Part shown: one piece after another, positions 1-64,000 of the stretch
How the letters are laid out: each line of letters starts with the position of its first letter
How positions within the stretch are numbered: position 1 is the first letter of the stretch
Source: a virus
Taxonomy: Duplodnaviria; Caudoviricetes
Direction: 5' to 3' (one strand)
Virus record (IMG/VR): IMGVR_UViG_3300021376_000006
DNA length: 64,000 nucleotides
Made by a program: the position numbers and the translations under genes
Notes under the pieces: model-generated
What the model saw: the letters and a program-made list of their open reading frames with translations, nothing else
What the model was told of the DNA's origin: nothing
The model's database searches: none

Positions 1-9033: not shown

Positions 9034-10049
9034 AAATTTTTATAAATGTCAAGCAATAGTGTTTTATTGTACTGCTCGCTTTGGATATTAGTAAGTTGGT
9101 TAGTTACAATTGTATCTACACTTTCAAACATTATATTACCAGTAATATCGTAATTGATATCCTCACTGATTGCTTTTTGAGGAATAAGGGTAATTTCTCT
9201 GAGATTGTAAGTATTTACAAAAGTTTCTTTGATAAATGTAGCTTCTTCATAACTAATGTCAACATCAAGATTCACACGAACATGCATGCCTTTGTGTAGT
9301 AGCCGATCAGTGTTGGTCAATACATTGCTGAGTTGATACACACGATATCTAGGTTGGTCAGGCCAGGAATGATACTCTGGCTCTGCACCCCACTCTAAGA
9401 TCATCATACCGCGTTCGTCGTCGTGATTGTCTGCGTAATTGTGCGGAAAGCAGTTGCCAATGTAGGTGATGTTTCGTTGCGTCTGTCGTTTATGAAAATG
9501 TCCAGTAAATACTCGTTCAATACCAGTAAAGTCTTCTCGTCGGACATCTCCATGGTCCGGCATCTGCACCATTGCGTTCATGTAGAATGTAGGCAGTTCA
9601 AAATGCCCAAACATGTATTTTGCACTTAGCTTAGGTATACGTTTGTAATCATCCCCAACTAGCCAAGGGGCCACAATAACATCACCGTCGTGTAGCCAAT
9701 CATTACAAATGACAACATTCGGTAGATGTCGAGCCCACTCAACACTTTGGACATCCCTCTTGTCCCTATAATATAAGTCATGATTGCCAGGAATGAAGTA
9801 CACACGATCGAAGTTATCGTTGAGATGTTCCAGAGCACGGAGACTATAGTTAAGAGTGACAATATTGATACTAGCACGATTGTTATGCCAATCTCCAAGA
9901 AAAAACGCTGTTTCACATCCTTCCTCCCGTGCTTTAGCTGTAAACCATTTGATAAAATTCAAGCAATCGTCGTTGTGAGTTTGACTGTTGCTCTTTAAAC
10001 CAAAATGTATATCTGTACAGACTGCTGCTCGTTTAAATAAGTTAGACAT
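9030..10049 (-). CDS. gp47: Recombination endonuclease nuclease subunit (T4 gp47/SbcD/Mre11-like)
   Basis: Metallophosphoesterase motifs DIH, GDWH, GNHD, GHF, GHFH. Confidence 0.95.
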   Translation of the reverse strand: MSNLFKRAAVCTDIHFGLKSNSQTHNDDCLNFIKWFTAKAREEGCETAFFLGDWHNNRASINIVTLNYSLRALEHLNDNFDRVYFIPGNHDLYYRDKRDVQSVEWARHLPNVVICNDWLHDGDVIVAPWLVGDDYKRIPKLSAKYMFGHFELPTFYMNAMVQMPDHGDVRREDFTGIERVFTGHFHKRQTQRNITYIGNCFPHNYADNHDDERGMMILEWGAEPEYHSWPDQPRYRVYQLSNVLTNTDRLLHKGMHVRVNLDVDISYEEATFIKETFVNTYNLREITLIPQKAISEDINYDITGNIMFESVDTIVTNQLTNIQSEQYNKTLLLDIYKNL

Positions 10050-10929
10050 CTAGTAATTGTACACGATTTAACAAAGTGTTTGCAAGATTTTTATGACTCA
10101 AAGGACCAAAATGAAGATTGTCGGATCCCCGATCAACAGCAAAGTTAGTCGCACAATAAAACTCCGGATATTTTGAATACCTGTAATTAAATTCCATATC
10201 CCTACTATCAACACAAAGAACTATAAATTTAACTCCAATGCTTCTTAGATATTGAACACCAATATTAACATAGCTTAGTTGTAAAAAGAAACATTGCTCA
10301 TTTGTATATGTTTCAATTAATGTTCGATTGTTACAATTAGCGAGAACAATTTCTTGAACATGCTTGCCGTTAAAAAAACTTAACCTATACGGAGAAGTAA
10401 TTTGCCATACAACAATATCATCTTTTTTTAAATTAGAATTAATTAATTGACGTAAACTCCAGTGAGTAGAACTACCTGGTTTTGTAATTAATTTTAACGG
10501 AAGATTTAAACCTTCAGCTAAATGGTTTCCATAAGGTTTGGAATTATGGTTTAACCCGGTACCGTGGCTGTGACTACAGCCATACACCCACAGGGTACTT
10601 TTGCTATAACTTGAATTGATATCAGAATGTTCAGCAAAGGACAACACCTCGTCTCCAAGAAAATTGTTAACGTGCATAGTGTTTACATAAGACAAAAAAT
10701 TTAAAGTGTCTATAGTTATTTCTTCGTCTTTGATAAAATTATTGTCTATGTATTCTATACTATCAAAATAATGAACTATAGATAACAATTCATGGATTGT
10801 TAGATCCGCCAGCGTCGTATGATATTCTGTTGAGGTTAGTTTAGTATTAATATTATCAAGCAATATAGAGTTTTTGTTGACTGAATTAAAATTAAAAGTT
10901 GGGTGAGTGATGTAAAGTTTAGTCATCAT
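10042..10929 (-). CDS. SGNH-hydrolase-like protein inserted between gp55 and gp47
   Basis: VYGCSHSHG and DNLHFGPLSH. Start moved from 11001 to the ATG ATG at 10929/10926, which overlaps the gp55 stop. AT-rich; paralogue of 457-1476. Confidence 0.6.
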   Translation of the reverse strand: MMTKLYITHPTFNFNSVNKNSILLDNINTKLTSTEYHTTLADLTIHELLSIVHYFDSIEYIDNNFIKDEEITIDTLNFLSYVNTMHVNNFLGDEVLSFAEHSDINSSYSKSTLWVYGCSHSHGTGLNHNSKPYGNHLAEGLNLPLKLITKPGSSTHWSLRQLINSNLKKDDIVVWQITSPYRLSFFNGKHVQEIVLANCNNRTLIETYTNEQCFFLQLSYVNIGVQYLRSIGVKFIVLCVDSRDMEFNYRYSKYPEFYCATNFAVDRGSDNLHFGPLSHKNLANTLLNRVQLLDV

Positions 10930-11803
10930 TGTAATCGCCAGATGTTTGCCCGCCACCCCATGATCCCATACCCTGTCTGGTATAACTTGGAGTAAGTCCA
11001 TTCATTTCAAGAATATCATCTCGTAAATTTTGATTGCGTTTTTCAATGTTGAGGACTCTAGTAAAACTATTAGTGATAGCGGCAGTATAATAGGCAAAAG
11101 GATTTTGTGACTTGCTCTCATCAAATTGTAGTCCTATCTGTGATAATTGTAGTAGTGCTTGCGAACGCATTTCATCATTGTATGTATAACCGCGCCAGTT
11201 TGAACGGGTAGCGTAACGCTCGCATAATTTCATAAACATGTGTGCTAACTTTGGAGTCATTGTTCCGTGATCTTTAGAAAAATGTCCTCGCTCTAGATTG
11301 CCCTTCCAATGGCTTTTGCCTACGCAATAAGGTACACCCGATTCATCAATTTTGTAGTGTTGAAACGGTGGAAAATTTACTTTGGTATATTTGGTTGCAC
11401 TGGGTACGTCCAAACTGTCATCATATTCGGTTACAGGATCTTCGTCATCTACTACAATTGCAATTTTTGATTTTTTGGATTTAGTGGTGTCAATGGGCAC
11501 ATGTTCCCAAGTCATAACACGGAACACTATGTCAGTAGTAACAACTTTGTTGGGTTTTACGGCAAAGTCGTCTAGTTTTAATTTAGTAGCACTTGCGGCT
11601 TGAGCAGCATCGTAAGCAGCTCGTCCTAGTCGCTCAGCCCTTAGTTTTCGACCTTCTGCGATGTTTTTTTTGTTTATTTTGTCAACACTAGGCAAAATTA
11701 TGTCGTAATGCCCATCTTCTGGTGTTAAAAAGCTACAATAAGTCATTTTGCTTTTGTGAATTTCTTTGAGAATATCTCTATTATTCAGATAGTTGTGTTT
11801 CAT
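10919..11803 (-). CDS. gp55: T4 gp55-like sigma factor for late transcription, with a large insertion
   Basis: HNYLNNRDIL matches gp55 NYVNNKELL. Core NWRGYTYNDEM...FDESKSQNPFAYYT...NSF matches NFSGYT...FDETKYKNPHAYIT...NAF. AGGA RBS; sits next to gp47/gp46 as in T4-like phages. Confidence 0.85.
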   Translation of the reverse strand: MKHNYLNNRDILKEIHKSKMTYCSFLTPEDGHYDIILPSVDKINKKNIAEGRKLRAERLGRAAYDAAQAASATKLKLDDFAVKPNKVVTTDIVFRVMTWEHVPIDTTKSKKSKIAIVVDDEDPVTEYDDSLDVPSATKYTKVNFPPFQHYKIDESGVPYCVGKSHWKGNLERGHFSKDHGTMTPKLAHMFMKLCERYATRSNWRGYTYNDEMRSQALLQLSQIGLQFDESKSQNPFAYYTAAITNSFTRVLNIEKRNQNLRDDILEMNGLTPSYTRQGMGSWGGGQTSGDYNDD

Positions 11804-11835
11804 TGGATTCCTTAAAATACGCAGTTAATTTAGCA

Positions 11836-11843
11836 AATAAATA
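11836..11843 (+). promoter_or_regulatory. T4-type late promoter candidate (AATAAATA)
   Basis: One mismatch to TATAAATA, 24 nt before ATG 11867; GAGGA RBS at 11856-11860. Confidence 0.55.
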
Positions 11844-11866
11844 ATAAAAAAGCAAGAGGAATTTAT

Positions 11867-12865
11867 ATGGCAGTGGTAAACCAAATACAGTATAAAAAGA
11901 ATGTGGCATATAACCAAGGTGCTAAAGAACAAAACATGACCGTAGAAACTCGAAAACAAATAAATGGCGGTATTTTCAAAAGTTTTCCTGTTCCTGAAAA
12001 AGGCCAAATTACTACCAGTGCCGATCCCAAAGATGCCAGAATGACCACGGCTGGATTTGTCAAATGGGGTGAATCCGAACCAGCCAGCACCAAATTTGGA
12101 AATAGTGACGAAGCCGGTAATGATTGGCGTGTGCGAATCAGCATCCATCCCAACAGTAAAATTTTATATTATGATCCAGCTGCTTTACCTCCTGTGGCCG
12201 GGCTAGTGGCTCCATTAAAATTTACTGATGGTTTCATCTTTCCGTATGTGCCAACAGTAACAGTGTCCCATACTGCAAATTATTCTCAAGTGCCGCTGAC
12301 TCATTCTAATTATACTCAATACTTTTACGAATCAAGTGCTGTTACTGCTATTAGCATCAATGCTGATTTTACAGTTCAAAACATAGAAGAGGCCAAATAT
12401 TTTTTAGCTGGTTTATACTTCTTCCGAGCATTGACCAAAATGTTCTACGGCTCCAGTGGAAATTATCAAGGGAGTCCACCCCCAATAGTGTATCTTGACG
12501 GATACGGACAGCATTATTTACCGCATGTGCCATGTGTAGTAACCAGTTTTAGTCATACTATGCCATCAGACGTGGATTATATAGAAGTCACTACTCCGCA
12601 ATCAGTAAATTCTAAAACAGATTCAAGAAGAACGCCCGGCGGTCCTATGGGATCCATTATATTACCTCAAGTGGCACGCACCAATGCAGGCAGCGAAATC
12701 CAAACACAAGAGATATTATCAGCATTCAATCGTGTGCCAACAGCCAGCACTTTTAGTCTTACATTGCAACCTATTATCAGTAGAACCAAAGCAATGAATT
12801 TTGATTATTCTGAGTTTGCACGTGGTGTCATGATTGGTACTAAAGGTAATGGAGGATATCTATAA
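11867..12865 (+). CDS. Baseplate tail-tube initiator/cap-like protein (gp48/gp54-like)
   Basis: FPYVPTVTVSH...PPPIVYLDGYG...VPCVVTSFSH tube-fold-like motifs; first gene of the baseplate operon, directly before gp53. Confidence 0.55.
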   Translation: MAVVNQIQYKKNVAYNQGAKEQNMTVETRKQINGGIFKSFPVPEKGQITTSADPKDARMTTAGFVKWGESEPASTKFGNSDEAGNDWRVRISIHPNSKILYYDPAALPPVAGLVAPLKFTDGFIFPYVPTVTVSHTANYSQVPLTHSNYTQYFYESSAVTAISINADFTVQNIEEAKYFLAGLYFFRALTKMFYGSSGNYQGSPPPIVYLDGYGQHYLPHVPCVVTSFSHTMPSDVDYIEVTTPQSVNSKTDSRRTPGGPMGSIILPQVARTNAGSEIQTQEILSAFNRVPTASTFSLTLQPIISRTKAMNFDYSEFARGVMIGTKGNGGYL

Positions 12866-13170
12866 TGTCCAAAGTAGCCTACTCGGCATCTAGCCCGTAT
12901 TTTAGAACTGGTTCTTTTGGAATTTTTTTAGACGTAATGACCAACAGGCCAGTCAGCAAATTGACAGATGATGTATTATACGAAATAGACAGTGTATACG
13001 AATATAGACCCGACTTGTTAGCATCAGACCTTTACGGTGATTGTGGTTTATGGTGGGTATTTGCACAACGTAATCCCAATGTTCTAATAGATCCACTCAT
13101 GGACTTTGTGGCCGGCGCTAGAATTTATATTCCCAAAATACAAACTCTCAAACAAGATCTTGGAGTGTAA
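12865..13170 (+). CDS. gp53: Baseplate wedge subunit (T4 gp53-like, LysM-related)
   Basis: YEYRPDLLASDLYGDCGLWWVFAQRN motif; TAATG coupling. Confidence 0.8.
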   Translation: MSKVAYSASSPYFRTGSFGIFLDVMTNRPVSKLTDDVLYEIDSVYEYRPDLLASDLYGDCGLWWVFAQRNPNVLIDPLMDFVAGARIYIPKIQTLKQDLGV

Positions 13171-13173
13171 TCA

Positions 13174-16100
13174 GTGGCAAAAAAAACTCCTCAAGAATTA
13201 AGAGCCGAACTAGATGCTCTTGATAAAAAAGTACGCGAACAAGAGTCAATCGCACTTAAAGCAGCAAGACAGTTTGGTAGTGCAGCTACCAAACGACTAG
13301 AAGCAGCCCAGGCGGAAGCCAATCGGTTACGTGCTCTAGCCACAGAAAAATTTAAAGAATATGCGGCTGCGAATAAAGACAATCGTTTGACCTTTTTAAA
13401 GGCCGAACGAGAAAGATTGTTAGCCGAAGAGGAAGCATTAACAAAAGAATACAGCCTTGGACCCAACAACACGTTTTTAACCGGCGCCAAGTTGGAAGCC
13501 TGGGAAGCCCGAGTTAGACAGAACAACAAAGATCTAAGCCAAAATTTCAAAGATATACAGGCTGAGTCAGGAGAAAATGCAGCAAAAGGACAAACTGCAC
13601 AGGCACCGTTCAATGCTAATTTTGCTCCTGACAATCCTGGCACCGGTAAAGCTGATACTACACAAAATGTCAATCAAGAACTTAATGCCGATGAAAAAAA
13701 CAATCTTTTAAAAGGAGCAGCAGCTCAACGTGCTTTGGATCAAGCACAAGATCCAACCGCGGCCAACAAACAAAATCTCAGTAAGACGCAAGGATCTGCC
13801 GTCAAATCAGAATCAAATTTTACCGAAGCCGGTTCAACAAATTCAGACAATTCGGTTGTTGGCAATGATGTTACAGGTAAAAAAAGTGATTATGAAAATA
13901 ATTTTAGTCTAAATACGAGAGGTGCTCGTGTTTTTACAAATAGATTACACGCTTACGAAAGCTATACGTATAGAATCTCTTTATTTTTGTTAACTAGGCA
14001 GGATTACAATGTATTATCTACTAACCCAAAAAATTTTACGCCTACTTTTAGTTTAATCAGCAGCGGCGCCGGATTCGGAGCTCCTGGAGTCATTACTACC
14101 ACCTACGAACGCAAATCCAGTCCATGGGGCGGGTATGAAGATGTGCCCACTACACAAACCAAAGCTGGCAGACACCCCGATTTTCAAACTGACTTTTTTA
14201 TTGACAATCTACAGCTTTTAACAGTTGTAGGTCTAAATGCACAGACTAAATCATCAAACGCAATTGAAATATCTTTCAATATCGTTGAACCTTATGGACT
14301 GAGCTTGCTAGATAGATTGCTCAGTGCCTGCGAAACTAGCGGAGATAGAAACGCAAACTACATAGCTCAACCTTATCTATTACAAATTGACTTTTTAGCC
14401 AGCCCCACAGATGAGATGTTGTTTTCTGAGAACAAAATCAACAACGTGATTGACACCAAGAGAATCGCAATAAAAATACAAGAAATGAAAATTAAACCTT
14501 CAGGCAGTGGCACTACATATGCTGTGAAGGCCATTCCTTTTAATCACACAGCATTCAGTGTTACCGCTGCAGCACTACCTGTACCAATCAAAGTAGAGGC
14601 AGGCACAGTGGGTGAATTCTTCAGTAACAGCGAGGATTTTCAAAAAATATTCGCAAAAGAATTCAAGGTACAGGAAGAAAGACTAGAAAGCGAATTAAAA
14701 GCATGGATAGATATAGAATTTATTAGCGTAGGCGGACAACCACCGCGACCTGAGCAATTAGAAGCCAAACGTGCCGCATTAAAAAATGCAGACAGTTACA
14801 ATTCAAAAAGTTATACTGCTGGGTACAACGAGTACATGACCACCATTGCTAAAGATCAGCAATTGACCAAATTACCTCCAACTAAAATTGCATTTGCTAT
14901 TGATAGTGAGTTTGTAAATTCTCTAATAGTTTCTGATAGTACTTCACAAAACACTGATGGTCGTATGATTGATCCTCGAACTACTGTAGGACAGACTGAC
15001 CCGGGTTATAAAACTGTAGAAAGTTTTAATATCCGCGAAGGCACAAATGTTATTGAGGTAATTGATCAGGTGATGGCTAAAAGTCAATATATCAAGAGTC
15101 AAATTAAAACATTGCTCAAAGAACAGGCCGATCAACAGGCCAAGGAAGATTATAACAAAGGCAATGCCCGTACCAAAGATACTTCAGTGCCACAAAAAAT
15201 AAATTGGTACAGAGTGGTACCCACTATTGCCTTGAATGATTTTGATGCTGCAAGAAATGATTACAGCAAGACTATTCTCTACAACGTTTTGCCATACAAG
15301 GCCGTAAATTCCTATCATCCCAATTTTCCAAAAACAACAGCAGAAAGTGTGGCTGCAAAAGTGGTTAGGGAATATTTTTATGTGTACACTGGACTTAATC
15401 AGGACATAATCCGGCTAGATATAGATTTTGATAGTACTTACTTCACTCAACTAACCACATATAGAAATCAAGTGGCTAGATTAGGAACCAACGCACTAAG
15501 CGACCCAAAAGACTATCCTGACACTCAATTTGGTTTTCGAGCCAATTCGCAACAGACTATTTTACCAGGTACTATACATTTTGTTGGTTCGAATAAAGAC
15601 AGTAACGGCATGAACACTGCCACAAACCCAGAAGAAAGAATAGTAGCCGACTTGAGAAAAAGCATATACACAAGTCAACGCGGCGATCTGCTGAACATAA
15701 AAATGCAAATTACTGGCGACCCTGCTTTTATAAAACAAGACGATATCTATTACAATCCTGGTACTCCGGCTGAGTATTTGGAATTTTCTCGCAGTCGCAC
15801 AGATCGTGCCGAAGTCCCAATAAATTCTTCTGGACAAATATTGTTTGATAACGAACAGATATTTGTAAAAGTGTATTTTCAAAATGCTGTTGACATCAAC
15901 GATGATATAGGCATTGTTAACAAACAAGAGGTGCTTCAAAATGGCCGTAGAACAGATGGAACGTTTACTGGGGTGTATAAAGTACAAAAAGTTACTAGCG
16001 AATTCAGTCGCGGTCAATTTACTCAAACATTGGACTTAATCAGGATGCCCGACATATTGCCCGAAACACCAGTTCCGGCCGGGCAAACAACACAAACAGG

Positions 16101-16512
16101 AACAACAGAAACTACAGCAAGTGCAAAGGCAAGTGAAGAGGCTGATAATAGCAAACGATCAGTTATATCTAGTAATCCAACAGGTGTAGCACCAAAACCG
16201 CAACCTCGCCTTGTAGAGGCTGCCAGACAACCAGCTGTAAGTGATCCTGCTATAAACAACGGCAATGGTAATACGCAACAAAATTCCAATACCTATCAAT
16301 CTGCTCCACAAAACGCCAATAATGCTCAAAACATAGCGCCTCAAAACTCAGCAGCGCGGACATTCAGTGATGCTTTTAGACAGGCCAGAAAAGACTTTGG
16401 TAACAAGCCCGGCGGCTATTTTGAATGGCGAGGGAAATTGTATCAAACCAATTATCAAAACGAACCGTTTGTGGCCAACCCAAAACCAGTCTACCCAGGA
16501 GCAAACGAATAA
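13174..16512 (+). CDS. Baseplate hub protein (gp27/GpD-like) with long N- and C-terminal extensions
   Basis: Lies between gp53 and gp5; hub-like KMQITGDP...GVYKVQKVTSEFSRGQFTQTLDL; GTG start. Confidence 0.6.
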   Translation: MAKKTPQELRAELDALDKKVREQESIALKAARQFGSAATKRLEAAQAEANRLRALATEKFKEYAAANKDNRLTFLKAERERLLAEEEALTKEYSLGPNNTFLTGAKLEAWEARVRQNNKDLSQNFKDIQAESGENAAKGQTAQAPFNANFAPDNPGTGKADTTQNVNQELNADEKNNLLKGAAAQRALDQAQDPTAANKQNLSKTQGSAVKSESNFTEAGSTNSDNSVVGNDVTGKKSDYENNFSLNTRGARVFTNRLHAYESYTYRISLFLLTRQDYNVLSTNPKNFTPTFSLISSGAGFGAPGVITTTYERKSSPWGGYEDVPTTQTKAGRHPDFQTDFFIDNLQLLTVVGLNAQTKSSNAIEISFNIVEPYGLSLLDRLLSACETSGDRNANYIAQPYLLQIDFLASPTDEMLFSENKINNVIDTKRIAIKIQEMKIKPSGSGTTYAVKAIPFNHTAFSVTAAALPVPIKVEAGTVGEFFSNSEDFQKIFAKEFKVQEERLESELKAWIDIEFISVGGQPPRPEQLEAKRAALKNADSYNSKSYTAGYNEYMTTIAKDQQLTKLPPTKIAFAIDSEFVNSLIVSDSTSQNTDGRMIDPRTTVGQTDPGYKTVESFNIREGTNVIEVIDQVMAKSQYIKSQIKTLLKEQADQQAKEDYNKGNARTKDTSVPQKINWYRVVPTIALNDFDAARNDYSKTILYNVLPYKAVNSYHPNFPKTTAESVAAKVVREYFYVYTGLNQDIIRLDIDFDSTYFTQLTTYRNQVARLGTNALSDPKDYPDTQFGFRANSQQTILPGTIHFVGSNKDSNGMNTATNPEERIVADLRKSIYTSQRGDLLNIKMQITGDPAFIKQDDIYYNPGTPAEYLEFSRSRTDRAEVPINSSGQILFDNEQIFVKVYFQNAVDINDDIGIVNKQEVLQNGRRTDGTFTGVYKVQKVTSEFSRGQFTQTLDLIRMPDILPETPVPAGQTTQTGTTETTASAKASEEADNSKRSVISSNPTGVAPKPQPRLVEAARQPAVSDPAINNGNGNTQQNSNTYQSAPQNANNAQNIAPQNSAARTFSDAFRQARKDFGNKPGGYFEWRGKLYQTNYQNEPFVANPKPVYPGANE

Positions 16513-17999
16513 TGGCAAACAATGTACAAAAATTAAATCGAGTTCCAGACTGGGCCGGATACACTTACAAAACTGGCGTCAATCTCAATTCTGGACCTTA
16601 CATTGGTATCATAAAAAACAATGCCGATCCAGCTAGACAAGGACGTTTGGCTGTGTTTATCCCAGACATAGGCGGTAAAGAAGATGATCCAAGTGGTTGG
16701 TTTGTGGTTAGATATGCTAGCCCTTTCTTCGGCAGTACTTTGGGATTGCCTGGATCACCAGATAATGACACCTTCGCGGTATCACAACAAACTTATGGAT
16801 TCTGGGCGGTACCCCCTGACCTAAACAATCAGGTGCTGGTAACATTTGTTATGGGCGACGCATCTAGAGGCTTTTGGTTCGGATGCATACCTAATACACA
16901 GTCCACACACATGTTGCCTGGCCTGGCTAGACCCAACGGAAATGCTTACGTAGGCAATACCAAAATACGCCCTGATGCCATATTTGGTGCAGGCAGAATT
17001 TCTAGTGACAGCTATTTGCCTGTGTCAGAATTGGTCTATGAACGTAAAGTTTTTGACAAAGTACCAAGATTTTTTGATTTGCCAACTGTGGTACATACTT
17101 GGCAGGCCAACATTGTAATAGAACAAGGACTGGATAAAGATCCAGTAAGAGGCACAATAACCAGCAGCAGCCTAAGAGAGACACCCAGTCAAGTGGTAGG
17201 ATTAAGCAGCCCTGGGCGAAGTTCTCCTGATACTGTGGATTTTCCTAACCTACAAGACCTACTGGACAATCAGTTGTTCCCTGTTTCTTTAGCTCAGCAG
17301 TTTCCTAACAGAAAAGGTGGGCATTCCTTGGTCATGGACGACGGGGATCTTTACGGACAAAGTAGACTGTTGCGATTGCGTAGCAGTGCTGGCCATCAGA
17401 TTCTAATGCACGATACCGAAGATCTGATGTACATTAGTAACAGTAAAGGCACTGCCTGGATAGAATTAACGCCAGATGGCAGTGTGAATGTGTTTAGTGC
17501 TAGCAATGTTAGTATCAGATCTCAACAGGACATAAATTTTCATGCCGACAACAACATCAACTTACACAGCGGAAACACAATAAAAATGTTCGCTGAAAAA
17601 TATTTTTTAAATCAAACACAAAGTTATCAACTTACAGCCGCAAAAAATATCTCTTTAAATGCTGGTAATGTTGGTATTAAAAGCGGTACGAGCCTTTTGA
17701 TGCAATCAGTCACCGGCGGTTGGCAGACTGCGGCAGACCTTGTACTGAAAGGAAGAAAAATTTTTCTCAATACTGGAACACCTGCTGAACCATTATCTAA
17801 CCAACCGTTGGAGTTTTACAAACAGGGCAACGTATTGTATGACAACGACACAAAATTGTGGATAAGATCTGATACCACATTTGAAAGCTTATCTCCGTTT
17901 GCTCCCACACACGAACCATGGACAAGGGCAACCGGGCAATATAAAAAGAACGACGGAAAAATTGTTCCATCCGTGCCACAAACGCCAGGAAAAATATAA
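16512..17999 (+). CDS. gp5: Baseplate central spike (gp5/VgrG-like), OB-fold plus beta-helix, no lysozyme domain
   Basis: GPYIGIIKNNADPARQGRLAVFIP, WAVPPDLNNQVLVTF, GHSLVMDD, SSAGHQILMHD, beta-helix repeats. Start moved to ATG 16512 (TAATG overlap). Confidence 0.85.
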   Translation: MANNVQKLNRVPDWAGYTYKTGVNLNSGPYIGIIKNNADPARQGRLAVFIPDIGGKEDDPSGWFVVRYASPFFGSTLGLPGSPDNDTFAVSQQTYGFWAVPPDLNNQVLVTFVMGDASRGFWFGCIPNTQSTHMLPGLARPNGNAYVGNTKIRPDAIFGAGRISSDSYLPVSELVYERKVFDKVPRFFDLPTVVHTWQANIVIEQGLDKDPVRGTITSSSLRETPSQVVGLSSPGRSSPDTVDFPNLQDLLDNQLFPVSLAQQFPNRKGGHSLVMDDGDLYGQSRLLRLRSSAGHQILMHDTEDLMYISNSKGTAWIELTPDGSVNVFSASNVSIRSQQDINFHADNNINLHSGNTIKMFAEKYFLNQTQSYQLTAAKNISLNAGNVGIKSGTSLLMQSVTGGWQTAADLVLKGRKIFLNTGTPAEPLSNQPLEFYKQGNVLYDNDTKLWIRSDTTFESLSPFAPTHEPWTRATGQYKKNDGKIVPSVPQTPGKI

Positions 18000-19108
18000 T
18001 GGCCAATCGAGGAATTAACAACGCAGCGAATAATATAGTAATCAGTCCTGCCGGGCGGCAGTCATTGACCAGAGTAGACGCTCCAAAAGGTGCTACCTTA
18101 AACAAAGTAAAAGACAATATAGCAACTCTCTCAAAATTTGAGACAAAATGTTTGTTAATACAACTTAGCAGTTTAGAAAGCAATATTAATGCAAATACAG
18201 TGAATATTGGTGTCCCAACAATAGGAACTTTCCGCGCTAATATCAATGCCAATACTGTGGTTTCGCACGCTAACACGTATTTTTCTAATGTTGCAGCAAT
18301 AACTATTACCAACAGTGATCATACTGATATACAGTTGGGTATGCTGGGAAATATACAATTACCAAGTGTTGGCAGATTTGGAAGTAATACCATGGTTATA
18401 AAAAAATCTGTTGGCGGAAATATAACTGCGGGTAATTTTGTCCCAGGATTTACATACACAGTCACAAGTATTGGAACCACAAACTTTACTTTATGCGGAT
18501 TAGAAGGAAATGTGGCGAACGTGGTAATAGGAAATGTGTTTGTTGCCAATTCGTTGGGCACAGGCACAGGCACTGCGTTTTTGACCAACAATCAAATACT
18601 ATTAGGCAGCGATCACACTGTAAGCGGCGACATTCAGTTCAACTTGGTTACTTTAAAACTGGGCAAATATCAAAATAGTGACTATCTTCTTACTCGTTAC
18701 GGATATAAAAACAGCGACGGAACCTGGGCAACAAAGGACGGAGTAGATTCGAACGATATTTTTTTACAAGCTACCGAAGTGCAGGATAACATATTGTACA
18801 ATTTTATCCAAGAACAATATCCAGAACTGATAAGACAAGGAGCTATAAGAGACAGTGATAGTAAAGAAACTGTTGCCGGCATGCTGGCCTTGGCCTATCA
18901 ATACCAGGATCTTGGCAATCCCCAGCTGAGGCAAAATATTTACAATAGTGACGGTACTATCAACATTGAAAATTATTCAATAGCTGCTAGAGCAAATGTT
19001 TGGCGAGAAACCGGGCAAACTGTAGACAGTCAAGGACGCCCGGGCCACATATATTTCAATGCCGGCAAATATGCAATTGGTACTTTGGGCGCAGACGTGC
19101 CAGAATAA
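17999..19108 (+). CDS. Baseplate-associated lysozyme-like protein with a large internal insertion
   Basis: LSSLES...(~155 aa insert)...LGKYQ...FL...QD...AGMLALAY resembles lysozyme-superfamily ES...GKYQ families; located between gp5 and gp25. Confidence 0.45.
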   Translation: MANRGINNAANNIVISPAGRQSLTRVDAPKGATLNKVKDNIATLSKFETKCLLIQLSSLESNINANTVNIGVPTIGTFRANINANTVVSHANTYFSNVAAITITNSDHTDIQLGMLGNIQLPSVGRFGSNTMVIKKSVGGNITAGNFVPGFTYTVTSIGTTNFTLCGLEGNVANVVIGNVFVANSLGTGTGTAFLTNNQILLGSDHTVSGDIQFNLVTLKLGKYQNSDYLLTRYGYKNSDGTWATKDGVDSNDIFLQATEVQDNILYNFIQEQYPELIRQGAIRDSDSKETVAGMLALAYQYQDLGNPQLRQNIYNSDGTINIENYSIAARANVWRETGQTVDSQGRPGHIYFNAGKYAIGTLGADVPE

Positions 19109-19111
19109 ATA
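19104..19111 (+). promoter_or_regulatory. T4-type late promoter candidate (AATAAATA)
   Basis: Overlaps the upstream stop, 6 nt before the gp25 ATG (19117); would give a near-leaderless transcript. Confidence 0.45.
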
Positions 19112-19116
19112 TACAT

Positions 19117-19497
19117 ATGGCTCTAATAAGATACAAAGGTTTTAGCACGATTGATCAGAACAAAAAGTTTCGATTAACTGATGCTGAATTAATCAAGCGT
19201 GATTTACTAAATCATTTTGCTATCAGAAAAGGCGAAAAATTAATGAACGCCAATTTTGGTAGCATTATTTGGAGTCTGTTGTTTGAACCTTTGACCGCGG
19301 ACGTTAAAGCTTTAATTGTAAATGATATCAATGGAATTGTAAATTCGGATCCTAGAATCCGAGTAGATAATGTGCTGGTTGATCAGCTAGACATAGGTCT
19401 ACAAATTCAGGTTGACATCACTATTCTGCCTGATAATTATAGCGATAGTATCAATTTACAGTTCAATCGCGAACTTAACACTGTAGTAGCTGCATAA
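19117..19497 (+). CDS. gp25: Baseplate wedge subunit (T4 gp25-like)
   Basis: IKRDLLNHFAIRKGEKLMNANFGSIIWSLLFEPL...DPRIRV. Start moved from 19000 to ATG 19117. Confidence 0.9.
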   Translation: MALIRYKGFSTIDQNKKFRLTDAELIKRDLLNHFAIRKGEKLMNANFGSIIWSLLFEPLTADVKALIVNDINGIVNSDPRIRVDNVLVDQLDIGLQIQVDITILPDNYSDSINLQFNRELNTVVAA

Positions 19498-19517
19498 AAA
19501 TACCACTTTATAATTTC

Positions 19518-19525
19518 TATAAATA
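19518..19525 (+). promoter_or_regulatory. T4 late promoter (perfect TATAAATA)
   Basis: Exact consensus 22 nt upstream of the gp6 ATG; gp55 is encoded in the window. Confidence 0.75.
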
Positions 19526-19546
19526 CTAGAACAAGGTATTTTTGAC

Positions 19547-22500
19547 ATGGCTATTACTACAAGACAAACCAGTTTACTAGTTCAACAAGATTGGACTAAA
19601 ATCTATCAAACTTTTAGGGAAGCTGATTTTCAGAGTTTTGATTACGAAACTTTACGAAAATCAATGATTGAATATCTACGTACTTACTACCCCGAAGATT
19701 TCAATGATTACACAGAAAGTTCTGAATATATTGCCCTAATAGATCTAATAGCTTTTTTAGGACAAAGTTTAGCTTTTAGAGCCGACCTTAACGCTAGAGA
19801 AAATTTTATAGATACGGCCGAACGTAGAGACAGTATTCTAAAGTTGGCTAGATTAGTAAGTTATAATCCCAAGCGCAGTGTGCCTGCGTCGGGCTTTTTA
19901 AAGTTTGACAGTGTAAGTACTACAGAAGCGGTGTTTGACAGCACAGGCATCAATTTAAGCAACATTGTTATAAACTGGAACGACAGTACCAACGAAAACT
20001 GGCTAGAGCAATTTACTGCTGTACTTAATGCGTCATTGGTAGCAACACAAGCAATTGGCAAGCCGGGAGCAACAAAAAGTTTAAGCGGAGTTAAAACCGA
20101 CGAGTACACCATTGATGTAATCAGTGGAATAACACCAACATATCCGTATTCTGCTGCTATTGCAGGTGTTACTTATCCATTTGAAATTGTAAGTGCTACC
20201 AGCAACGAACAAAACTACATATATGAATCCACTCCAAGCCCTGGTGGCGCTTTTAACTTTTTATATAGAAACGACAATCAAGGCAACGCAAGCAACAACA
20301 CCGGATACTTTTTTTATTTTAAACAAGGCGAACTAAACAGTCTTGATTTTTCAATTACAGAAAGTTTGCCTAATAGAATTGTCAATATCAACTTTGACAA
20401 TATCAACAATTCAGACGTTTGGCTGTATTCAGTTTCCTCAAGCGGTAATGTAAGCGAACTCTGGACGCAAGTACCTGCAGTCAATGGTATAAATGTAATT
20501 TACAACAATTTTGAGGAAAGAAACTTATACAGCGTTGCATCACGTGCAAATGATCAAATTGATTTAGTGTTTGGCGATGGGTCGTTTACTAATATTCCTA
20601 TAGGTAATTTTAGAATATTTTACAGAGTTAGTAATAACATCACTTACAAAATAACTCCAGACGAAATGTCCAGCATTGCAATTAACGTTCCTTATGTGGG
20701 CAGAACCGGCAGAGCTGAAACACTAACAGTAAGAGCAAGTCTTCAATATACAGTGACTAATGCTATTTCTAGAGAAAGTCTTGAGGACATACGGACCAAA
20801 GCTCCGCAACAGTATTATACTCAGAATCGTATGGTAACAGGTGAGGATTACAATGTGTTGCCCTACACCAGTTTCAACAACATGTTAAAACTCAAGGCTG
20901 TCAATCGTACTAGTTCGGGCATCAGTAGATATCTTGATGTAATTGATACTACTGGCAAATATTCAAGTACCAATATATTCGCCGAAGATGGAATAATTTA
21001 CAAAGAAGATTATCAAGAGACTGAAAATTTTCAATTCACAAGCAGCACTGAAGTAAATGCTATAGTCAGAAATACCATAAAGCCTCTGATATCGAGTATT
21101 ACAACCAGGCATTTGTATTACGACACAGCTACCAGAAACAGTCCACAAGGCACAACAATTGTGGCGACCAGCATGGTAGTAGGAACAGTTTATAAAATTA
21201 TATCAGTAGGCTCTACTACATTTACAAACTTTGGTGCTAGTGCAAACACAGTAGGCACAATATTTACTGCAACTGCTGCTGGAACTGGCAACGGCACAGT
21301 AGCAACAGTAGCGGTGTGGACTCAGACTACTAGTTCAGGCAGCAGAAGCACAGGTACATTTAATAGCCCAAATTACACATTTTTAGTACAAGGAAGTCTT
21401 GTAAAATTTGTTGCACCAGCTGGCAAATATTTTGACGCACAAAATCAACTTCAAACAGGTACTCCTAGTACAGAATTTCAAAAAACTATATTATGGGCTA
21501 GTATAATCGACTATGATAATCCTGGATTAACCGCAGTTGCTACCTTGAGTGTGGTCGTACCTACTGGTTCTATTGTGAGCGAAATAATCCCTGTATTCGC
21601 CAATGATTGGTCAGAAACGCTAATAAACAACATCATACTTCAAGTACTCAGTTATAAAACTTTTGGTTTGAGATACGATATACCAAGCAAAACATGGCAA
21701 CTGATTGAAAGCCAAAATTTAGGATCAGGTTCGTTTAGCCTTGCCAATGCAGGTAGTACCGCTGGTACAGGATTAGATAACAGTTGGTTTATAAAATTAA
21801 GTTTTGCTAATAATGAATATACTACAATCAGTCGAGGCCTGAATTATTTTTTCCAAAGCGAACGCGAAACAAGATTTTATTTTGATCCAGATATTAGAGT
21901 GTACGATAGTAGAACTGCAACTACCCTGATTGACAGTATCAAAGTGTTGCGTACCAATACAGAACCTGACAGCAGCGAAAGTCTATTTTACAGTCAAACT
22001 TACAGAATTTGGCAGAGAGCCATTGGCCCTGACGGTATAGATGATAATCGTAAAATCAAAATAACTTTTCCTGATGATAATCTTGACGAAGTGCCAGATG
22101 ATCCAGATTTGTTTGTTGAATTAGTAGCACCCACTATAAACAGTGAAAACAAGTACGTATTTTTTTTAGAAGCAACCGATCAATATAATTTTTTGCTGTA
22201 CAATCCGGTTGATCAAGCAGTTATTGTAACAGCTTATGCAGATGAAGATGAAATATTAACAAATATTTCTTTATATGCCACTGGCACCATATTTTATGCC
22301 ACCGACGAGGATATATTTTACGAATCACAAGGAATTTTGCTTAATGAAGTAAACAATTATGTTGCTCGAATTGGTCGACAAGATTTGCAATTCCAATATA
22401 AGCATAATGCTCCTAATAACAGACGCATTGACCCTAGTCCTAACAATATTATTGATTTTTACATCTTGACCAAGACTTACAGCAATGATTATTTTGCATA

Positions 22501-23137
22501 CATCACAGACACCAGTGGCAAGGTCACACAACCAGTTACTCCTTCGATTGACGAACTCAAAACAGAATTTGGTTCAATTGAACAATACAAGACTATCAGT
22601 GACAGTATAATTTACAATCCGGCAGTGTTTAAACCGTTGTTTGGTAACAAGGCTGATGCAGCACTGAGAGCAACATTTAAAGTTATTAAAAACCCAAATG
22701 TTACAATAAGTGATAACGAAATTAAAAGTCAGGTTGTAGCAGCTATCAACACTTATTTTGACATCAATAATTGGGACTTTGGGGAAACTTTTTATTTTAG
22801 TGAACTTAGTGCATATCTACACACTTCGTTGGTACCAAATGTAAGCAGTATTGTTATAGTGCCTTCAAATATTGACACACAATTTGGTACCTTGTATCAA
22901 ATTGATGCCAAACCTGATGAAATTTTAGTAAGCGCAGCAACAGTAGATAACGTACAAATTATTTCTGCTATTACAGCAGCACAACTTAATATGGCATCAG
23001 GTGGTGGCGGTGGTGGTGGCGGTGGATCATCTGGTGGTGGATCAGGTGGTGGTGGATCATCTGGTGGCGGTGGATCATCTGGTGGTGGATCGTCTGGTGG
23101 TGGATCAGGTGGTGGCGGTGGTGGAGGATATTATTAA
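19547..23137 (+). CDS. gp6: Baseplate wedge subunit (T4 gp6-like), enlarged
   Basis: DYETLRKSMIEYLR, LIDLIAF, ENFIDTAERRDSILKLARLVSY, VFGDG, QNRMVTGEDY; follows gp25. Confidence 0.9.
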   Translation: MAITTRQTSLLVQQDWTKIYQTFREADFQSFDYETLRKSMIEYLRTYYPEDFNDYTESSEYIALIDLIAFLGQSLAFRADLNARENFIDTAERRDSILKLARLVSYNPKRSVPASGFLKFDSVSTTEAVFDSTGINLSNIVINWNDSTNENWLEQFTAVLNASLVATQAIGKPGATKSLSGVKTDEYTIDVISGITPTYPYSAAIAGVTYPFEIVSATSNEQNYIYESTPSPGGAFNFLYRNDNQGNASNNTGYFFYFKQGELNSLDFSITESLPNRIVNINFDNINNSDVWLYSVSSSGNVSELWTQVPAVNGINVIYNNFEERNLYSVASRANDQIDLVFGDGSFTNIPIGNFRIFYRVSNNITYKITPDEMSSIAINVPYVGRTGRAETLTVRASLQYTVTNAISRESLEDIRTKAPQQYYTQNRMVTGEDYNVLPYTSFNNMLKLKAVNRTSSGISRYLDVIDTTGKYSSTNIFAEDGIIYKEDYQETENFQFTSSTEVNAIVRNTIKPLISSITTRHLYYDTATRNSPQGTTIVATSMVVGTVYKIISVGSTTFTNFGASANTVGTIFTATAAGTGNGTVATVAVWTQTTSSGSRSTGTFNSPNYTFLVQGSLVKFVAPAGKYFDAQNQLQTGTPSTEFQKTILWASIIDYDNPGLTAVATLSVVVPTGSIVSEIIPVFANDWSETLINNIILQVLSYKTFGLRYDIPSKTWQLIESQNLGSGSFSLANAGSTAGTGLDNSWFIKLSFANNEYTTISRGLNYFFQSERETRFYFDPDIRVYDSRTATTLIDSIKVLRTNTEPDSSESLFYSQTYRIWQRAIGPDGIDDNRKIKITFPDDNLDEVPDDPDLFVELVAPTINSENKYVFFLEATDQYNFLLYNPVDQAVIVTAYADEDEILTNISLYATGTIFYATDEDIFYESQGILLNEVNNYVARIGRQDLQFQYKHNAPNNRRIDPSPNNIIDFYILTKTYSNDYFAYITDTSGKVTQPVTPSIDELKTEFGSIEQYKTISDSIIYNPAVFKPLFGNKADAALRATFKVIKNPNVTISDNEIKSQVVAAINTYFDINNWDFGETFYFSELSAYLHTSLVPNVSSIVIVPSNIDTQFGTLYQIDAKPDEILVSAATVDNVQIISAITAAQLNMASGGGGGGGGGSSGGGSGGGGSSGGGGSSGGGSSGGGSGGGGGGGYY
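22998..23128 (+). repeat. Low-complexity GGT/GGATCATCT tandem repeat encoding the Gly/Ser tail of gp6
   Basis: Repeated ggtggtggatcatct units giving GGGGGGGGSSGGGSGGGGSSGG...GGYY. Confidence 0.9.
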
Positions 23138-23241
23138 TGGCAAATATAGTAAGAGCAAAAGAACCTAGCAATCTTGGACAGATCAATCTTGATGCAATTG
23201 GCACAAAAAACACAAACAAGTATTATAATAATTTTTTATAG
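23137..23241 (+). CDS. Unannotated 34-aa ORF (MANIVRAKEPSNLGQINLDAIGTKNTNKYYNNFL)
   Basis: TAATG coupling to the gp6 stop, GGAGG about 10 nt upstream, fills the gap before 23250. Confidence 0.4.
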   Translation: MANIVRAKEPSNLGQINLDAIGTKNTNKYYNNFL

Positions 23242-23249
23242 GATTAGTA

Positions 23250-26200
23250 ATGGCAGCTTTTAAAACTTTGCAGTTTCTACCAGAGATTTTTAGAACCGAT
23301 ACCAATAGAAAATTTCTAAATGCAACTGTAGATCAATTAGTTAGCGAACCAAATTTAATCAAGGTCAATGGTTACATTGGTAGAAAGTTAGCCCCGTCAT
23401 ATAAAGCGTCTGATAGTTATATCACGGAGCCAACCAAAGCCCGCCAAGATTACCAGCTAGAACCTAGTATCATAATTAAAAATACCAATTCGGGCGAGCT
23501 TACTTTTGCTACCACTTATACTGACATTGTAAACAAGATTAATTTTTATGGAGGATTCGGCAACAATCAAAACAGATTGTTCGATAATGAATATTATTCT
23601 TACGACCCACAAATTGATCTTGACAAGTTTGTTAATTTTGCACAATACTATTGGCTTGCTAACGGCCCTGATGCCGTTATTGTCAGTGCAAGTGCTGTGC
23701 CTCTTGAAGCAACTTATGGAGTAACATTTGACAGCACAACACAAACCTATAGATTTACTGGATTTGATAACGCTCCAAATCCAGTTATTACACTAGCTCG
23801 CGGTGGCCGATACACTTTTGTCAACAACGAACCGGGAAATAAATTTTATATACAAACCAGTCCTGGTCTATTAGGTGTAGATCCAAATGCACCTAATTTA
23901 ACAACTCGTACAGTTTTAGGAGTAACAAACAACGGCCAAGATGTTGGCGACACGGTGTTTCAAGTACCACTTGCATCTGCACAATTACAGTGGACCAACA
24001 TGCCTGTAATTGGCAACGTGAATTATGCAACCAGTCTGAGTTATCAATCATTGCAAGGCTGTTTGTTAAGCGATCTTGAAAACGTTTTAGGAGGACTTGA
24101 CGGACCAACTTCAAGTCTAGAAGACGCAACAATTATTTTTGTTAACAATGAGTTCATTGATGACATATACTGGGTAAACACAGCAAGAATACAAAACAAC
24201 ATAATTCGTTTAGATCAGGCTTCTTTAATTCCATTATCGGAAAGAAATAATGTATATCAAATTGGACTTTTTGAAGATGATCAAGGCGATGTGAGAATAT
24301 ATCTCACAAACAAATTGAGTGTTAGTAACGAACAAAAAGTGAGAATTAAAGCCGGTATAACAAATGCTGGTAAAGAGTTTTATAGTAGACTAGATCTTTA
24401 CAATCAGGTACCAGCGATCACTGCTCCGATAAATTTATTATTTTATCAAAGCGACCAAACTGACAGCGCAGTAGGTGCAATTCAGCTGATTGACCCTAGT
24501 GCTGCACTCATTGATCCGGATTTAGAAATAATAGGACAACGTACATATACCAGTCCTGGTGGTGTGGTGTTTACCAACGGATTAAAAGTAACATTTGACT
24601 CAACAGTTTCTGCCCCTTATGCTAACAACACATATTATGTAGAAGGAGTTGGCACCAGTATAACATTGATGTTGGTTAGCAATCTTATTTGCCCTGAACT
24701 AAATGATGATTTATCTTTGCCAGATTATCTTACCATTAATCGAGGCAGTCTTGATTTAAACGGATGGGCAAGAAGTAACAGGTGGTTTCATGTGGCAGTG
24801 ATAGCAGCCACCGCTAATTATAATGGCACTGATTTATTTCTTGATCAAAACTATAGAGCACAACGACCAATTATTGAATTTAAACCCAATTTACAGCTAT
24901 TTAATTTTGGAACAGAATCCAAAAATCCTGTTGATGTTCTTGATAATATTATTACAAATGCTTACACACAAGTTCAAGGTGTACTGTGCGCTTCCACTTC
25001 GCAAGTTACTATCACCGTGGATGGCGAAACTGTAACATTCAACGATGGCGACAGAATTATTTTTAGTCAAGATGAAAATCTGGATGTTAGAAATAAAATT
25101 TATGATTTTTCTATTGAGCTTACAACAGAAGCACCAGACCCGCTGGAATACAGAGCCTTTATACAAGAAGCATCGGATGCTACAGTAGAAGAAAGCCAGA
25201 CGATTATAGTTAAAAGCGGTGCCAATGGACCTAAACAATGGTATTTCAATGGCACCATATGGATTGAAGCACAGCAAAAAACAGCAGTTAACCAAGCGCC
25301 ATTATTTGATCTAATAAACTTAGAAGGCATTAGTTTTGGTACCAATTCAGTATATCCTGGTAGCACATTCGCCGGAAGTAAAATATTTTCTTACAAAATT
25401 GGAACTGGTAGTAATGATAGTGTGTTGGGTTTTCCGTTAAGTTACAAAAATCTAGTCACACAAGGTGACATACAATTTGAAAATAATTTTGATTACGACA
25501 CATTTTCCTATATTTTAGATGCTGGTGTAACAAGAACAATATCAGTGAACGCCGGATTGATACAACAAAACCTATCAAGAATCACCAGCACAAGATTAAA
25601 CACCTGGGTAATTAATTCAAATTTCAGTAAACAATATCAAATTTTTAATTTTACTTACGACGGATCTACAAATTTATTTCCAGTTGATATTTTACCTGAC
25701 ATCAGCGTATCAGTACCCAATATCAAGGTTGTTATTAACAACGTGCCTGTGCCAGCTGGACAGTTTGCTTTGACAAAAGTGGTTGACAAATTGGCAGTAT
25801 TGATCAATCCTTCATTATTGGCAACAAATGATGTGGTGTTTATAAGTATCTGGAACAGTTCTACTGCATCTACGCAAGGTTTTTATCAGGTTCCTTTGAA
25901 TTTTGATATTAACAGTCTTAACACCGATCTTGAAACATTGACACTAGGACAGATGAGAAATCATCTGACAGAATTTAAAAATAACAGTTTAGATATTGTA
26001 GGAGAGGTGCCAGGATACAGCAATTTGAGAGATATAGATTTTTCAAATCGAGGCGGCAGCATTTTACAACATAGTGCTCCTATTATTTACGCAGGGTTAT
26101 TTTTAAATCACCCTGAGATGAATTTTGTTGACGCACTACGGTTAGCATCAAAAGAATATTCGCAATTCAAAATAAAATTTTTAGAAGCCGCCGCAAATCT

Positions 26201-29200
26201 AGAATTAGATAGAACAAATATTGCTGCCTGTGTTGACACTATCATGTCAACACTCAATAGTGTTAAAAATGACACTTTCCCTTATCATTACAGTGATATG
26301 GTACCGTACGGTGAGGACGAAAGAGTGGCACTGCCTAGCTACACAGTTTTTGACACAGATATAAGAGCATATGAAATCACAAGAATATTTGATGATGCCG
26401 CAGTTAGTAATAAGGCAGTTTTTATATACTTAACAAGGCAACTAAACGGCACAGTAAGCACTACATTACTGGTCAAAGGACAAGATTATTATTTTGATCA
26501 AACTCGACCTGCTGTTGTAATCCAAGATTCTTTCAATTTATTATATAATGATATTATTAGTATTGTAGAATTTAACAACACAGACGGCAGTTATGTGCCC
26601 GAAACTCCAACCAAACTAGGATTATATCCAAAATATGTGCCTGAAATCTTTACAGACAATACATATCGTACACCTATTCAAGTTATTCAAGGGCATGATG
26701 GTAGCTTAACACCAGCATTTGGGGACTTTAGAGACAGTTTATTACTAGAATTAGAACGAAGAATTTATAACAATATCAAAGTTGAATACAACATTTTAAA
26801 TTTTAACATAAACGATTACGTTCCTGGTAAATTTAGATTGTTAGATTACAGCAGACAAGAATTCAATCAACTGTTGAGCCAAAATTTTTTACAATGGGTT
26901 GGAACCAACAGAGTTGATTTTACAACCAACAACACATTCAAAGCAAGTGATCCTTTTACATGGAACTACAGAAAATTTAGAGATGTAGTCAATGGCGAAT
27001 CATTAACTGGCACTTGGCGCAGTGTATTTAGATACTTTTTTGACACCGACAGACCACATACCCATCCTTGGGAAATGCTGGGATTTAGCGAAAAACCCAG
27101 TTACTGGGACGATCGGTACGGGCCAGCGCCTTATACTGGGGGTAATCTTGTTTTATGGGGTGATTTAGAATCAGGATACATTCATGCAGGCACTCGTGCC
27201 GGCGTAGATTTAAGATACAGTAGGCCAGGACTGACACAAATAATTCCAGTAGATGACAGCGGCAACCTAAGGAAAACTAGCGAATTTTTAGTCACTGATT
27301 TTGACAGTGCAGCCGCTAACACCAGTTTTGCAGTAGGAGACATTGGTCCTACTGAATTGGCGTGGCGTCGTAGCAGTGACTTTCCATTTGCTATGCAATA
27401 TGCACTTGCAATTGGCAAACCAGCTAGATATTTTGCTTTGTTGGGAGATGTTCGACACTACTTTAGAAGTAACACCACAGGTCAGTTTGTCGACACAGTA
27501 GATAACAAACATATTCAACCTAACATTTTGAGAGTCAATGGATATATTGACATGGATGACACAGTTGAGCGTAGTGCTGGATATATCAACTGGATCAGAG
27601 ATTACCTTAAAAATATTGGCATAAATGATGCCGGAACAATTATCAAAAATAACTTAGAAAGAATGACGGTACAATTATCATACAAGATGGCCGGTTATTC
27701 TGACAAAAGATTTTTAGAATTGCTAGCGGAACAAGTTAGTCCTAGCAGTATAAACGACAGTGTAGTTATTCCTGAAGAAAACTACAGTATAGAATTATAC
27801 AAGGGTGCGCCACTTAACAAAATTGTGTACTCTGCTGTTATTATAGAAAAATCAGTAAACGGATATACTGTAAGCGGATACGATACAACTAATCCTTATT
27901 TTTATATTGTTCCTAGTTTACCTAACAACAACGCCTATGTGATAGAAGTGGATGGCCAACGAGGCACAATTTTTAGGGATTTTAAAACACAACGATATAC
28001 TATTCCTTACGGTTTTGAATTTAATACAAAACAGCAAGTTGTTGATTTCTTAGTCAGTTATCAAAGATTTTTGATAGCACAAGGTTTTGTGTTTGAAGAT
28101 AGAGATAATTTACTCAACGAGAAAAAAGATTGGGTACTAAGTGCCAAAGAATTTTTACACTGGTCTAAGCAAGGATGGCGTACAGGAAACATTTTTGTTT
28201 GTAGTCCTGTGTCTACTTCGATTAAAGTATTTAATGAAACAGCAGTTGTTGACGAAATAAAAAATACACCAAACAGTAGCCGAGTGCTTGATATTAATTA
28301 TCAAGCAATAAAGAAAAACAATTTTACAATTATACGAGACAGTAATTTATTTACGTTTAACTCTTTATTAAATCAAACTATTGGGCTGGCCGAATTTAAT
28401 CTAGTGCAATATGAACACTTGTTACTACTTGATAATACCACGGTGTTTAGAGATGTCATTTATGTTCCTGAAACTGGTAATAGACAATATAGATTAAAGT
28501 TAGTTGGAGCTAAAACACAGTTTTGGAACGGAAGTTTAGAACTACCTGGCTATATCTACGGCAGTGACAAAACAGACGAATGGCAACCGGGCCAAGACTA
28601 TCTCAAAGGGTCTTTGGTATCTCATAAAGCTAGAATTTACACTGCAATTGAAAACATAAGTGCAGCAGATCAATTTCAGACTGCATCATGGAAGCAATTG
28701 GGATTGAATGAATTACAATCTGGCGTTATAAACAATTTTGCAACAAATGCCAAACAATCTTTGCAGTATTATGACATAAACGATCAACCAATTGATGAAC
28801 AAGTCCAGCTGTTTAGTAATGGATTGATAGGCTTCAGACCCAGACAATATTTTACAAATCTTGGTATCGACATTGTCACACAGTCAAAATTCTACCAAGG
28901 ATTAATCAAACAGGGAGGAACGGCTAACGCTATAAATGCATTACGAGGAGCTCAGTTTAATAATCTAAATACAGAATTAAATTTTTATGAAAATTGGATG
29001 ATGCGAGTCGGCGAATATGGCTCATTAGATATAAATCAATACTACGAATTTTTATTATCTGATTCTGTATTTGATAATAACCCTGCTGTTTTTCAACTGT
29101 CAGATGGTACCGTTGCTACACAAACTGATATTGCCGTTTTTGATCAGACTAGTACATATAAGTTGAGTGGTGCATTTAACCCCAATTTTTTACGAGTTGA

Positions 29201-32200
29201 GGATAACAGTCAATCAAAAGAACTAAGACCTTTGCCTACTGCTGGTTTTGTGAACTTAGATGACGTTGATGGAACAATTTTTGATATTCAAGATTATGCC
29301 AGTTATGCAGACATAGTTGATAATATGTCGGTTGGATTTACATTATGGACAGCCAGAGATTTTGATAAACAATGGAATGTGTATAGATGCTGTAATGTAC
29401 CTGGACTGGCGTTTATACTCAGATACAACACCGAATCTCAAGCTGAACTAGTAATAAGTGCCGAACATGGTTTAGAAGAAAACGACTTAATTGCATTAAA
29501 AAACTTTGATCCCAGATACAACGGAATTTATCGTGTAAATGCAATTATTGATTCCACTAGATTTTTAATTACAATTTATAATAATTTACAAGATTTAATT
29601 GACGCCGAGGCAGTTATTGCTAACGGTATTGTTTATAAGTTACAAAGTAGTAAATTAGCAACACCAACTGCTGTCATCGAGTCGACCCCCAACTCAGGAT
29701 GGGCAGTAAATGACAAAGTTTGGATTGAAAATTTAGACAATGAAGGTAACTGGGGTGTCTATACTAGAACAGATCCGTGGGAGTATCAAAACAGAATTCA
29801 ACTAGGCGAAAGTCAATATGCCGGCAATGATCATTTTGGTCGTAGCATAGCATTGGACAATTCACCTCTGTATCTATTTGGAGGAGCCCCGGACAGTTCA
29901 AATGGTCGTGTCAGCATATATGCACGAAATTCTAATAATGGGTGGGACAGCTATGGTTTTTTATGGGGCAACAACCCAGTATTAGACAGTTTTGGTAAAG
30001 TCCTAGCAACTGCCACTGTTGGAAGCAGTAACTTCTTGGCTGTTTCTGCCAGCGATTCTGGCAGTAAACAAGGCGTTGTTTATGTATTTGAAAATCAAGT
30101 TTTAGTTCAAATTTTGGCCGATGTCAGCGGTACAGCGGGCGATGAATTTGGGGCATCATTGTCAATGGGCGACGATGCCAAGTATCTTTATATCGGAGCA
30201 CCAGGTGCTAATAAGGTGTACTGTTACGCACTAAATTACCCAAGAGAAGAGGTCACGCAAAACTTAATTGGTTCTACAGGAGTGGCTACATTTAATTTAA
30301 GTTTTGCTGCTGCAGATGCCAGTGACATTATTGTTACTGCTCCGCTGAGAGCAGCGGAATATTTCCCGGGAATAGATTATACCACAGCAAGTGGTCCAGA
30401 TAGAATTATTTTTACAGTTGCTCCTTCCGATGGAGATAGAATAACAGTACAGAAAAGAACCTATCATTACACACTGTTAGATACTCTTCCCGTATCTTCA
30501 GAATCTGCAGTAGGCAGTCAATTTGGTTCCGCCGTAGTTAGTAACAGTGATGGATCTACAATTGCAGTAGGAGCCAAGTCCACTATTGTCGATGGTTTAA
30601 ATGAAGCTGGAGCGGTGTATCTGTATCATAGAACCACAACTGAGTTCGTAACCAATGGTTTAACAAATACATTCACACTGCCAGATAATTTAGGCAATGT
30701 ATTTTACGTGTATTACAATGATGTACTATTAACCAATGGAACTGATTACTATTTAATTGGAACAAACATAGTGCAATTTGCTGGATTTAATATTCCGCCA
30801 GCTGGAAATAGACTTGTGGTTGAGAGCAATCAATTTATATTAGACCAAATCATTTATCCACAAACAGTTGGTAGTGCAGGAGGGTCTTTTGGAGCCCAGT
30901 TGTCTATGTGTAACAGCGGTTGCAACCTCTACGTTTCTAGTCCTGCTTACTTAGAACCAAATTATAGATTTGGATTGGTTACTCGATTCGTCAATGCAGG
31001 ACGAGTTTACGGTACAGTAACAGGAACAGTAATCGGCCCCACTGTTACAATAGGCGAAACTATTGTAATTAACAATCGTGTGGTGACCTTTACTGGAACC
31101 AGTCTAGCATCAGTTGTTTCTGCTATTAATGGAGCAAACATTCCTGGAGTGACTGCATCCATAAGTTATAACAAAATCAAGATTGACAGCGACGTAGTGG
31201 TAGCCGCCAATCGTTTGAATATAGTATCGGGAAACACAGGTACTCCATTGATAGATCTTGGAATTGACGACTACAAATTTGTACAAATTATTCGTCATCC
31301 TGACACCTTGGGCGAAACTTTTGGAGCTACATTAAAAGTTGATCAAGCAAGCGGAACATTGGCTATCGGAAGTGACGGTGCAGATATATCTATTCCAATT
31401 GACATCGACTCGACTCTTGCAATACCTACTTTGTTTGATAGTGGGGGTACCAAGTTTGTAGATCAAATCAGTGACAGCGGTGCTGTCTACATCTACAATC
31501 TAATGAACAATCCGTATGAGGATGTAGATAATCCGTCATTGTTTGCTTTTACACAAAAGCTACTTGGCCCAAATCTTGACACTGGGTTTAACTTTGGTGC
31601 AGCAATTGACTTGAGATCTGATTATTTAATTGTCGGGGTATCCAATGATTACAACATTGTAACCGAAGGCGGAAGTTTATATTACTACTACAATCAAGAC
31701 GCTACGTCTGGGTGGACATTGACTAGATACAAAGAACCAAGAGTAGACATTGGGGCAGTAAATAGTGCATTTCTTTATAATACTGTGTCTCAAAACATAC
31801 TAGACTTTTTTGATTATTTGGATCCAGTAAAAGGTAAACTGTTAGGTGCAGTAGAACAAGAACTTGATTTTAAAGAAGATTATGATCCTGCAAGCTACAA
31901 CAGATCAAATAGAACAAACACAATCAATAACACAAATTTTTACTGGTCTGATCGCCAGGTTGGTAAAACATGGTTAGACTTGTCATTAATGAGTTTTATT
32001 GATTACGAGCAAGGCATTTTACAATACAGAGTCAAAAATTGGGGTAGCCTGTTCCCAGGTAGCCAAGTTAAAATATATGAATGGGTAGAAAGCAATTTCT
32101 TACCTAGCCAATACGCCACCAGTGCAGGAGATGGAATAGCTAGATATCCGGATGACACAGCTTACAGTTCTGTTACAGTGGTAGATCCAGCAACTGGTAT

Positions 32201-35200
32201 AATAACACAGAAGTATTACTATTGGGTCCATAATAAAATTAGTGTGGATATAAATCAAGCTCGAAGAACCTTGAGTGCTAAGGCATTAGAATCTTACATA
32301 ACAGCTCCTAAAGATCAAGGTATACCATATCTAGCTTTATTGGCACCCAACAGCGTTGCAGTCTACAATGTAACTGATCAATTGATCGGAAACGACGTGG
32401 CTATCCATTTGGATGTGGCTCAAATTAGAAACAGCAACTTGATGCACAGTGAATGGCAAATGGTACAACAAAATGCCGGCGCTGAATCTATTCCGGTAAG
32501 ATTTATTTCAAAATTAAGAGATAGTATTGTAGGATTTGATGACACAGGCTTGATTGTTCCTGATCCATTGTTGAAAGCGCAAGATCGCCTTGGTATTTTA
32601 AATATGCCAAGACAAACTCTGATGTCTAATAGATTAGGTGCTTTACAAAATTATGTAGAAACACTTAATGCAATTTTAGTGCGCTACCCTACACTACTAA
32701 TAAAAACACCATCTACACTGTTTTTAGAAGATCCACTGCCTACCACTGGCTTTAATACACAGACAAGTAATGTCACAGATCTAACTTATCTAAGCACCGA
32801 TGCCTTTACCAATGGATATAAGATTTTAATACCTAATGACTCTAATTATCAAGGTAAATGGAGCATTTACAGTTTTAATTCAACCAACGATACTTTTGAA
32901 TTATTTAGATTACAAAGTTTCAAAACAGAATTGTTTTGGAGCCCTACTGTATGGTATGACACCACTTTTCAAAACGGCAAAGATATCAACTACACTGTGG
33001 CAATCTACAGCGATATTCAAGCTCTGAGTCCCGAACCTGGTGATTACATAAAGGTACTAGATAATGGTCAAGGCAAGTGGTTACTGTACGAAGCTCAGGA
33101 TGGCGGATCTTTAAGTTTGATTGGGGCCGAAAATGGAACACTACAAGTAAGCACAGAAGTATTTGATGTGACAGTGAGAGCCGGTTATGACAGCGCCGTT
33201 TACGATTCTGTAGGATTTGATCCACAAGCAGTCCAAGAGTTAAAAAATATTTACAACAGTGTGTATCAAGAAATACTAACAGGCAATCTGAGTAACGAAT
33301 TAAACAGATTATTCCTTACAATTGTAAACTTTATATTTGCAGAACAAAAGAATCCAGACTGGATTTTTAAAACAAGCTTTATTGATGTTTATCATAATCT
33401 TAGAAATTTGGAACAGTTCCCAAATTTTGTAAGAGACAATCAAAGTTTTTACAATGATTATATTCAAGAGGTAAAACCATATAGAACACAGATTAGAGAA
33501 TACGTACCTAGTTATATAAAACAAGATACGGCTGCAGGTGATTGGACAGATTTTGATTTACCAAGTGTGTATGATGCTAGATATGGAAAATTTAGAAGTC
33601 CTGACATAGCGATTACACAAGATGCATCGTTGTTTGAAAATGAAATTTATAGCGATTGGGCAAACAATTACAAATTCAAAGTAACTGATTATATAATTGG
33701 TAATATAGGGCTTAATTATGTATTACCTCCCAATGTAGAAATTACTGGCGGCGGTGGTATTGGTGCTGCGGCTATAACAACACTATATGCCAATGGTCGT
33801 GTGGCTTCTATTACAGTCACCAATGCAGGATCAGGATATACGTCAACTCCAAATGTGTTTATAAACGGCGATGGTGTAGGAGCCACAGCGTATCCGCTAT
33901 TGAAAAATGAATTTTATAGTTCCCAAACAAATCTCAGTTATAATCTAGTTAGAAGTATAGATACTCAAATTAAATTTGATAGATTTGCATATTCTAGTAA
34001 CTTGATATTATGGCAACCAAACACAGCTTATGCTAATACTGTTGTAACATCAGGTAACACAGTTACTGATCAAGGAAATATCTATATCAGTAGCGGAAAT
34101 ATTGTTGTATATAACAATCAGGCCTATTTGGCAACTAACGCAAATATTTCTACTCAAAGCACATTTGATTTCACTAGATTTACAGTAATCGACAGTGGCA
34201 ATACATTGCTTAATGCTGCAGACAGAATAATAGCCTACTATCAACCAGAAGTTGGGATGACTGGTCGAACTCTTACTCAATTGATTAACGGACTAGAATA
34301 TCCCGGAATAGAGGTTTTAGGAACCGAATTTAGAACCAATGCATTTGAAATTACAAGCAATGTAATCTCATTTAACTATACTGGTTTAACCATAGACAGT
34401 GGCAATGTTGATGCGGTAAATTTCCAAACTTTAGGTTTTGAAGTGGATCAAAGTATCAGAATTGAAGCACAGGTGCCATTTGAATTTCAGAATAACGGAT
34501 ATTTTACCATAGTCAATGTTACAAGAGATTCAATGACATTGACTGGACAACCAGTCGAAACAACTTACAAAATTTTATTAGATTCGCCAATTACTGCCAA
34601 TCTAGGAGATTATATAACTCAGGCAAACACATTGGCTAATGCTTATGTGTTACAGTCAGTTACCAATTCGTCCACAGTGGATTTAATATACACCGTGCCT
34701 GAATTTACTGTATCATCAAACAATATCAGCATCAATGGTGTAGCTATCCAATCAAATATTGCAGAAATAGGTACAGGCGGCAATGCCAACGTAAAAATAT
34801 CGTATCTAGATTTACAACAAGTATTAGATTCTAATATATACAGCAAATATCTTGACACAGCATTGGGAACCAGGCCTCAAGATATTAATATCGTAGGCGG
34901 TGCATATGTTGACACTTATGCAAGTCATGCGCCCGAGGAATTGATACCAGGAAGAATGTACGATGCAATGGAAATGCGTGTTTTCAGTAATACAACAGGA
35001 AATACAGAAACCTATGGATTTAGGTTATTCCAACCAATGAGTGCCAATGCAGTTTATACCAGAATCAATGCCAACGCCACTACTACTCTGTCGGCCAATT
35101 TAAATCTAATAGATGATGAAATTGTTGTAAACGATGCAAGTAAATTACCTGACCCTAGTCCAAGCTTGGGCAATCCTGGTATTGTGTTTATTAATGGCGA

Positions 35201-35939
35201 AAAAATTCATTATTATCAACGCTATGATGCTGCTAGACTGGCCACAGCAACACCTTGGACCGCTAATACTGTGATTCCAGCTGCTACACTTATTGCATTA
35301 GACAGTAATGTATATTTGACTACCGGCAACGTTTATGCAAATGCCAATACATACATAAACTCGGCAAATATTCAGCTTATTACAGTAAATTCATTGCGTC
35401 AACTGAGACGCGGAGTTGATGGTACAGGTGTATCAAATGTCATATTGTCAGGGAATACTATATCAGATAGCAGCCTTACTCAATTAATTCCAGACGCTCA
35501 GATTTATTCTGCTGTAACAGTCAATGGTAATATTACAGTTACATCAAATGTAAGTTTTAAATTGATAATGAGTTCGAATATTACTGCCAATGTTGGGGAT
35601 TACATCACGCAATTTGCAAATACAGGAAATGCAAGAGTTTTACAATCTGTAACAAACGGCAATATTGTAGCAGTTGATTTTGTCACTGGCACATTCCAAA
35701 CGGCATCTAACATAGGAACCAGAATAAACATAGCTAGTATTACCGGTGGTGTTTCTAGTGTCAGTGCAAACGTGCTCAATATCAACACTTTAGGATCAGT
35801 GTTTGCAAATGGTAATGTTGTGTTGTCCAGTGTTCCTTTATTACAAAGCAATATTTGGGAACAATTAGGAACTACCCTACAAAATAGCAACACAATTGGT
35901 GCACAATTTATTAGAGCGGAGCCTAGTTATATACCATGA
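23250..35939 (+). CDS. Giant (4229 aa) multidomain virion/baseplate protein in the gp7 position
   Basis: Continuous ORF after gp6 with FG-GAP-like repeats, a VrlC-like GSGYTSTPNV module, CBM-like WxP motifs and an Asn/Thr-rich beta tail; AGGA RBS. Confidence 0.75.
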   Translation: MAAFKTLQFLPEIFRTDTNRKFLNATVDQLVSEPNLIKVNGYIGRKLAPSYKASDSYITEPTKARQDYQLEPSIIIKNTNSGELTFATTYTDIVNKINFYGGFGNNQNRLFDNEYYSYDPQIDLDKFVNFAQYYWLANGPDAVIVSASAVPLEATYGVTFDSTTQTYRFTGFDNAPNPVITLARGGRYTFVNNEPGNKFYIQTSPGLLGVDPNAPNLTTRTVLGVTNNGQDVGDTVFQVPLASAQLQWTNMPVIGNVNYATSLSYQSLQGCLLSDLENVLGGLDGPTSSLEDATIIFVNNEFIDDIYWVNTARIQNNIIRLDQASLIPLSERNNVYQIGLFEDDQGDVRIYLTNKLSVSNEQKVRIKAGITNAGKEFYSRLDLYNQVPAITAPINLLFYQSDQTDSAVGAIQLIDPSAALIDPDLEIIGQRTYTSPGGVVFTNGLKVTFDSTVSAPYANNTYYVEGVGTSITLMLVSNLICPELNDDLSLPDYLTINRGSLDLNGWARSNRWFHVAVIAATANYNGTDLFLDQNYRAQRPIIEFKPNLQLFNFGTESKNPVDVLDNIITNAYTQVQGVLCASTSQVTITVDGETVTFNDGDRIIFSQDENLDVRNKIYDFSIELTTEAPDPLEYRAFIQEASDATVEESQTIIVKSGANGPKQWYFNGTIWIEAQQKTAVNQAPLFDLINLEGISFGTNSVYPGSTFAGSKIFSYKIGTGSNDSVLGFPLSYKNLVTQGDIQFENNFDYDTFSYILDAGVTRTISVNAGLIQQNLSRITSTRLNTWVINSNFSKQYQIFNFTYDGSTNLFPVDILPDISVSVPNIKVVINNVPVPAGQFALTKVVDKLAVLINPSLLATNDVVFISIWNSSTASTQGFYQVPLNFDINSLNTDLETLTLGQMRNHLTEFKNNSLDIVGEVPGYSNLRDIDFSNRGGSILQHSAPIIYAGLFLNHPEMNFVDALRLASKEYSQFKIKFLEAAANLELDRTNIAACVDTIMSTLNSVKNDTFPYHYSDMVPYGEDERVALPSYTVFDTDIRAYEITRIFDDAAVSNKAVFIYLTRQLNGTVSTTLLVKGQDYYFDQTRPAVVIQDSFNLLYNDIISIVEFNNTDGSYVPETPTKLGLYPKYVPEIFTDNTYRTPIQVIQGHDGSLTPAFGDFRDSLLLELERRIYNNIKVEYNILNFNINDYVPGKFRLLDYSRQEFNQLLSQNFLQWVGTNRVDFTTNNTFKASDPFTWNYRKFRDVVNGESLTGTWRSVFRYFFDTDRPHTHPWEMLGFSEKPSYWDDRYGPAPYTGGNLVLWGDLESGYIHAGTRAGVDLRYSRPGLTQIIPVDDSGNLRKTSEFLVTDFDSAAANTSFAVGDIGPTELAWRRSSDFPFAMQYALAIGKPARYFALLGDVRHYFRSNTTGQFVDTVDNKHIQPNILRVNGYIDMDDTVERSAGYINWIRDYLKNIGINDAGTIIKNNLERMTVQLSYKMAGYSDKRFLELLAEQVSPSSINDSVVIPEENYSIELYKGAPLNKIVYSAVIIEKSVNGYTVSGYDTTNPYFYIVPSLPNNNAYVIEVDGQRGTIFRDFKTQRYTIPYGFEFNTKQQVVDFLVSYQRFLIAQGFVFEDRDNLLNEKKDWVLSAKEFLHWSKQGWRTGNIFVCSPVSTSIKVFNETAVVDEIKNTPNSSRVLDINYQAIKKNNFTIIRDSNLFTFNSLLNQTIGLAEFNLVQYEHLLLLDNTTVFRDVIYVPETGNRQYRLKLVGAKTQFWNGSLELPGYIYGSDKTDEWQPGQDYLKGSLVSHKARIYTAIENISAADQFQTASWKQLGLNELQSGVINNFATNAKQSLQYYDINDQPIDEQVQLFSNGLIGFRPRQYFTNLGIDIVTQSKFYQGLIKQGGTANAINALRGAQFNNLNTELNFYENWMMRVGEYGSLDINQYYEFLLSDSVFDNNPAVFQLSDGTVATQTDIAVFDQTSTYKLSGAFNPNFLRVEDNSQSKELRPLPTAGFVNLDDVDGTIFDIQDYASYADIVDNMSVGFTLWTARDFDKQWNVYRCCNVPGLAFILRYNTESQAELVISAEHGLEENDLIALKNFDPRYNGIYRVNAIIDSTRFLITIYNNLQDLIDAEAVIANGIVYKLQSSKLATPTAVIESTPNSGWAVNDKVWIENLDNEGNWGVYTRTDPWEYQNRIQLGESQYAGNDHFGRSIALDNSPLYLFGGAPDSSNGRVSIYARNSNNGWDSYGFLWGNNPVLDSFGKVLATATVGSSNFLAVSASDSGSKQGVVYVFENQVLVQILADVSGTAGDEFGASLSMGDDAKYLYIGAPGANKVYCYALNYPREEVTQNLIGSTGVATFNLSFAAADASDIIVTAPLRAAEYFPGIDYTTASGPDRIIFTVAPSDGDRITVQKRTYHYTLLDTLPVSSESAVGSQFGSAVVSNSDGSTIAVGAKSTIVDGLNEAGAVYLYHRTTTEFVTNGLTNTFTLPDNLGNVFYVYYNDVLLTNGTDYYLIGTNIVQFAGFNIPPAGNRLVVESNQFILDQIIYPQTVGSAGGSFGAQLSMCNSGCNLYVSSPAYLEPNYRFGLVTRFVNAGRVYGTVTGTVIGPTVTIGETIVINNRVVTFTGTSLASVVSAINGANIPGVTASISYNKIKIDSDVVVAANRLNIVSGNTGTPLIDLGIDDYKFVQIIRHPDTLGETFGATLKVDQASGTLAIGSDGADISIPIDIDSTLAIPTLFDSGGTKFVDQISDSGAVYIYNLMNNPYEDVDNPSLFAFTQKLLGPNLDTGFNFGAAIDLRSDYLIVGVSNDYNIVTEGGSLYYYYNQDATSGWTLTRYKEPRVDIGAVNSAFLYNTVSQNILDFFDYLDPVKGKLLGAVEQELDFKEDYDPASYNRSNRTNTINNTNFYWSDRQVGKTWLDLSLMSFIDYEQGILQYRVKNWGSLFPGSQVKIYEWVESNFLPSQYATSAGDGIARYPDDTAYSSVTVVDPATGIITQKYYYWVHNKISVDINQARRTLSAKALESYITAPKDQGIPYLALLAPNSVAVYNVTDQLIGNDVAIHLDVAQIRNSNLMHSEWQMVQQNAGAESIPVRFISKLRDSIVGFDDTGLIVPDPLLKAQDRLGILNMPRQTLMSNRLGALQNYVETLNAILVRYPTLLIKTPSTLFLEDPLPTTGFNTQTSNVTDLTYLSTDAFTNGYKILIPNDSNYQGKWSIYSFNSTNDTFELFRLQSFKTELFWSPTVWYDTTFQNGKDINYTVAIYSDIQALSPEPGDYIKVLDNGQGKWLLYEAQDGGSLSLIGAENGTLQVSTEVFDVTVRAGYDSAVYDSVGFDPQAVQELKNIYNSVYQEILTGNLSNELNRLFLTIVNFIFAEQKNPDWIFKTSFIDVYHNLRNLEQFPNFVRDNQSFYNDYIQEVKPYRTQIREYVPSYIKQDTAAGDWTDFDLPSVYDARYGKFRSPDIAITQDASLFENEIYSDWANNYKFKVTDYIIGNIGLNYVLPPNVEITGGGGIGAAAITTLYANGRVASITVTNAGSGYTSTPNVFINGDGVGATAYPLLKNEFYSSQTNLSYNLVRSIDTQIKFDRFAYSSNLILWQPNTAYANTVVTSGNTVTDQGNIYISSGNIVVYNNQAYLATNANISTQSTFDFTRFTVIDSGNTLLNAADRIIAYYQPEVGMTGRTLTQLINGLEYPGIEVLGTEFRTNAFEITSNVISFNYTGLTIDSGNVDAVNFQTLGFEVDQSIRIEAQVPFEFQNNGYFTIVNVTRDSMTLTGQPVETTYKILLDSPITANLGDYITQANTLANAYVLQSVTNSSTVDLIYTVPEFTVSSNNISINGVAIQSNIAEIGTGGNANVKISYLDLQQVLDSNIYSKYLDTALGTRPQDINIVGGAYVDTYASHAPEELIPGRMYDAMEMRVFSNTTGNTETYGFRLFQPMSANAVYTRINANATTTLSANLNLIDDEIVVNDASKLPDPSPSLGNPGIVFINGEKIHYYQRYDAARLATATPWTANTVIPAATLIALDSNVYLTTGNVYANANTYINSANIQLITVNSLRQLRRGVDGTGVSNVILSGNTISDSSLTQLIPDAQIYSAVTVNGNITVTSNVSFKLIMSSNITANVGDYITQFANTGNARVLQSVTNGNIVAVDFVTGTFQTASNIGTRINIASITGGVSSVSANVLNINTLGSVFANGNVVLSSVPLLQSNIWEQLGTTLQNSNTIGAQFIRAEPSYIP

Positions 35940-35949
35940 ATCATACCCA

Positions 35950-35957
35950 GCTAAATA
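35950..35957 (+). promoter_or_regulatory. Late promoter candidate (GCTAAATA)
   Basis: TAAATA core 6 nt before ATG 35963, the same geometry as at 19104. Confidence 0.35.
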
Positions 35958-35962
35958 GTAAT

Positions 35963-36640
35963 ATGGATAAAAATATGGAAGATTTAGAACGTAACCCCAC
36001 AGACCACGAACATAAACCAAACGAAACGGGTGGCATAAATGTGCAAGGGCATATCAAAATTTTTGATCCCACTTCAGGCGAAGTTTATGTAGATAAGCGA
36101 AATGCAATTCACTACGAAAATATCAGTGAGGCTATAGCGTATACATTGGCAAACAAAGGTCAAAACTACATTTACGAAATGCATTTTGGTAACGGCGGTA
36201 CCAGTATTGATCCTACAGGAATTATCAATTATTTGCCACCAAATGTTAATACCAGTAACAGCAATTTGTACAATCCAACCTTTGCTAAAATTGTAGATAA
36301 TAACAGTGCATTAAATGCTGATCCAACAAGAAACAAAATGGAAATACGACATGTTCCTGGTAGAGTGTATACAGACATTGTTATCAGCTGTTTGCTTGAT
36401 TACGGTGAGCCAACTGGCCAAGCAGCATTTGACAACAGTACAAATCTTGAAGATACTTATACATTTGACGAATTGGGTCTCAAAGCTAGAAGCACAGACG
36501 GTAGTTCTGGACTTACCACAACAGGCAAATTACTTACGCATGTAATTTTTCATCCTGTGCAAAAAAGTCTAAACAGATTAATTCAAATTGATTACACAGT
36601 GAGAATTCAAACTCTAACCAATTTGAGCAGCATAGGATAA
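35963..36640 (+). CDS. Virion structural protein (tail-collar/baseplate-like)
   Basis: FDELGL...LLTHVIFHPVQKSLNRLIQIDYTVRI, in the structural operon. Start may be 35936, 35963 or 35975. Confidence 0.55.
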   Translation: MDKNMEDLERNPTDHEHKPNETGGINVQGHIKIFDPTSGEVYVDKRNAIHYENISEAIAYTLANKGQNYIYEMHFGNGGTSIDPTGIINYLPPNVNTSNSNLYNPTFAKIVDNNSALNADPTRNKMEIRHVPGRVYTDIVISCLLDYGEPTGQAAFDNSTNLEDTYTFDELGLKARSTDGSSGLTTTGKLLTHVIFHPVQKSLNRLIQIDYTVRIQTLTNLSSIG

Positions 36641-36644
36641 CACA

Positions 36645-37760
36645 ATGAGTTATTTTGTAAACAAAACCGATGGGTCAGTGATTGTTGTACTAGATGGTAC
36701 AAAAGATACTACCAGCACCAGTTTAACACTGTTTGGCCGGTTAGTACAAAACTACGGTGATCAAACAAATGAAAATTTTGTTAGGTTACTTGAAAATTTT
36801 GCATTTAACAACAGCCCAGCCAATCCTATATATGGACAGCTATGGTACGACACCAGCATTGATAATTTAAAAGTATACACCACTGCCAATACATGGTCAG
36901 TAATTGGTACTGACATTCGCGGCAATCTTGATGTATCGGGCAATGTGCATTTTGGGCCATACAATTTTGCTTTCAAAGATCTTGATGGAAATGTTCAGAT
37001 AACCAATAGTGCTAATGTAGGCAATGTCAGTTTTTACACCAACGTAAACGGTGTAAGTTCTAGAGTGCTGCATATTAACAGCCAAACTGGTCTAATGGAT
37101 GTGTATGGTAATGCTACCGCAAACTTTGGCGTACCAACAAAAATATACGTGGATAGTGAAATGTCTGCATTGCAGTCAAGAGCAAATACCAATCTTGTGG
37201 CCAATGTTGCTATTATCAATTCAAACCTGGCTACAAGAACCAGTGAAGAAAATCAACTGCGAGCAAATATAACTGCGGCCAATGCTCAAATAGCATTGAG
37301 AGATACAATCGCCAGAGTGAATTCAATTAATACTGCAATTAATACTGCACTCACTGCCAATGTTGATGCAATTTATGCTAATTTGGCTGCCAGAGTTGAT
37401 CAAACTGTTGCAGTAGAAACAGCAATGACAGCCAATGTTGCTGCTGCTAACGCAAGAGTTAACGGTGCCAATGTTAACATTACAAATTTAAACAACAGAT
37501 TAGACAGTGTAAACACTGCAATTGATATTGCACTCACAACAAACCTAGCCCTCAAAGCAGACACTTTAAGTCCTACACTAACAGGAACGCCCACTGCACC
37601 AACCGCTGCATTTGGTGCAAACACATTACAAATTGCCTCAACTCAATACGTTATGACTAGATCAGAATTCTGGGGCGGTAGTAGAAAATTTGTGAGTACC
37701 GATGATCCAAGTGTTAGCGATGGTGACAATGGTGATATTTGGTTTAAATACGTTCCTTGA
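36645..37760 (+). CDS. Tail fibre protein
   Basis: N-terminal LTLFGR..YG...NENFVRLLENFA...P..P..GQLWYD baseplate-anchor motif, AN(V/I)xAxN coiled-coil repeats, PTLTGTPTAPTA, C-terminal GDNGDIWFKY. Confidence 0.75.
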   Translation: MSYFVNKTDGSVIVVLDGTKDTTSTSLTLFGRLVQNYGDQTNENFVRLLENFAFNNSPANPIYGQLWYDTSIDNLKVYTTANTWSVIGTDIRGNLDVSGNVHFGPYNFAFKDLDGNVQITNSANVGNVSFYTNVNGVSSRVLHINSQTGLMDVYGNATANFGVPTKIYVDSEMSALQSRANTNLVANVAIINSNLATRTSEENQLRANITAANAQIALRDTIARVNSINTAINTALTANVDAIYANLAARVDQTVAVETAMTANVAAANARVNGANVNITNLNNRLDSVNTAIDIALTTNLALKADTLSPTLTGTPTAPTAAFGANTLQIASTQYVMTRSEFWGGSRKFVSTDDPSVSDGDNGDIWFKYVP

Positions 37761-37763
37761 CGC

Positions 37764-39737
37764 ATGACCACTACTAAAATAATTGAGAGAGAATTTGTTG
37801 TACAGGTTGGAGCTGATACTTTGCCGGCTGTTACATTGGGCGCTTGGTCTGGCTTTATGAACACCTATGCGGTATGGCCGTCGGGCGCCGGCGATTCAAC
37901 GACCATACGAAGATCTGTAAATTTACAAGCAGGTTATTATTATGTAACTGGCGCAGTTGACAACTACGGCTCAGTGAATATAAATGGCCAATACAACATT
38001 ACGTTATACAATTTTGATGCTAATATATCCAGGACTGCAATTGGTAATAATACAAGAATTTATCACGGTGGCGGAGCAATGAGTATTGTTATTTCTGCCA
38101 CCAACACCGGCGGACCTAGAGGAGTAGCAGTAACAATATCAGAGGAACTAGTAAGAAATGAACCAGGTATTCCAGGTATTCCTAATCCCATCGGGGGGAC
38201 TCGAACTGTGATCGATGTAGGAAATTTAGTATGGAGTACTAGAAGTGCAGGTACTTTAACCATTGGTAGATATCAAGTCACACTGCCTTTCCGGGCGAAT
38301 ATTACAGCACATGCGTGGGCTGCAGGCGGCGGCGGAGGCGGCATGGATGCTGGTACTCTGGGAGGCATAGGAGCGCCGGGGCTGTATAATACCACATCAT
38401 TTGAAGTTGACAGAGGCGATTTAGTTGAAGTTTTTGTAGGAAAAGGTGGCAATGGGGGTTCGAGTAGCTCAGGAGGCGCCCCTGGCGGTGCAGCTGGACT
38501 AAGCAGAACAAGTATCAACGGCGATGCAACTAAATCTTTCAATGGTGGTGCAGGATCTGCAGCTGGTCCCGGAGGTACTTCGGGTGGTGGAGGTGGTGGC
38601 GGCGGAGCGTCTGGTGTATTAGTAAACAATGTCCCGATGTTGGTAGCAGGTGGTGGAGGTGGTGGTGGAGGTGCCGGCAACGATGGCAACGGGTCTGGAA
38701 AATATGCTAGAAGAGATGCAACAATAACAAAAAATGCATTTGGAGATTACTCCATTGGCGCACCGGCATTAGATGTTGACAATTCTGGTTCATTAACTTT
38801 AAGTGCTCAAACTCAAATAGTAGAATATAACACGCTGCCAAGTGTGACTGCACCCCCAACTGCTGCTGGGTCAACAAAAGTTTTTGCATTTGGATATGGA
38901 TTTAATGCTGCGGGTTCATTTACAAGAACAGTGCAAACAAACAACAAGGTAAATTTATCAACTAGCGGAGTTTTAACTTTTTTTGCTCGAAGAGGATCAT
39001 TGCAACCTCCCGTCGGTCCTCCCGAACCGGGAGAAGATTTACACTTAGAGTATAGTAAAAATGGATCAACGTGGACAAATATTACTAAAGTACCTGTTAA
39101 TGTTACCGCTGATACTTGGTTAGTCAGATCGCCACAGATACCAGCCGGAGCCAAAGTAGCAGGCGGCGTCTTTTTACGCTATAGACAAACAGTTACTGGT
39201 GGTATTAGCACCAACAAAGATCTTTGGGCAGTTACCTCAATATTCAACGGATCACCAATATTGGATTTTCGCGGAGAAAGGGGCCAACCCAAGGGTGGCG
39301 ATGGTGGAGGTGCCGGTGGAGGAGGAGGCGGACATCCTGGAGGGCAAGGTGGTGCTGTATTTGGCGGAGATGCCAGTGGATTTGCAGGGCAGTGTGGTGG
39401 CAATTTTCCTGATAATGAAGGAGCCACTACTGGAACTGGTAGCACGTATTACAAAGCAGGATATGCAGGCGGTGGCAATCGCGGTGGTGGCACTGGCCAA
39501 GACGGGCGAGTTCTTTTGTTCATTGAGCCAATTTCACTCATGTCAATCAAAGTGTCTGGTGAGTGGAAACAGATAAACCAAGCATTTGTTAAAGTAAGCG
39601 GAACATGGCAAGATATCAACACCGTGTACGTAAAAATTGATAATGAATGGCGAGAAATTAATGGAGCCGGGCAAGGTGACGTTACATTCACAGGAAACTC
39701 GCAAAGTTATGGAACATCTATCAGAAGCTTCGCATAA
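37764..39737 (+). CDS. Glycine-rich tail fibre/receptor-binding protein
   Basis: Long GGGGG tracts, N-terminal beta-sandwich, Asp-box-like LEYSKNGSTW, three C-terminal xVKVSGxW repeats. Confidence 0.7.
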   Translation: MTTTKIIEREFVVQVGADTLPAVTLGAWSGFMNTYAVWPSGAGDSTTIRRSVNLQAGYYYVTGAVDNYGSVNINGQYNITLYNFDANISRTAIGNNTRIYHGGGAMSIVISATNTGGPRGVAVTISEELVRNEPGIPGIPNPIGGTRTVIDVGNLVWSTRSAGTLTIGRYQVTLPFRANITAHAWAAGGGGGGMDAGTLGGIGAPGLYNTTSFEVDRGDLVEVFVGKGGNGGSSSSGGAPGGAAGLSRTSINGDATKSFNGGAGSAAGPGGTSGGGGGGGGASGVLVNNVPMLVAGGGGGGGGAGNDGNGSGKYARRDATITKNAFGDYSIGAPALDVDNSGSLTLSAQTQIVEYNTLPSVTAPPTAAGSTKVFAFGYGFNAAGSFTRTVQTNNKVNLSTSGVLTFFARRGSLQPPVGPPEPGEDLHLEYSKNGSTWTNITKVPVNVTADTWLVRSPQIPAGAKVAGGVFLRYRQTVTGGISTNKDLWAVTSIFNGSPILDFRGERGQPKGGDGGGAGGGGGGHPGGQGGAVFGGDASGFAGQCGGNFPDNEGATTGTGSTYYKAGYAGGGNRGGGTGQDGRVLLFIEPISLMSIKVSGEWKQINQAFVKVSGTWQDINTVYVKIDNEWREINGAGQGDVTFTGNSQSYGTSIRSFA

Positions 39738-39760
39738 GCTTTAGCAAGCGATTATAAACG

Positions 39761-39768
39761 CATAAATA
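39761..39768 (+). promoter_or_regulatory. T4-type late promoter candidate (CATAAATA)
   Basis: One mismatch to TATAAATA, 24 nt before ATG 39792; GGAG RBS at 39777-39780. Confidence 0.6.
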
Positions 39769-39791
39769 ACAAAGTTGGAGAAACTTAAAAA

Positions 39792-41417
39792 ATGGCATAT
39801 AATATTACCTTAACTAACGGATCTGCGTTGATCAGCGGCGGATTGCCGGATGGTACAATTGATACAACAAACAGCAGCTTGACCTTAGTTGGTAAAAACT
39901 ATCCGGGCTATGGCTTGTTTTTGAACCAAAACATGGTTCGTTTGATAGAAAATTTTAGTAATGCTTCTGCACCTGCAGCACCACTCCCTGGGCAACTTTG
40001 GTGGAACAGCACAACTAAAAATCTTACAGTAAACACAGCTACCACAAAAGGTACAGCCAGTGCAGCTTGGAAAACAATTACTACAATGACATATTCGTCT
40101 AGTGCTCCTAGTAACCCAGTTACTGGAGAGCAATGGTACGATACTGTGGGTGGACAGCTCAAAGTTTGGACCGGAACCGGATGGATAACAATTGGCCCAG
40201 CAGCAGCAGCAGCTACAGGTAATTCAGGTGCTATCCCAGATACCATTGCAGCCACATCACCAAGTGCCACATATGTAGTATTAAAATTTTACATTGATAG
40301 CATTTTGGTAGGCATTTGGAGCAAAGAGGCGACGTTTACCACTGCGGTAAGTGGATTTGCCACAGTTAATAGAGGTCTCAATCTCAGCACAGCATTAAGT
40401 CAAGCATTTTATGGTAATGCAGACGTGGCTAACAATTTGTATGTGAGTGGTGTTGCAGTTCCTGGTTCTAGCTTTTTAAGAAATGACACATCGGGCACCG
40501 TCAATGGATCACTTTCTCTCACAAACGACAGTGGGTTGACATTTGGTGCTGCTGGCGATTTCGTAGGATCTGTTAGTAGCGGAACGGTTACTTTACGTAA
40601 TCAAACCAATAACAAAGACTTTGTTTTAAGTTTAAAAACTGCCAGCGTTCAAACACCTTTTTTAAAAGGAAATTATCAGACTGGTCTTGCAGAAGCTTAC
40701 AGTAATCCAACAGCAAGTTCGCCAGCCCTGACCTTGGCAACAAAAAATTATGTTGACAGTCAATTGGGCGGTGGTACAGGAACAAGCGCATTCGCAGCAA
40801 ATATCACTCCGTTTGCCAATGTAACATATACTTTAGGTAACACCACAAATCGCTGGAGCAATGTTTTTGCAGAAAGCACATTGGTTGGTAATGTATATGC
40901 AGCCAATGCAAACATTGCAACAGTATATGTTTCTAGCACCATATTACCAACTGCTAATACCACTGTTGATCTAGGCAGTACAGGGATGTGGTTTAACACC
41001 TTCTATGGTGTGTCTGTACAAGCACAATACGCTGACTTGGCAGAAAGATTTGAAACTGATCAACCATATGATCCAGGCACTGTGGTTGCTCTAGGCGGCG
41101 CAAAGGAAATTACTGCTGCTGCTGAGGAATTGAGTGAAGATGTGTTCGGCGTCATAAGTACACAAGCAGCCTACTTGATGAATGGGGCTGCTGGCCCAGA
41201 CACAACACATCCACCAGTAGCAGTCAATGGTCGTGTTCCAGTTCGTGTGATAGGAAAAATACGTAAAGGTGATAGATTGGTAAGTGCCGGAAACGGTATT
41301 GCTAGAGCTGGATCTAAAAATGAATTGAGTCCATTTAATGTGATTGGCAGAAGTCTACAAGATAAATTAGACAATGGCGAAGGTGTAATTGAAGCCATTG
41401 TGAAGTTAAACAGTTGA
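39792..41417 (+). CDS. Tail fibre protein with C-terminal intramolecular-chaperone (peptidase G2/IMC-like) domain
   Basis: N-terminus paralogous to 36645; C-terminal AQYADLAERFETDQPYDPGTVV...PPVAVNGRVPVRVIG..KGDRLV. Confidence 0.75.
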   Translation: MAYNITLTNGSALISGGLPDGTIDTTNSSLTLVGKNYPGYGLFLNQNMVRLIENFSNASAPAAPLPGQLWWNSTTKNLTVNTATTKGTASAAWKTITTMTYSSSAPSNPVTGEQWYDTVGGQLKVWTGTGWITIGPAAAAATGNSGAIPDTIAATSPSATYVVLKFYIDSILVGIWSKEATFTTAVSGFATVNRGLNLSTALSQAFYGNADVANNLYVSGVAVPGSSFLRNDTSGTVNGSLSLTNDSGLTFGAAGDFVGSVSSGTVTLRNQTNNKDFVLSLKTASVQTPFLKGNYQTGLAEAYSNPTASSPALTLATKNYVDSQLGGGTGTSAFAANITPFANVTYTLGNTTNRWSNVFAESTLVGNVYAANANIATVYVSSTILPTANTTVDLGSTGMWFNTFYGVSVQAQYADLAERFETDQPYDPGTVVALGGAKEITAAAEELSEDVFGVISTQAAYLMNGAAGPDTTHPPVAVNGRVPVRVIGKIRKGDRLVSAGNGIARAGSKNELSPFNVIGRSLQDKLDNGEGVIEAIVKLNS

Positions 41418-41432
41418 TAGGATTTAAAAGAT

Positions 41433-42410
41433 ATGACATACGCACAAGGTAGTTTAATTGATGCTTCAGATTACAACGATATATTAGGTACTAATACCAG
41501 CACTAATACCAGCACATTTCATGCTGTATGGGCGTGGGGTAATGGAAGTAGAGGTTATGGTCAAACACCTTTAAGTAATGTTGCTGTAAGTAGCACTGTT
41601 ACCGCTACTGAGTGGGCTACCCTTATTAACAATATAAATAGTGCTAATTTACATATTAGAAACACTAGCTCAGGTCTGACAGCTAATACTGCAGGTCAAG
41701 TCATTGGACATTCTGGTGGTCTACCAACTACAATTACATTACAAAATCAAGATAGATTATTATTTGCCACCAACTCTGCTGTAATTGCCAATCATAACAG
41801 TCTAACTGCCTACGGGGCTTGGTCTGTTGCAACTACAAGCTCAACGGTAAGTAGAAGTTTTGGCGCTAATGTACAGTTTGGCACAGCAGGGTCTACCGGT
41901 GTAGACCGAGCAAGGTTTTTTTTCAATGCCGGCGGCAGATTGAAATTTAATGTCAGTGCGGTCAATAATGTAGGTGCAGCGTCAAGATCTGCTGCTGTAG
42001 TTGATTTGTTCACTAATCTAGGAGGAGTTGCACTTTTTGGTGCTAATACCAACAGTGGTAGAACTGGCACAGGCGGCACACTTGGTACTAATGACACTGC
42101 AAAAGGTTATTATCAAGCTACAATAGCAAATATAACCTTAGTCTCGGTTACCAGTACCACAACCAATTATACCACAGACACAGCCACTATTACCTACAGA
42201 ACCAATGGCACACAAGGTTCGTTCAATGACAACGGCGACATTTTACAGTTTTGGGTGAATATTACTTCTACATCTGGCGGTAATTCCGGAGGTAGTTTCG
42301 ACGATGCTATCAATGTAACTCCAACTGTTACCATAGATGTTTCATATCCAGAAGTTACCAACATTGCAAATACCTGGGGTGCAGTAACGGTAACAAGACA
42401 AGGCTCGTAA
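41433..42410 (+). CDS. Virion structural protein (Thr/Asn/Gly-rich)
   Basis: Last gene of the fibre block, beta-rich composition, RFFFNAGG motif; AGGA RBS. Confidence 0.55.
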   Translation: MTYAQGSLIDASDYNDILGTNTSTNTSTFHAVWAWGNGSRGYGQTPLSNVAVSSTVTATEWATLINNINSANLHIRNTSSGLTANTAGQVIGHSGGLPTTITLQNQDRLLFATNSAVIANHNSLTAYGAWSVATTSSTVSRSFGANVQFGTAGSTGVDRARFFFNAGGRLKFNVSAVNNVGAASRSAAVVDLFTNLGGVALFGANTNSGRTGTGGTLGTNDTAKGYYQATIANITLVSVTSTTTNYTTDTATITYRTNGTQGSFNDNGDILQFWVNITSTSGGNSGGSFDDAINVTPTVTIDVSYPEVTNIANTWGAVTVTRQGS

Positions 42411-42415
42411 AAGTC

Positions 42416-42445
42416 TTTACATTCAGCAACTGGTTAGTGTATAAT
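42416..42445 (+). promoter_or_regulatory. Sigma70-like promoter TTTACA-N18-TATAAT
   Basis: -35 at 42416-42421, -10 at 42440-42445, 30 nt before ATG 42475. Confidence 0.6.
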
Positions 42446-42460
42446 AATCACTAACCAGTT
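42428..42460. repeat. Perfect 12-bp inverted repeat AACTGGTTAGTG / CACTAACCAGTT with a 9-nt loop containing TATAAT
   Basis: Read directly from the sequence; followed only by TTC, not a U-tract. Confidence 0.9.
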
Positions 42461-42474
42461 TCTACATCAAAATT

Positions 42475-42789
42475 ATGAATACTATCGACGATATTGTGAC
42501 CGAAGTTCGTAGGGCCACAGATTTTCAAATCAACAAGCAGATTCTACGCGAAAAAATTCAAACAGATCTACATATGACTCATCGCGGCGGCATGTTCAAA
42601 ATAACACCAGAACTTTTGGCATTTGTGAAAACATGGCCTGTAGACGAACTTTATCTTGAAGACATTTACCAAAATCCCGTTCAAATTGATCGTCAAACAT
42701 TTCTTGTAACTGCACAACAGCACTATCAAACAGTAATGAACACTTGGCATCAAGAATATGAAGAACTCAAAAAAATCAGAAAAATCTAG
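42475..42789 (+). CDS. Hypothetical protein, first gene of the modification island
   Basis: 104-aa ORF directly after the promoter, overlapping the next gene. Confidence 0.6.
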   Translation: MNTIDDIVTEVRRATDFQINKQILREKIQTDLHMTHRGGMFKITPELLAFVKTWPVDELYLEDIYQNPVQIDRQTFLVTAQQHYQTVMNTWHQEYEELKKIRKI

Positions 42790-43546
42790 AGGCATCGTGG
42801 CATTTGCTTACAATGTTGATACAATTGATTATGTGTCAATTGCCAAAAATATTTTAGAGTTGGCTAGTCAACTACTTGGAATTCCGTATACTTTAATTAC
42901 AGATAAAGAATTTGAAAATACAAATTACACAATGCGTTGTGACGTAGACACTGGCGAATTTATTAAGTGGCGCAATGTAGGAAGACATCATGCATACGAG
43001 TTATCACCATATGACGAAACTTTAGTGATTGATGTGGATTATTTGATATTGGACAACAATTTAAATAAAATTTTTGATGTTAATTGGGATTATTTACTAG
43101 CAAGAACAAGCACTGCCTTGACAACCACTTGGTCCAGTCAAATGGGAGAAACCAGTTTACCGTATGTTTGGGCCACAGTGTTTGCTTTCCGGAAAACACC
43201 TCGAGCTCAGATGTTTTTTGATCTTGTGGGAAGAATTCAAAGAAACTATGCCTACTATTGTGCTTTGTTTAATGTGCAAGAACGAAATTTTAGAAATGAC
43301 TATGCATTTGCCATGGCAGACATAATTTTAAATGGATACGCTCTATATAAAAAATCTATTCCGGGCAGCATATTGGCAGTGGATCAACCAATTGAAAGTA
43401 TTTGTTTGTCAAACAAAAAAGTCATTGTCAAAGATAAAAATAGAGCCTATGTGTTACCACGTACAAATTTACACATAATGAGCAAAACTTATTTGCAAAG
43501 CGATGACTGCCAACAGTTTATCAATCAGGTGCTTGATGAGTCATAA
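42758..43546 (+). CDS. GT-A fold (GT8-like) nucleotide-sugar transferase
   Basis: RGIVAFAYN, YELSPYDETLVIDVDY (DxD), FRNDYAF. Confidence 0.65.
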   Translation: MKNSKKSEKSRGIVAFAYNVDTIDYVSIAKNILELASQLLGIPYTLITDKEFENTNYTMRCDVDTGEFIKWRNVGRHHAYELSPYDETLVIDVDYLILDNNLNKIFDVNWDYLLARTSTALTTTWSSQMGETSLPYVWATVFAFRKTPRAQMFFDLVGRIQRNYAYYCALFNVQERNFRNDYAFAMADIILNGYALYKKSIPGSILAVDQPIESICLSNKKVIVKDKNRAYVLPRTNLHIMSKTYLQSDDCQQFINQVLDES

Positions 43547-44330
43547 AGCACAATTGGGATTCTTAACTGTTGCTTGCAACACCGAACATGTTGATTATCT
43601 TAGATTGGCTTATTTACAGGCTGTAAATGTCAAACAAACACAAAAGAACAATCAATATGCTGTGATAGTCGACAGTGCTACTCTAACTAAAGTTAGTGAA
43701 GATCACAAAAAAGTTTTTGATTACGTGATTGAAGCACCAGACCATGCATTTGGACCTTTTGGCACAGAAGCATTTGCATTTGAATTGACACCATTTAAAG
43801 AAACCATAAAACTAGAAAGCGATTTGTTATTTACAAGAAGTATAGACCATTGGGTACATGCATTTAGATTACGAGATATGGTACTAAGTGTTGGCAGTAG
43901 AAATTATCAACAACAAATATCCAATGTTAGAAATTATCGAAAAGCATTTGATGATAACAATTTGCCTGATGTATATAATGGGTTGATGTATTTTAGATTT
44001 ACCAAGACAGCACGAGATTTTTTTGACACAACAAAACAAATATATAGTAACTGGAACACAATTGTTAACGAGTTAAAAAATTGTAGAGAATCTGTACCCA
44101 GCACAGACGTTGTTTTTGCTTTGGCTGCACAAATTGTCGGACGAGAACTTTGCACATTACCAAGCGCAGACTTTATAAATTTTGTGCATATGAAGCCTGC
44201 TATTAACGGATTCAACGAAGATTTAAAATTCAGTGAAGTGTTTGTAACTGAACAGGACACAGATATGATTAGAATCAACAATATCAATCAATATCATCCT
44301 ATACATTATTATGATAAAGAATTTTTATGA
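43536..44330 (+). CDS. GT-A fold (GT8-like) nucleotide-sugar transferase paralogue
   Basis: DYLRLAY, FELTPFKETIKLESDLLF, STDVVFALA; start ATG 43536 preferred. Confidence 0.6.
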   Translation: MSHKAQLGFLTVACNTEHVDYLRLAYLQAVNVKQTQKNNQYAVIVDSATLTKVSEDHKKVFDYVIEAPDHAFGPFGTEAFAFELTPFKETIKLESDLLFTRSIDHWVHAFRLRDMVLSVGSRNYQQQISNVRNYRKAFDDNNLPDVYNGLMYFRFTKTARDFFDTTKQIYSNWNTIVNELKNCRESVPSTDVVFALAAQIVGRELCTLPSADFINFVHMKPAINGFNEDLKFSEVFVTEQDTDMIRINNINQYHPIHYYDKEFL

Positions 44331-44698
44331 GTGAAAATCTATGGGACGAAGTTGCTAGATTAGTGGCCGAGTATGATGCTGCTCGCCCAGTGATTACAAA
44401 AGAATATAGACTGTATTACAATCATGACGGAACCGTAATTGGACTTTGGGAGAGCAATCATCCCACCGGCGACAATTTTATTGTGTTAGATGATCCGGGC
44501 ATGTTTTATAGTGCAAATACTCTTTTACTACGAGTGCAAAATAAAAAATTAATTGTATTAGATCCGCGAGCACCTGCAAAAACACGATTACAAAAATCCA
44601 ATCAAGGATTTAGAGTAGTAAAAGGACATGCCGCTTTGATTTTAGAACAGGATGAAATCTATCCAGAAGTAGAATATTATGACCAAAAAAATAATTGA
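44327..44698 (+). CDS. Hypothetical protein
   Basis: 123-aa ORF with ATGA overlap. Confidence 0.55.
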   Translation: MSENLWDEVARLVAEYDAARPVITKEYRLYYNHDGTVIGLWESNHPTGDNFIVLDDPGMFYSANTLLLRVQNKKLIVLDPRAPAKTRLQKSNQGFRVVKGHAALILEQDEIYPEVEYYDQKNN

Positions 44699-45608
44699 TA
44701 TTGCAGATTTAGATTGTATCTTTTTAACTTATGACGAACCTAAAAAAGAAGAATTTTGGATTAGGATTCAAAACATGGTACCGTGGGCAAAGAGAGTTGA
44801 TGGAGTTAAAGGGTCTGATGCAGCGCATAAAGCAGCCGCTGCCGCGTCAGACACAGACCGTTTTGTTGTTATTGACGGAGACAATATTCCGGATCCAGAA
44901 TTTTTTAATCTACAACTATCGTTGGACGAGAGAAATCATGACCACGTTTTTAGGTGGAAGGCCAGGAATGCTGTAAACGGTTTAAGATATGGTAACGGTG
45001 GTGTAAGCTGCTGGACCAAGGATTTCGTTAATCGTATGCGAACACACGAAGCAAGTCTTGGGGATGAGGAAACTGCCGTTGAGTTTTGTTTTGATCCTAA
45101 GTATACAGCAATGCATAATTGTTATAGCACTACATATCCTAATGGTAGTTCCAAACAAGCATGGCGTGCAGGATTCCGTGAAGGTGTCAAGATGTGTCTT
45201 AACAGGGGACACAAGCCCACTCTACAAGAATTTGAAGAAGGTGTGAACAAAAGGAACTATGATAATTTATGTATATGGCACTCAGTGGGTGCAGATGTGG
45301 AAAATGGTTATTGGGCAATGTATGGAGCACGATTAGGCACATACATGATCATGCTTGAAGGGTGGGATCATCATTATGTTCAGGACTTTGACATGCTTGA
45401 AAAACTATGGACCAGTTTTAGTACTGAAGATCCTGAAGAAGGTTGTGCTAGGATCCAAGATGCATTAAAAAATAGATTAGGATTACCTATTGTTATGTAT
45501 ACACCAGAACAAAGTCAATTTTTTAAACATCACTACAGTATTGGGCAGCGTAATAGTGAAATTATGATGACTGAGATAGATGTAATTCGGAGGATCGAAG
45601 GATGGTAA
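44679..45608 (+). CDS. Glycosyltransferase-like (GT-A) protein
   Basis: DCIFLTYDEP, GVKGSDAAHKAAA, FVVIDGD (DxD), AWRAGFREGVK; paralogous to the C-terminal domain of 61987-63846. Confidence 0.55.
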   Translation: MTKKIIDIADLDCIFLTYDEPKKEEFWIRIQNMVPWAKRVDGVKGSDAAHKAAAAASDTDRFVVIDGDNIPDPEFFNLQLSLDERNHDHVFRWKARNAVNGLRYGNGGVSCWTKDFVNRMRTHEASLGDEETAVEFCFDPKYTAMHNCYSTTYPNGSSKQAWRAGFREGVKMCLNRGHKPTLQEFEEGVNKRNYDNLCIWHSVGADVENGYWAMYGARLGTYMIMLEGWDHHYVQDFDMLEKLWTSFSTEDPEEGCARIQDALKNRLGLPIVMYTPEQSQFFKHHYSIGQRNSEIMMTEIDVIRRIEGW

Positions 45609-46561
45609 TTTTAGAAAATAAAGACACACATATTTTTAATTTGCCTGAAAAAATTGTAGATATTGTACACGAGTATACAAATACCGGCAAAGTAATTATT
45701 ACAACTAACTCAGAAGGTTTGTGTCTTTTGTCGGCTAATTTTTATAATACATTAGATTATGTTTGCTCTAAATTTCAAATTAGTAAAAAATCAATTATTA
45801 TAAAAACTTGTAATGTAGAAGAATTTCATCCAGAATACACAATAAAAATTTTAGATAATTATTATATAGATAGTTGTAAGCCTTATTTAAAAGTTAAATT
45901 ATTACAAAAAAATCATCAGTTACATACTGTAGGTTGTTTTATAGGAAAGCCAAATTGGCATAGATTAATAATATCGGCATGGCTTTACACAAATTTTAAT
46001 AATAAAATTCTGTTAACGTGTCACTATAATCCGCAAGATGAAAGACATTTAATTGACAGCGAGTTAACAATGTTAAATCAACTAGCTTTTAACGAATTAT
46101 CTACAGTAATACCATATATGAAAAAATGTCCTGTGTATTTAGATGAAGGATTTTTAGATTATACTATTGGACCACCAACTCATTATAATTTATTGCAAAA
46201 GTACACTGACATATTTTTAGATTTAGTAGTCGAAACATATGTAACTGGTAAAACATTTTTTCCTACCGAAAAAACTCTAAGACCTATTATAGCAAAAACT
46301 CCTTTTATAATAATGGGTCCTCAAGGATATTTGTCTAATCTTAGAAGAATTGGATATAAAACTTTTTCAAATTGGTGGAGCGAAGATTATGACAATTTTA
46401 ATGGGTATCAACGAATTTTAGAAATTAAAAAAATTTTAGAAAATGTATTTACATGGCCACATAGTAAATTAAATGATACTTTAAATGAAATGAATAATGT
46501 ATTAGATCATAATAGAACGGTATTACAATATATGAAAGGTAGTGAAGTAAAACTGTCATGA
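45602..46561 (+). CDS. Putative GT-B glycosyltransferase (TEK-motif, GT10-like C-terminal domain)
   Basis: DLVVETY...FPTEKTLRPIIAKTPFIIMG...GYKTF..WWSEDYD; AT-rich; paralogue of 60714-61988. Confidence 0.45.
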   Translation: MVILENKDTHIFNLPEKIVDIVHEYTNTGKVIITTNSEGLCLLSANFYNTLDYVCSKFQISKKSIIIKTCNVEEFHPEYTIKILDNYYIDSCKPYLKVKLLQKNHQLHTVGCFIGKPNWHRLIISAWLYTNFNNKILLTCHYNPQDERHLIDSELTMLNQLAFNELSTVIPYMKKCPVYLDEGFLDYTIGPPTHYNLLQKYTDIFLDLVVETYVTGKTFFPTEKTLRPIIAKTPFIIMGPQGYLSNLRRIGYKTFSNWWSEDYDNFNGYQRILEIKKILENVFTWPHSKLNDTLNEMNNVLDHNRTVLQYMKGSEVKLS

Positions 46562-47940
46562 CAAAAAGTATCTTTCTCTCTTCTGCGGAGGCTATGCAAG
46601 AAAAATTAGGTCCTGCGCTTTGTCTTGCTAAATGGCAACAGGTCAGTCTACATCTTCCAACAGGACTAACTAACAGTTGCTATCACCCTCCACTACACGA
46701 AATAGATGCCGCACTATTGAAAGATAATCCCAGTGCGCTACACAATACACCACACAAAAAAGAACAGCGTAAAATTATGTTACGCAATGAACGACCGCAG
46801 GAGTGTAGTTATTGCTGGACACAAGAAGACCTAGGCAATTTAAGTGACAGGCATTATCGTTCAGGCGAACCCTGGGCAGCGGAACATTTTGATCGTATCA
46901 TCAACAGTACCGGAGACGAAGATGAAATTCCAAGTTATGTGGAAGTCAATTTTAATAACGCTTGCAACCTTAAGTGTAGCTATTGCAGCCCTCAGTTTAG
47001 CAGCACTTGGGCTGACGAAATTGCTAGGTACGGAGCGTATCCCACTAGTAATCGTCATAATGACCCCACTTTTTTTATGGACCGCAGAAGGCCTACGCCC
47101 AATCGTGAGGATAATCCTTATGTTAACGCTTTTTGGGAGTGGTGGCCAAGTCTTTATCCACGGTTAAAACACTTTCGAATGACCGGCGGCGAACCTTTAA
47201 TGGATCGTAATACCTATCGTGTATTTGATTATGTATTGGCTTTTCCTAAATCCGATTTGCACATTGATGTGACCAGCAATTTCAGTGTGGAAGAAAAGTT
47301 ATGGGAACAATACTTCAATTATGTAAAACAGTTGTGTAATACCAATATAGAGCATTTTATGCAGTATGTGAGTTTGGACTCTGGTATCCCGGAGCAAGCA
47401 GAATATATAAGACACGGGATGGAATTCAAACGAGTTTTAGCCAGGGTCGAATTTTTCTTAAGACACATACCCGGTCGCAATAGTCTTACATTTATTATTA
47501 CTATGAATAATCTAAGTGTTTTAGGTTTGCGAAGACAATTAGAAACCATTCTTTCATTGAGAAGATACCATAGTACAACATATCAACGTGTTTGGTTTGA
47601 CACACCAATATTGAGACAGCCCACGTGGCAAAGCTTACAAATACTTCCTTCTGTATATGCACGTCGATTGCAAGATGTAGTAGATTGGATGCAGGAAAAC
47701 TCGGAGACTGTTGAACGTCCGTTTCAAGGATTCAAAGATTATGAAGTGCAAAGAATGCAACGGGTTCTAGATTGGATGCAAGAAGGTAGCAAATTAGACG
47801 CTGAATATGTTAAACTACAACGTGCTGATTTTTATAAATTCTTTAGTGAGCACGATAAACGAAGAGGAACCTGGTTTCTAAATACATTTCCAGAAATGCG
47901 AGAGTTCTGGAACGAATGCCAATATCATGCCCAAAATTAA
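46558..47940 (+). CDS. Radical SAM protein with N-terminal twitch domain
   Basis: N-terminal CLAKW...SCYH...CSYCW, then CNLKCSYC and MTGGEP. Confidence 0.9.
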   Translation: MTKSIFLSSAEAMQEKLGPALCLAKWQQVSLHLPTGLTNSCYHPPLHEIDAALLKDNPSALHNTPHKKEQRKIMLRNERPQECSYCWTQEDLGNLSDRHYRSGEPWAAEHFDRIINSTGDEDEIPSYVEVNFNNACNLKCSYCSPQFSSTWADEIARYGAYPTSNRHNDPTFFMDRRRPTPNREDNPYVNAFWEWWPSLYPRLKHFRMTGGEPLMDRNTYRVFDYVLAFPKSDLHIDVTSNFSVEEKLWEQYFNYVKQLCNTNIEHFMQYVSLDSGIPEQAEYIRHGMEFKRVLARVEFFLRHIPGRNSLTFIITMNNLSVLGLRRQLETILSLRRYHSTTYQRVWFDTPILRQPTWQSLQILPSVYARRLQDVVDWMQENSETVERPFQGFKDYEVQRMQRVLDWMQEGSKLDAEYVKLQRADFYKFFSEHDKRRGTWFLNTFPEMREFWNECQYHAQN

Positions 47941-49282
47941 TAACGAAACAGATTTAGAATACAAGCGCAGAGTGATCGACATCAAGTCCAAATCATTCTG
48001 TGGAGCCAAATGGTATAATGCTACAATTTGGCTAGGATCAGGTATGACTACGTCATGTCATCACCCACTTCCTCACAAAGTTGATGTTGGAGATGTGCAA
48101 GTCAACCCCAGGACACTACACAATACATCTAAGAAAAAAGAAGAGCGTCGCCAAATGCAAGCGGGCGCAAGACCTACAGGTTGTGAATATTGTTGGAAGA
48201 TTGAAGACATTGATAGAAATAATATCAGTGATCGAGTTTACAAAACAGTAATTTACTCAGATGAGGACTTAAATTATGCGTACAACACAGACCCTAGCGA
48301 AGATATCAATCTTCGAACTCTTGAAATTAGTTTTGACCGCACTTGTCAGTTTGCTTGCTCTTATTGCAATCCTGCGTTCAGTAGCACTTGGGTTAAAGAC
48401 ATCAATACCCATGGACCCTACACTAATTTGGTGTCTGACGGCAGGAATCATTTTACTCATAGCCATGACAGTTCGCAGCTTTTTAAATATGGTGAAAATA
48501 ACCCATATGCAGAAGCCTTCTTTAGATGGTGGGAATCAGACCTCCACCAAACCTTAGACGAATTACGTATAACCGGAGGCGAGCCACTCATGTCCGGATA
48601 CACTTGGCAACTACTTGATTGGTTTCAACAAAACAAAGGTTGTAGCCAAACCAGACTTGCAATAAATTCTAACCTAGGAACACAAGTTGATCTCGATCGT
48701 TTATTTTCAAGTGTGGACACACCCATTGACCTATACACTAGTAATGAAAGCATCGGCCTACACTCAGAGTATATTAGAGACGGATTGGCCTGGGACGATT
48801 GGGCTAATACTGTAGAATTAATCTTAGACCATCAAATTGATCATAAACTACGTGCTTTGCACATCATGTGTACTATCAATGCACTGTGTTTAGACAGTTT
48901 AACAGACTTCTTGGAATGGGTAATTAATTTAAAACTATGCTATGGTCGAGAAGCGGTGAACTTTTCTTTAAATATCCTACGTTTTCCAAGTTTTCAATCT
49001 GCCCTAGTACTACCTAGCCAAATACGCACCAAGTATAAAGATCAACTTATAGACTTTATGGCTAGACACCAAGGTTCAGAGTTTGTACACGAATATGAAT
49101 GGAATCAGCTACAACGTTTGATTGATTATCTTGACGTGGTTAAAACTTCTCATACCGGAGCAGCAGAACAAGATGTATTACAAAAAGATTTCAAAAATTT
49201 TTATACACAATACGATATAAGAAGGAAAAAAGATTTTTGTAAAACTTTTCCTAATTTAGCTGATTGGTTCATTAACATATGA
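47927..49282 (+). CDS. Radical SAM protein with N-terminal twitch domain
   Basis: CGAKW...SCHH...CEYCW, then CQFACSYC and ITGGEP. Confidence 0.9.
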   Translation: MPKINNETDLEYKRRVIDIKSKSFCGAKWYNATIWLGSGMTTSCHHPLPHKVDVGDVQVNPRTLHNTSKKKEERRQMQAGARPTGCEYCWKIEDIDRNNISDRVYKTVIYSDEDLNYAYNTDPSEDINLRTLEISFDRTCQFACSYCNPAFSSTWVKDINTHGPYTNLVSDGRNHFTHSHDSSQLFKYGENNPYAEAFFRWWESDLHQTLDELRITGGEPLMSGYTWQLLDWFQQNKGCSQTRLAINSNLGTQVDLDRLFSSVDTPIDLYTSNESIGLHSEYIRDGLAWDDWANTVELILDHQIDHKLRALHIMCTINALCLDSLTDFLEWVINLKLCYGREAVNFSLNILRFPSFQSALVLPSQIRTKYKDQLIDFMARHQGSEFVHEYEWNQLQRLIDYLDVVKTSHTGAAEQDVLQKDFKNFYTQYDIRRKKDFCKTFPNLADWFINI

Positions 49283-50745
49283 GTGTAAAAGATTTTTACA
49301 ATAAAGGCTATGTGTATAATGCCCGTTCTCCTTATTTTATAGAAAAAGAAAAACTGTCAAACCAACATTGGCAACGTCTAACTGAAAGCAAAACATTCTG
49401 TATGATGCCCTGGGTTCATATGCATGCATTTCCAGATGGCCGTGCCTATCCGTGTTGTCTTGCAGATTACTGGCATCCAGTTGGAGATTTAAGAAAAAAT
49501 ACCATGGAAGAAGTTTGGAACCAAGACGCATACAAAACCATGCGTCAAAACATGTTAGAGGACAAATCGTGCAAAGAATGTACCAAGTGTTATGAACAAG
49601 AAGCAAATGGTTTCTTTAGTATGCGATACGATAGTAATCGTAATTATGGACATCATATAGCAGAAATAGATCAAACACTGCCAGATGGTACTCATCCAGA
49701 ATTCAAGATAAGGTATTGGGATGTCAGATTTAGCAATCTTTGTAATTTTAGTTGTCGCAGTTGCGGTCCAATTTTTAGTAGCAACTGGTATAATGATCAT
49801 GTTAAACTTTATAATCGTAAGCCCGATGTACTTGGCAGAGACATGGCACGAGTTGAATACACCGCCGGCGATGAAGACGCCATGCTCGAGCAAATGCTCC
49901 CCCATATTCCATATCTTGAACAAGTTTATTTCGCCGGCGGTGAACCTTTAATTATGAAGGAACATTATTTCTTATTAGAAAAGTTAATTGAACATGGCAA
50001 GACAGATATCAGGATTCAATACAATACAAATTTTAGTGAATTGAGATACAAAGATAAACATGTGTTTGACTATTGGAAGCACTTCAAAAACGTCAGCGTA
50101 GGTGCCAGCTTGGATGCCAGCGGAGAGCGTGCTGAACTCATGCGTAAAGGCACAGATTGGTCTCAAACACTAGAGAATCGACGACACATGATGCAAGAAG
50201 TTCCGCATGTTGATTTTTACGTCAGTGCCACTGTAAGTGCTATGAACGTATTACATGTATTAGATTTTCATCGTGAATGGACAGAACTAGGATTAATTCA
50301 AGCTAAAGATTTTAATATTAACTTGTGTCAGAGTCCTAACTGGTATCGTGCAAATATTTTTCCTAAAGAATTTAAAGATCAAGTAATTGTGCCTGCCTAT
50401 AAACGGCATCTTGACTGGCTACGACCAGTTGATTCACTTAAACGAGCTACAAATGGATACGAATCACTATTAAATTTTATTCAAACAAACAATTCAGATA
50501 TACAGGTTAACCTACAGGAATTTGAGTATGAAACTCAAAAAAGTTCGTCGTGGCCAGACTGGGAAGATTTTCAAAAAGGAAAAAGAACTGATGATGAAGA
50601 AATAAACAGAGAAATTGAAGAATTTGTAAAAGAAAAAAAACAAACTATTGAATTTGAAAGCTTTAAAGCACAAATCAAAAAACTAGACAGTGTTAGAAAT
50701 GAAAACTTTTGGAACACATTTCCTGAATTAAATGATCTTGCCTAA
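49279..50745 (+). CDS. Radical SAM protein with N-terminal twitch domain
   Basis: CMMPW...PCC...CTKC, then CNFSCRSC and FAGGEP. Confidence 0.9.
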   Translation: MSVKDFYNKGYVYNARSPYFIEKEKLSNQHWQRLTESKTFCMMPWVHMHAFPDGRAYPCCLADYWHPVGDLRKNTMEEVWNQDAYKTMRQNMLEDKSCKECTKCYEQEANGFFSMRYDSNRNYGHHIAEIDQTLPDGTHPEFKIRYWDVRFSNLCNFSCRSCGPIFSSNWYNDHVKLYNRKPDVLGRDMARVEYTAGDEDAMLEQMLPHIPYLEQVYFAGGEPLIMKEHYFLLEKLIEHGKTDIRIQYNTNFSELRYKDKHVFDYWKHFKNVSVGASLDASGERAELMRKGTDWSQTLENRRHMMQEVPHVDFYVSATVSAMNVLHVLDFHREWTELGLIQAKDFNINLCQSPNWYRANIFPKEFKDQVIVPAYKRHLDWLRPVDSLKRATNGYESLLNFIQTNNSDIQVNLQEFEYETQKSSSWPDWEDFQKGKRTDDEEINREIEEFVKEKKQTIEFESFKAQIKKLDSVRNENFWNTFPELNDLA

Positions 50746-51946
50746 AACAATATGTATGCTTCCATGGGTAAGCATTGAAACCAGTCCTATTGGTACTGCT
50801 AGACCTTGCTGCTTGGCCAGAAACGAAATCACAAACAGTGATGGTAACAAGTTTGATCTTAACAAAGACAATTTAGAAAACATTTATCACAGTGAATACA
50901 TGCAAAATCTTCGTAGACAATTTAGAGCCGGAGAAAAGCCTAGCACTTGTAAATTGTGTTGGGACGAAGAGGCAGCCGGTAGAACAAGTAAAAGAATACA
51001 CAGTAGGGTAAGATTAAAAGAATTATATGAGTTAGTTGATTGGGCAAATGACGATCCGGATCAACTTTGGTTTCTGGATTTAAAGTTGGGAAATATTTGT
51101 AATCTTAAATGTAGAATATGCGGATCTTGGTCTAGCAGTAAATGGGCAGCAGAAGAACTAGATTATATGCCAAAAGATTTTGATAAAAAGTCGCATATTG
51201 CCTATCAGTGGCTACGGCAAGGTGCGTGGCCAAGAAACAAAGATACAAATTTTTGGGATAATCTAAAAACACTATTGCCTAATATCAAGTATCTTGAATT
51301 CACTGGTGGCGAACCTTGGTTAATTGAAGAACACTTTGATTTATTAAAATACGCAGTTGCACAAGGATACAGTAAAAATATTGATATACATTATAATACA
51401 AATGCTACCCAGATGCCCGGAGAGTTTGATGCTGTCATTTGGCAAGAGTTTGGTCGTGTAGATATTGCATTTAGTATTGACAATGTGGGTGCCAGATTTG
51501 AATACGAACGGTACGGCGCTAAATGGGAATTGGCAAATGAAATTATTGATTATGTACATTACAGCCAAGTCACGATGCCAAACATTACTACACAACTTTG
51601 TTTTACCATAAATGTGCAAAATGTTTACTATCTTGATGAATTATTAGCGTGGGCAGATACCAAACCGTTTGGCAGCGTGTATTTTAACATGATGCATAGC
51701 CCAGATCATATGAGTGTACAGCATATGACGCCACAGGCTCAAGACTTGGTTTTAAATAAATTAAAAACTCATTTTTGGCAAAATAAAAATTATTTGAAAG
51801 AAGTTGACAATGTAATAAAATTTATCGAACAAGGCCCAGGTAGTGACGGCTCCGAATTTCGAGAAAAAATGCAAAGAACAGATACTTATAGAAAACAAAA
51901 TTTTAAAAATACACATTCAGAAATAGCATTGGCAATGGGGTATTAA
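50732..51946 (+). CDS. Radical SAM protein with N-terminal twitch domain
   Basis: CMLPW...PCC...CKLCW, then CNLKCRIC and FTGGEP. Confidence 0.9.
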   Translation: MILPKTICMLPWVSIETSPIGTARPCCLARNEITNSDGNKFDLNKDNLENIYHSEYMQNLRRQFRAGEKPSTCKLCWDEEAAGRTSKRIHSRVRLKELYELVDWANDDPDQLWFLDLKLGNICNLKCRICGSWSSSKWAAEELDYMPKDFDKKSHIAYQWLRQGAWPRNKDTNFWDNLKTLLPNIKYLEFTGGEPWLIEEHFDLLKYAVAQGYSKNIDIHYNTNATQMPGEFDAVIWQEFGRVDIAFSIDNVGARFEYERYGAKWELANEIIDYVHYSQVTMPNITTQLCFTINVQNVYYLDELLAWADTKPFGSVYFNMMHSPDHMSVQHMTPQAQDLVLNKLKTHFWQNKNYLKEVDNVIKFIEQGPGSDGSEFREKMQRTDTYRKQNFKNTHSEIALAMGY

Positions 51947-52672
51947 GTGAAAAATTTAATAACAACAGGATGTAGCTTTACAGCAGGCGTGATTCCGTTG
52001 CCTCACGAAAACAAAATAGCTTGGAAAAATCGAGGTAGCGTATGGCCACACTTTTGTTTTGCTGAAATGAATCCTGCACAAGATAAATTTGTTAATTTGG
52101 CTATACCTGGCGGTGGCAACATAGCTGCATTTACCAATTTAATCTATGTGTTAGAAAATAATAAAACATTTACACCTGACAATACGCTCATAGGTATAAA
52201 TTTAACTGGAATGCATCGATATGACGCAATTAGTGATTCTGCAAATGTTCAAGTGAACAAAAATTTGTGTTGTATTGATATCGATGGCATAACACACATT
52301 AGTGATACTTTAGGATTTGGTTGGATCACTGGCAAACATTTTGGTAATCAAAAAGTCGATATTTTATCAGCCGTCACTATTATTCAAGGTCTATCGTATC
52401 TAGAATTGCGTAAATTTAATTATTTTTTTATGTTAATGAATAATGCAATTTATGATTATTCTCCAGAATGGTTTCAACAGGCTTTAGATATAAGAAAATC
52501 CAACTGGATAACATTCAATAAACATATAGGCATGTTTGAATTTGTTCGCAATCTAAATCAAGTAACAGAAGATGGGCATCCAACTACAGATCGGCATAAA
52601 AGAATTAGTGAATTTGTGATCGAGTATATTAAAAATAATTGCAAAAATTATTTAGACAATTATGCAGCATAA
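51947..52672 (+). CDS. SGNH-hydrolase-like protein
   Basis: TTGCSFTAG, PGGGN, DGHPTTDRH; GTG start; AT-rich. Confidence 0.55.
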   Translation: MKNLITTGCSFTAGVIPLPHENKIAWKNRGSVWPHFCFAEMNPAQDKFVNLAIPGGGNIAAFTNLIYVLENNKTFTPDNTLIGINLTGMHRYDAISDSANVQVNKNLCCIDIDGITHISDTLGFGWITGKHFGNQKVDILSAVTIIQGLSYLELRKFNYFFMLMNNAIYDYSPEWFQQALDIRKSNWITFNKHIGMFEFVRNLNQVTEDGHPTTDRHKRISEFVIEYIKNNCKNYLDNYAA

Positions 52673-53951
52673 TTTATGTATGGCACCTTGGACTCATACT
52701 TATTTGAGTCCACAAACTGAACGACGCATGTGTTGTGCCAGTAGAGAACCCGCACAAAATTTTAAACAGTATATTGATAGTGCCGTGGGCACAGGCAAGT
52801 ATATTCCTATAACACTTGAAGAGCATTGGAACAGTGATCATATGCGTAGTGTACGCCGACGCATGATGGCCGGAGAAGTATTACCCGAGTGTGAAGTATG
52901 TAACGATCGATTGTTAAACACAGATGTTTACCGCAGTTATTTTAACAATTTATTTGCCCATAAGTACAAACAAGTAGTAGAAACAACAGACGCTTCGGGA
53001 CACACAACAATGGAGCCTGTTTCATGGGATTACAGATTCAGTAATCTTTGCAATTTCAAATGTCGTATGTGCGGCGACATGTTAAGTAGTTCGTGGGAAA
53101 GCGAACAACGACAACACGAAATGATCGATTGGTCTGATCCCAAGAATTCGTGGATGCGACCTGAAATTAAAAAACAAATTGAACAGTTCCAGACAACTCA
53201 GATTGAAGCAGAGTTTGCAGCAGCAGTAGAGGACCACCGTGTAGAGGAAGTTTATTGGGTGGGAGGAGAACCGTTAATGTATGAACAGCATTGGCGGTAT
53301 ATGCAGCGCATTATAGAACTAGGAGATGGACCACGTGTTTACGCCAGATACAACACTAATCTTAGTCGCGTTGATTATAGAGGTTGTAATCTTTATAAAG
53401 ATGTACTTGCTCATTTGCGCGATTGGCAAATTTGTGCCAGTATCGACGGCACAGGCCAAATTGGAGAATATATCCGAACAGGTCTTGATTATGAAGCATG
53501 GCTTGCAAATTTTAAGACAGGAATTAGATTCTCTACGCACTGTAGGCAAATGAGATTGGACTTTACACTTACCCTACCGGGCATGTTTGAAGTCGTTAAT
53601 ATACAGCAGTTGGGTAATGATTTGGGCGTTGACATCCTTAGTAAGGTTGTCTTTAGTTTCTCGCCGGACATAGTTATGTCACCTTTAGCCCTACCTAGAT
53701 CCATTTTAGATCCCTGGGTAGATGAAATCATAAACGCCGGAGTAGCCGGACCATTAAAGGATACACTAGTTCAGTTACGAACACGCCCTACCTTTCAAGA
53801 GCAATATGGCGAACAAGCTTACCGCATTGGTCTTGTGCAAGGCCGAGCTCGTGTGTTAAAATTAGAAGCTATTCGTAGCCAATCTATTACTATGGATCAA
53901 ATACTTTCAAAGAGAGCAGATGTGTATGAGTGGTGGACTGCCATTGGTTAA
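52662..53951 (+). CDS. Radical SAM protein with N-terminal twitch domain
   Basis: CMAPW...MCC...CEVC, then CNFKCRMC and WVGGEP. Confidence 0.9.
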   Translation: MQHNLCMAPWTHTYLSPQTERRMCCASREPAQNFKQYIDSAVGTGKYIPITLEEHWNSDHMRSVRRRMMAGEVLPECEVCNDRLLNTDVYRSYFNNLFAHKYKQVVETTDASGHTTMEPVSWDYRFSNLCNFKCRMCGDMLSSSWESEQRQHEMIDWSDPKNSWMRPEIKKQIEQFQTTQIEAEFAAAVEDHRVEEVYWVGGEPLMYEQHWRYMQRIIELGDGPRVYARYNTNLSRVDYRGCNLYKDVLAHLRDWQICASIDGTGQIGEYIRTGLDYEAWLANFKTGIRFSTHCRQMRLDFTLTLPGMFEVVNIQQLGNDLGVDILSKVVFSFSPDIVMSPLALPRSILDPWVDEIINAGVAGPLKDTLVQLRTRPTFQEQYGEQAYRIGLVQGRARVLKLEAIRSQSITMDQILSKRADVYEWWTAIG

Positions 53952-55020
53952 AATAGTATTGCGTAATCCGTTAAATTATGCAGATCAAATTGATTATAAT
54001 ATTGTACCTTACGATAATCAATTGGCCGAAGATTGGATTGTTGCTCTTAAAGAATTACTACAAAATAAAAATCTATTAGAAAAAAACTTTTGTTTTTTAG
54101 GATTTCCTAATACAGCAAGAACAGTAGAATATTTGTGCCAACAACTCGATGAAGCGGTAGCAACAATTAATGATTTTTTTAGTGATTATTATATTGATGA
54201 TTTTTACACACCATCCAATGTAATTGCCGATGACTATGCGCCTGATGGTCCTAATCACGAAAAATTAAATAAACTACATAATCATTTTGAAGTGTTACAA
54301 GGCACAGTATGGGAACTCAGTGATTATTATAAACGAGCCAATTATGAAACAAAATATGCTATTAGACAATTAAACAATATTTGTCACGAACTGGAAACTT
54401 TAATTTTAAGTCGAAGAAAATTGGTTACTGTGCCTCAATGGGTGCGTCCTAGTCAAATCACAACATTTATAAATGCCGCTAGATATGATCTAAAAGACGA
54501 ACATAGGAAATTATTTGCAAATAATGGCTACGATCGTGTATTAGGCGGCGTTTACATGCATTGGACACAAATTGGCAAAACGTACTATGAAGTTTTTCGA
54601 GATGAAGGTGCTCCTAATTTGACCGATACTGTGTGTGAAGCAATCACAGATTTGAAATATTACAGTGGCGAGTTTGATATAGAATGGGGTAATGATATGA
54701 TTTATGGCAGTGCAAATGTACCTTGGTATAATCAAGATCAAGATTTATTTAGAGCCTGGATGAGAAATAACGGCAAAGATGCTCTTGATCCAAAATTAAG
54801 TTGTGGATATCTTCCTATAGCACAAGTGGATTTACAAGGGAGTTTTGGAACGTTAGATTATCGAAAAATTTGGGAAATGCTAGGAGGACACCTTGACATC
54901 TATAAAATTGAAGTAGACGGAACAGCTAGTACCTTTGATTATTCATGGGCTGATGCCAATTATAAACAGATGCAAATAGATATGATGAGACCGGGATATG
55001 ATTATAGTAGCAGGCGGTGA
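53920..55020 (+). CDS. Hypothetical protein (start uncertain)
   Basis: 366-aa ORF with LNKLHNHFE, LNNICHELE and VYMHW conserved-looking motifs; no family recognised. Confidence 0.6.
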   Translation: MCMSGGLPLVKIVLRNPLNYADQIDYNIVPYDNQLAEDWIVALKELLQNKNLLEKNFCFLGFPNTARTVEYLCQQLDEAVATINDFFSDYYIDDFYTPSNVIADDYAPDGPNHEKLNKLHNHFEVLQGTVWELSDYYKRANYETKYAIRQLNNICHELETLILSRRKLVTVPQWVRPSQITTFINAARYDLKDEHRKLFANNGYDRVLGGVYMHWTQIGKTYYEVFRDEGAPNLTDTVCEAITDLKYYSGEFDIEWGNDMIYGSANVPWYNQDQDLFRAWMRNNGKDALDPKLSCGYLPIAQVDLQGSFGTLDYRKIWEMLGGHLDIYKIEVDGTASTFDYSWADANYKQMQIDMMRPGYDYSSRR

Positions 55021-55837
55021 CAGTTTTGTGTACGGCAGCGAATTAGCCGACTGTCAGGATAATACCCCGGCTGGAATTTTTGGACACAGTGTTAGTACAT
55101 TTTCGGCATTGATATCAAAAAATGCAGATTACAAATGTGTAGCTTGGCCTGGATATGCCAATGACAGTATCGCAAGAACTGTTATTGCAGAGTCTAGCAA
55201 ACACCCTAAATGTGGAGTTATTGTAAGTTGGACATTCCCGGGGAGGTACGAATTTAGATTCAGTTATGATACAGGACAGAAAAAAAGTCCGTGGTACGCT
55301 TTTAACAGTTGGACTATTCAAAATCCTGATGTTGTTACTAGAGAATTTAGTAAAAAAAATCAATATATCGAAGAAGTATTCAAGCAGCACCATATCAAAG
55401 CCAAACAAACTGGCACATTATTTTTTGCTAAAACATTTTACGAACATGTAGGTAGTAGCGAGTATTGGGAAATCTACAGCACACTTAAAGAAATTGTTTA
55501 CTTGCAAAATTATTTAAAAGTGAACAGTATTCCGTATCTGTTTACCTGTGCAGATAATAGCATATTGTATAACTATACCATAGAGCAGGCAGATGGATAT
55601 ATTACAAGTTTGCAAAAGCAAATTGATTTTAATAATTGGTTTTGGTTTCCAGCCGGAACCAATCAGAATGAAACCAAAACACCAAGAGGATTTTATCAAT
55701 GGGCGGTTGAAAATAAATATCCTGTAGGTACCACACACCCATTAGAACAAGCACATAAAGTGGCAGCAGAATTAATAAAGGACAAATTCAATGAACTGGT
55801 TACGCAACCTTTGGAACAGAGTTCAATTAGAAATTAG
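54998..55837 (+). CDS. SGNH-hydrolase-like protein
   Basis: AGGDSFVYG, PGYAN, THPLEQAH. Confidence 0.6.
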   Translation: MIIVAGGDSFVYGSELADCQDNTPAGIFGHSVSTFSALISKNADYKCVAWPGYANDSIARTVIAESSKHPKCGVIVSWTFPGRYEFRFSYDTGQKKSPWYAFNSWTIQNPDVVTREFSKKNQYIEEVFKQHHIKAKQTGTLFFAKTFYEHVGSSEYWEIYSTLKEIVYLQNYLKVNSIPYLFTCADNSILYNYTIEQADGYITSLQKQIDFNNWFWFPAGTNQNETKTPRGFYQWAVENKYPVGTTHPLEQAHKVAAELIKDKFNELVTQPLEQSSIRN

Positions 55838-55892
55838 ATATAGACGTAAACTACGAGAACTTCGTAAACGCGATCCATTTATTTACAAATGA
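55791..55892 (+). CDS. Unannotated 33-aa basic peptide (MNWLRNLWNRVQLEIRYRRKLRELRKRDPFIYK)
   Basis: AAGGA RBS upstream; ends in an ATGA overlap with the 55889 start; fills the intergenic gap. Confidence 0.7.
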   Translation: MNWLRNLWNRVQLEIRYRRKLRELRKRDPFIYK

Positions 55893-56557
55893 TTAAAAAT
55901 ATCCTATCAGTTGGCGATAGTTTTACTTATGGCGAAGAGCTTAAAAATATTTACAATGCATGGCCATATCAAGTCGGTAAAATTTTAAATGCAGACGTGG
56001 TTAATTTAGCCAAACCAGCTGCTAGTAATGACAAAATTTTAAGATTAACCTTAGATTATCTCTTACGAAATAATAATGTTGATTTGGTTTTAATTGGATG
56101 GTCTAATCCTGGTAGAATGGAATTCAGTGATGAACTGGGTTATTATGATGTATGGCCCGGGTATACTGTAGATTCACATCTCTCCAATAATTTCCATTGG
56201 CGGAAAAACATGATAGAATATGTTTCTCAATATCATAATCCACAAGCTTTACATTTAAAATTTATTCAACAAATAATTTTGTTGCAAAGCTATTTAGAAA
56301 GTAAAAAAATCAAGTATGTGATGATGAACATAATGCAAAATGATTATTATAAAAAATTATATTTTGATGGAATCAAGCAATATCATGATCAAATAAACAC
56401 AGACAATTTTTTAGATTTTAATATCAGTGGAATGATAGAATGGACAAAAAATTGTAAACAGGGTTCAAGGGGGCATTTCCTTGAAGACGGCCATACATTG
56501 GTAGCTGGAAAAGTGTTAAACTATGTAAATCAGCAGTGCTGGGCATTGACACCATGA
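55889..56557 (+). CDS. SGNH-hydrolase-like protein
   Basis: SVGDSFTYG, PAASN, GHFLEDGH; AT-rich. Confidence 0.6.
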   Translation: MIKNILSVGDSFTYGEELKNIYNAWPYQVGKILNADVVNLAKPAASNDKILRLTLDYLLRNNNVDLVLIGWSNPGRMEFSDELGYYDVWPGYTVDSHLSNNFHWRKNMIEYVSQYHNPQALHLKFIQQIILLQSYLESKKIKYVMMNIMQNDYYKKLYFDGIKQYHDQINTDNFLDFNISGMIEWTKNCKQGSRGHFLEDGHTLVAGKVLNYVNQQCWALTP

Positions 56558-57201
56558 TCCATGCAATAGGAGATAGTTTCACATACGGTGACGAACTTGA
56601 GTGTAAAAACTTAGCGTGGCCTACGATCTTGTCTAATAAATTACATAAACATGTGGCCAATTTAGGAAGACCTGCAAGTGGAAATACACGTATAGTTAAA
56701 AGATTGATTCACTGTGTTTTAGACAAAAGTGATTTAGTTATTATTGGATGGTCAGATTGTAATAGACAGGAATTTGCCGACGAAATTGGAGTGTATGATA
56801 TATGGGCCGGTAGAAATTACAGAGCCATACAATTAGATGATCCCACCCATCGAATTAATTTAATCAAGTATATAACTGCATACGATGTGCCTGAGTACTA
56901 TTATGCCAATTGGTTAAGACAAATTTTATTGGCTCAAAGTTTTTGTGAAGTTCATAATGTTCCTTGTGTTATGTTTATTGCTTGTGGTTCTCATCAAAGT
57001 CATCAAATTTATCATTCCAAGCACAAAACCTTGATTGATGCAATAGATCATTCAATGTTTGTTGATGGTATGTTTACAAGTGTAGGAGAATGGACCTACG
57101 GTTTGCCACATGGACCCGGTGGCCATCCACTTGAACAAGGCCATGAAATTATAGCAGAAAAAATTTATGAACATATTAGGAATAAGTGCTGGCTTTCATG
57201 A
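56554..57201 (+). CDS. SGNH-hydrolase-like protein
   Basis: AIGDSFTYG, PASGN, GHPLEQGH; start at ATG 56554 (ATGA overlap). Confidence 0.6.
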   Translation: MIHAIGDSFTYGDELECKNLAWPTILSNKLHKHVANLGRPASGNTRIVKRLIHCVLDKSDLVIIGWSDCNRQEFADEIGVYDIWAGRNYRAIQLDDPTHRINLIKYITAYDVPEYYYANWLRQILLAQSFCEVHNVPCVMFIACGSHQSHQIYHSKHKTLIDAIDHSMFVDGMFTSVGEWTYGLPHGPGGHPLEQGHEIIAEKIYEHIRNKCWLS

Positions 57202-58648
57202 CGCTGCTGCCGCAGTAATCAATCGCCAAGGCGATATACTGTATGCAGCGCATAGCGAACGTTACAGCCGGGTCAAAAACGATGCCAATCTTTGTCGTGC
57301 CATGATGGATGATATCATGGATCAGTTTCCTATTGCTCATGTTGCATATTATGAAACTCCGTGGAAGAAACAATTACGAAGATTGTACAGTGAAGAAGGT
57401 ATAGAGTGGAATCGTTTATCTACTCGAAGGATCTTGACAGAACAGTTTGGCAGATGGGCACATATTCCCAGTTACAGTAGTCATAATCATCACATGAGTC
57501 ATGCAGCAGCCGGCTTCCAAACAAGTCCATACAATCGCGCAACAGTAGTAGTCATTGACGCAATTGGTGAGTGGGACACTGTTAGCATATGGGGCGCGGA
57601 GTACGACAGTCGTGGAATAGCCCAATATAAACGACTATGGGGTCAACGATATCCTCATAGTATAGGATTGTTTTATAGCGCAATGACTCAAAGAGTAGGA
57701 TTAAAACCTAACGAAGATGAATACATTTTAATGGGTATGAGCGCATATGGAAGAAACGGTTATGCCAGCACACTACAAGATGAGTTGATTGTAAACGAAT
57801 GGGAAACTACATTTAAACAAAATTTACATGTTGGTATTACAAATGATTTTTTAACAGATGTGCATGACGCAGATTTAGCAGCAGCAGCACAAAAAGTTTT
57901 AGAAAGATTGGTATACAATGTGATGCGTCGAGCAAGAGATTTTGCGTGGAGTGCAAATCTTGTTTATATGGGTGGTGTAGCATTAAACTGTTTGGCAAAT
58001 AGAAACCTTGGAGAATACTTTGAAAATATTTGGATTATGCCTAATCCTGGTGATGCTGGTAGCAGTCTTGGCGCTGCCGCTCTCGCTTATGGGCGTCGTG
58101 TTAATTGGGTCGATGCTTATCTGGGCCACGATATTCCGGGACCATATCCCGTTACACCCATACTTGATAGTTTATTATCTGACGGTATTTGCGGTGTTGC
58201 TAGTGGTCGTGCAGAGTTTGGTCCCCGTGCTTTAGGTAATAGAAGTTTATTAGCGGACCCAAGAGGACCTAACATCAAGGATCGAGTAAATGAAATTAAA
58301 CGCAGACAAAAATTCAGACCTTTTGCCCCTGTCATATTGGAGGAGATGGCTGATCAGTACTTTGATTTCCGCAACGGGTGGCCTAATAGCCGTTATATGC
58401 AGTCAGTCGCTCATTGTTGGTATCCTAGCCGTTTTCCTGCTATCTGCCATGTTGATGGGACCAGTCGAGTACAAACGGTACCAGCAGACGGTTCGGGCAT
58501 CAGACAATTATTGGAAAAATGGTTTGTAATGACTGACTGCCCTATGCTACTAAACACAAGTTTAAATATCAAAGGTGAGCCAATGGTAAATGATCGAGAC
58601 GACGCAGATAGATTTGAAAGTAAATACGGTGTAAAGGTATTTTCATGA
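57167..58648 (+). CDS. Carbamoyltransferase, NodU/CmcH family
   Basis: GFHDAAAA, HHMSHAA, GGVALNC, EFGPRALGNRSLLADP, FRPFAP, HVDGTSRVQTV, LLNTSLN. Confidence 0.95.
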   Translation: MNILGISAGFHDAAAAVINRQGDILYAAHSERYSRVKNDANLCRAMMDDIMDQFPIAHVAYYETPWKKQLRRLYSEEGIEWNRLSTRRILTEQFGRWAHIPSYSSHNHHMSHAAAGFQTSPYNRATVVVIDAIGEWDTVSIWGAEYDSRGIAQYKRLWGQRYPHSIGLFYSAMTQRVGLKPNEDEYILMGMSAYGRNGYASTLQDELIVNEWETTFKQNLHVGITNDFLTDVHDADLAAAAQKVLERLVYNVMRRARDFAWSANLVYMGGVALNCLANRNLGEYFENIWIMPNPGDAGSSLGAAALAYGRRVNWVDAYLGHDIPGPYPVTPILDSLLSDGICGVASGRAEFGPRALGNRSLLADPRGPNIKDRVNEIKRRQKFRPFAPVILEEMADQYFDFRNGWPNSRYMQSVAHCWYPSRFPAICHVDGTSRVQTVPADGSGIRQLLEKWFVMTDCPMLLNTSLNIKGEPMVNDRDDADRFESKYGVKVFS

Positions 58649-59349
58649 GAGTGTTAACAAATGGCTGTAGCTTTAGCAGAGGTCCTGATAGTTGGCCGCA
58701 TGCTTTACAATCAATGTATAATTTTGAATTGATAAATCTCGCACAGTCCGGTGCTGGTAATACTTATATTTTTGAATCTACAGTTACAGAATTATCATTA
58801 AGAAATTACGATGCAGTTATTATTATGTGGTCTCAACCACATAGAATAGATTACAGAACCGTAAAGAATTTTAACACCATTTTTACTTCAAATTTTCAGC
58901 ACAAGCAAAACGATTGGCCTGAAAAAATAATACATCCAGTTAATGATCAAGACTTTGTTCAAAAAGATTGGATTTTTGGTTGTGGGTATTTAAATAACGA
59001 TAAAGAATGTATGAATTTGTTTGATTCATACTATAAGAATGTAAGTTATAATCAAATGGTAGACTCTTTCCTCATAAAGATAATTTCTTTACAAAGTATA
59101 CTAATGCAGCTGGGGGTATTATATATATTTACTTTTTATCAAGATTATGTTTTAGACTTAAAAAGTATAAATGAAAATCTATATAATTTAATCAATTGGA
59201 CGAATTGTTGTACAACAAATAATATATACAGTATCACTAAAAAAAATAATTGGTTTGATAAAGATAAAATACATCCAGGCAAATTAGCTCATTATGAATG
59301 GGCACTAGAACTTAAAAAACATATAAAAGATAAAAAATTAGATTTCTAA
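58645..59349 (+). CDS. SGNH-hydrolase-like protein
   Basis: TNGCSFSRG, QSGAGN, DKIHPGKLAH; AT-rich. Confidence 0.6.
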   Translation: MRVLTNGCSFSRGPDSWPHALQSMYNFELINLAQSGAGNTYIFESTVTELSLRNYDAVIIMWSQPHRIDYRTVKNFNTIFTSNFQHKQNDWPEKIIHPVNDQDFVQKDWIFGCGYLNNDKECMNLFDSYYKNVSYNQMVDSFLIKIISLQSILMQLGVLYIFTFYQDYVLDLKSINENLYNLINWTNCCTTNNIYSITKKNNWFDKDKIHPGKLAHYEWALELKKHIKDKKLDF

Positions 59350-59368
59350 AAAATGGTGAGGTTTTTTC

Positions 59369-59800
59369 ATGACAACTAGAATTCTTATAATGGGATTGCC
59401 CGGAGCAGGCAAAACTACGCTTGCAATAAATTTATTAAACTATTTTAGTCCGGATGTTCTCTGGTTAAATGCAGATGAAATAAGAAAAAAATTTAATGAT
59501 TGGGATTTCAGCTATGAAGGACGAATTCGTCAAAGCCGACGAATGAGAGAAATAGCAGATGTTTCAAACAAAGATTATGTAATTGCAGATTTTGTTTGTC
59601 CCCTAAAAGAAATGCGCGACATTTACGATCCGCACTTTTTGATTTGGGTAGATACAATAGCAGAGGGTAGATTTGAAGATACTAATCGTGTGTTTCTTCC
59701 GCCCGAAACACACGATGTAAGAGTGACCGAGCAAGATGCAGGTCGATGGGCAAGGACAATATATGAACAAATATCACATAAGATTCAATCACCAACATAA
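59369..59800 (+). CDS. Adenylylsulfate-kinase-like (CysC-like) P-loop kinase
   Basis: GLPGAGKTT, WLNADEIR, RIRQSRRM, VIADFVCP, FEDTNRVFLPP. Confidence 0.75.
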   Translation: MTTRILIMGLPGAGKTTLAINLLNYFSPDVLWLNADEIRKKFNDWDFSYEGRIRQSRRMREIADVSNKDYVIADFVCPLKEMRDIYDPHFLIWVDTIAEGRFEDTNRVFLPPETHDVRVTEQDAGRWARTIYEQISHKIQSPT

Positions 59801-60338
59801 TAGCAATGGTAAAGTTTGGCGTGTGTTCGAGAATGGAGTAGAACATTTAGTTGAACACCTAGATATCCGTGTTCCTATGCGCGACGATGTCACTGTTGAA
59901 AACGGTGTTGAAAAATGGAATGTTTATTGTGAAGGTTATTTGTCTATTGTAAATCAAACTGCTTGTATAGAATCAGTACCTACATTTGATTGGCGAAAAC
60001 CCACAGTGCAAATGTTAGGTCGTTGGCAACCGTGGCATGCAGGGCATCGTGCATTATTTGAAAGAGCAATAAAGAAAACCGGACAAGTGTGTATTATGAT
60101 AAGAGATTGCCAAGGATGGAATCACAGTAATCCGTTTAATCTTGAAGAAGTTAAAAAGTATATTCGTGCTGATCTTGATCCCGAGTATAAAGGACGATAT
60201 GAAATCATTGTTGTTCCTAATATAGTTAATATTACATATGGTCGTGATGTTGGTTACCTCATCGAAGAAGAAACATTTGACGATGTTACACAGGCTATAT
60301 CAGCAACCACTATACGAAAACAAATGGGCATCGAATGA
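59763..60338 (+). CDS. HIGH-motif (cytidylyltransferase-like) nucleotidyltransferase with an extra N-terminal domain
   Basis: MLGRWQPWHAGH (HxGH), ISATTIR (KMSKS-like); about 70 unrelated residues at the N-terminus; start at ATG 59763 preferred. Confidence 0.75.
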   Translation: MNKYHIRFNHQHNSNGKVWRVFENGVEHLVEHLDIRVPMRDDVTVENGVEKWNVYCEGYLSIVNQTACIESVPTFDWRKPTVQMLGRWQPWHAGHRALFERAIKKTGQVCIMIRDCQGWNHSNPFNLEEVKKYIRADLDPEYKGRYEIIVVPNIVNITYGRDVGYLIEEETFDDVTQAISATTIRKQMGIE

Positions 60339-60808
60339 AAGACAAATTTAAACGTGCCTACATGAAAACAGCACAAACGTTTGCAGAACTTAGTTTGGCA
60401 CGTAGATTGAAAGTTGGAGCTATTATTGTCAAAGATGACAGAATTATTTCAATTGGCTATAATGGAATGCCTGCTGGTTGGGATAACAATTGCGAGGATG
60501 AATTGGTAACTGAATACAATAACGCTAAAGATTTGGACGGTAATACAATACAAGTGAAAACTTCTACACTAACCACCAAACCAGAAGTCCTGCATGCTGA
60601 AACCAATGCTATTGCCAAATTAGCAAAATCGCCAGAATCTGGACAAGGTGCTACAATGTTTGTAACACATAGTCCTTGTTTAGAATGTGCAAAATTGATA
60701 TATCAATCAGGTATTACCAAGGTTGTATATAGAGATTTGTATCGAAATAAAAACGGTTTAAATTTTCTAGAAAAGTCTGGTCTAGAGCTTGAGCAATTGC
60801 TGAATTGA
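60335..60808 (+). CDS. cd: dCMP deaminase
   Basis: VGAIIVKD, GYNG, HAETNAI, SPCLECAK. Confidence 0.92.
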   Translation: MKDKFKRAYMKTAQTFAELSLARRLKVGAIIVKDDRIISIGYNGMPAGWDNNCEDELVTEYNNAKDLDGNTIQVKTSTLTTKPEVLHAETNAIAKLAKSPESGQGATMFVTHSPCLECAKLIYQSGITKVVYRDLYRNKNGLNFLEKSGLELEQLLN

Positions 60809-61988
60809 GATTTGTTTGTAATTCGTTCCATATTTGATCAACAAAGTGTTTACTGTAAAACAAATTGTAATTGTACTCAAGAACTTCCTCCATGTCATAT
60901 AACATTTTTTCTAAATCATTATTTGATAGTTTGCTTAAACTTTTTATTATATCAACGACCATATCGATTCGCTCAATTGGATCTTGGCATTGATCATAAC
61001 TTTCATCCCACCATTTGTCAAATGTTATAAATCCGTATTCTTTTAAGTATGCAAGATTGTCAACACACCCTAACAATATAAAAGGCTGTTTCAACGCTAT
61101 AGGTTTAAAAATTTTTTCAGTTAAATGTTTCTTGCGTTCCCAGAAACAGGTTTCTGTAACAACATGAACAAAACTTTGCATCAATTTTGGAATAGGCTCA
61201 AGAGTAAAACTTGAATTGTCAATAGGCATATTGTGCTCACTATCAATTCTTAGACTTGGAAGATTGGTTATATAATCTAATTCTTGGAAAACAAATTTTT
61301 TGTCTAACCCAAACTGTTCTAATGTTTTGACAATTGAGAACTGTAATTTACCGTGAACTGGACAAACATTACTAAAACTTATATGGCCATAATCTAATAG
61401 ATTTTGTTGACTGAGTTTAGCGACAAAAAAAGCTCTATAAATTCTAGAATTGCCAGTTATCCTATTAAATGTAATAAATTTTTTTTCTATTTTTCTTTTT
61501 CGTATTGGTATAATTTCACTACAGAATTGATAACCTCGGTACCAATCTATTGCTGCTAGGGCATGGTAAAAATAGTAACAATCAATATAATTAAATTTTT
61601 CTAAAATTTTATTTTTTTCGTCACTATCTTTTTCTGTGTTAAGTAGTATAGTAGGAACTTTGTCTTTATATTTTAATGATCTGTATTTTAAAGATATATC
61701 ATTTTTCCAATATTGACTATATTGTGTAGATTCTTTGATTTGTTGACTGCCATTGGAAGTTACAGTCAAATTATCAAATTTTGAAAAAGTGTCAAAGTTA
61801 TAATGGTAGTTTAAAGGTTCTTGATCAAAACACAGAAAAAATACATCAGGGTCGGTTGTACCTAATATTTCAAGCTGTGAGAACGCAGTTGCACCAAACG
61901 GAAAGAAGTAAGCAAGTTTTGGCGATATATCGTAGTTTATTTTTGCATGTTGTAGAATAAAATTATAGTGGCTGTTTATATTATACAT
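60714..61988 (-). CDS. Putative GT-B glycosyltransferase (TEK-motif), antisense to its neighbours
   Basis: HVVTETCF...LTEKIFKPIALKQPFILLG...GFITFDKWWDESYD; AT-rich. Confidence 0.5.
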   Translation of the reverse strand: MYNINSHYNFILQHAKINYDISPKLAYFFPFGATAFSQLEILGTTDPDVFFLCFDQEPLNYHYNFDTFSKFDNLTVTSNGSQQIKESTQYSQYWKNDISLKYRSLKYKDKVPTILLNTEKDSDEKNKILEKFNYIDCYYFYHALAAIDWYRGYQFCSEIIPIRKRKIEKKFITFNRITGNSRIYRAFFVAKLSQQNLLDYGHISFSNVCPVHGKLQFSIVKTLEQFGLDKKFVFQELDYITNLPSLRIDSEHNMPIDNSSFTLEPIPKLMQSFVHVVTETCFWERKKHLTEKIFKPIALKQPFILLGCVDNLAYLKEYGFITFDKWWDESYDQCQDPIERIDMVVDIIKSLSKLSNNDLEKMLYDMEEVLEYNYNLFYSKHFVDQIWNELQTNLNSAIAQALDQTFLENLNRFYFDTNLYIQPW

Positions 61989-63846
61989 GTTTGATGTCTT
62001 TTATTCTGGGGAAAAACCAAATTTGTTTGCGTTCGAAAGACCAGCTGACTGTTTGGAAGATGCTGCTAAAAAAAGTAGAACTAAATTCTACTGGTATATT
62101 TATGACTGCAACGACTATACAAATTTTGATTTTGCGTGGCGTCCTGCTCCTTGGGAAGCACATCATGTACACTGTTTTGGAACACAGTGGCAACGTACCG
62201 GCGGTGCATATTTTGCAAATGTAGATACCGTAAACAATAGAGAATGGCATTTTAGAACAGAGCAAAAAGTCACACGCTGTGTTGAGAAAAATAAGTGGAT
62301 TGTTCCCGGCAATATAGATGATAGCCAATTTGATTATAGTTGGCACCCTGATGAATTAGAACCTGATTATGAATATCATTTTCCAACGCAATGGCAGCGA
62401 GATGGTGGCCCTGTATATCCGGGTACCGCAGGCATCAAGTATGTGAACGATCAACATATACGCAATGGCGCCACCCAGATATTTTATATGGATTTTCTAA
62501 ATCAAGAAAGCCCGGAACAATTTGCTCGTATACAAAAACAATATCCCGATGCAAAAAGCACCAGGTATGTTGACAGTCATTTAAACGTTTTTAAACGTAT
62601 TGCCAATTTGGCAACTACAGAGTTTGTTTGGATTATTAGTAGCTTCTGTGATTATAGAGAATTTGATTTTACGTGGCATCCTGCTCCTGAACAGAGAGAA
62701 ATGATACATGTGTTTCCTACAGCATGTGAAAATTTTAAATACAAATTTCAAAAAAGAGGCGATACCTTTTACATTCATATACCGTCTCTTAAAACACAGT
62801 TGTACGAATTAGAATTATTGGATTGGTTTAATGTAATTAATTATTGTAGTGATCAAATTGTTCCTGTGAAAGCACCTATCATTGAATACAACAATGACAG
62901 TTTGATTCCTGCTGTACAAGCATATAATTTTCAATTTCCTTATGCCATATTTAAGACTCAAAAATTTCCAATAGGCCCAATCTGTGTGCCACCATGTTTA
63001 TGGCATCCAAAAGATCGTATTGCAGAACCACTAAATTCGTCGGGTAGCACGACTATTGTACCTAGAGAAGCCAGGGCACATATCAAGACACAATTGTATG
63101 ATTATCCGTATATTAATAGACGTTCAGACGCATTTTATACAGACCAACCGCTGGATATCGTGTATATTAGTAACGGCGAGCCTGATGCAGAACGCTGGTA
63201 CAATCATCTAAAGGTAACAGTAGAAGCACAGATACCACATGGTCAACAAAAGATACACAGAGTGCAAAACGTTAATGGGCGTATTGCTGCATATCATACC
63301 GCAGCGCAAGCAAGCACATCACCATGGTTCTTCGCTGTTTTTGCTAAGTTAGAAATATTAGGTAGTTTTGATTTTATTTGGCAACCTGATTATTGGCAAG
63401 AACCCAAGCATTACATATTCCATAGTCGTAATTGCCTAAATGGACTAGAGTATGGTCATATGGGTGTGATTGCCTATAATAAGCGATTGGTATTGGAAAC
63501 AATTGAATCTGGTCTTGACTTTACACTGAGTCAAAAACACACGGTAGTTCCTGAACTAAGTGCCATTGCTTATTTCAATGCCGATCCTTGGATGACTTGG
63601 CGCACTGCATTCAGAGAAGTCCTAAAGTTAAAATTGTTTATGGAAACTGAACCTACAGTAGAAACAGAATACAGACTAGATACTTGGCTTAATGTGGCCA
63701 ATGGGGATAATGCAGAATGGTGTTTACGTGGTGCTCAAGACGCAGTTGAATATTACAAAGAAGTTGATGGCGAGTATGATAAGTTAATGCTAAGTTTTGA
63801 TTGGCCTTGGCTGTCACAAAGATTTAAGAATCTATATAAAATTTAA
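61987..63846 (+). CDS. Multi-repeat glycosyltransferase-like protein
   Basis: Four FD(F/Y)xW(R/H/Q)P-centred repeats; C-terminal LDIVYISNGEP...AYHTAA...TWRTAFREVLK paralogous to 44679-45608. Confidence 0.55.
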   Translation: MFDVFYSGEKPNLFAFERPADCLEDAAKKSRTKFYWYIYDCNDYTNFDFAWRPAPWEAHHVHCFGTQWQRTGGAYFANVDTVNNREWHFRTEQKVTRCVEKNKWIVPGNIDDSQFDYSWHPDELEPDYEYHFPTQWQRDGGPVYPGTAGIKYVNDQHIRNGATQIFYMDFLNQESPEQFARIQKQYPDAKSTRYVDSHLNVFKRIANLATTEFVWIISSFCDYREFDFTWHPAPEQREMIHVFPTACENFKYKFQKRGDTFYIHIPSLKTQLYELELLDWFNVINYCSDQIVPVKAPIIEYNNDSLIPAVQAYNFQFPYAIFKTQKFPIGPICVPPCLWHPKDRIAEPLNSSGSTTIVPREARAHIKTQLYDYPYINRRSDAFYTDQPLDIVYISNGEPDAERWYNHLKVTVEAQIPHGQQKIHRVQNVNGRIAAYHTAAQASTSPWFFAVFAKLEILGSFDFIWQPDYWQEPKHYIFHSRNCLNGLEYGHMGVIAYNKRLVLETIESGLDFTLSQKHTVVPELSAIAYFNADPWMTWRTAFREVLKLKLFMETEPTVETEYRLDTWLNVANGDNAEWCLRGAQDAVEYYKEVDGEYDKLMLSFDWPWLSQRFKNLYKI

Positions 63847-64000
63847 TTTGTTCTACAATTGTTTCAACTTCGCTATCTAAAAGTTCGGGATAGATAGGCA
63901 GGCTAAGACATTCTCGAGTAAAGGCAGCAGTTTCTGTGAATAAATCTTTTCCGTAATCTATGTAATTAAATCCTACACCTAAATCATACAGAGCAGATTC
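63824..64000 (-). CDS. C-terminus of a DegT/DnrJ/EryC1/StrS sugar aminotransferase (partial)
   Basis: Minus-strand frame from 64000 reads ESALYDLG...RECLSLPIYPELLDSEVETIVEQIKFYIDS*; LSLPIYPEL is the typical DegT C-terminal motif. Confidence 0.75.
   Translation of the reverse strand, partial: ESALYDLGVGFNYIDYGKDLFTETAAFTRECLSLPIYPELLDSEVETIVEQIKFYIDS

What the first reader, a model, noticed from the sequence alone, without database searches (positions are those of the whole stretch)
42475..64000. ~21.5-kb phage-encoded glycan/hypermodification biosynthetic island
A largely co-oriented, overlap-coupled block holds 4 GT-A-like and 2 TEK-motif GT-B-like genes, 5 twitch radical SAMs, 5 SGNH-like genes, a carbamoyltransferase, a P-loop kinase, a HIGH nucleotidyltransferase, dCMP deaminase and a DegT aminotransferase, and it continues past the window edge. 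This is the toolkit for activated, aminated, acylated, carbamoylated sugars plus radical chemistry, i.e. a natural-product-like pathway in a virus. It directly follows the tail fibres, which suggests virion or fibre glycosylation or host-surface remodelling; DNA hypermodification is the alternative. The product is unknown.
Basis: partly seen in the sequence, partly recalled or inferred. Interest (0 to 1): 0.75.

Follow-up and report, generated by a model that had tools for sequence, protein, structure and literature searches.

The report
Jumbo-phage radical-SAM sugar-tailoring gene block
Right behind its tail-fibre genes, an uncultured ~338-kb freshwater phage carries a conserved block of soluble sugar-transferring and sugar-decorating enzymes, including five radical SAM enzymes of a family with no known reaction, which most likely builds an unusual decorated sugar chain whose target is still unknown.

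Summary
From 42475 to the window edge lie 23 ORFs plus one missed 33-codon gene. Twenty-two are on the + strand, and 20 of 21 junctions in the + strand run overlap or abut.

All five radical SAMs score above the curated cut-off of NCBIfam NF033640 (N-terminal twitch radical SAM, no known reaction). Five genes are SGNH/DUF6071 paralogues. One is a NodU/CmcH-type carbamoyltransferase. The glycosyltransferase calls rest on weak remote evidence.

The block is syntenic in more than 100 IMG/VR contigs, three of them 97-100% complete genomes of 338-374 kb. Its invariant core is g1-g3, g5, five radical SAMs, g13, the 33-aa peptide and the carbamoyltransferase.

The peptide ends in DPFIYK. It follows the carbamoyltransferase, not the radical SAMs, in phages and in true bacteria.

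In one bacterium, four tandem NF033640 genes sit inside an O-polysaccharide locus.

No island protein has a transmembrane segment. Complete relatives have one canonical ThyA and no TET/JBP.

My reading is a cytoplasmic sugar or glycan tailoring pathway, with a virion protein as the most likely acceptor (unproven). DNA hypermodification is unlikely, and the dCMP deaminase is probably a bystander. This scan already reported the same block on another phage genome.

The parts
39792..41417 (+). u2, tail-fibre protein with C-terminal autoproteolytic chaperone domain (context, conserved upstream neighbour)
   Evidence: Pfam Peptidase_G2 E 5e-7. Syntenic with the block in relatives.
41433..42410 (+). 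u3, Ser/Thr/Asn/Gly-rich fibre-like protein directly upstream; candidate acceptor (inference only)
   Evidence: Sequence composition. Always precedes g1 in relatives.
42475..42789 (+). g1, conserved 104-aa protein of unknown function
   Evidence: No Pfam or PHROG hit. Present in 36 of 36 loci spanning u3 to g7.
42758..43546 (+). g2, GT-A-like (GT8-like) putative glycosyltransferase, paralogue of g3
   Evidence: hhalign to g3 98.6%. Present in 36 of 36 loci.
43503..44330 (+). g3, GT8-like putative glycosyltransferase
   Evidence: Profile matches glycogenin at E 0.003 over the nucleotide-binding half. Homologues lie beside the same carbamoyltransferase in Streptomyces and a Clostridia MAG (150-174 bits).
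44327..44698 (+). g4, small conserved protein of unknown function
   Evidence: No family hit. Syntenic but divergent.
44679..45608 (+). g5, GT-A-fold protein with an IDGDN (DxD-like) motif
   Evidence: AlphaFold model pLDDT 79. All top structural matches are GT-A or NDP-sugar transferases at Z 6-7. The top Foldseek hit is the PBCV-1 capsid glycosyltransferase. Present in 36 of 36 loci.
45602..46561 (+). g6, TEK-motif protein, paralogue of g22 (variable copy number in relatives)
   Evidence: hhalign to g22 99.9%. Variable in relatives.
46558..47940 (+). g7, N-terminal-twitch radical SAM (NF033640)
   Evidence: 307 bits against a cut-off of 170.
47927..49282 (+). g8, N-terminal-twitch radical SAM (NF033640)
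   Evidence: 286 bits. It is the one paralogue type kept in Ralstonia phage RsoM2USA (49% identity).
49279..50745 (+). g9, N-terminal-twitch radical SAM (NF033640)
   Evidence: 387 bits. Pfam finds SPASM at residues 41-104, before Radical_SAM at 150-314.
50732..51946 (+). g10, N-terminal-twitch radical SAM (NF033640)
   Evidence: 336 bits.
51947..52672 (+). g11, SGNH/DUF6071-like paralogue with Cys at the nucleophile position (GCSF); rare in relatives
   Evidence: Hit by the g15 profile at 2e-20. Motif read from the sequence.
52662..53951 (+). g12, N-terminal-twitch radical SAM (NF033640)
   Evidence: 280 bits.
53920..55020 (+). g13, invariant core protein: cyclophilin-like barrel with a helical insert, function unknown
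   Evidence: Model pLDDT 86. No Foldseek match in the PDB. Cyclophilin-like at Z 7-8. Present in 93 of 94 loci.
54998..55837 (+). g14, SGNH/DUF6071-like paralogue (GDSF)
   Evidence: Profile cross-hits to g15, g16 and g18.
55791..55892 (+). pep33, unlisted 33-codon gene for a very basic peptide ending in DPFIYK; obligate partner of the carbamoyltransferase
   Evidence: Present in 94 of 94 loci spanning g7 to g17 and in 134 of 139 loci with g17. There are 91 distinct variants and 298 cluster representatives in 1.84 billion proteins. It is also present in RsoM2USA, and an equivalent small ORF lies directly before the carbamoyltransferase start in true bacteria.
55889..56557 (+). g15, DUF6071 / SGNH-like
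   Evidence: PF19547 53 bits against a cut-off of 27. The bacterial carbamoyltransferase is almost always next to a homologue.
56536..57201 (+). g16, DUF6071 / SGNH-like
   Evidence: PF19547 32 bits.
57167..58648 (+). g17, NodU/CmcH-type carbamoyltransferase
   Evidence: Carbam_trans_N 133 bits and Carbam_trans_C 157 bits. Bacterial homologues are 44-52% identical.
58645..59349 (+). g18, SGNH/DUF6071-like paralogue with Cys at the nucleophile position
   Evidence: Hit by the g15 profile at 2.5e-27.
59369..59800 (+). g19, small P-loop kinase (APS-kinase/PSTK-like), substrate unknown; variable
   Evidence: Pfam APS_kinase 8e-8. PDB matches PSTK and APS kinase. Fused to g20 in some relatives.
59736..60338 (+). 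g20, HxGH nucleotidyltransferase domain (NMNAT/cytidylyltransferase superfamily), substrate unknown; variable
   Evidence: phrog_10255 4e-25. NCBIfam NMNAT-type hits lie below their cut-offs. PDB 2qjt E 8e-4.
60335..60808 (+). g21, dCMP deaminase; probably nucleotide metabolism rather than part of the pathway
   Evidence: PF00383 84 bits. Present in 37 of 83 loci. ThyA and DHFR lie nearby in a relative.
60714..61988 (-). g22, TEK-motif protein, possibly GT10-like; the only minus-strand gene inside the block
   Evidence: hhalign to g6. Atlas lead to GT10 at 0.80, and structural neighbours are fused to sugar dehydratase or methyltransferase domains.
61987..63846 (+). g23, four FDFxW.P-type N-terminal repeats plus a C-terminal g5-like GT-A domain
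   Evidence: hhalign of g5 to g23 residues 375-590, 99.5%. Conserved in relatives.
63847..64000 (-). C-terminal ~50 codons of a DegT/DnrJ/EryC1 sugar aminotransferase (gene runs off the window)
   Evidence: Reverse translation read by me. The full orthologue L083:15907-17007 scores 259 bits on PF01041 and is followed by an SDR epimerase/dehydratase.

Best explanation
The block is a cytoplasmic pathway, probably expressed late in infection (inferred), that assembles and heavily decorates a sugar chain, or a sugar-containing product, on a soluble acceptor.

The steps are inferred from family membership:
1. DegT and the adjacent SDR, just past the window edge, make an NDP-amino-deoxyhexose. The kinase and nucleotidyltransferase pair may activate a further building block.
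2. The GT-A-like proteins (g2, g3, g5, g23) and the TEK-motif proteins (g6, g22) transfer sugars.
3. The five NF033640 radical SAM paralogues each perform a distinct radical tailoring step on sugar carbons. By analogy with BtrN, BlsE and MoaA-type enzymes this could be oxidation, epimerisation, deoxygenation, decarboxylation or C-C bond formation.
4. The SGNH/DUF6071 paralogues add or remove O-acyl groups.
5. The NodU/CmcH-type carbamoyltransferase, working with the 33-aa DPFIYK peptide as an accessory subunit (like the SxtK peptides beside other carbamoyltransferases), O-carbamoylates a hydroxyl.

The enzymes are all soluble and the block is welded to the tail-fibre genes in every relative. 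The most likely acceptor is therefore a phage-made protein such as the Ser/Thr-rich fibre protein u3. This would be virion glycosylation of the kind seen in chloroviruses and mycobacteriophages.

Shown here: gene content, family memberships, conservation, the peptide-carbamoyltransferase linkage, and one bacterial O-polysaccharide context for the radical SAM family.

Inferred: every reaction, the order of steps and the acceptor.
For: - Family memberships.
- Synteny in more than 100 viral contigs. Core genes are present in 93-94 of 94 loci and 36 of 36 loci.
- DegT and an SDR dehydratase/epimerase lie directly downstream in the closest relative.
- In a 2.9-Mb Pseudomonadota genome, four tandem NF033640 genes lie between RmlC-RmlD-Wzm-Wzt and TylF-like methyltransferase, methyltransferase and WbsX glycosyltransferase genes. 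That is an ABC-transporter-type O-polysaccharide locus.
- In Bacteroidota, the family's neighbours include GDSL enzymes, methyltransferases, a carbamoyltransferase and a GT2.
- The nearest solved radical SAMs act on sugars or nucleotides: the BtrN twitch domain, MoaA, viperin and BlsE.
- Bacterial homologues of g17 sit beside DUF6071, the DPFIY peptide and sometimes a g3-like gene, together with DegT and other small-molecule or sugar tailoring enzymes.
- g5 has a GT-A fold, and its top Foldseek hit is the PBCV-1 capsid glycosyltransferase.
- No island protein has a transmembrane segment.
- The block always follows the fibre genes u2 and u3.
Against: - No glycosyltransferase in the block reaches a curated family threshold. 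The GT calls rest on E 0.003, Z 6-7 and a shared motif.
- No reaction is known for NF033640.
- The Bacteroidota contexts are rich in tailoring enzymes but poor in glycosyltransferases (1 of 49 ORFs).
- The Streptomyces and Clostridia contexts of the carbamoyltransferase module look like small-molecule clusters, so the product may be a free metabolite rather than a protein-linked glycan.
- Adjacency to fibre genes is the only evidence for a virion acceptor.
- The T4 late-promoter motif TATAAATA does not occur in the block, so late expression is inferred only from co-orientation with the structural genes.
Confidence: 0.55

Rival explanations
1. The pathway makes a free, sugar-derived small molecule, such as an aminoglycoside-like or nucleoside-like metabolite or a modified nucleotide-sugar, that acts in the infected cell or is released at lysis. 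It does not make a protein-linked glycan.
For: - The carbamoyltransferase/DUF6071/peptide/g3-like module recurs in bacterial clusters that look like small-molecule pathways. In Streptomyces it sits with a luciferase-like monooxygenase, an AMP-binding enzyme, a PLP decarboxylase and DegT. In a Clostridia MAG it sits with a TruD-like enzyme, a methyltransferase and an Asn-synthase-like enzyme.
- The nearest solved radical SAMs act on small molecules.
- All island enzymes are soluble.
Against: - Six putative transferases per block suggest an oligosaccharide rather than a compact metabolite.
- The strict linkage to fibre genes in all relatives is not explained.
- There is no exporter or self-resistance gene in the block.
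Confidence: 0.17
2. The enzymes remodel the host's envelope glycans (LPS, capsule or S-layer glycan) during infection, for example to block superinfection or adsorption of progeny to debris.
For: - In one bacterium the radical SAM family lies in an O-polysaccharide locus.
- Carbamoyltransferases and glycosyltransferases are common in cyanophage genomes. The idea that such genes alter the host surface is my recollection, not tested here.
Against: - No transmembrane protein, initiating phosphoglycosyltransferase, flippase, polymerase or ABC exporter is present in the block.
- The genes are co-oriented and tightly packed with structural genes rather than with early genes.
Confidence: 0.1
3. The 33-aa peptide is a ribosomally made precursor or scaffold. 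The five twitch radical SAMs, the carbamoyltransferase and the transferases modify it into a peptide-derived product (RiPP-like, as in mycofactocin or PQQ).
For: - SPASM and twitch radical SAMs often mature peptides.
- The peptide is invariant in the core and has an absolutely conserved C-terminal DPFIY(K).
- Mycofactocin is a precedent for a C-terminal Tyr-derived product that is later glycosylated (established knowledge, not tested here).
Against: - The peptide tracks the carbamoyltransferase, not the radical SAMs. It is present in loci with the carbamoyltransferase and no radical SAM (L143, L151, L152, L158). In bacteria that lack NF033640 genes nearby, an equivalent ORF lies directly before the carbamoyltransferase start.
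- Eight of nine radical SAM arrays without a carbamoyltransferase (L072, L073, L075-L077, L080-L082) lack it. L079 does carry one.
- True DUF5989/SxtK peptides with a PFIY tail occupy the same position before other carbamoyltransferases.
- There is no protease or leader-recognition (RRE) domain in the block.
Confidence: 0.07
4. The block hypermodifies phage DNA, with glycosylation and carbamoylation of hydroxymethylated pyrimidines or another base.
For: - Carbamoyltransferases, glycosyltransferases and radical SAMs occur in known phage DNA hypermodification clusters (recalled literature, not re-read here).
- A dCMP deaminase lies in the block.
Against: - Three 97-100% complete relatives that carry the block have a single canonical ThyA (349-365 bits), no Tet_JBP and no TGT/DpdA hit. 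DHFR lies beside ThyA in the closest relative (L083), which fits ordinary dTMP synthesis.
- The dCMP deaminase is present in only 37 of 83 loci.
- Bacterial contexts of both the radical SAM family and the carbamoyltransferase module are sugar or metabolite clusters.
Confidence: 0.06

Closest known systems
NCBIfam NF033640, N_Twi_rSAM (twitch domain-containing radical SAM protein)
   Same: All five radical SAMs score 280-387 bits against a cut-off of 170. They share the permuted order, with a 4-Cys twitch domain before the CxxxCxxC core.
   Different: The family has no characterised member. Here it forms an invariant five-paralogue tandem array, and complete relatives carry 7-12 copies per genome. 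In bacteria it was found in only about 0.5-1% of genomes sampled in two phyla (2 of 401 and 4 of 401), and in none of 401 in a third.
Virus-encoded virion glycosylation (chlorovirus PBCV-1 A064R and partners; mimivirus fibril sugar clusters; mycobacteriophage capsid/tail glycosyltransferases)
   Same: Soluble virus-encoded transferases lie beside structural genes. Amino-deoxy-sugar synthesis (DegT plus a dehydratase) is encoded by the virus. The top Foldseek match of g5 is the PBCV-1 capsid glycosyltransferase.
   Different: To my knowledge, none of those systems is described with radical SAM enzymes, SGNH arrays or a carbamoyltransferase. No acceptor has been shown here.
Aminoglycoside and nucleoside-antibiotic sugar tailoring sets (BtrN, BlsE, TobZ/NodU-type carbamoyltransferases, DegT aminotransferases)
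   Same: The combination is the same: twitch-type radical SAM, O-carbamoyltransferase and sugar aminotransferase. The N-terminal domain aligns to the BtrN twitch domain and the core to MoaA, BlsE and viperin.
   Different: Sequence similarity is remote (E 1e-5 to 1e-8 on parts only). The domain order is permuted. The host is a phage. Bacterial relatives of the carbamoyltransferase module lack the five-radical-SAM array.
SxtK / Pfam DUF5989 small proteins beside SxtI-type carbamoyltransferases
   Same: It is a small ORF directly upstream of a NodU/CmcH-type carbamoyltransferase, with an N-terminal amphipathic Trp/Leu stretch, a basic RKK-like patch and a PFIY motif at the C-terminus. SxtJ and SxtK are uncharacterised (PMC2885083).
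   Different: The DUF5989 HMM does not match. hhalign aligns only the six-residue motif. pep33 lacks the transmembrane helix of DUF5989 and is replaced there by a highly basic helix.
Ralstonia phage RsoM2USA ORFs 199-203 (cultured jumbo phage)
   Same: It has a minimal version of the core: one g8-type NF033640 radical SAM (49% identity), three DUF6071 genes, an unannotated DPFIYK peptide and the carbamoyltransferase (45% identity).
   Different: There is no five-fold radical SAM array, no g13 and no g1-g5 or g22-g23 transferases nearby. All of these genes are annotated as hypothetical, and the published description does not mention them (PMC8504454).

Membership tests
NF033640 N_Twi_rSAM | Score above the curated cut-off (170 bits) over the full model | tested here: met
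   g7 307, g8 286, g9 387, g10 336 and g12 280 bits, covering about positions 1-397 of 398.
NF033640 N_Twi_rSAM | N-terminal Cys-rich twitch domain before the radical SAM core; CxxxCxxC and a GGEP SAM motif | tested here: met
   Invariant C41, C59, C101, C104, C155, C159, C162 and G220-G221-E222 in a 16-sequence alignment of paralogues. Pfam places SPASM before Radical_SAM. The N-terminal domain aligns to the BtrN twitch domain.
NodU/CmcH/TobZ-type carbamoyltransferase | Both Carbam_trans_N and Carbam_trans_C domains above the gathering score | tested here: met
   133 and 157 bits against cut-offs of 24 and 27.
NodU (nodulation equivalog NF041651) | Equivalog cut-off of 1000 bits | tested here: not met
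   128 bits. It is a member of the superfamily, not a NodU orthologue.
SGNH hydrolase / Pfam DUF6071 | DUF6071 gathering score; block I GDS motif; C-terminal HP...H block | tested here: met
   g15 scores 53 and g16 32 bits against a cut-off of 27. g11, g14 and g18 are linked by profile cross-hits. GDSF is present in g14-g16 and GCSF in g11 and g18. The Pfam GDSL families themselves score below their cut-offs.
GT-A glycosyltransferases (GT8 / GT2-like) for g2, g3, g5, g23 | Curated family match, GT-A Rossmann-like fold and a DxD motif | tested here: inconclusive
   No Pfam or NCBIfam hit. The g3 profile matches glycogenin at E 0.003. The g5 model resembles GT-A structures at Z 6-7 over about 120-130 residues. 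DxD-like motifs are visible in the sequences.
GT10-type (fucosyltransferase-like) for g6 and g22 | PF00852 match; conserved TEK-type nucleotide-sugar motif; GT-B fold | tested here: inconclusive
   No Pfam hit and no sequence match in the PDB. The TEK motif is invariant in both families. The Atlas lead to GT10 reaches only 0.80. I did not model the fold.
SxtK / DUF5989 | Match to PF19451; transmembrane helix; position before a carbamoyltransferase; C-terminal PFIY | tested here: not met
   No HMM match at E<=10 to the window's peptide, two relatives' peptides or three complete relatives. hhalign aligns only the motif. There is no hydrophobic helix. Position and PFIY motif are shared. It resembles SxtK but cannot be filed as a member.
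RiPP precursor plus radical SAM maturase system | Precursor peptide co-inherited with its maturase; leader-recognition element or protease | tested here: not met
   The peptide co-occurs with the carbamoyltransferase in loci and bacteria that lack the radical SAMs. No RRE or protease family was found in the block.
Phage DNA hypermodification clusters (5-hydroxymethylpyrimidine-based) | A dNMP hydroxymethylase (second ThyA homologue) or a TET/JBP dioxygenase in the genome | tested here: not met
   One ThyA of 349-365 bits and no Tet_JBP in three 97-100% complete relatives. DHFR lies beside ThyA in the closest relative, L083. The window's own full genome could not be searched.
Lipid-linked surface polysaccharide pathways (Wzx/Wzy or ABC type) | Initiating phosphoglycosyltransferase, flippase or ABC transporter; membrane proteins | tested here: not met
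   No such family in the block. The maximum 19-residue hydropathy is <=1.78, so no clear transmembrane segment exists.
Virus-encoded virion glycosylation | A virion protein carrying the glycan | not testable with these tools
   Only adjacency to the fibre genes and soluble enzymes. This needs glycoproteomics.

The most novel reading that the evidence does not exclude
A whole lineage of freshwater jumbo phages uses five dedicated radical SAM enzymes of an uncharacterised family, plus a peptide-assisted carbamoyltransferase, to build a radical-tailored, carbamoylated and acylated glycan on its tail fibres. This would be a type of virion glycan chemistry with no described counterpart. The DPFIY peptide would then define a previously unrecognised universal small subunit, or tethered substrate, of a large branch of bacterial and phage carbamoyltransferases.
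Probability: 0.2. Interest if true: 0.9.

Novelty: new variant of a known kind. Interest (0 to 1): 0.68.

Why it matters
Virus-encoded glycan synthesis is known from giant algal and amoebal viruses and from a few phages. Radical SAM chemistry has not, to my knowledge, been tied to it.

Here an uncharacterised radical SAM family (NF033640) forms an invariant five-gene array in more than 100 phage contigs, and the family is expanded to 7-12 copies per genome. That makes this phage lineage the richest natural source of the family.

The single bacterial O-polysaccharide context gives a concrete substrate class to test.

The 33-aa DPFIY peptide is a missed gene in phages and in bacteria (Sorangium, Reyranella, Actinosynnema and Cystobacter). 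Its strict pairing with one branch of carbamoyltransferases may explain what SxtK-like peptides do.

A cultured phage, RsoM2USA, carries a minimal version of the core, so the chemistry is experimentally reachable.

If the product decorates the fibres, it bears on host recognition and on evasion of receptor-blocking defences in freshwater phage-host systems.

Tried and rejected
**No result or not available**
- No whole genome is held for the window.
- Megablast of the block against cultured phages found nothing.
- An exact look-up of my g23 ORF was not on record.
- Profile searches of g5, g13, g23, g22 and g6 against PDB sequences gave only noise.
- Foldseek of the g13 model against the PDB gave no match. 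Only cyclophilin-like similarity at Z 7-8 came from VIA and the Atlas.
- The Atlas feature search for g13 gave nothing.
- Sequencing-run search: no RNA holder was listed, so expression was not examined.

**No verdict**
- Complex prediction of the carbamoyltransferase with the 33-aa peptide returned no verdict (score 0.00). I do not use it either way.

**Tested and negative**
- Pfam DUF5989 did not match the peptide, and hhalign aligned only the PFIY motif.
- The T4 late-promoter motif TATAAATA is not found in the block (2 matches in the window against 8.4 expected).

**Literature**
- Searches for twitch radical SAMs in phages, for carbamoyltransferase with radical SAM in jumbo phages, and for DPFIYK found nothing relevant.
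- The RsoM2USA paper does not mention the module.

**Rejected readings**
- RiPP-type maturation of the peptide, because the peptide tracks the carbamoyltransferase.
- Hydroxymethylpyrimidine DNA hypermodification, because relatives have no hydroxymethylase or TET.
- Lipid-linked envelope glycan synthesis, because there are no membrane components.

Full report
**What the window is.** The window comes from a T4-like myophage. It holds an SbcCD-type gp46/gp47 pair, baseplate hub proteins and a gp6-type baseplate wedge, followed by a 4,229-aa protein and fibre genes. No whole genome is held. The window's g10 protein is on record on a contig of 337,915 bp and in a JGI freshwater sample, so this is a jumbo phage. 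No cultured phage is close at the DNA level.

**Checking the observation.** Between 42475 and 63846 there are 23 ORFs, 22 of them on the + strand. In the run g1 to g21, 20 of 21 junctions overlap or abut.
- Pfam, PHROGs and NCBIfam confirm five radical SAMs, two DUF6071/SGNH proteins, a two-domain carbamoyltransferase, a P-loop kinase, an HxGH nucleotidyltransferase and a dCMP deaminase.
- The last 150 bases encode, on the minus strand, the C-terminus of a DegT aminotransferase. The full orthologue in the closest relative scores 259 bits.
- Profile cross-searches add three more SGNH/DUF6071 paralogues (g11, g14, g18). They also show the paralogue pairs g2/g3, g6/g22 and g5/g23 C-terminus.
- The glycosyltransferase labels are the weakest part. 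The g3 profile matches glycogenin at E 0.003. The g5 model (pLDDT 79) matches only GT-A and NDP-sugar transferase folds, at Z 6-7. g6 and g22 have an invariant TEK motif and a sub-threshold Atlas lead to GT10.

**The radical SAMs.** The reversed order of SPASM-like and radical SAM domains is not an artefact. All five proteins are full-length members of NCBIfam NF033640, 'twitch domain-containing radical SAM protein', at 280-387 bits against a cut-off of 170. An alignment of the five paralogues and eleven relatives keeps four N-terminal Cys, the CxxxCxxC triad and GGEP invariant. Against solved structures, the N-terminal domain aligns to the twitch domain of BtrN, and the core aligns to MoaA, viperin, BlsE and SkfB. 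I found no paper on this family.

**Conservation.** Two scans of IMG/VR returned 160 loci. The order u2-u3-g1-g2-g3-(g4)-g5-[g6/g18 variable]-g7-g8-g9-g10-g12-g13-[SGNH variable]-g17-[g19, g20, g21 variable]-g22(-)-g23 recurs throughout.
- Among 94 loci spanning g7 to g17, g8, g9, g10, g12 and g13 are each present in 93.
- Among 36 loci spanning u3 to g7, g1, g2, g3 and g5 are present in all.
- Three relatives are 97-100% complete genomes of 338-374 kb. They carry 7-12 NF033640 genes each: the five-gene array plus dispersed copies.
- In the closest relative, the block ends about 2 kb past the window's edge with DegT and an SDR epimerase/dehydratase. A canonical ThyA (358 bits) and DHFR follow.

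**The missed gene.** I tested it.
- It has an AAGGA ribosome-binding site and an ATGA overlap with g15.
- It is present in 94 of 94 loci spanning g7 to g17 and in 134 of 139 loci with the carbamoyltransferase.
- There are 91 distinct protein variants, all keeping a basic helix and the C-terminal DPFIY(K).
- A profile search of 1.84 billion cluster representatives found 298 clusters.

The peptide goes with the carbamoyltransferase, not with the radical SAMs.
- It is there in phage loci that have the carbamoyltransferase but no radical SAM array (L143, L151, L152, L158).
- It is absent from eight of nine radical SAM arrays that lack the carbamoyltransferase. L079 is the exception.
- It is present, unannotated, in Ralstonia phage RsoM2USA.
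- In true bacteria (a complete Sorangium chromosome, Reyranella, Actinosynnema, Cystobacter and Magnetococcales), a small basic ORF ending in DPFIY lies directly before the start of the homologous carbamoyltransferase.

Two other first-reader notes suggested likeness to SxtK/DUF5989.
- The DUF5989 model (PF19451) does not match the peptide, and hhalign aligns only the PFIY motif.
- Genuine DUF5989 genes that I retrieved (L201, L202) sit in the same position before another carbamoyltransferase. They share the N-terminal Trp/Leu stretch, the RKK patch and the PFIY tail, and differ in having a transmembrane helix.
- SxtJ and SxtK are uncharacterised (PMC2885083).
- I therefore read the peptide as a transmembrane-less functional analogue of SxtK, an accessory of the carbamoyltransferase, without filing it in DUF5989.

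**What the bacterial relatives say.**
- The g17-type carbamoyltransferase in bacteria is almost always flanked by a DUF6071 gene. In Streptomyces and a Clostridia MAG it is also flanked by a g3-like gene. The neighbours there include DegT, an AMP-binding enzyme, a PLP decarboxylase, a luciferase-like monooxygenase, a TruD-like enzyme and a methyltransferase.
- NF033640 is rare in bacteria: 2 of 401 sampled genomes of one phylum, 4 of 401 of Bacteroidota, and 0 of 401 of a third phylum. Several of these genomes again carry it in multiple adjacent copies.
- In one 2.9-Mb genome, four copies lie between RmlC-RmlD-Wzm-Wzt and TylF-like methyltransferase, methyltransferase and WbsX glycosyltransferase genes. 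This is a textbook ABC-transporter O-polysaccharide locus.
- In Bacteroidota, the neighbours are further radical SAMs, PhyH-type dioxygenases, methyltransferases, GDSL enzymes, one carbamoyltransferase and one GT2.
- These contexts tie both halves of the phage core to sugar or metabolite tailoring.

**Weighing the readings.**
- A sugar or glycan tailoring pathway is the reading that best fits all parts: DegT and SDR, six putative transferases, SGNH enzymes, the carbamoyltransferase, and a radical SAM family found in an O-polysaccharide locus.
- The acceptor is open. No island protein has a transmembrane segment, and there is no initiating transferase, flippase or exporter. That argues against ordinary lipid-linked surface glycan synthesis and for a cytoplasmic acceptor.
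- The invariable position behind the fibre genes favours a virion protein, as in chloroviruses and mycobacteriophages. That is adjacency only.
- A free sugar-derived metabolite is the main rival, given the Streptomyces-type contexts.
- DNA hypermodification is unlikely. Complete relatives have one canonical ThyA, no Tet_JBP and no TGT hit, and DHFR lies beside ThyA in the closest relative. The dCMP deaminase is dispensable (37 of 83 loci).
- RiPP-type maturation of the peptide is unlikely, for the co-occurrence reasons given above.

**Novelty and earlier work.** I found no publication on this block, on NF033640 chemistry or on the DPFIY peptide. Within this scan, a follow-up report on another ~345-kb phage (e1-5391093) described the same kind of block and the invariant peptide and reached a similar reading. 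My analysis is independent of it. It adds the bacterial O-polysaccharide context, the peptide-carbamoyltransferase pairing in true bacteria, the direct DUF5989 comparison and the tests against DNA hypermodification. I rate the finding a new variant of a known kind (virus-encoded glycan or sugar tailoring), with uncharacterised chemistry at its centre.

Noticed in passing
window 42416-42460: Between u3 and g1 lies TTTACA-N18-TATAAT, with the -10 box in the loop of a perfect 12-bp inverted repeat (AACTGGTTAGTG / CACTAACCAGTT). It could be a promoter with an operator, or a T-tract-less terminator hairpin after the fibre gene.
   Followed up: partly
window 51947-52672 and 58645-59349: Two of the five SGNH/DUF6071 paralogues (g11 and g18) have Cys instead of Ser at the block I nucleophile position (GCSF against GDSF). 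This suggests a thioester-forming or otherwise altered catalytic variant.
   Followed up: no
window 2490-3605 (-) and 4110-5615 (-): Two further radical SAM genes of other subfamilies lie in the replication and recombination region next to gp46/gp47. One is similar to the tungsten-cofactor maturase (59 bits). The other has a C-terminal Radical_SAM domain (67 bits). A SegE-type GIY-YIG endonuclease lies at 1473-1898.
   Followed up: no
G001-G003 (complete relatives behind L004, L014, L017): Each complete 338-374-kb relative carries 7-12 NF033640 radical SAM genes: the five-gene array plus single copies scattered over the genome. This is a lineage-specific expansion of a family that is rare in bacteria.
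   Followed up: partly
L166 and L168 (two contigs of 183 kb and 148 kb in one Haliscomenobacter MAG): Both contigs carry the phage block at 66-69% identity, and the MAG has 12 NF033640 hits. They look like jumbo-phage contigs binned with a Bacteroidota MAG. That could be a binning artefact or a hint at the host.
   Followed up: no
L001:14026-14136 (Ralstonia phage RsoM2USA, between ORF201 and ORF200): An unannotated 36-codon ORF ending in DPFIYK lies in a cultured jumbo phage. It is flanked by three DUF6071 genes, one NF033640 radical SAM and the carbamoyltransferase, all annotated as hypothetical.
   Followed up: partly
L214 (G108:C19:1-20000): A bacterial O-polysaccharide locus holds four tandem NF033640 radical SAM genes directly after wzm-wzt. 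In the stop-to-stop frame, the Wzt ATPase with its Wzt_C domain and the first radical SAM read as one 856-aa ORF, which could be a fusion.
   Followed up: partly
window 61987-63200 (g23 N-terminal half): Four copies of an FDF/FDY-x-W-x-P motif are spaced about 100-130 residues apart, ahead of the g5-like domain. In relatives the protein varies from about 530 to 1,520 aa, so the repeat region expands and contracts.
   Followed up: no
window 59369-60338: The kinase (g19) and nucleotidyltransferase (g20) overlap by 65 nt here and are fused into one protein of about 285 aa in some relatives. The domain order, kinase then HxGH transferase, resembles PAPS synthase more than NadR, but the transferase domain is only about 115 aa.
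   Followed up: partly
window, whole: The T4 late-promoter core TATAAATA occurs only twice in 64 kb (8.4 expected by chance). Neither copy is in the block, so this T4-like phage probably uses a different late-promoter motif.
   Followed up: no
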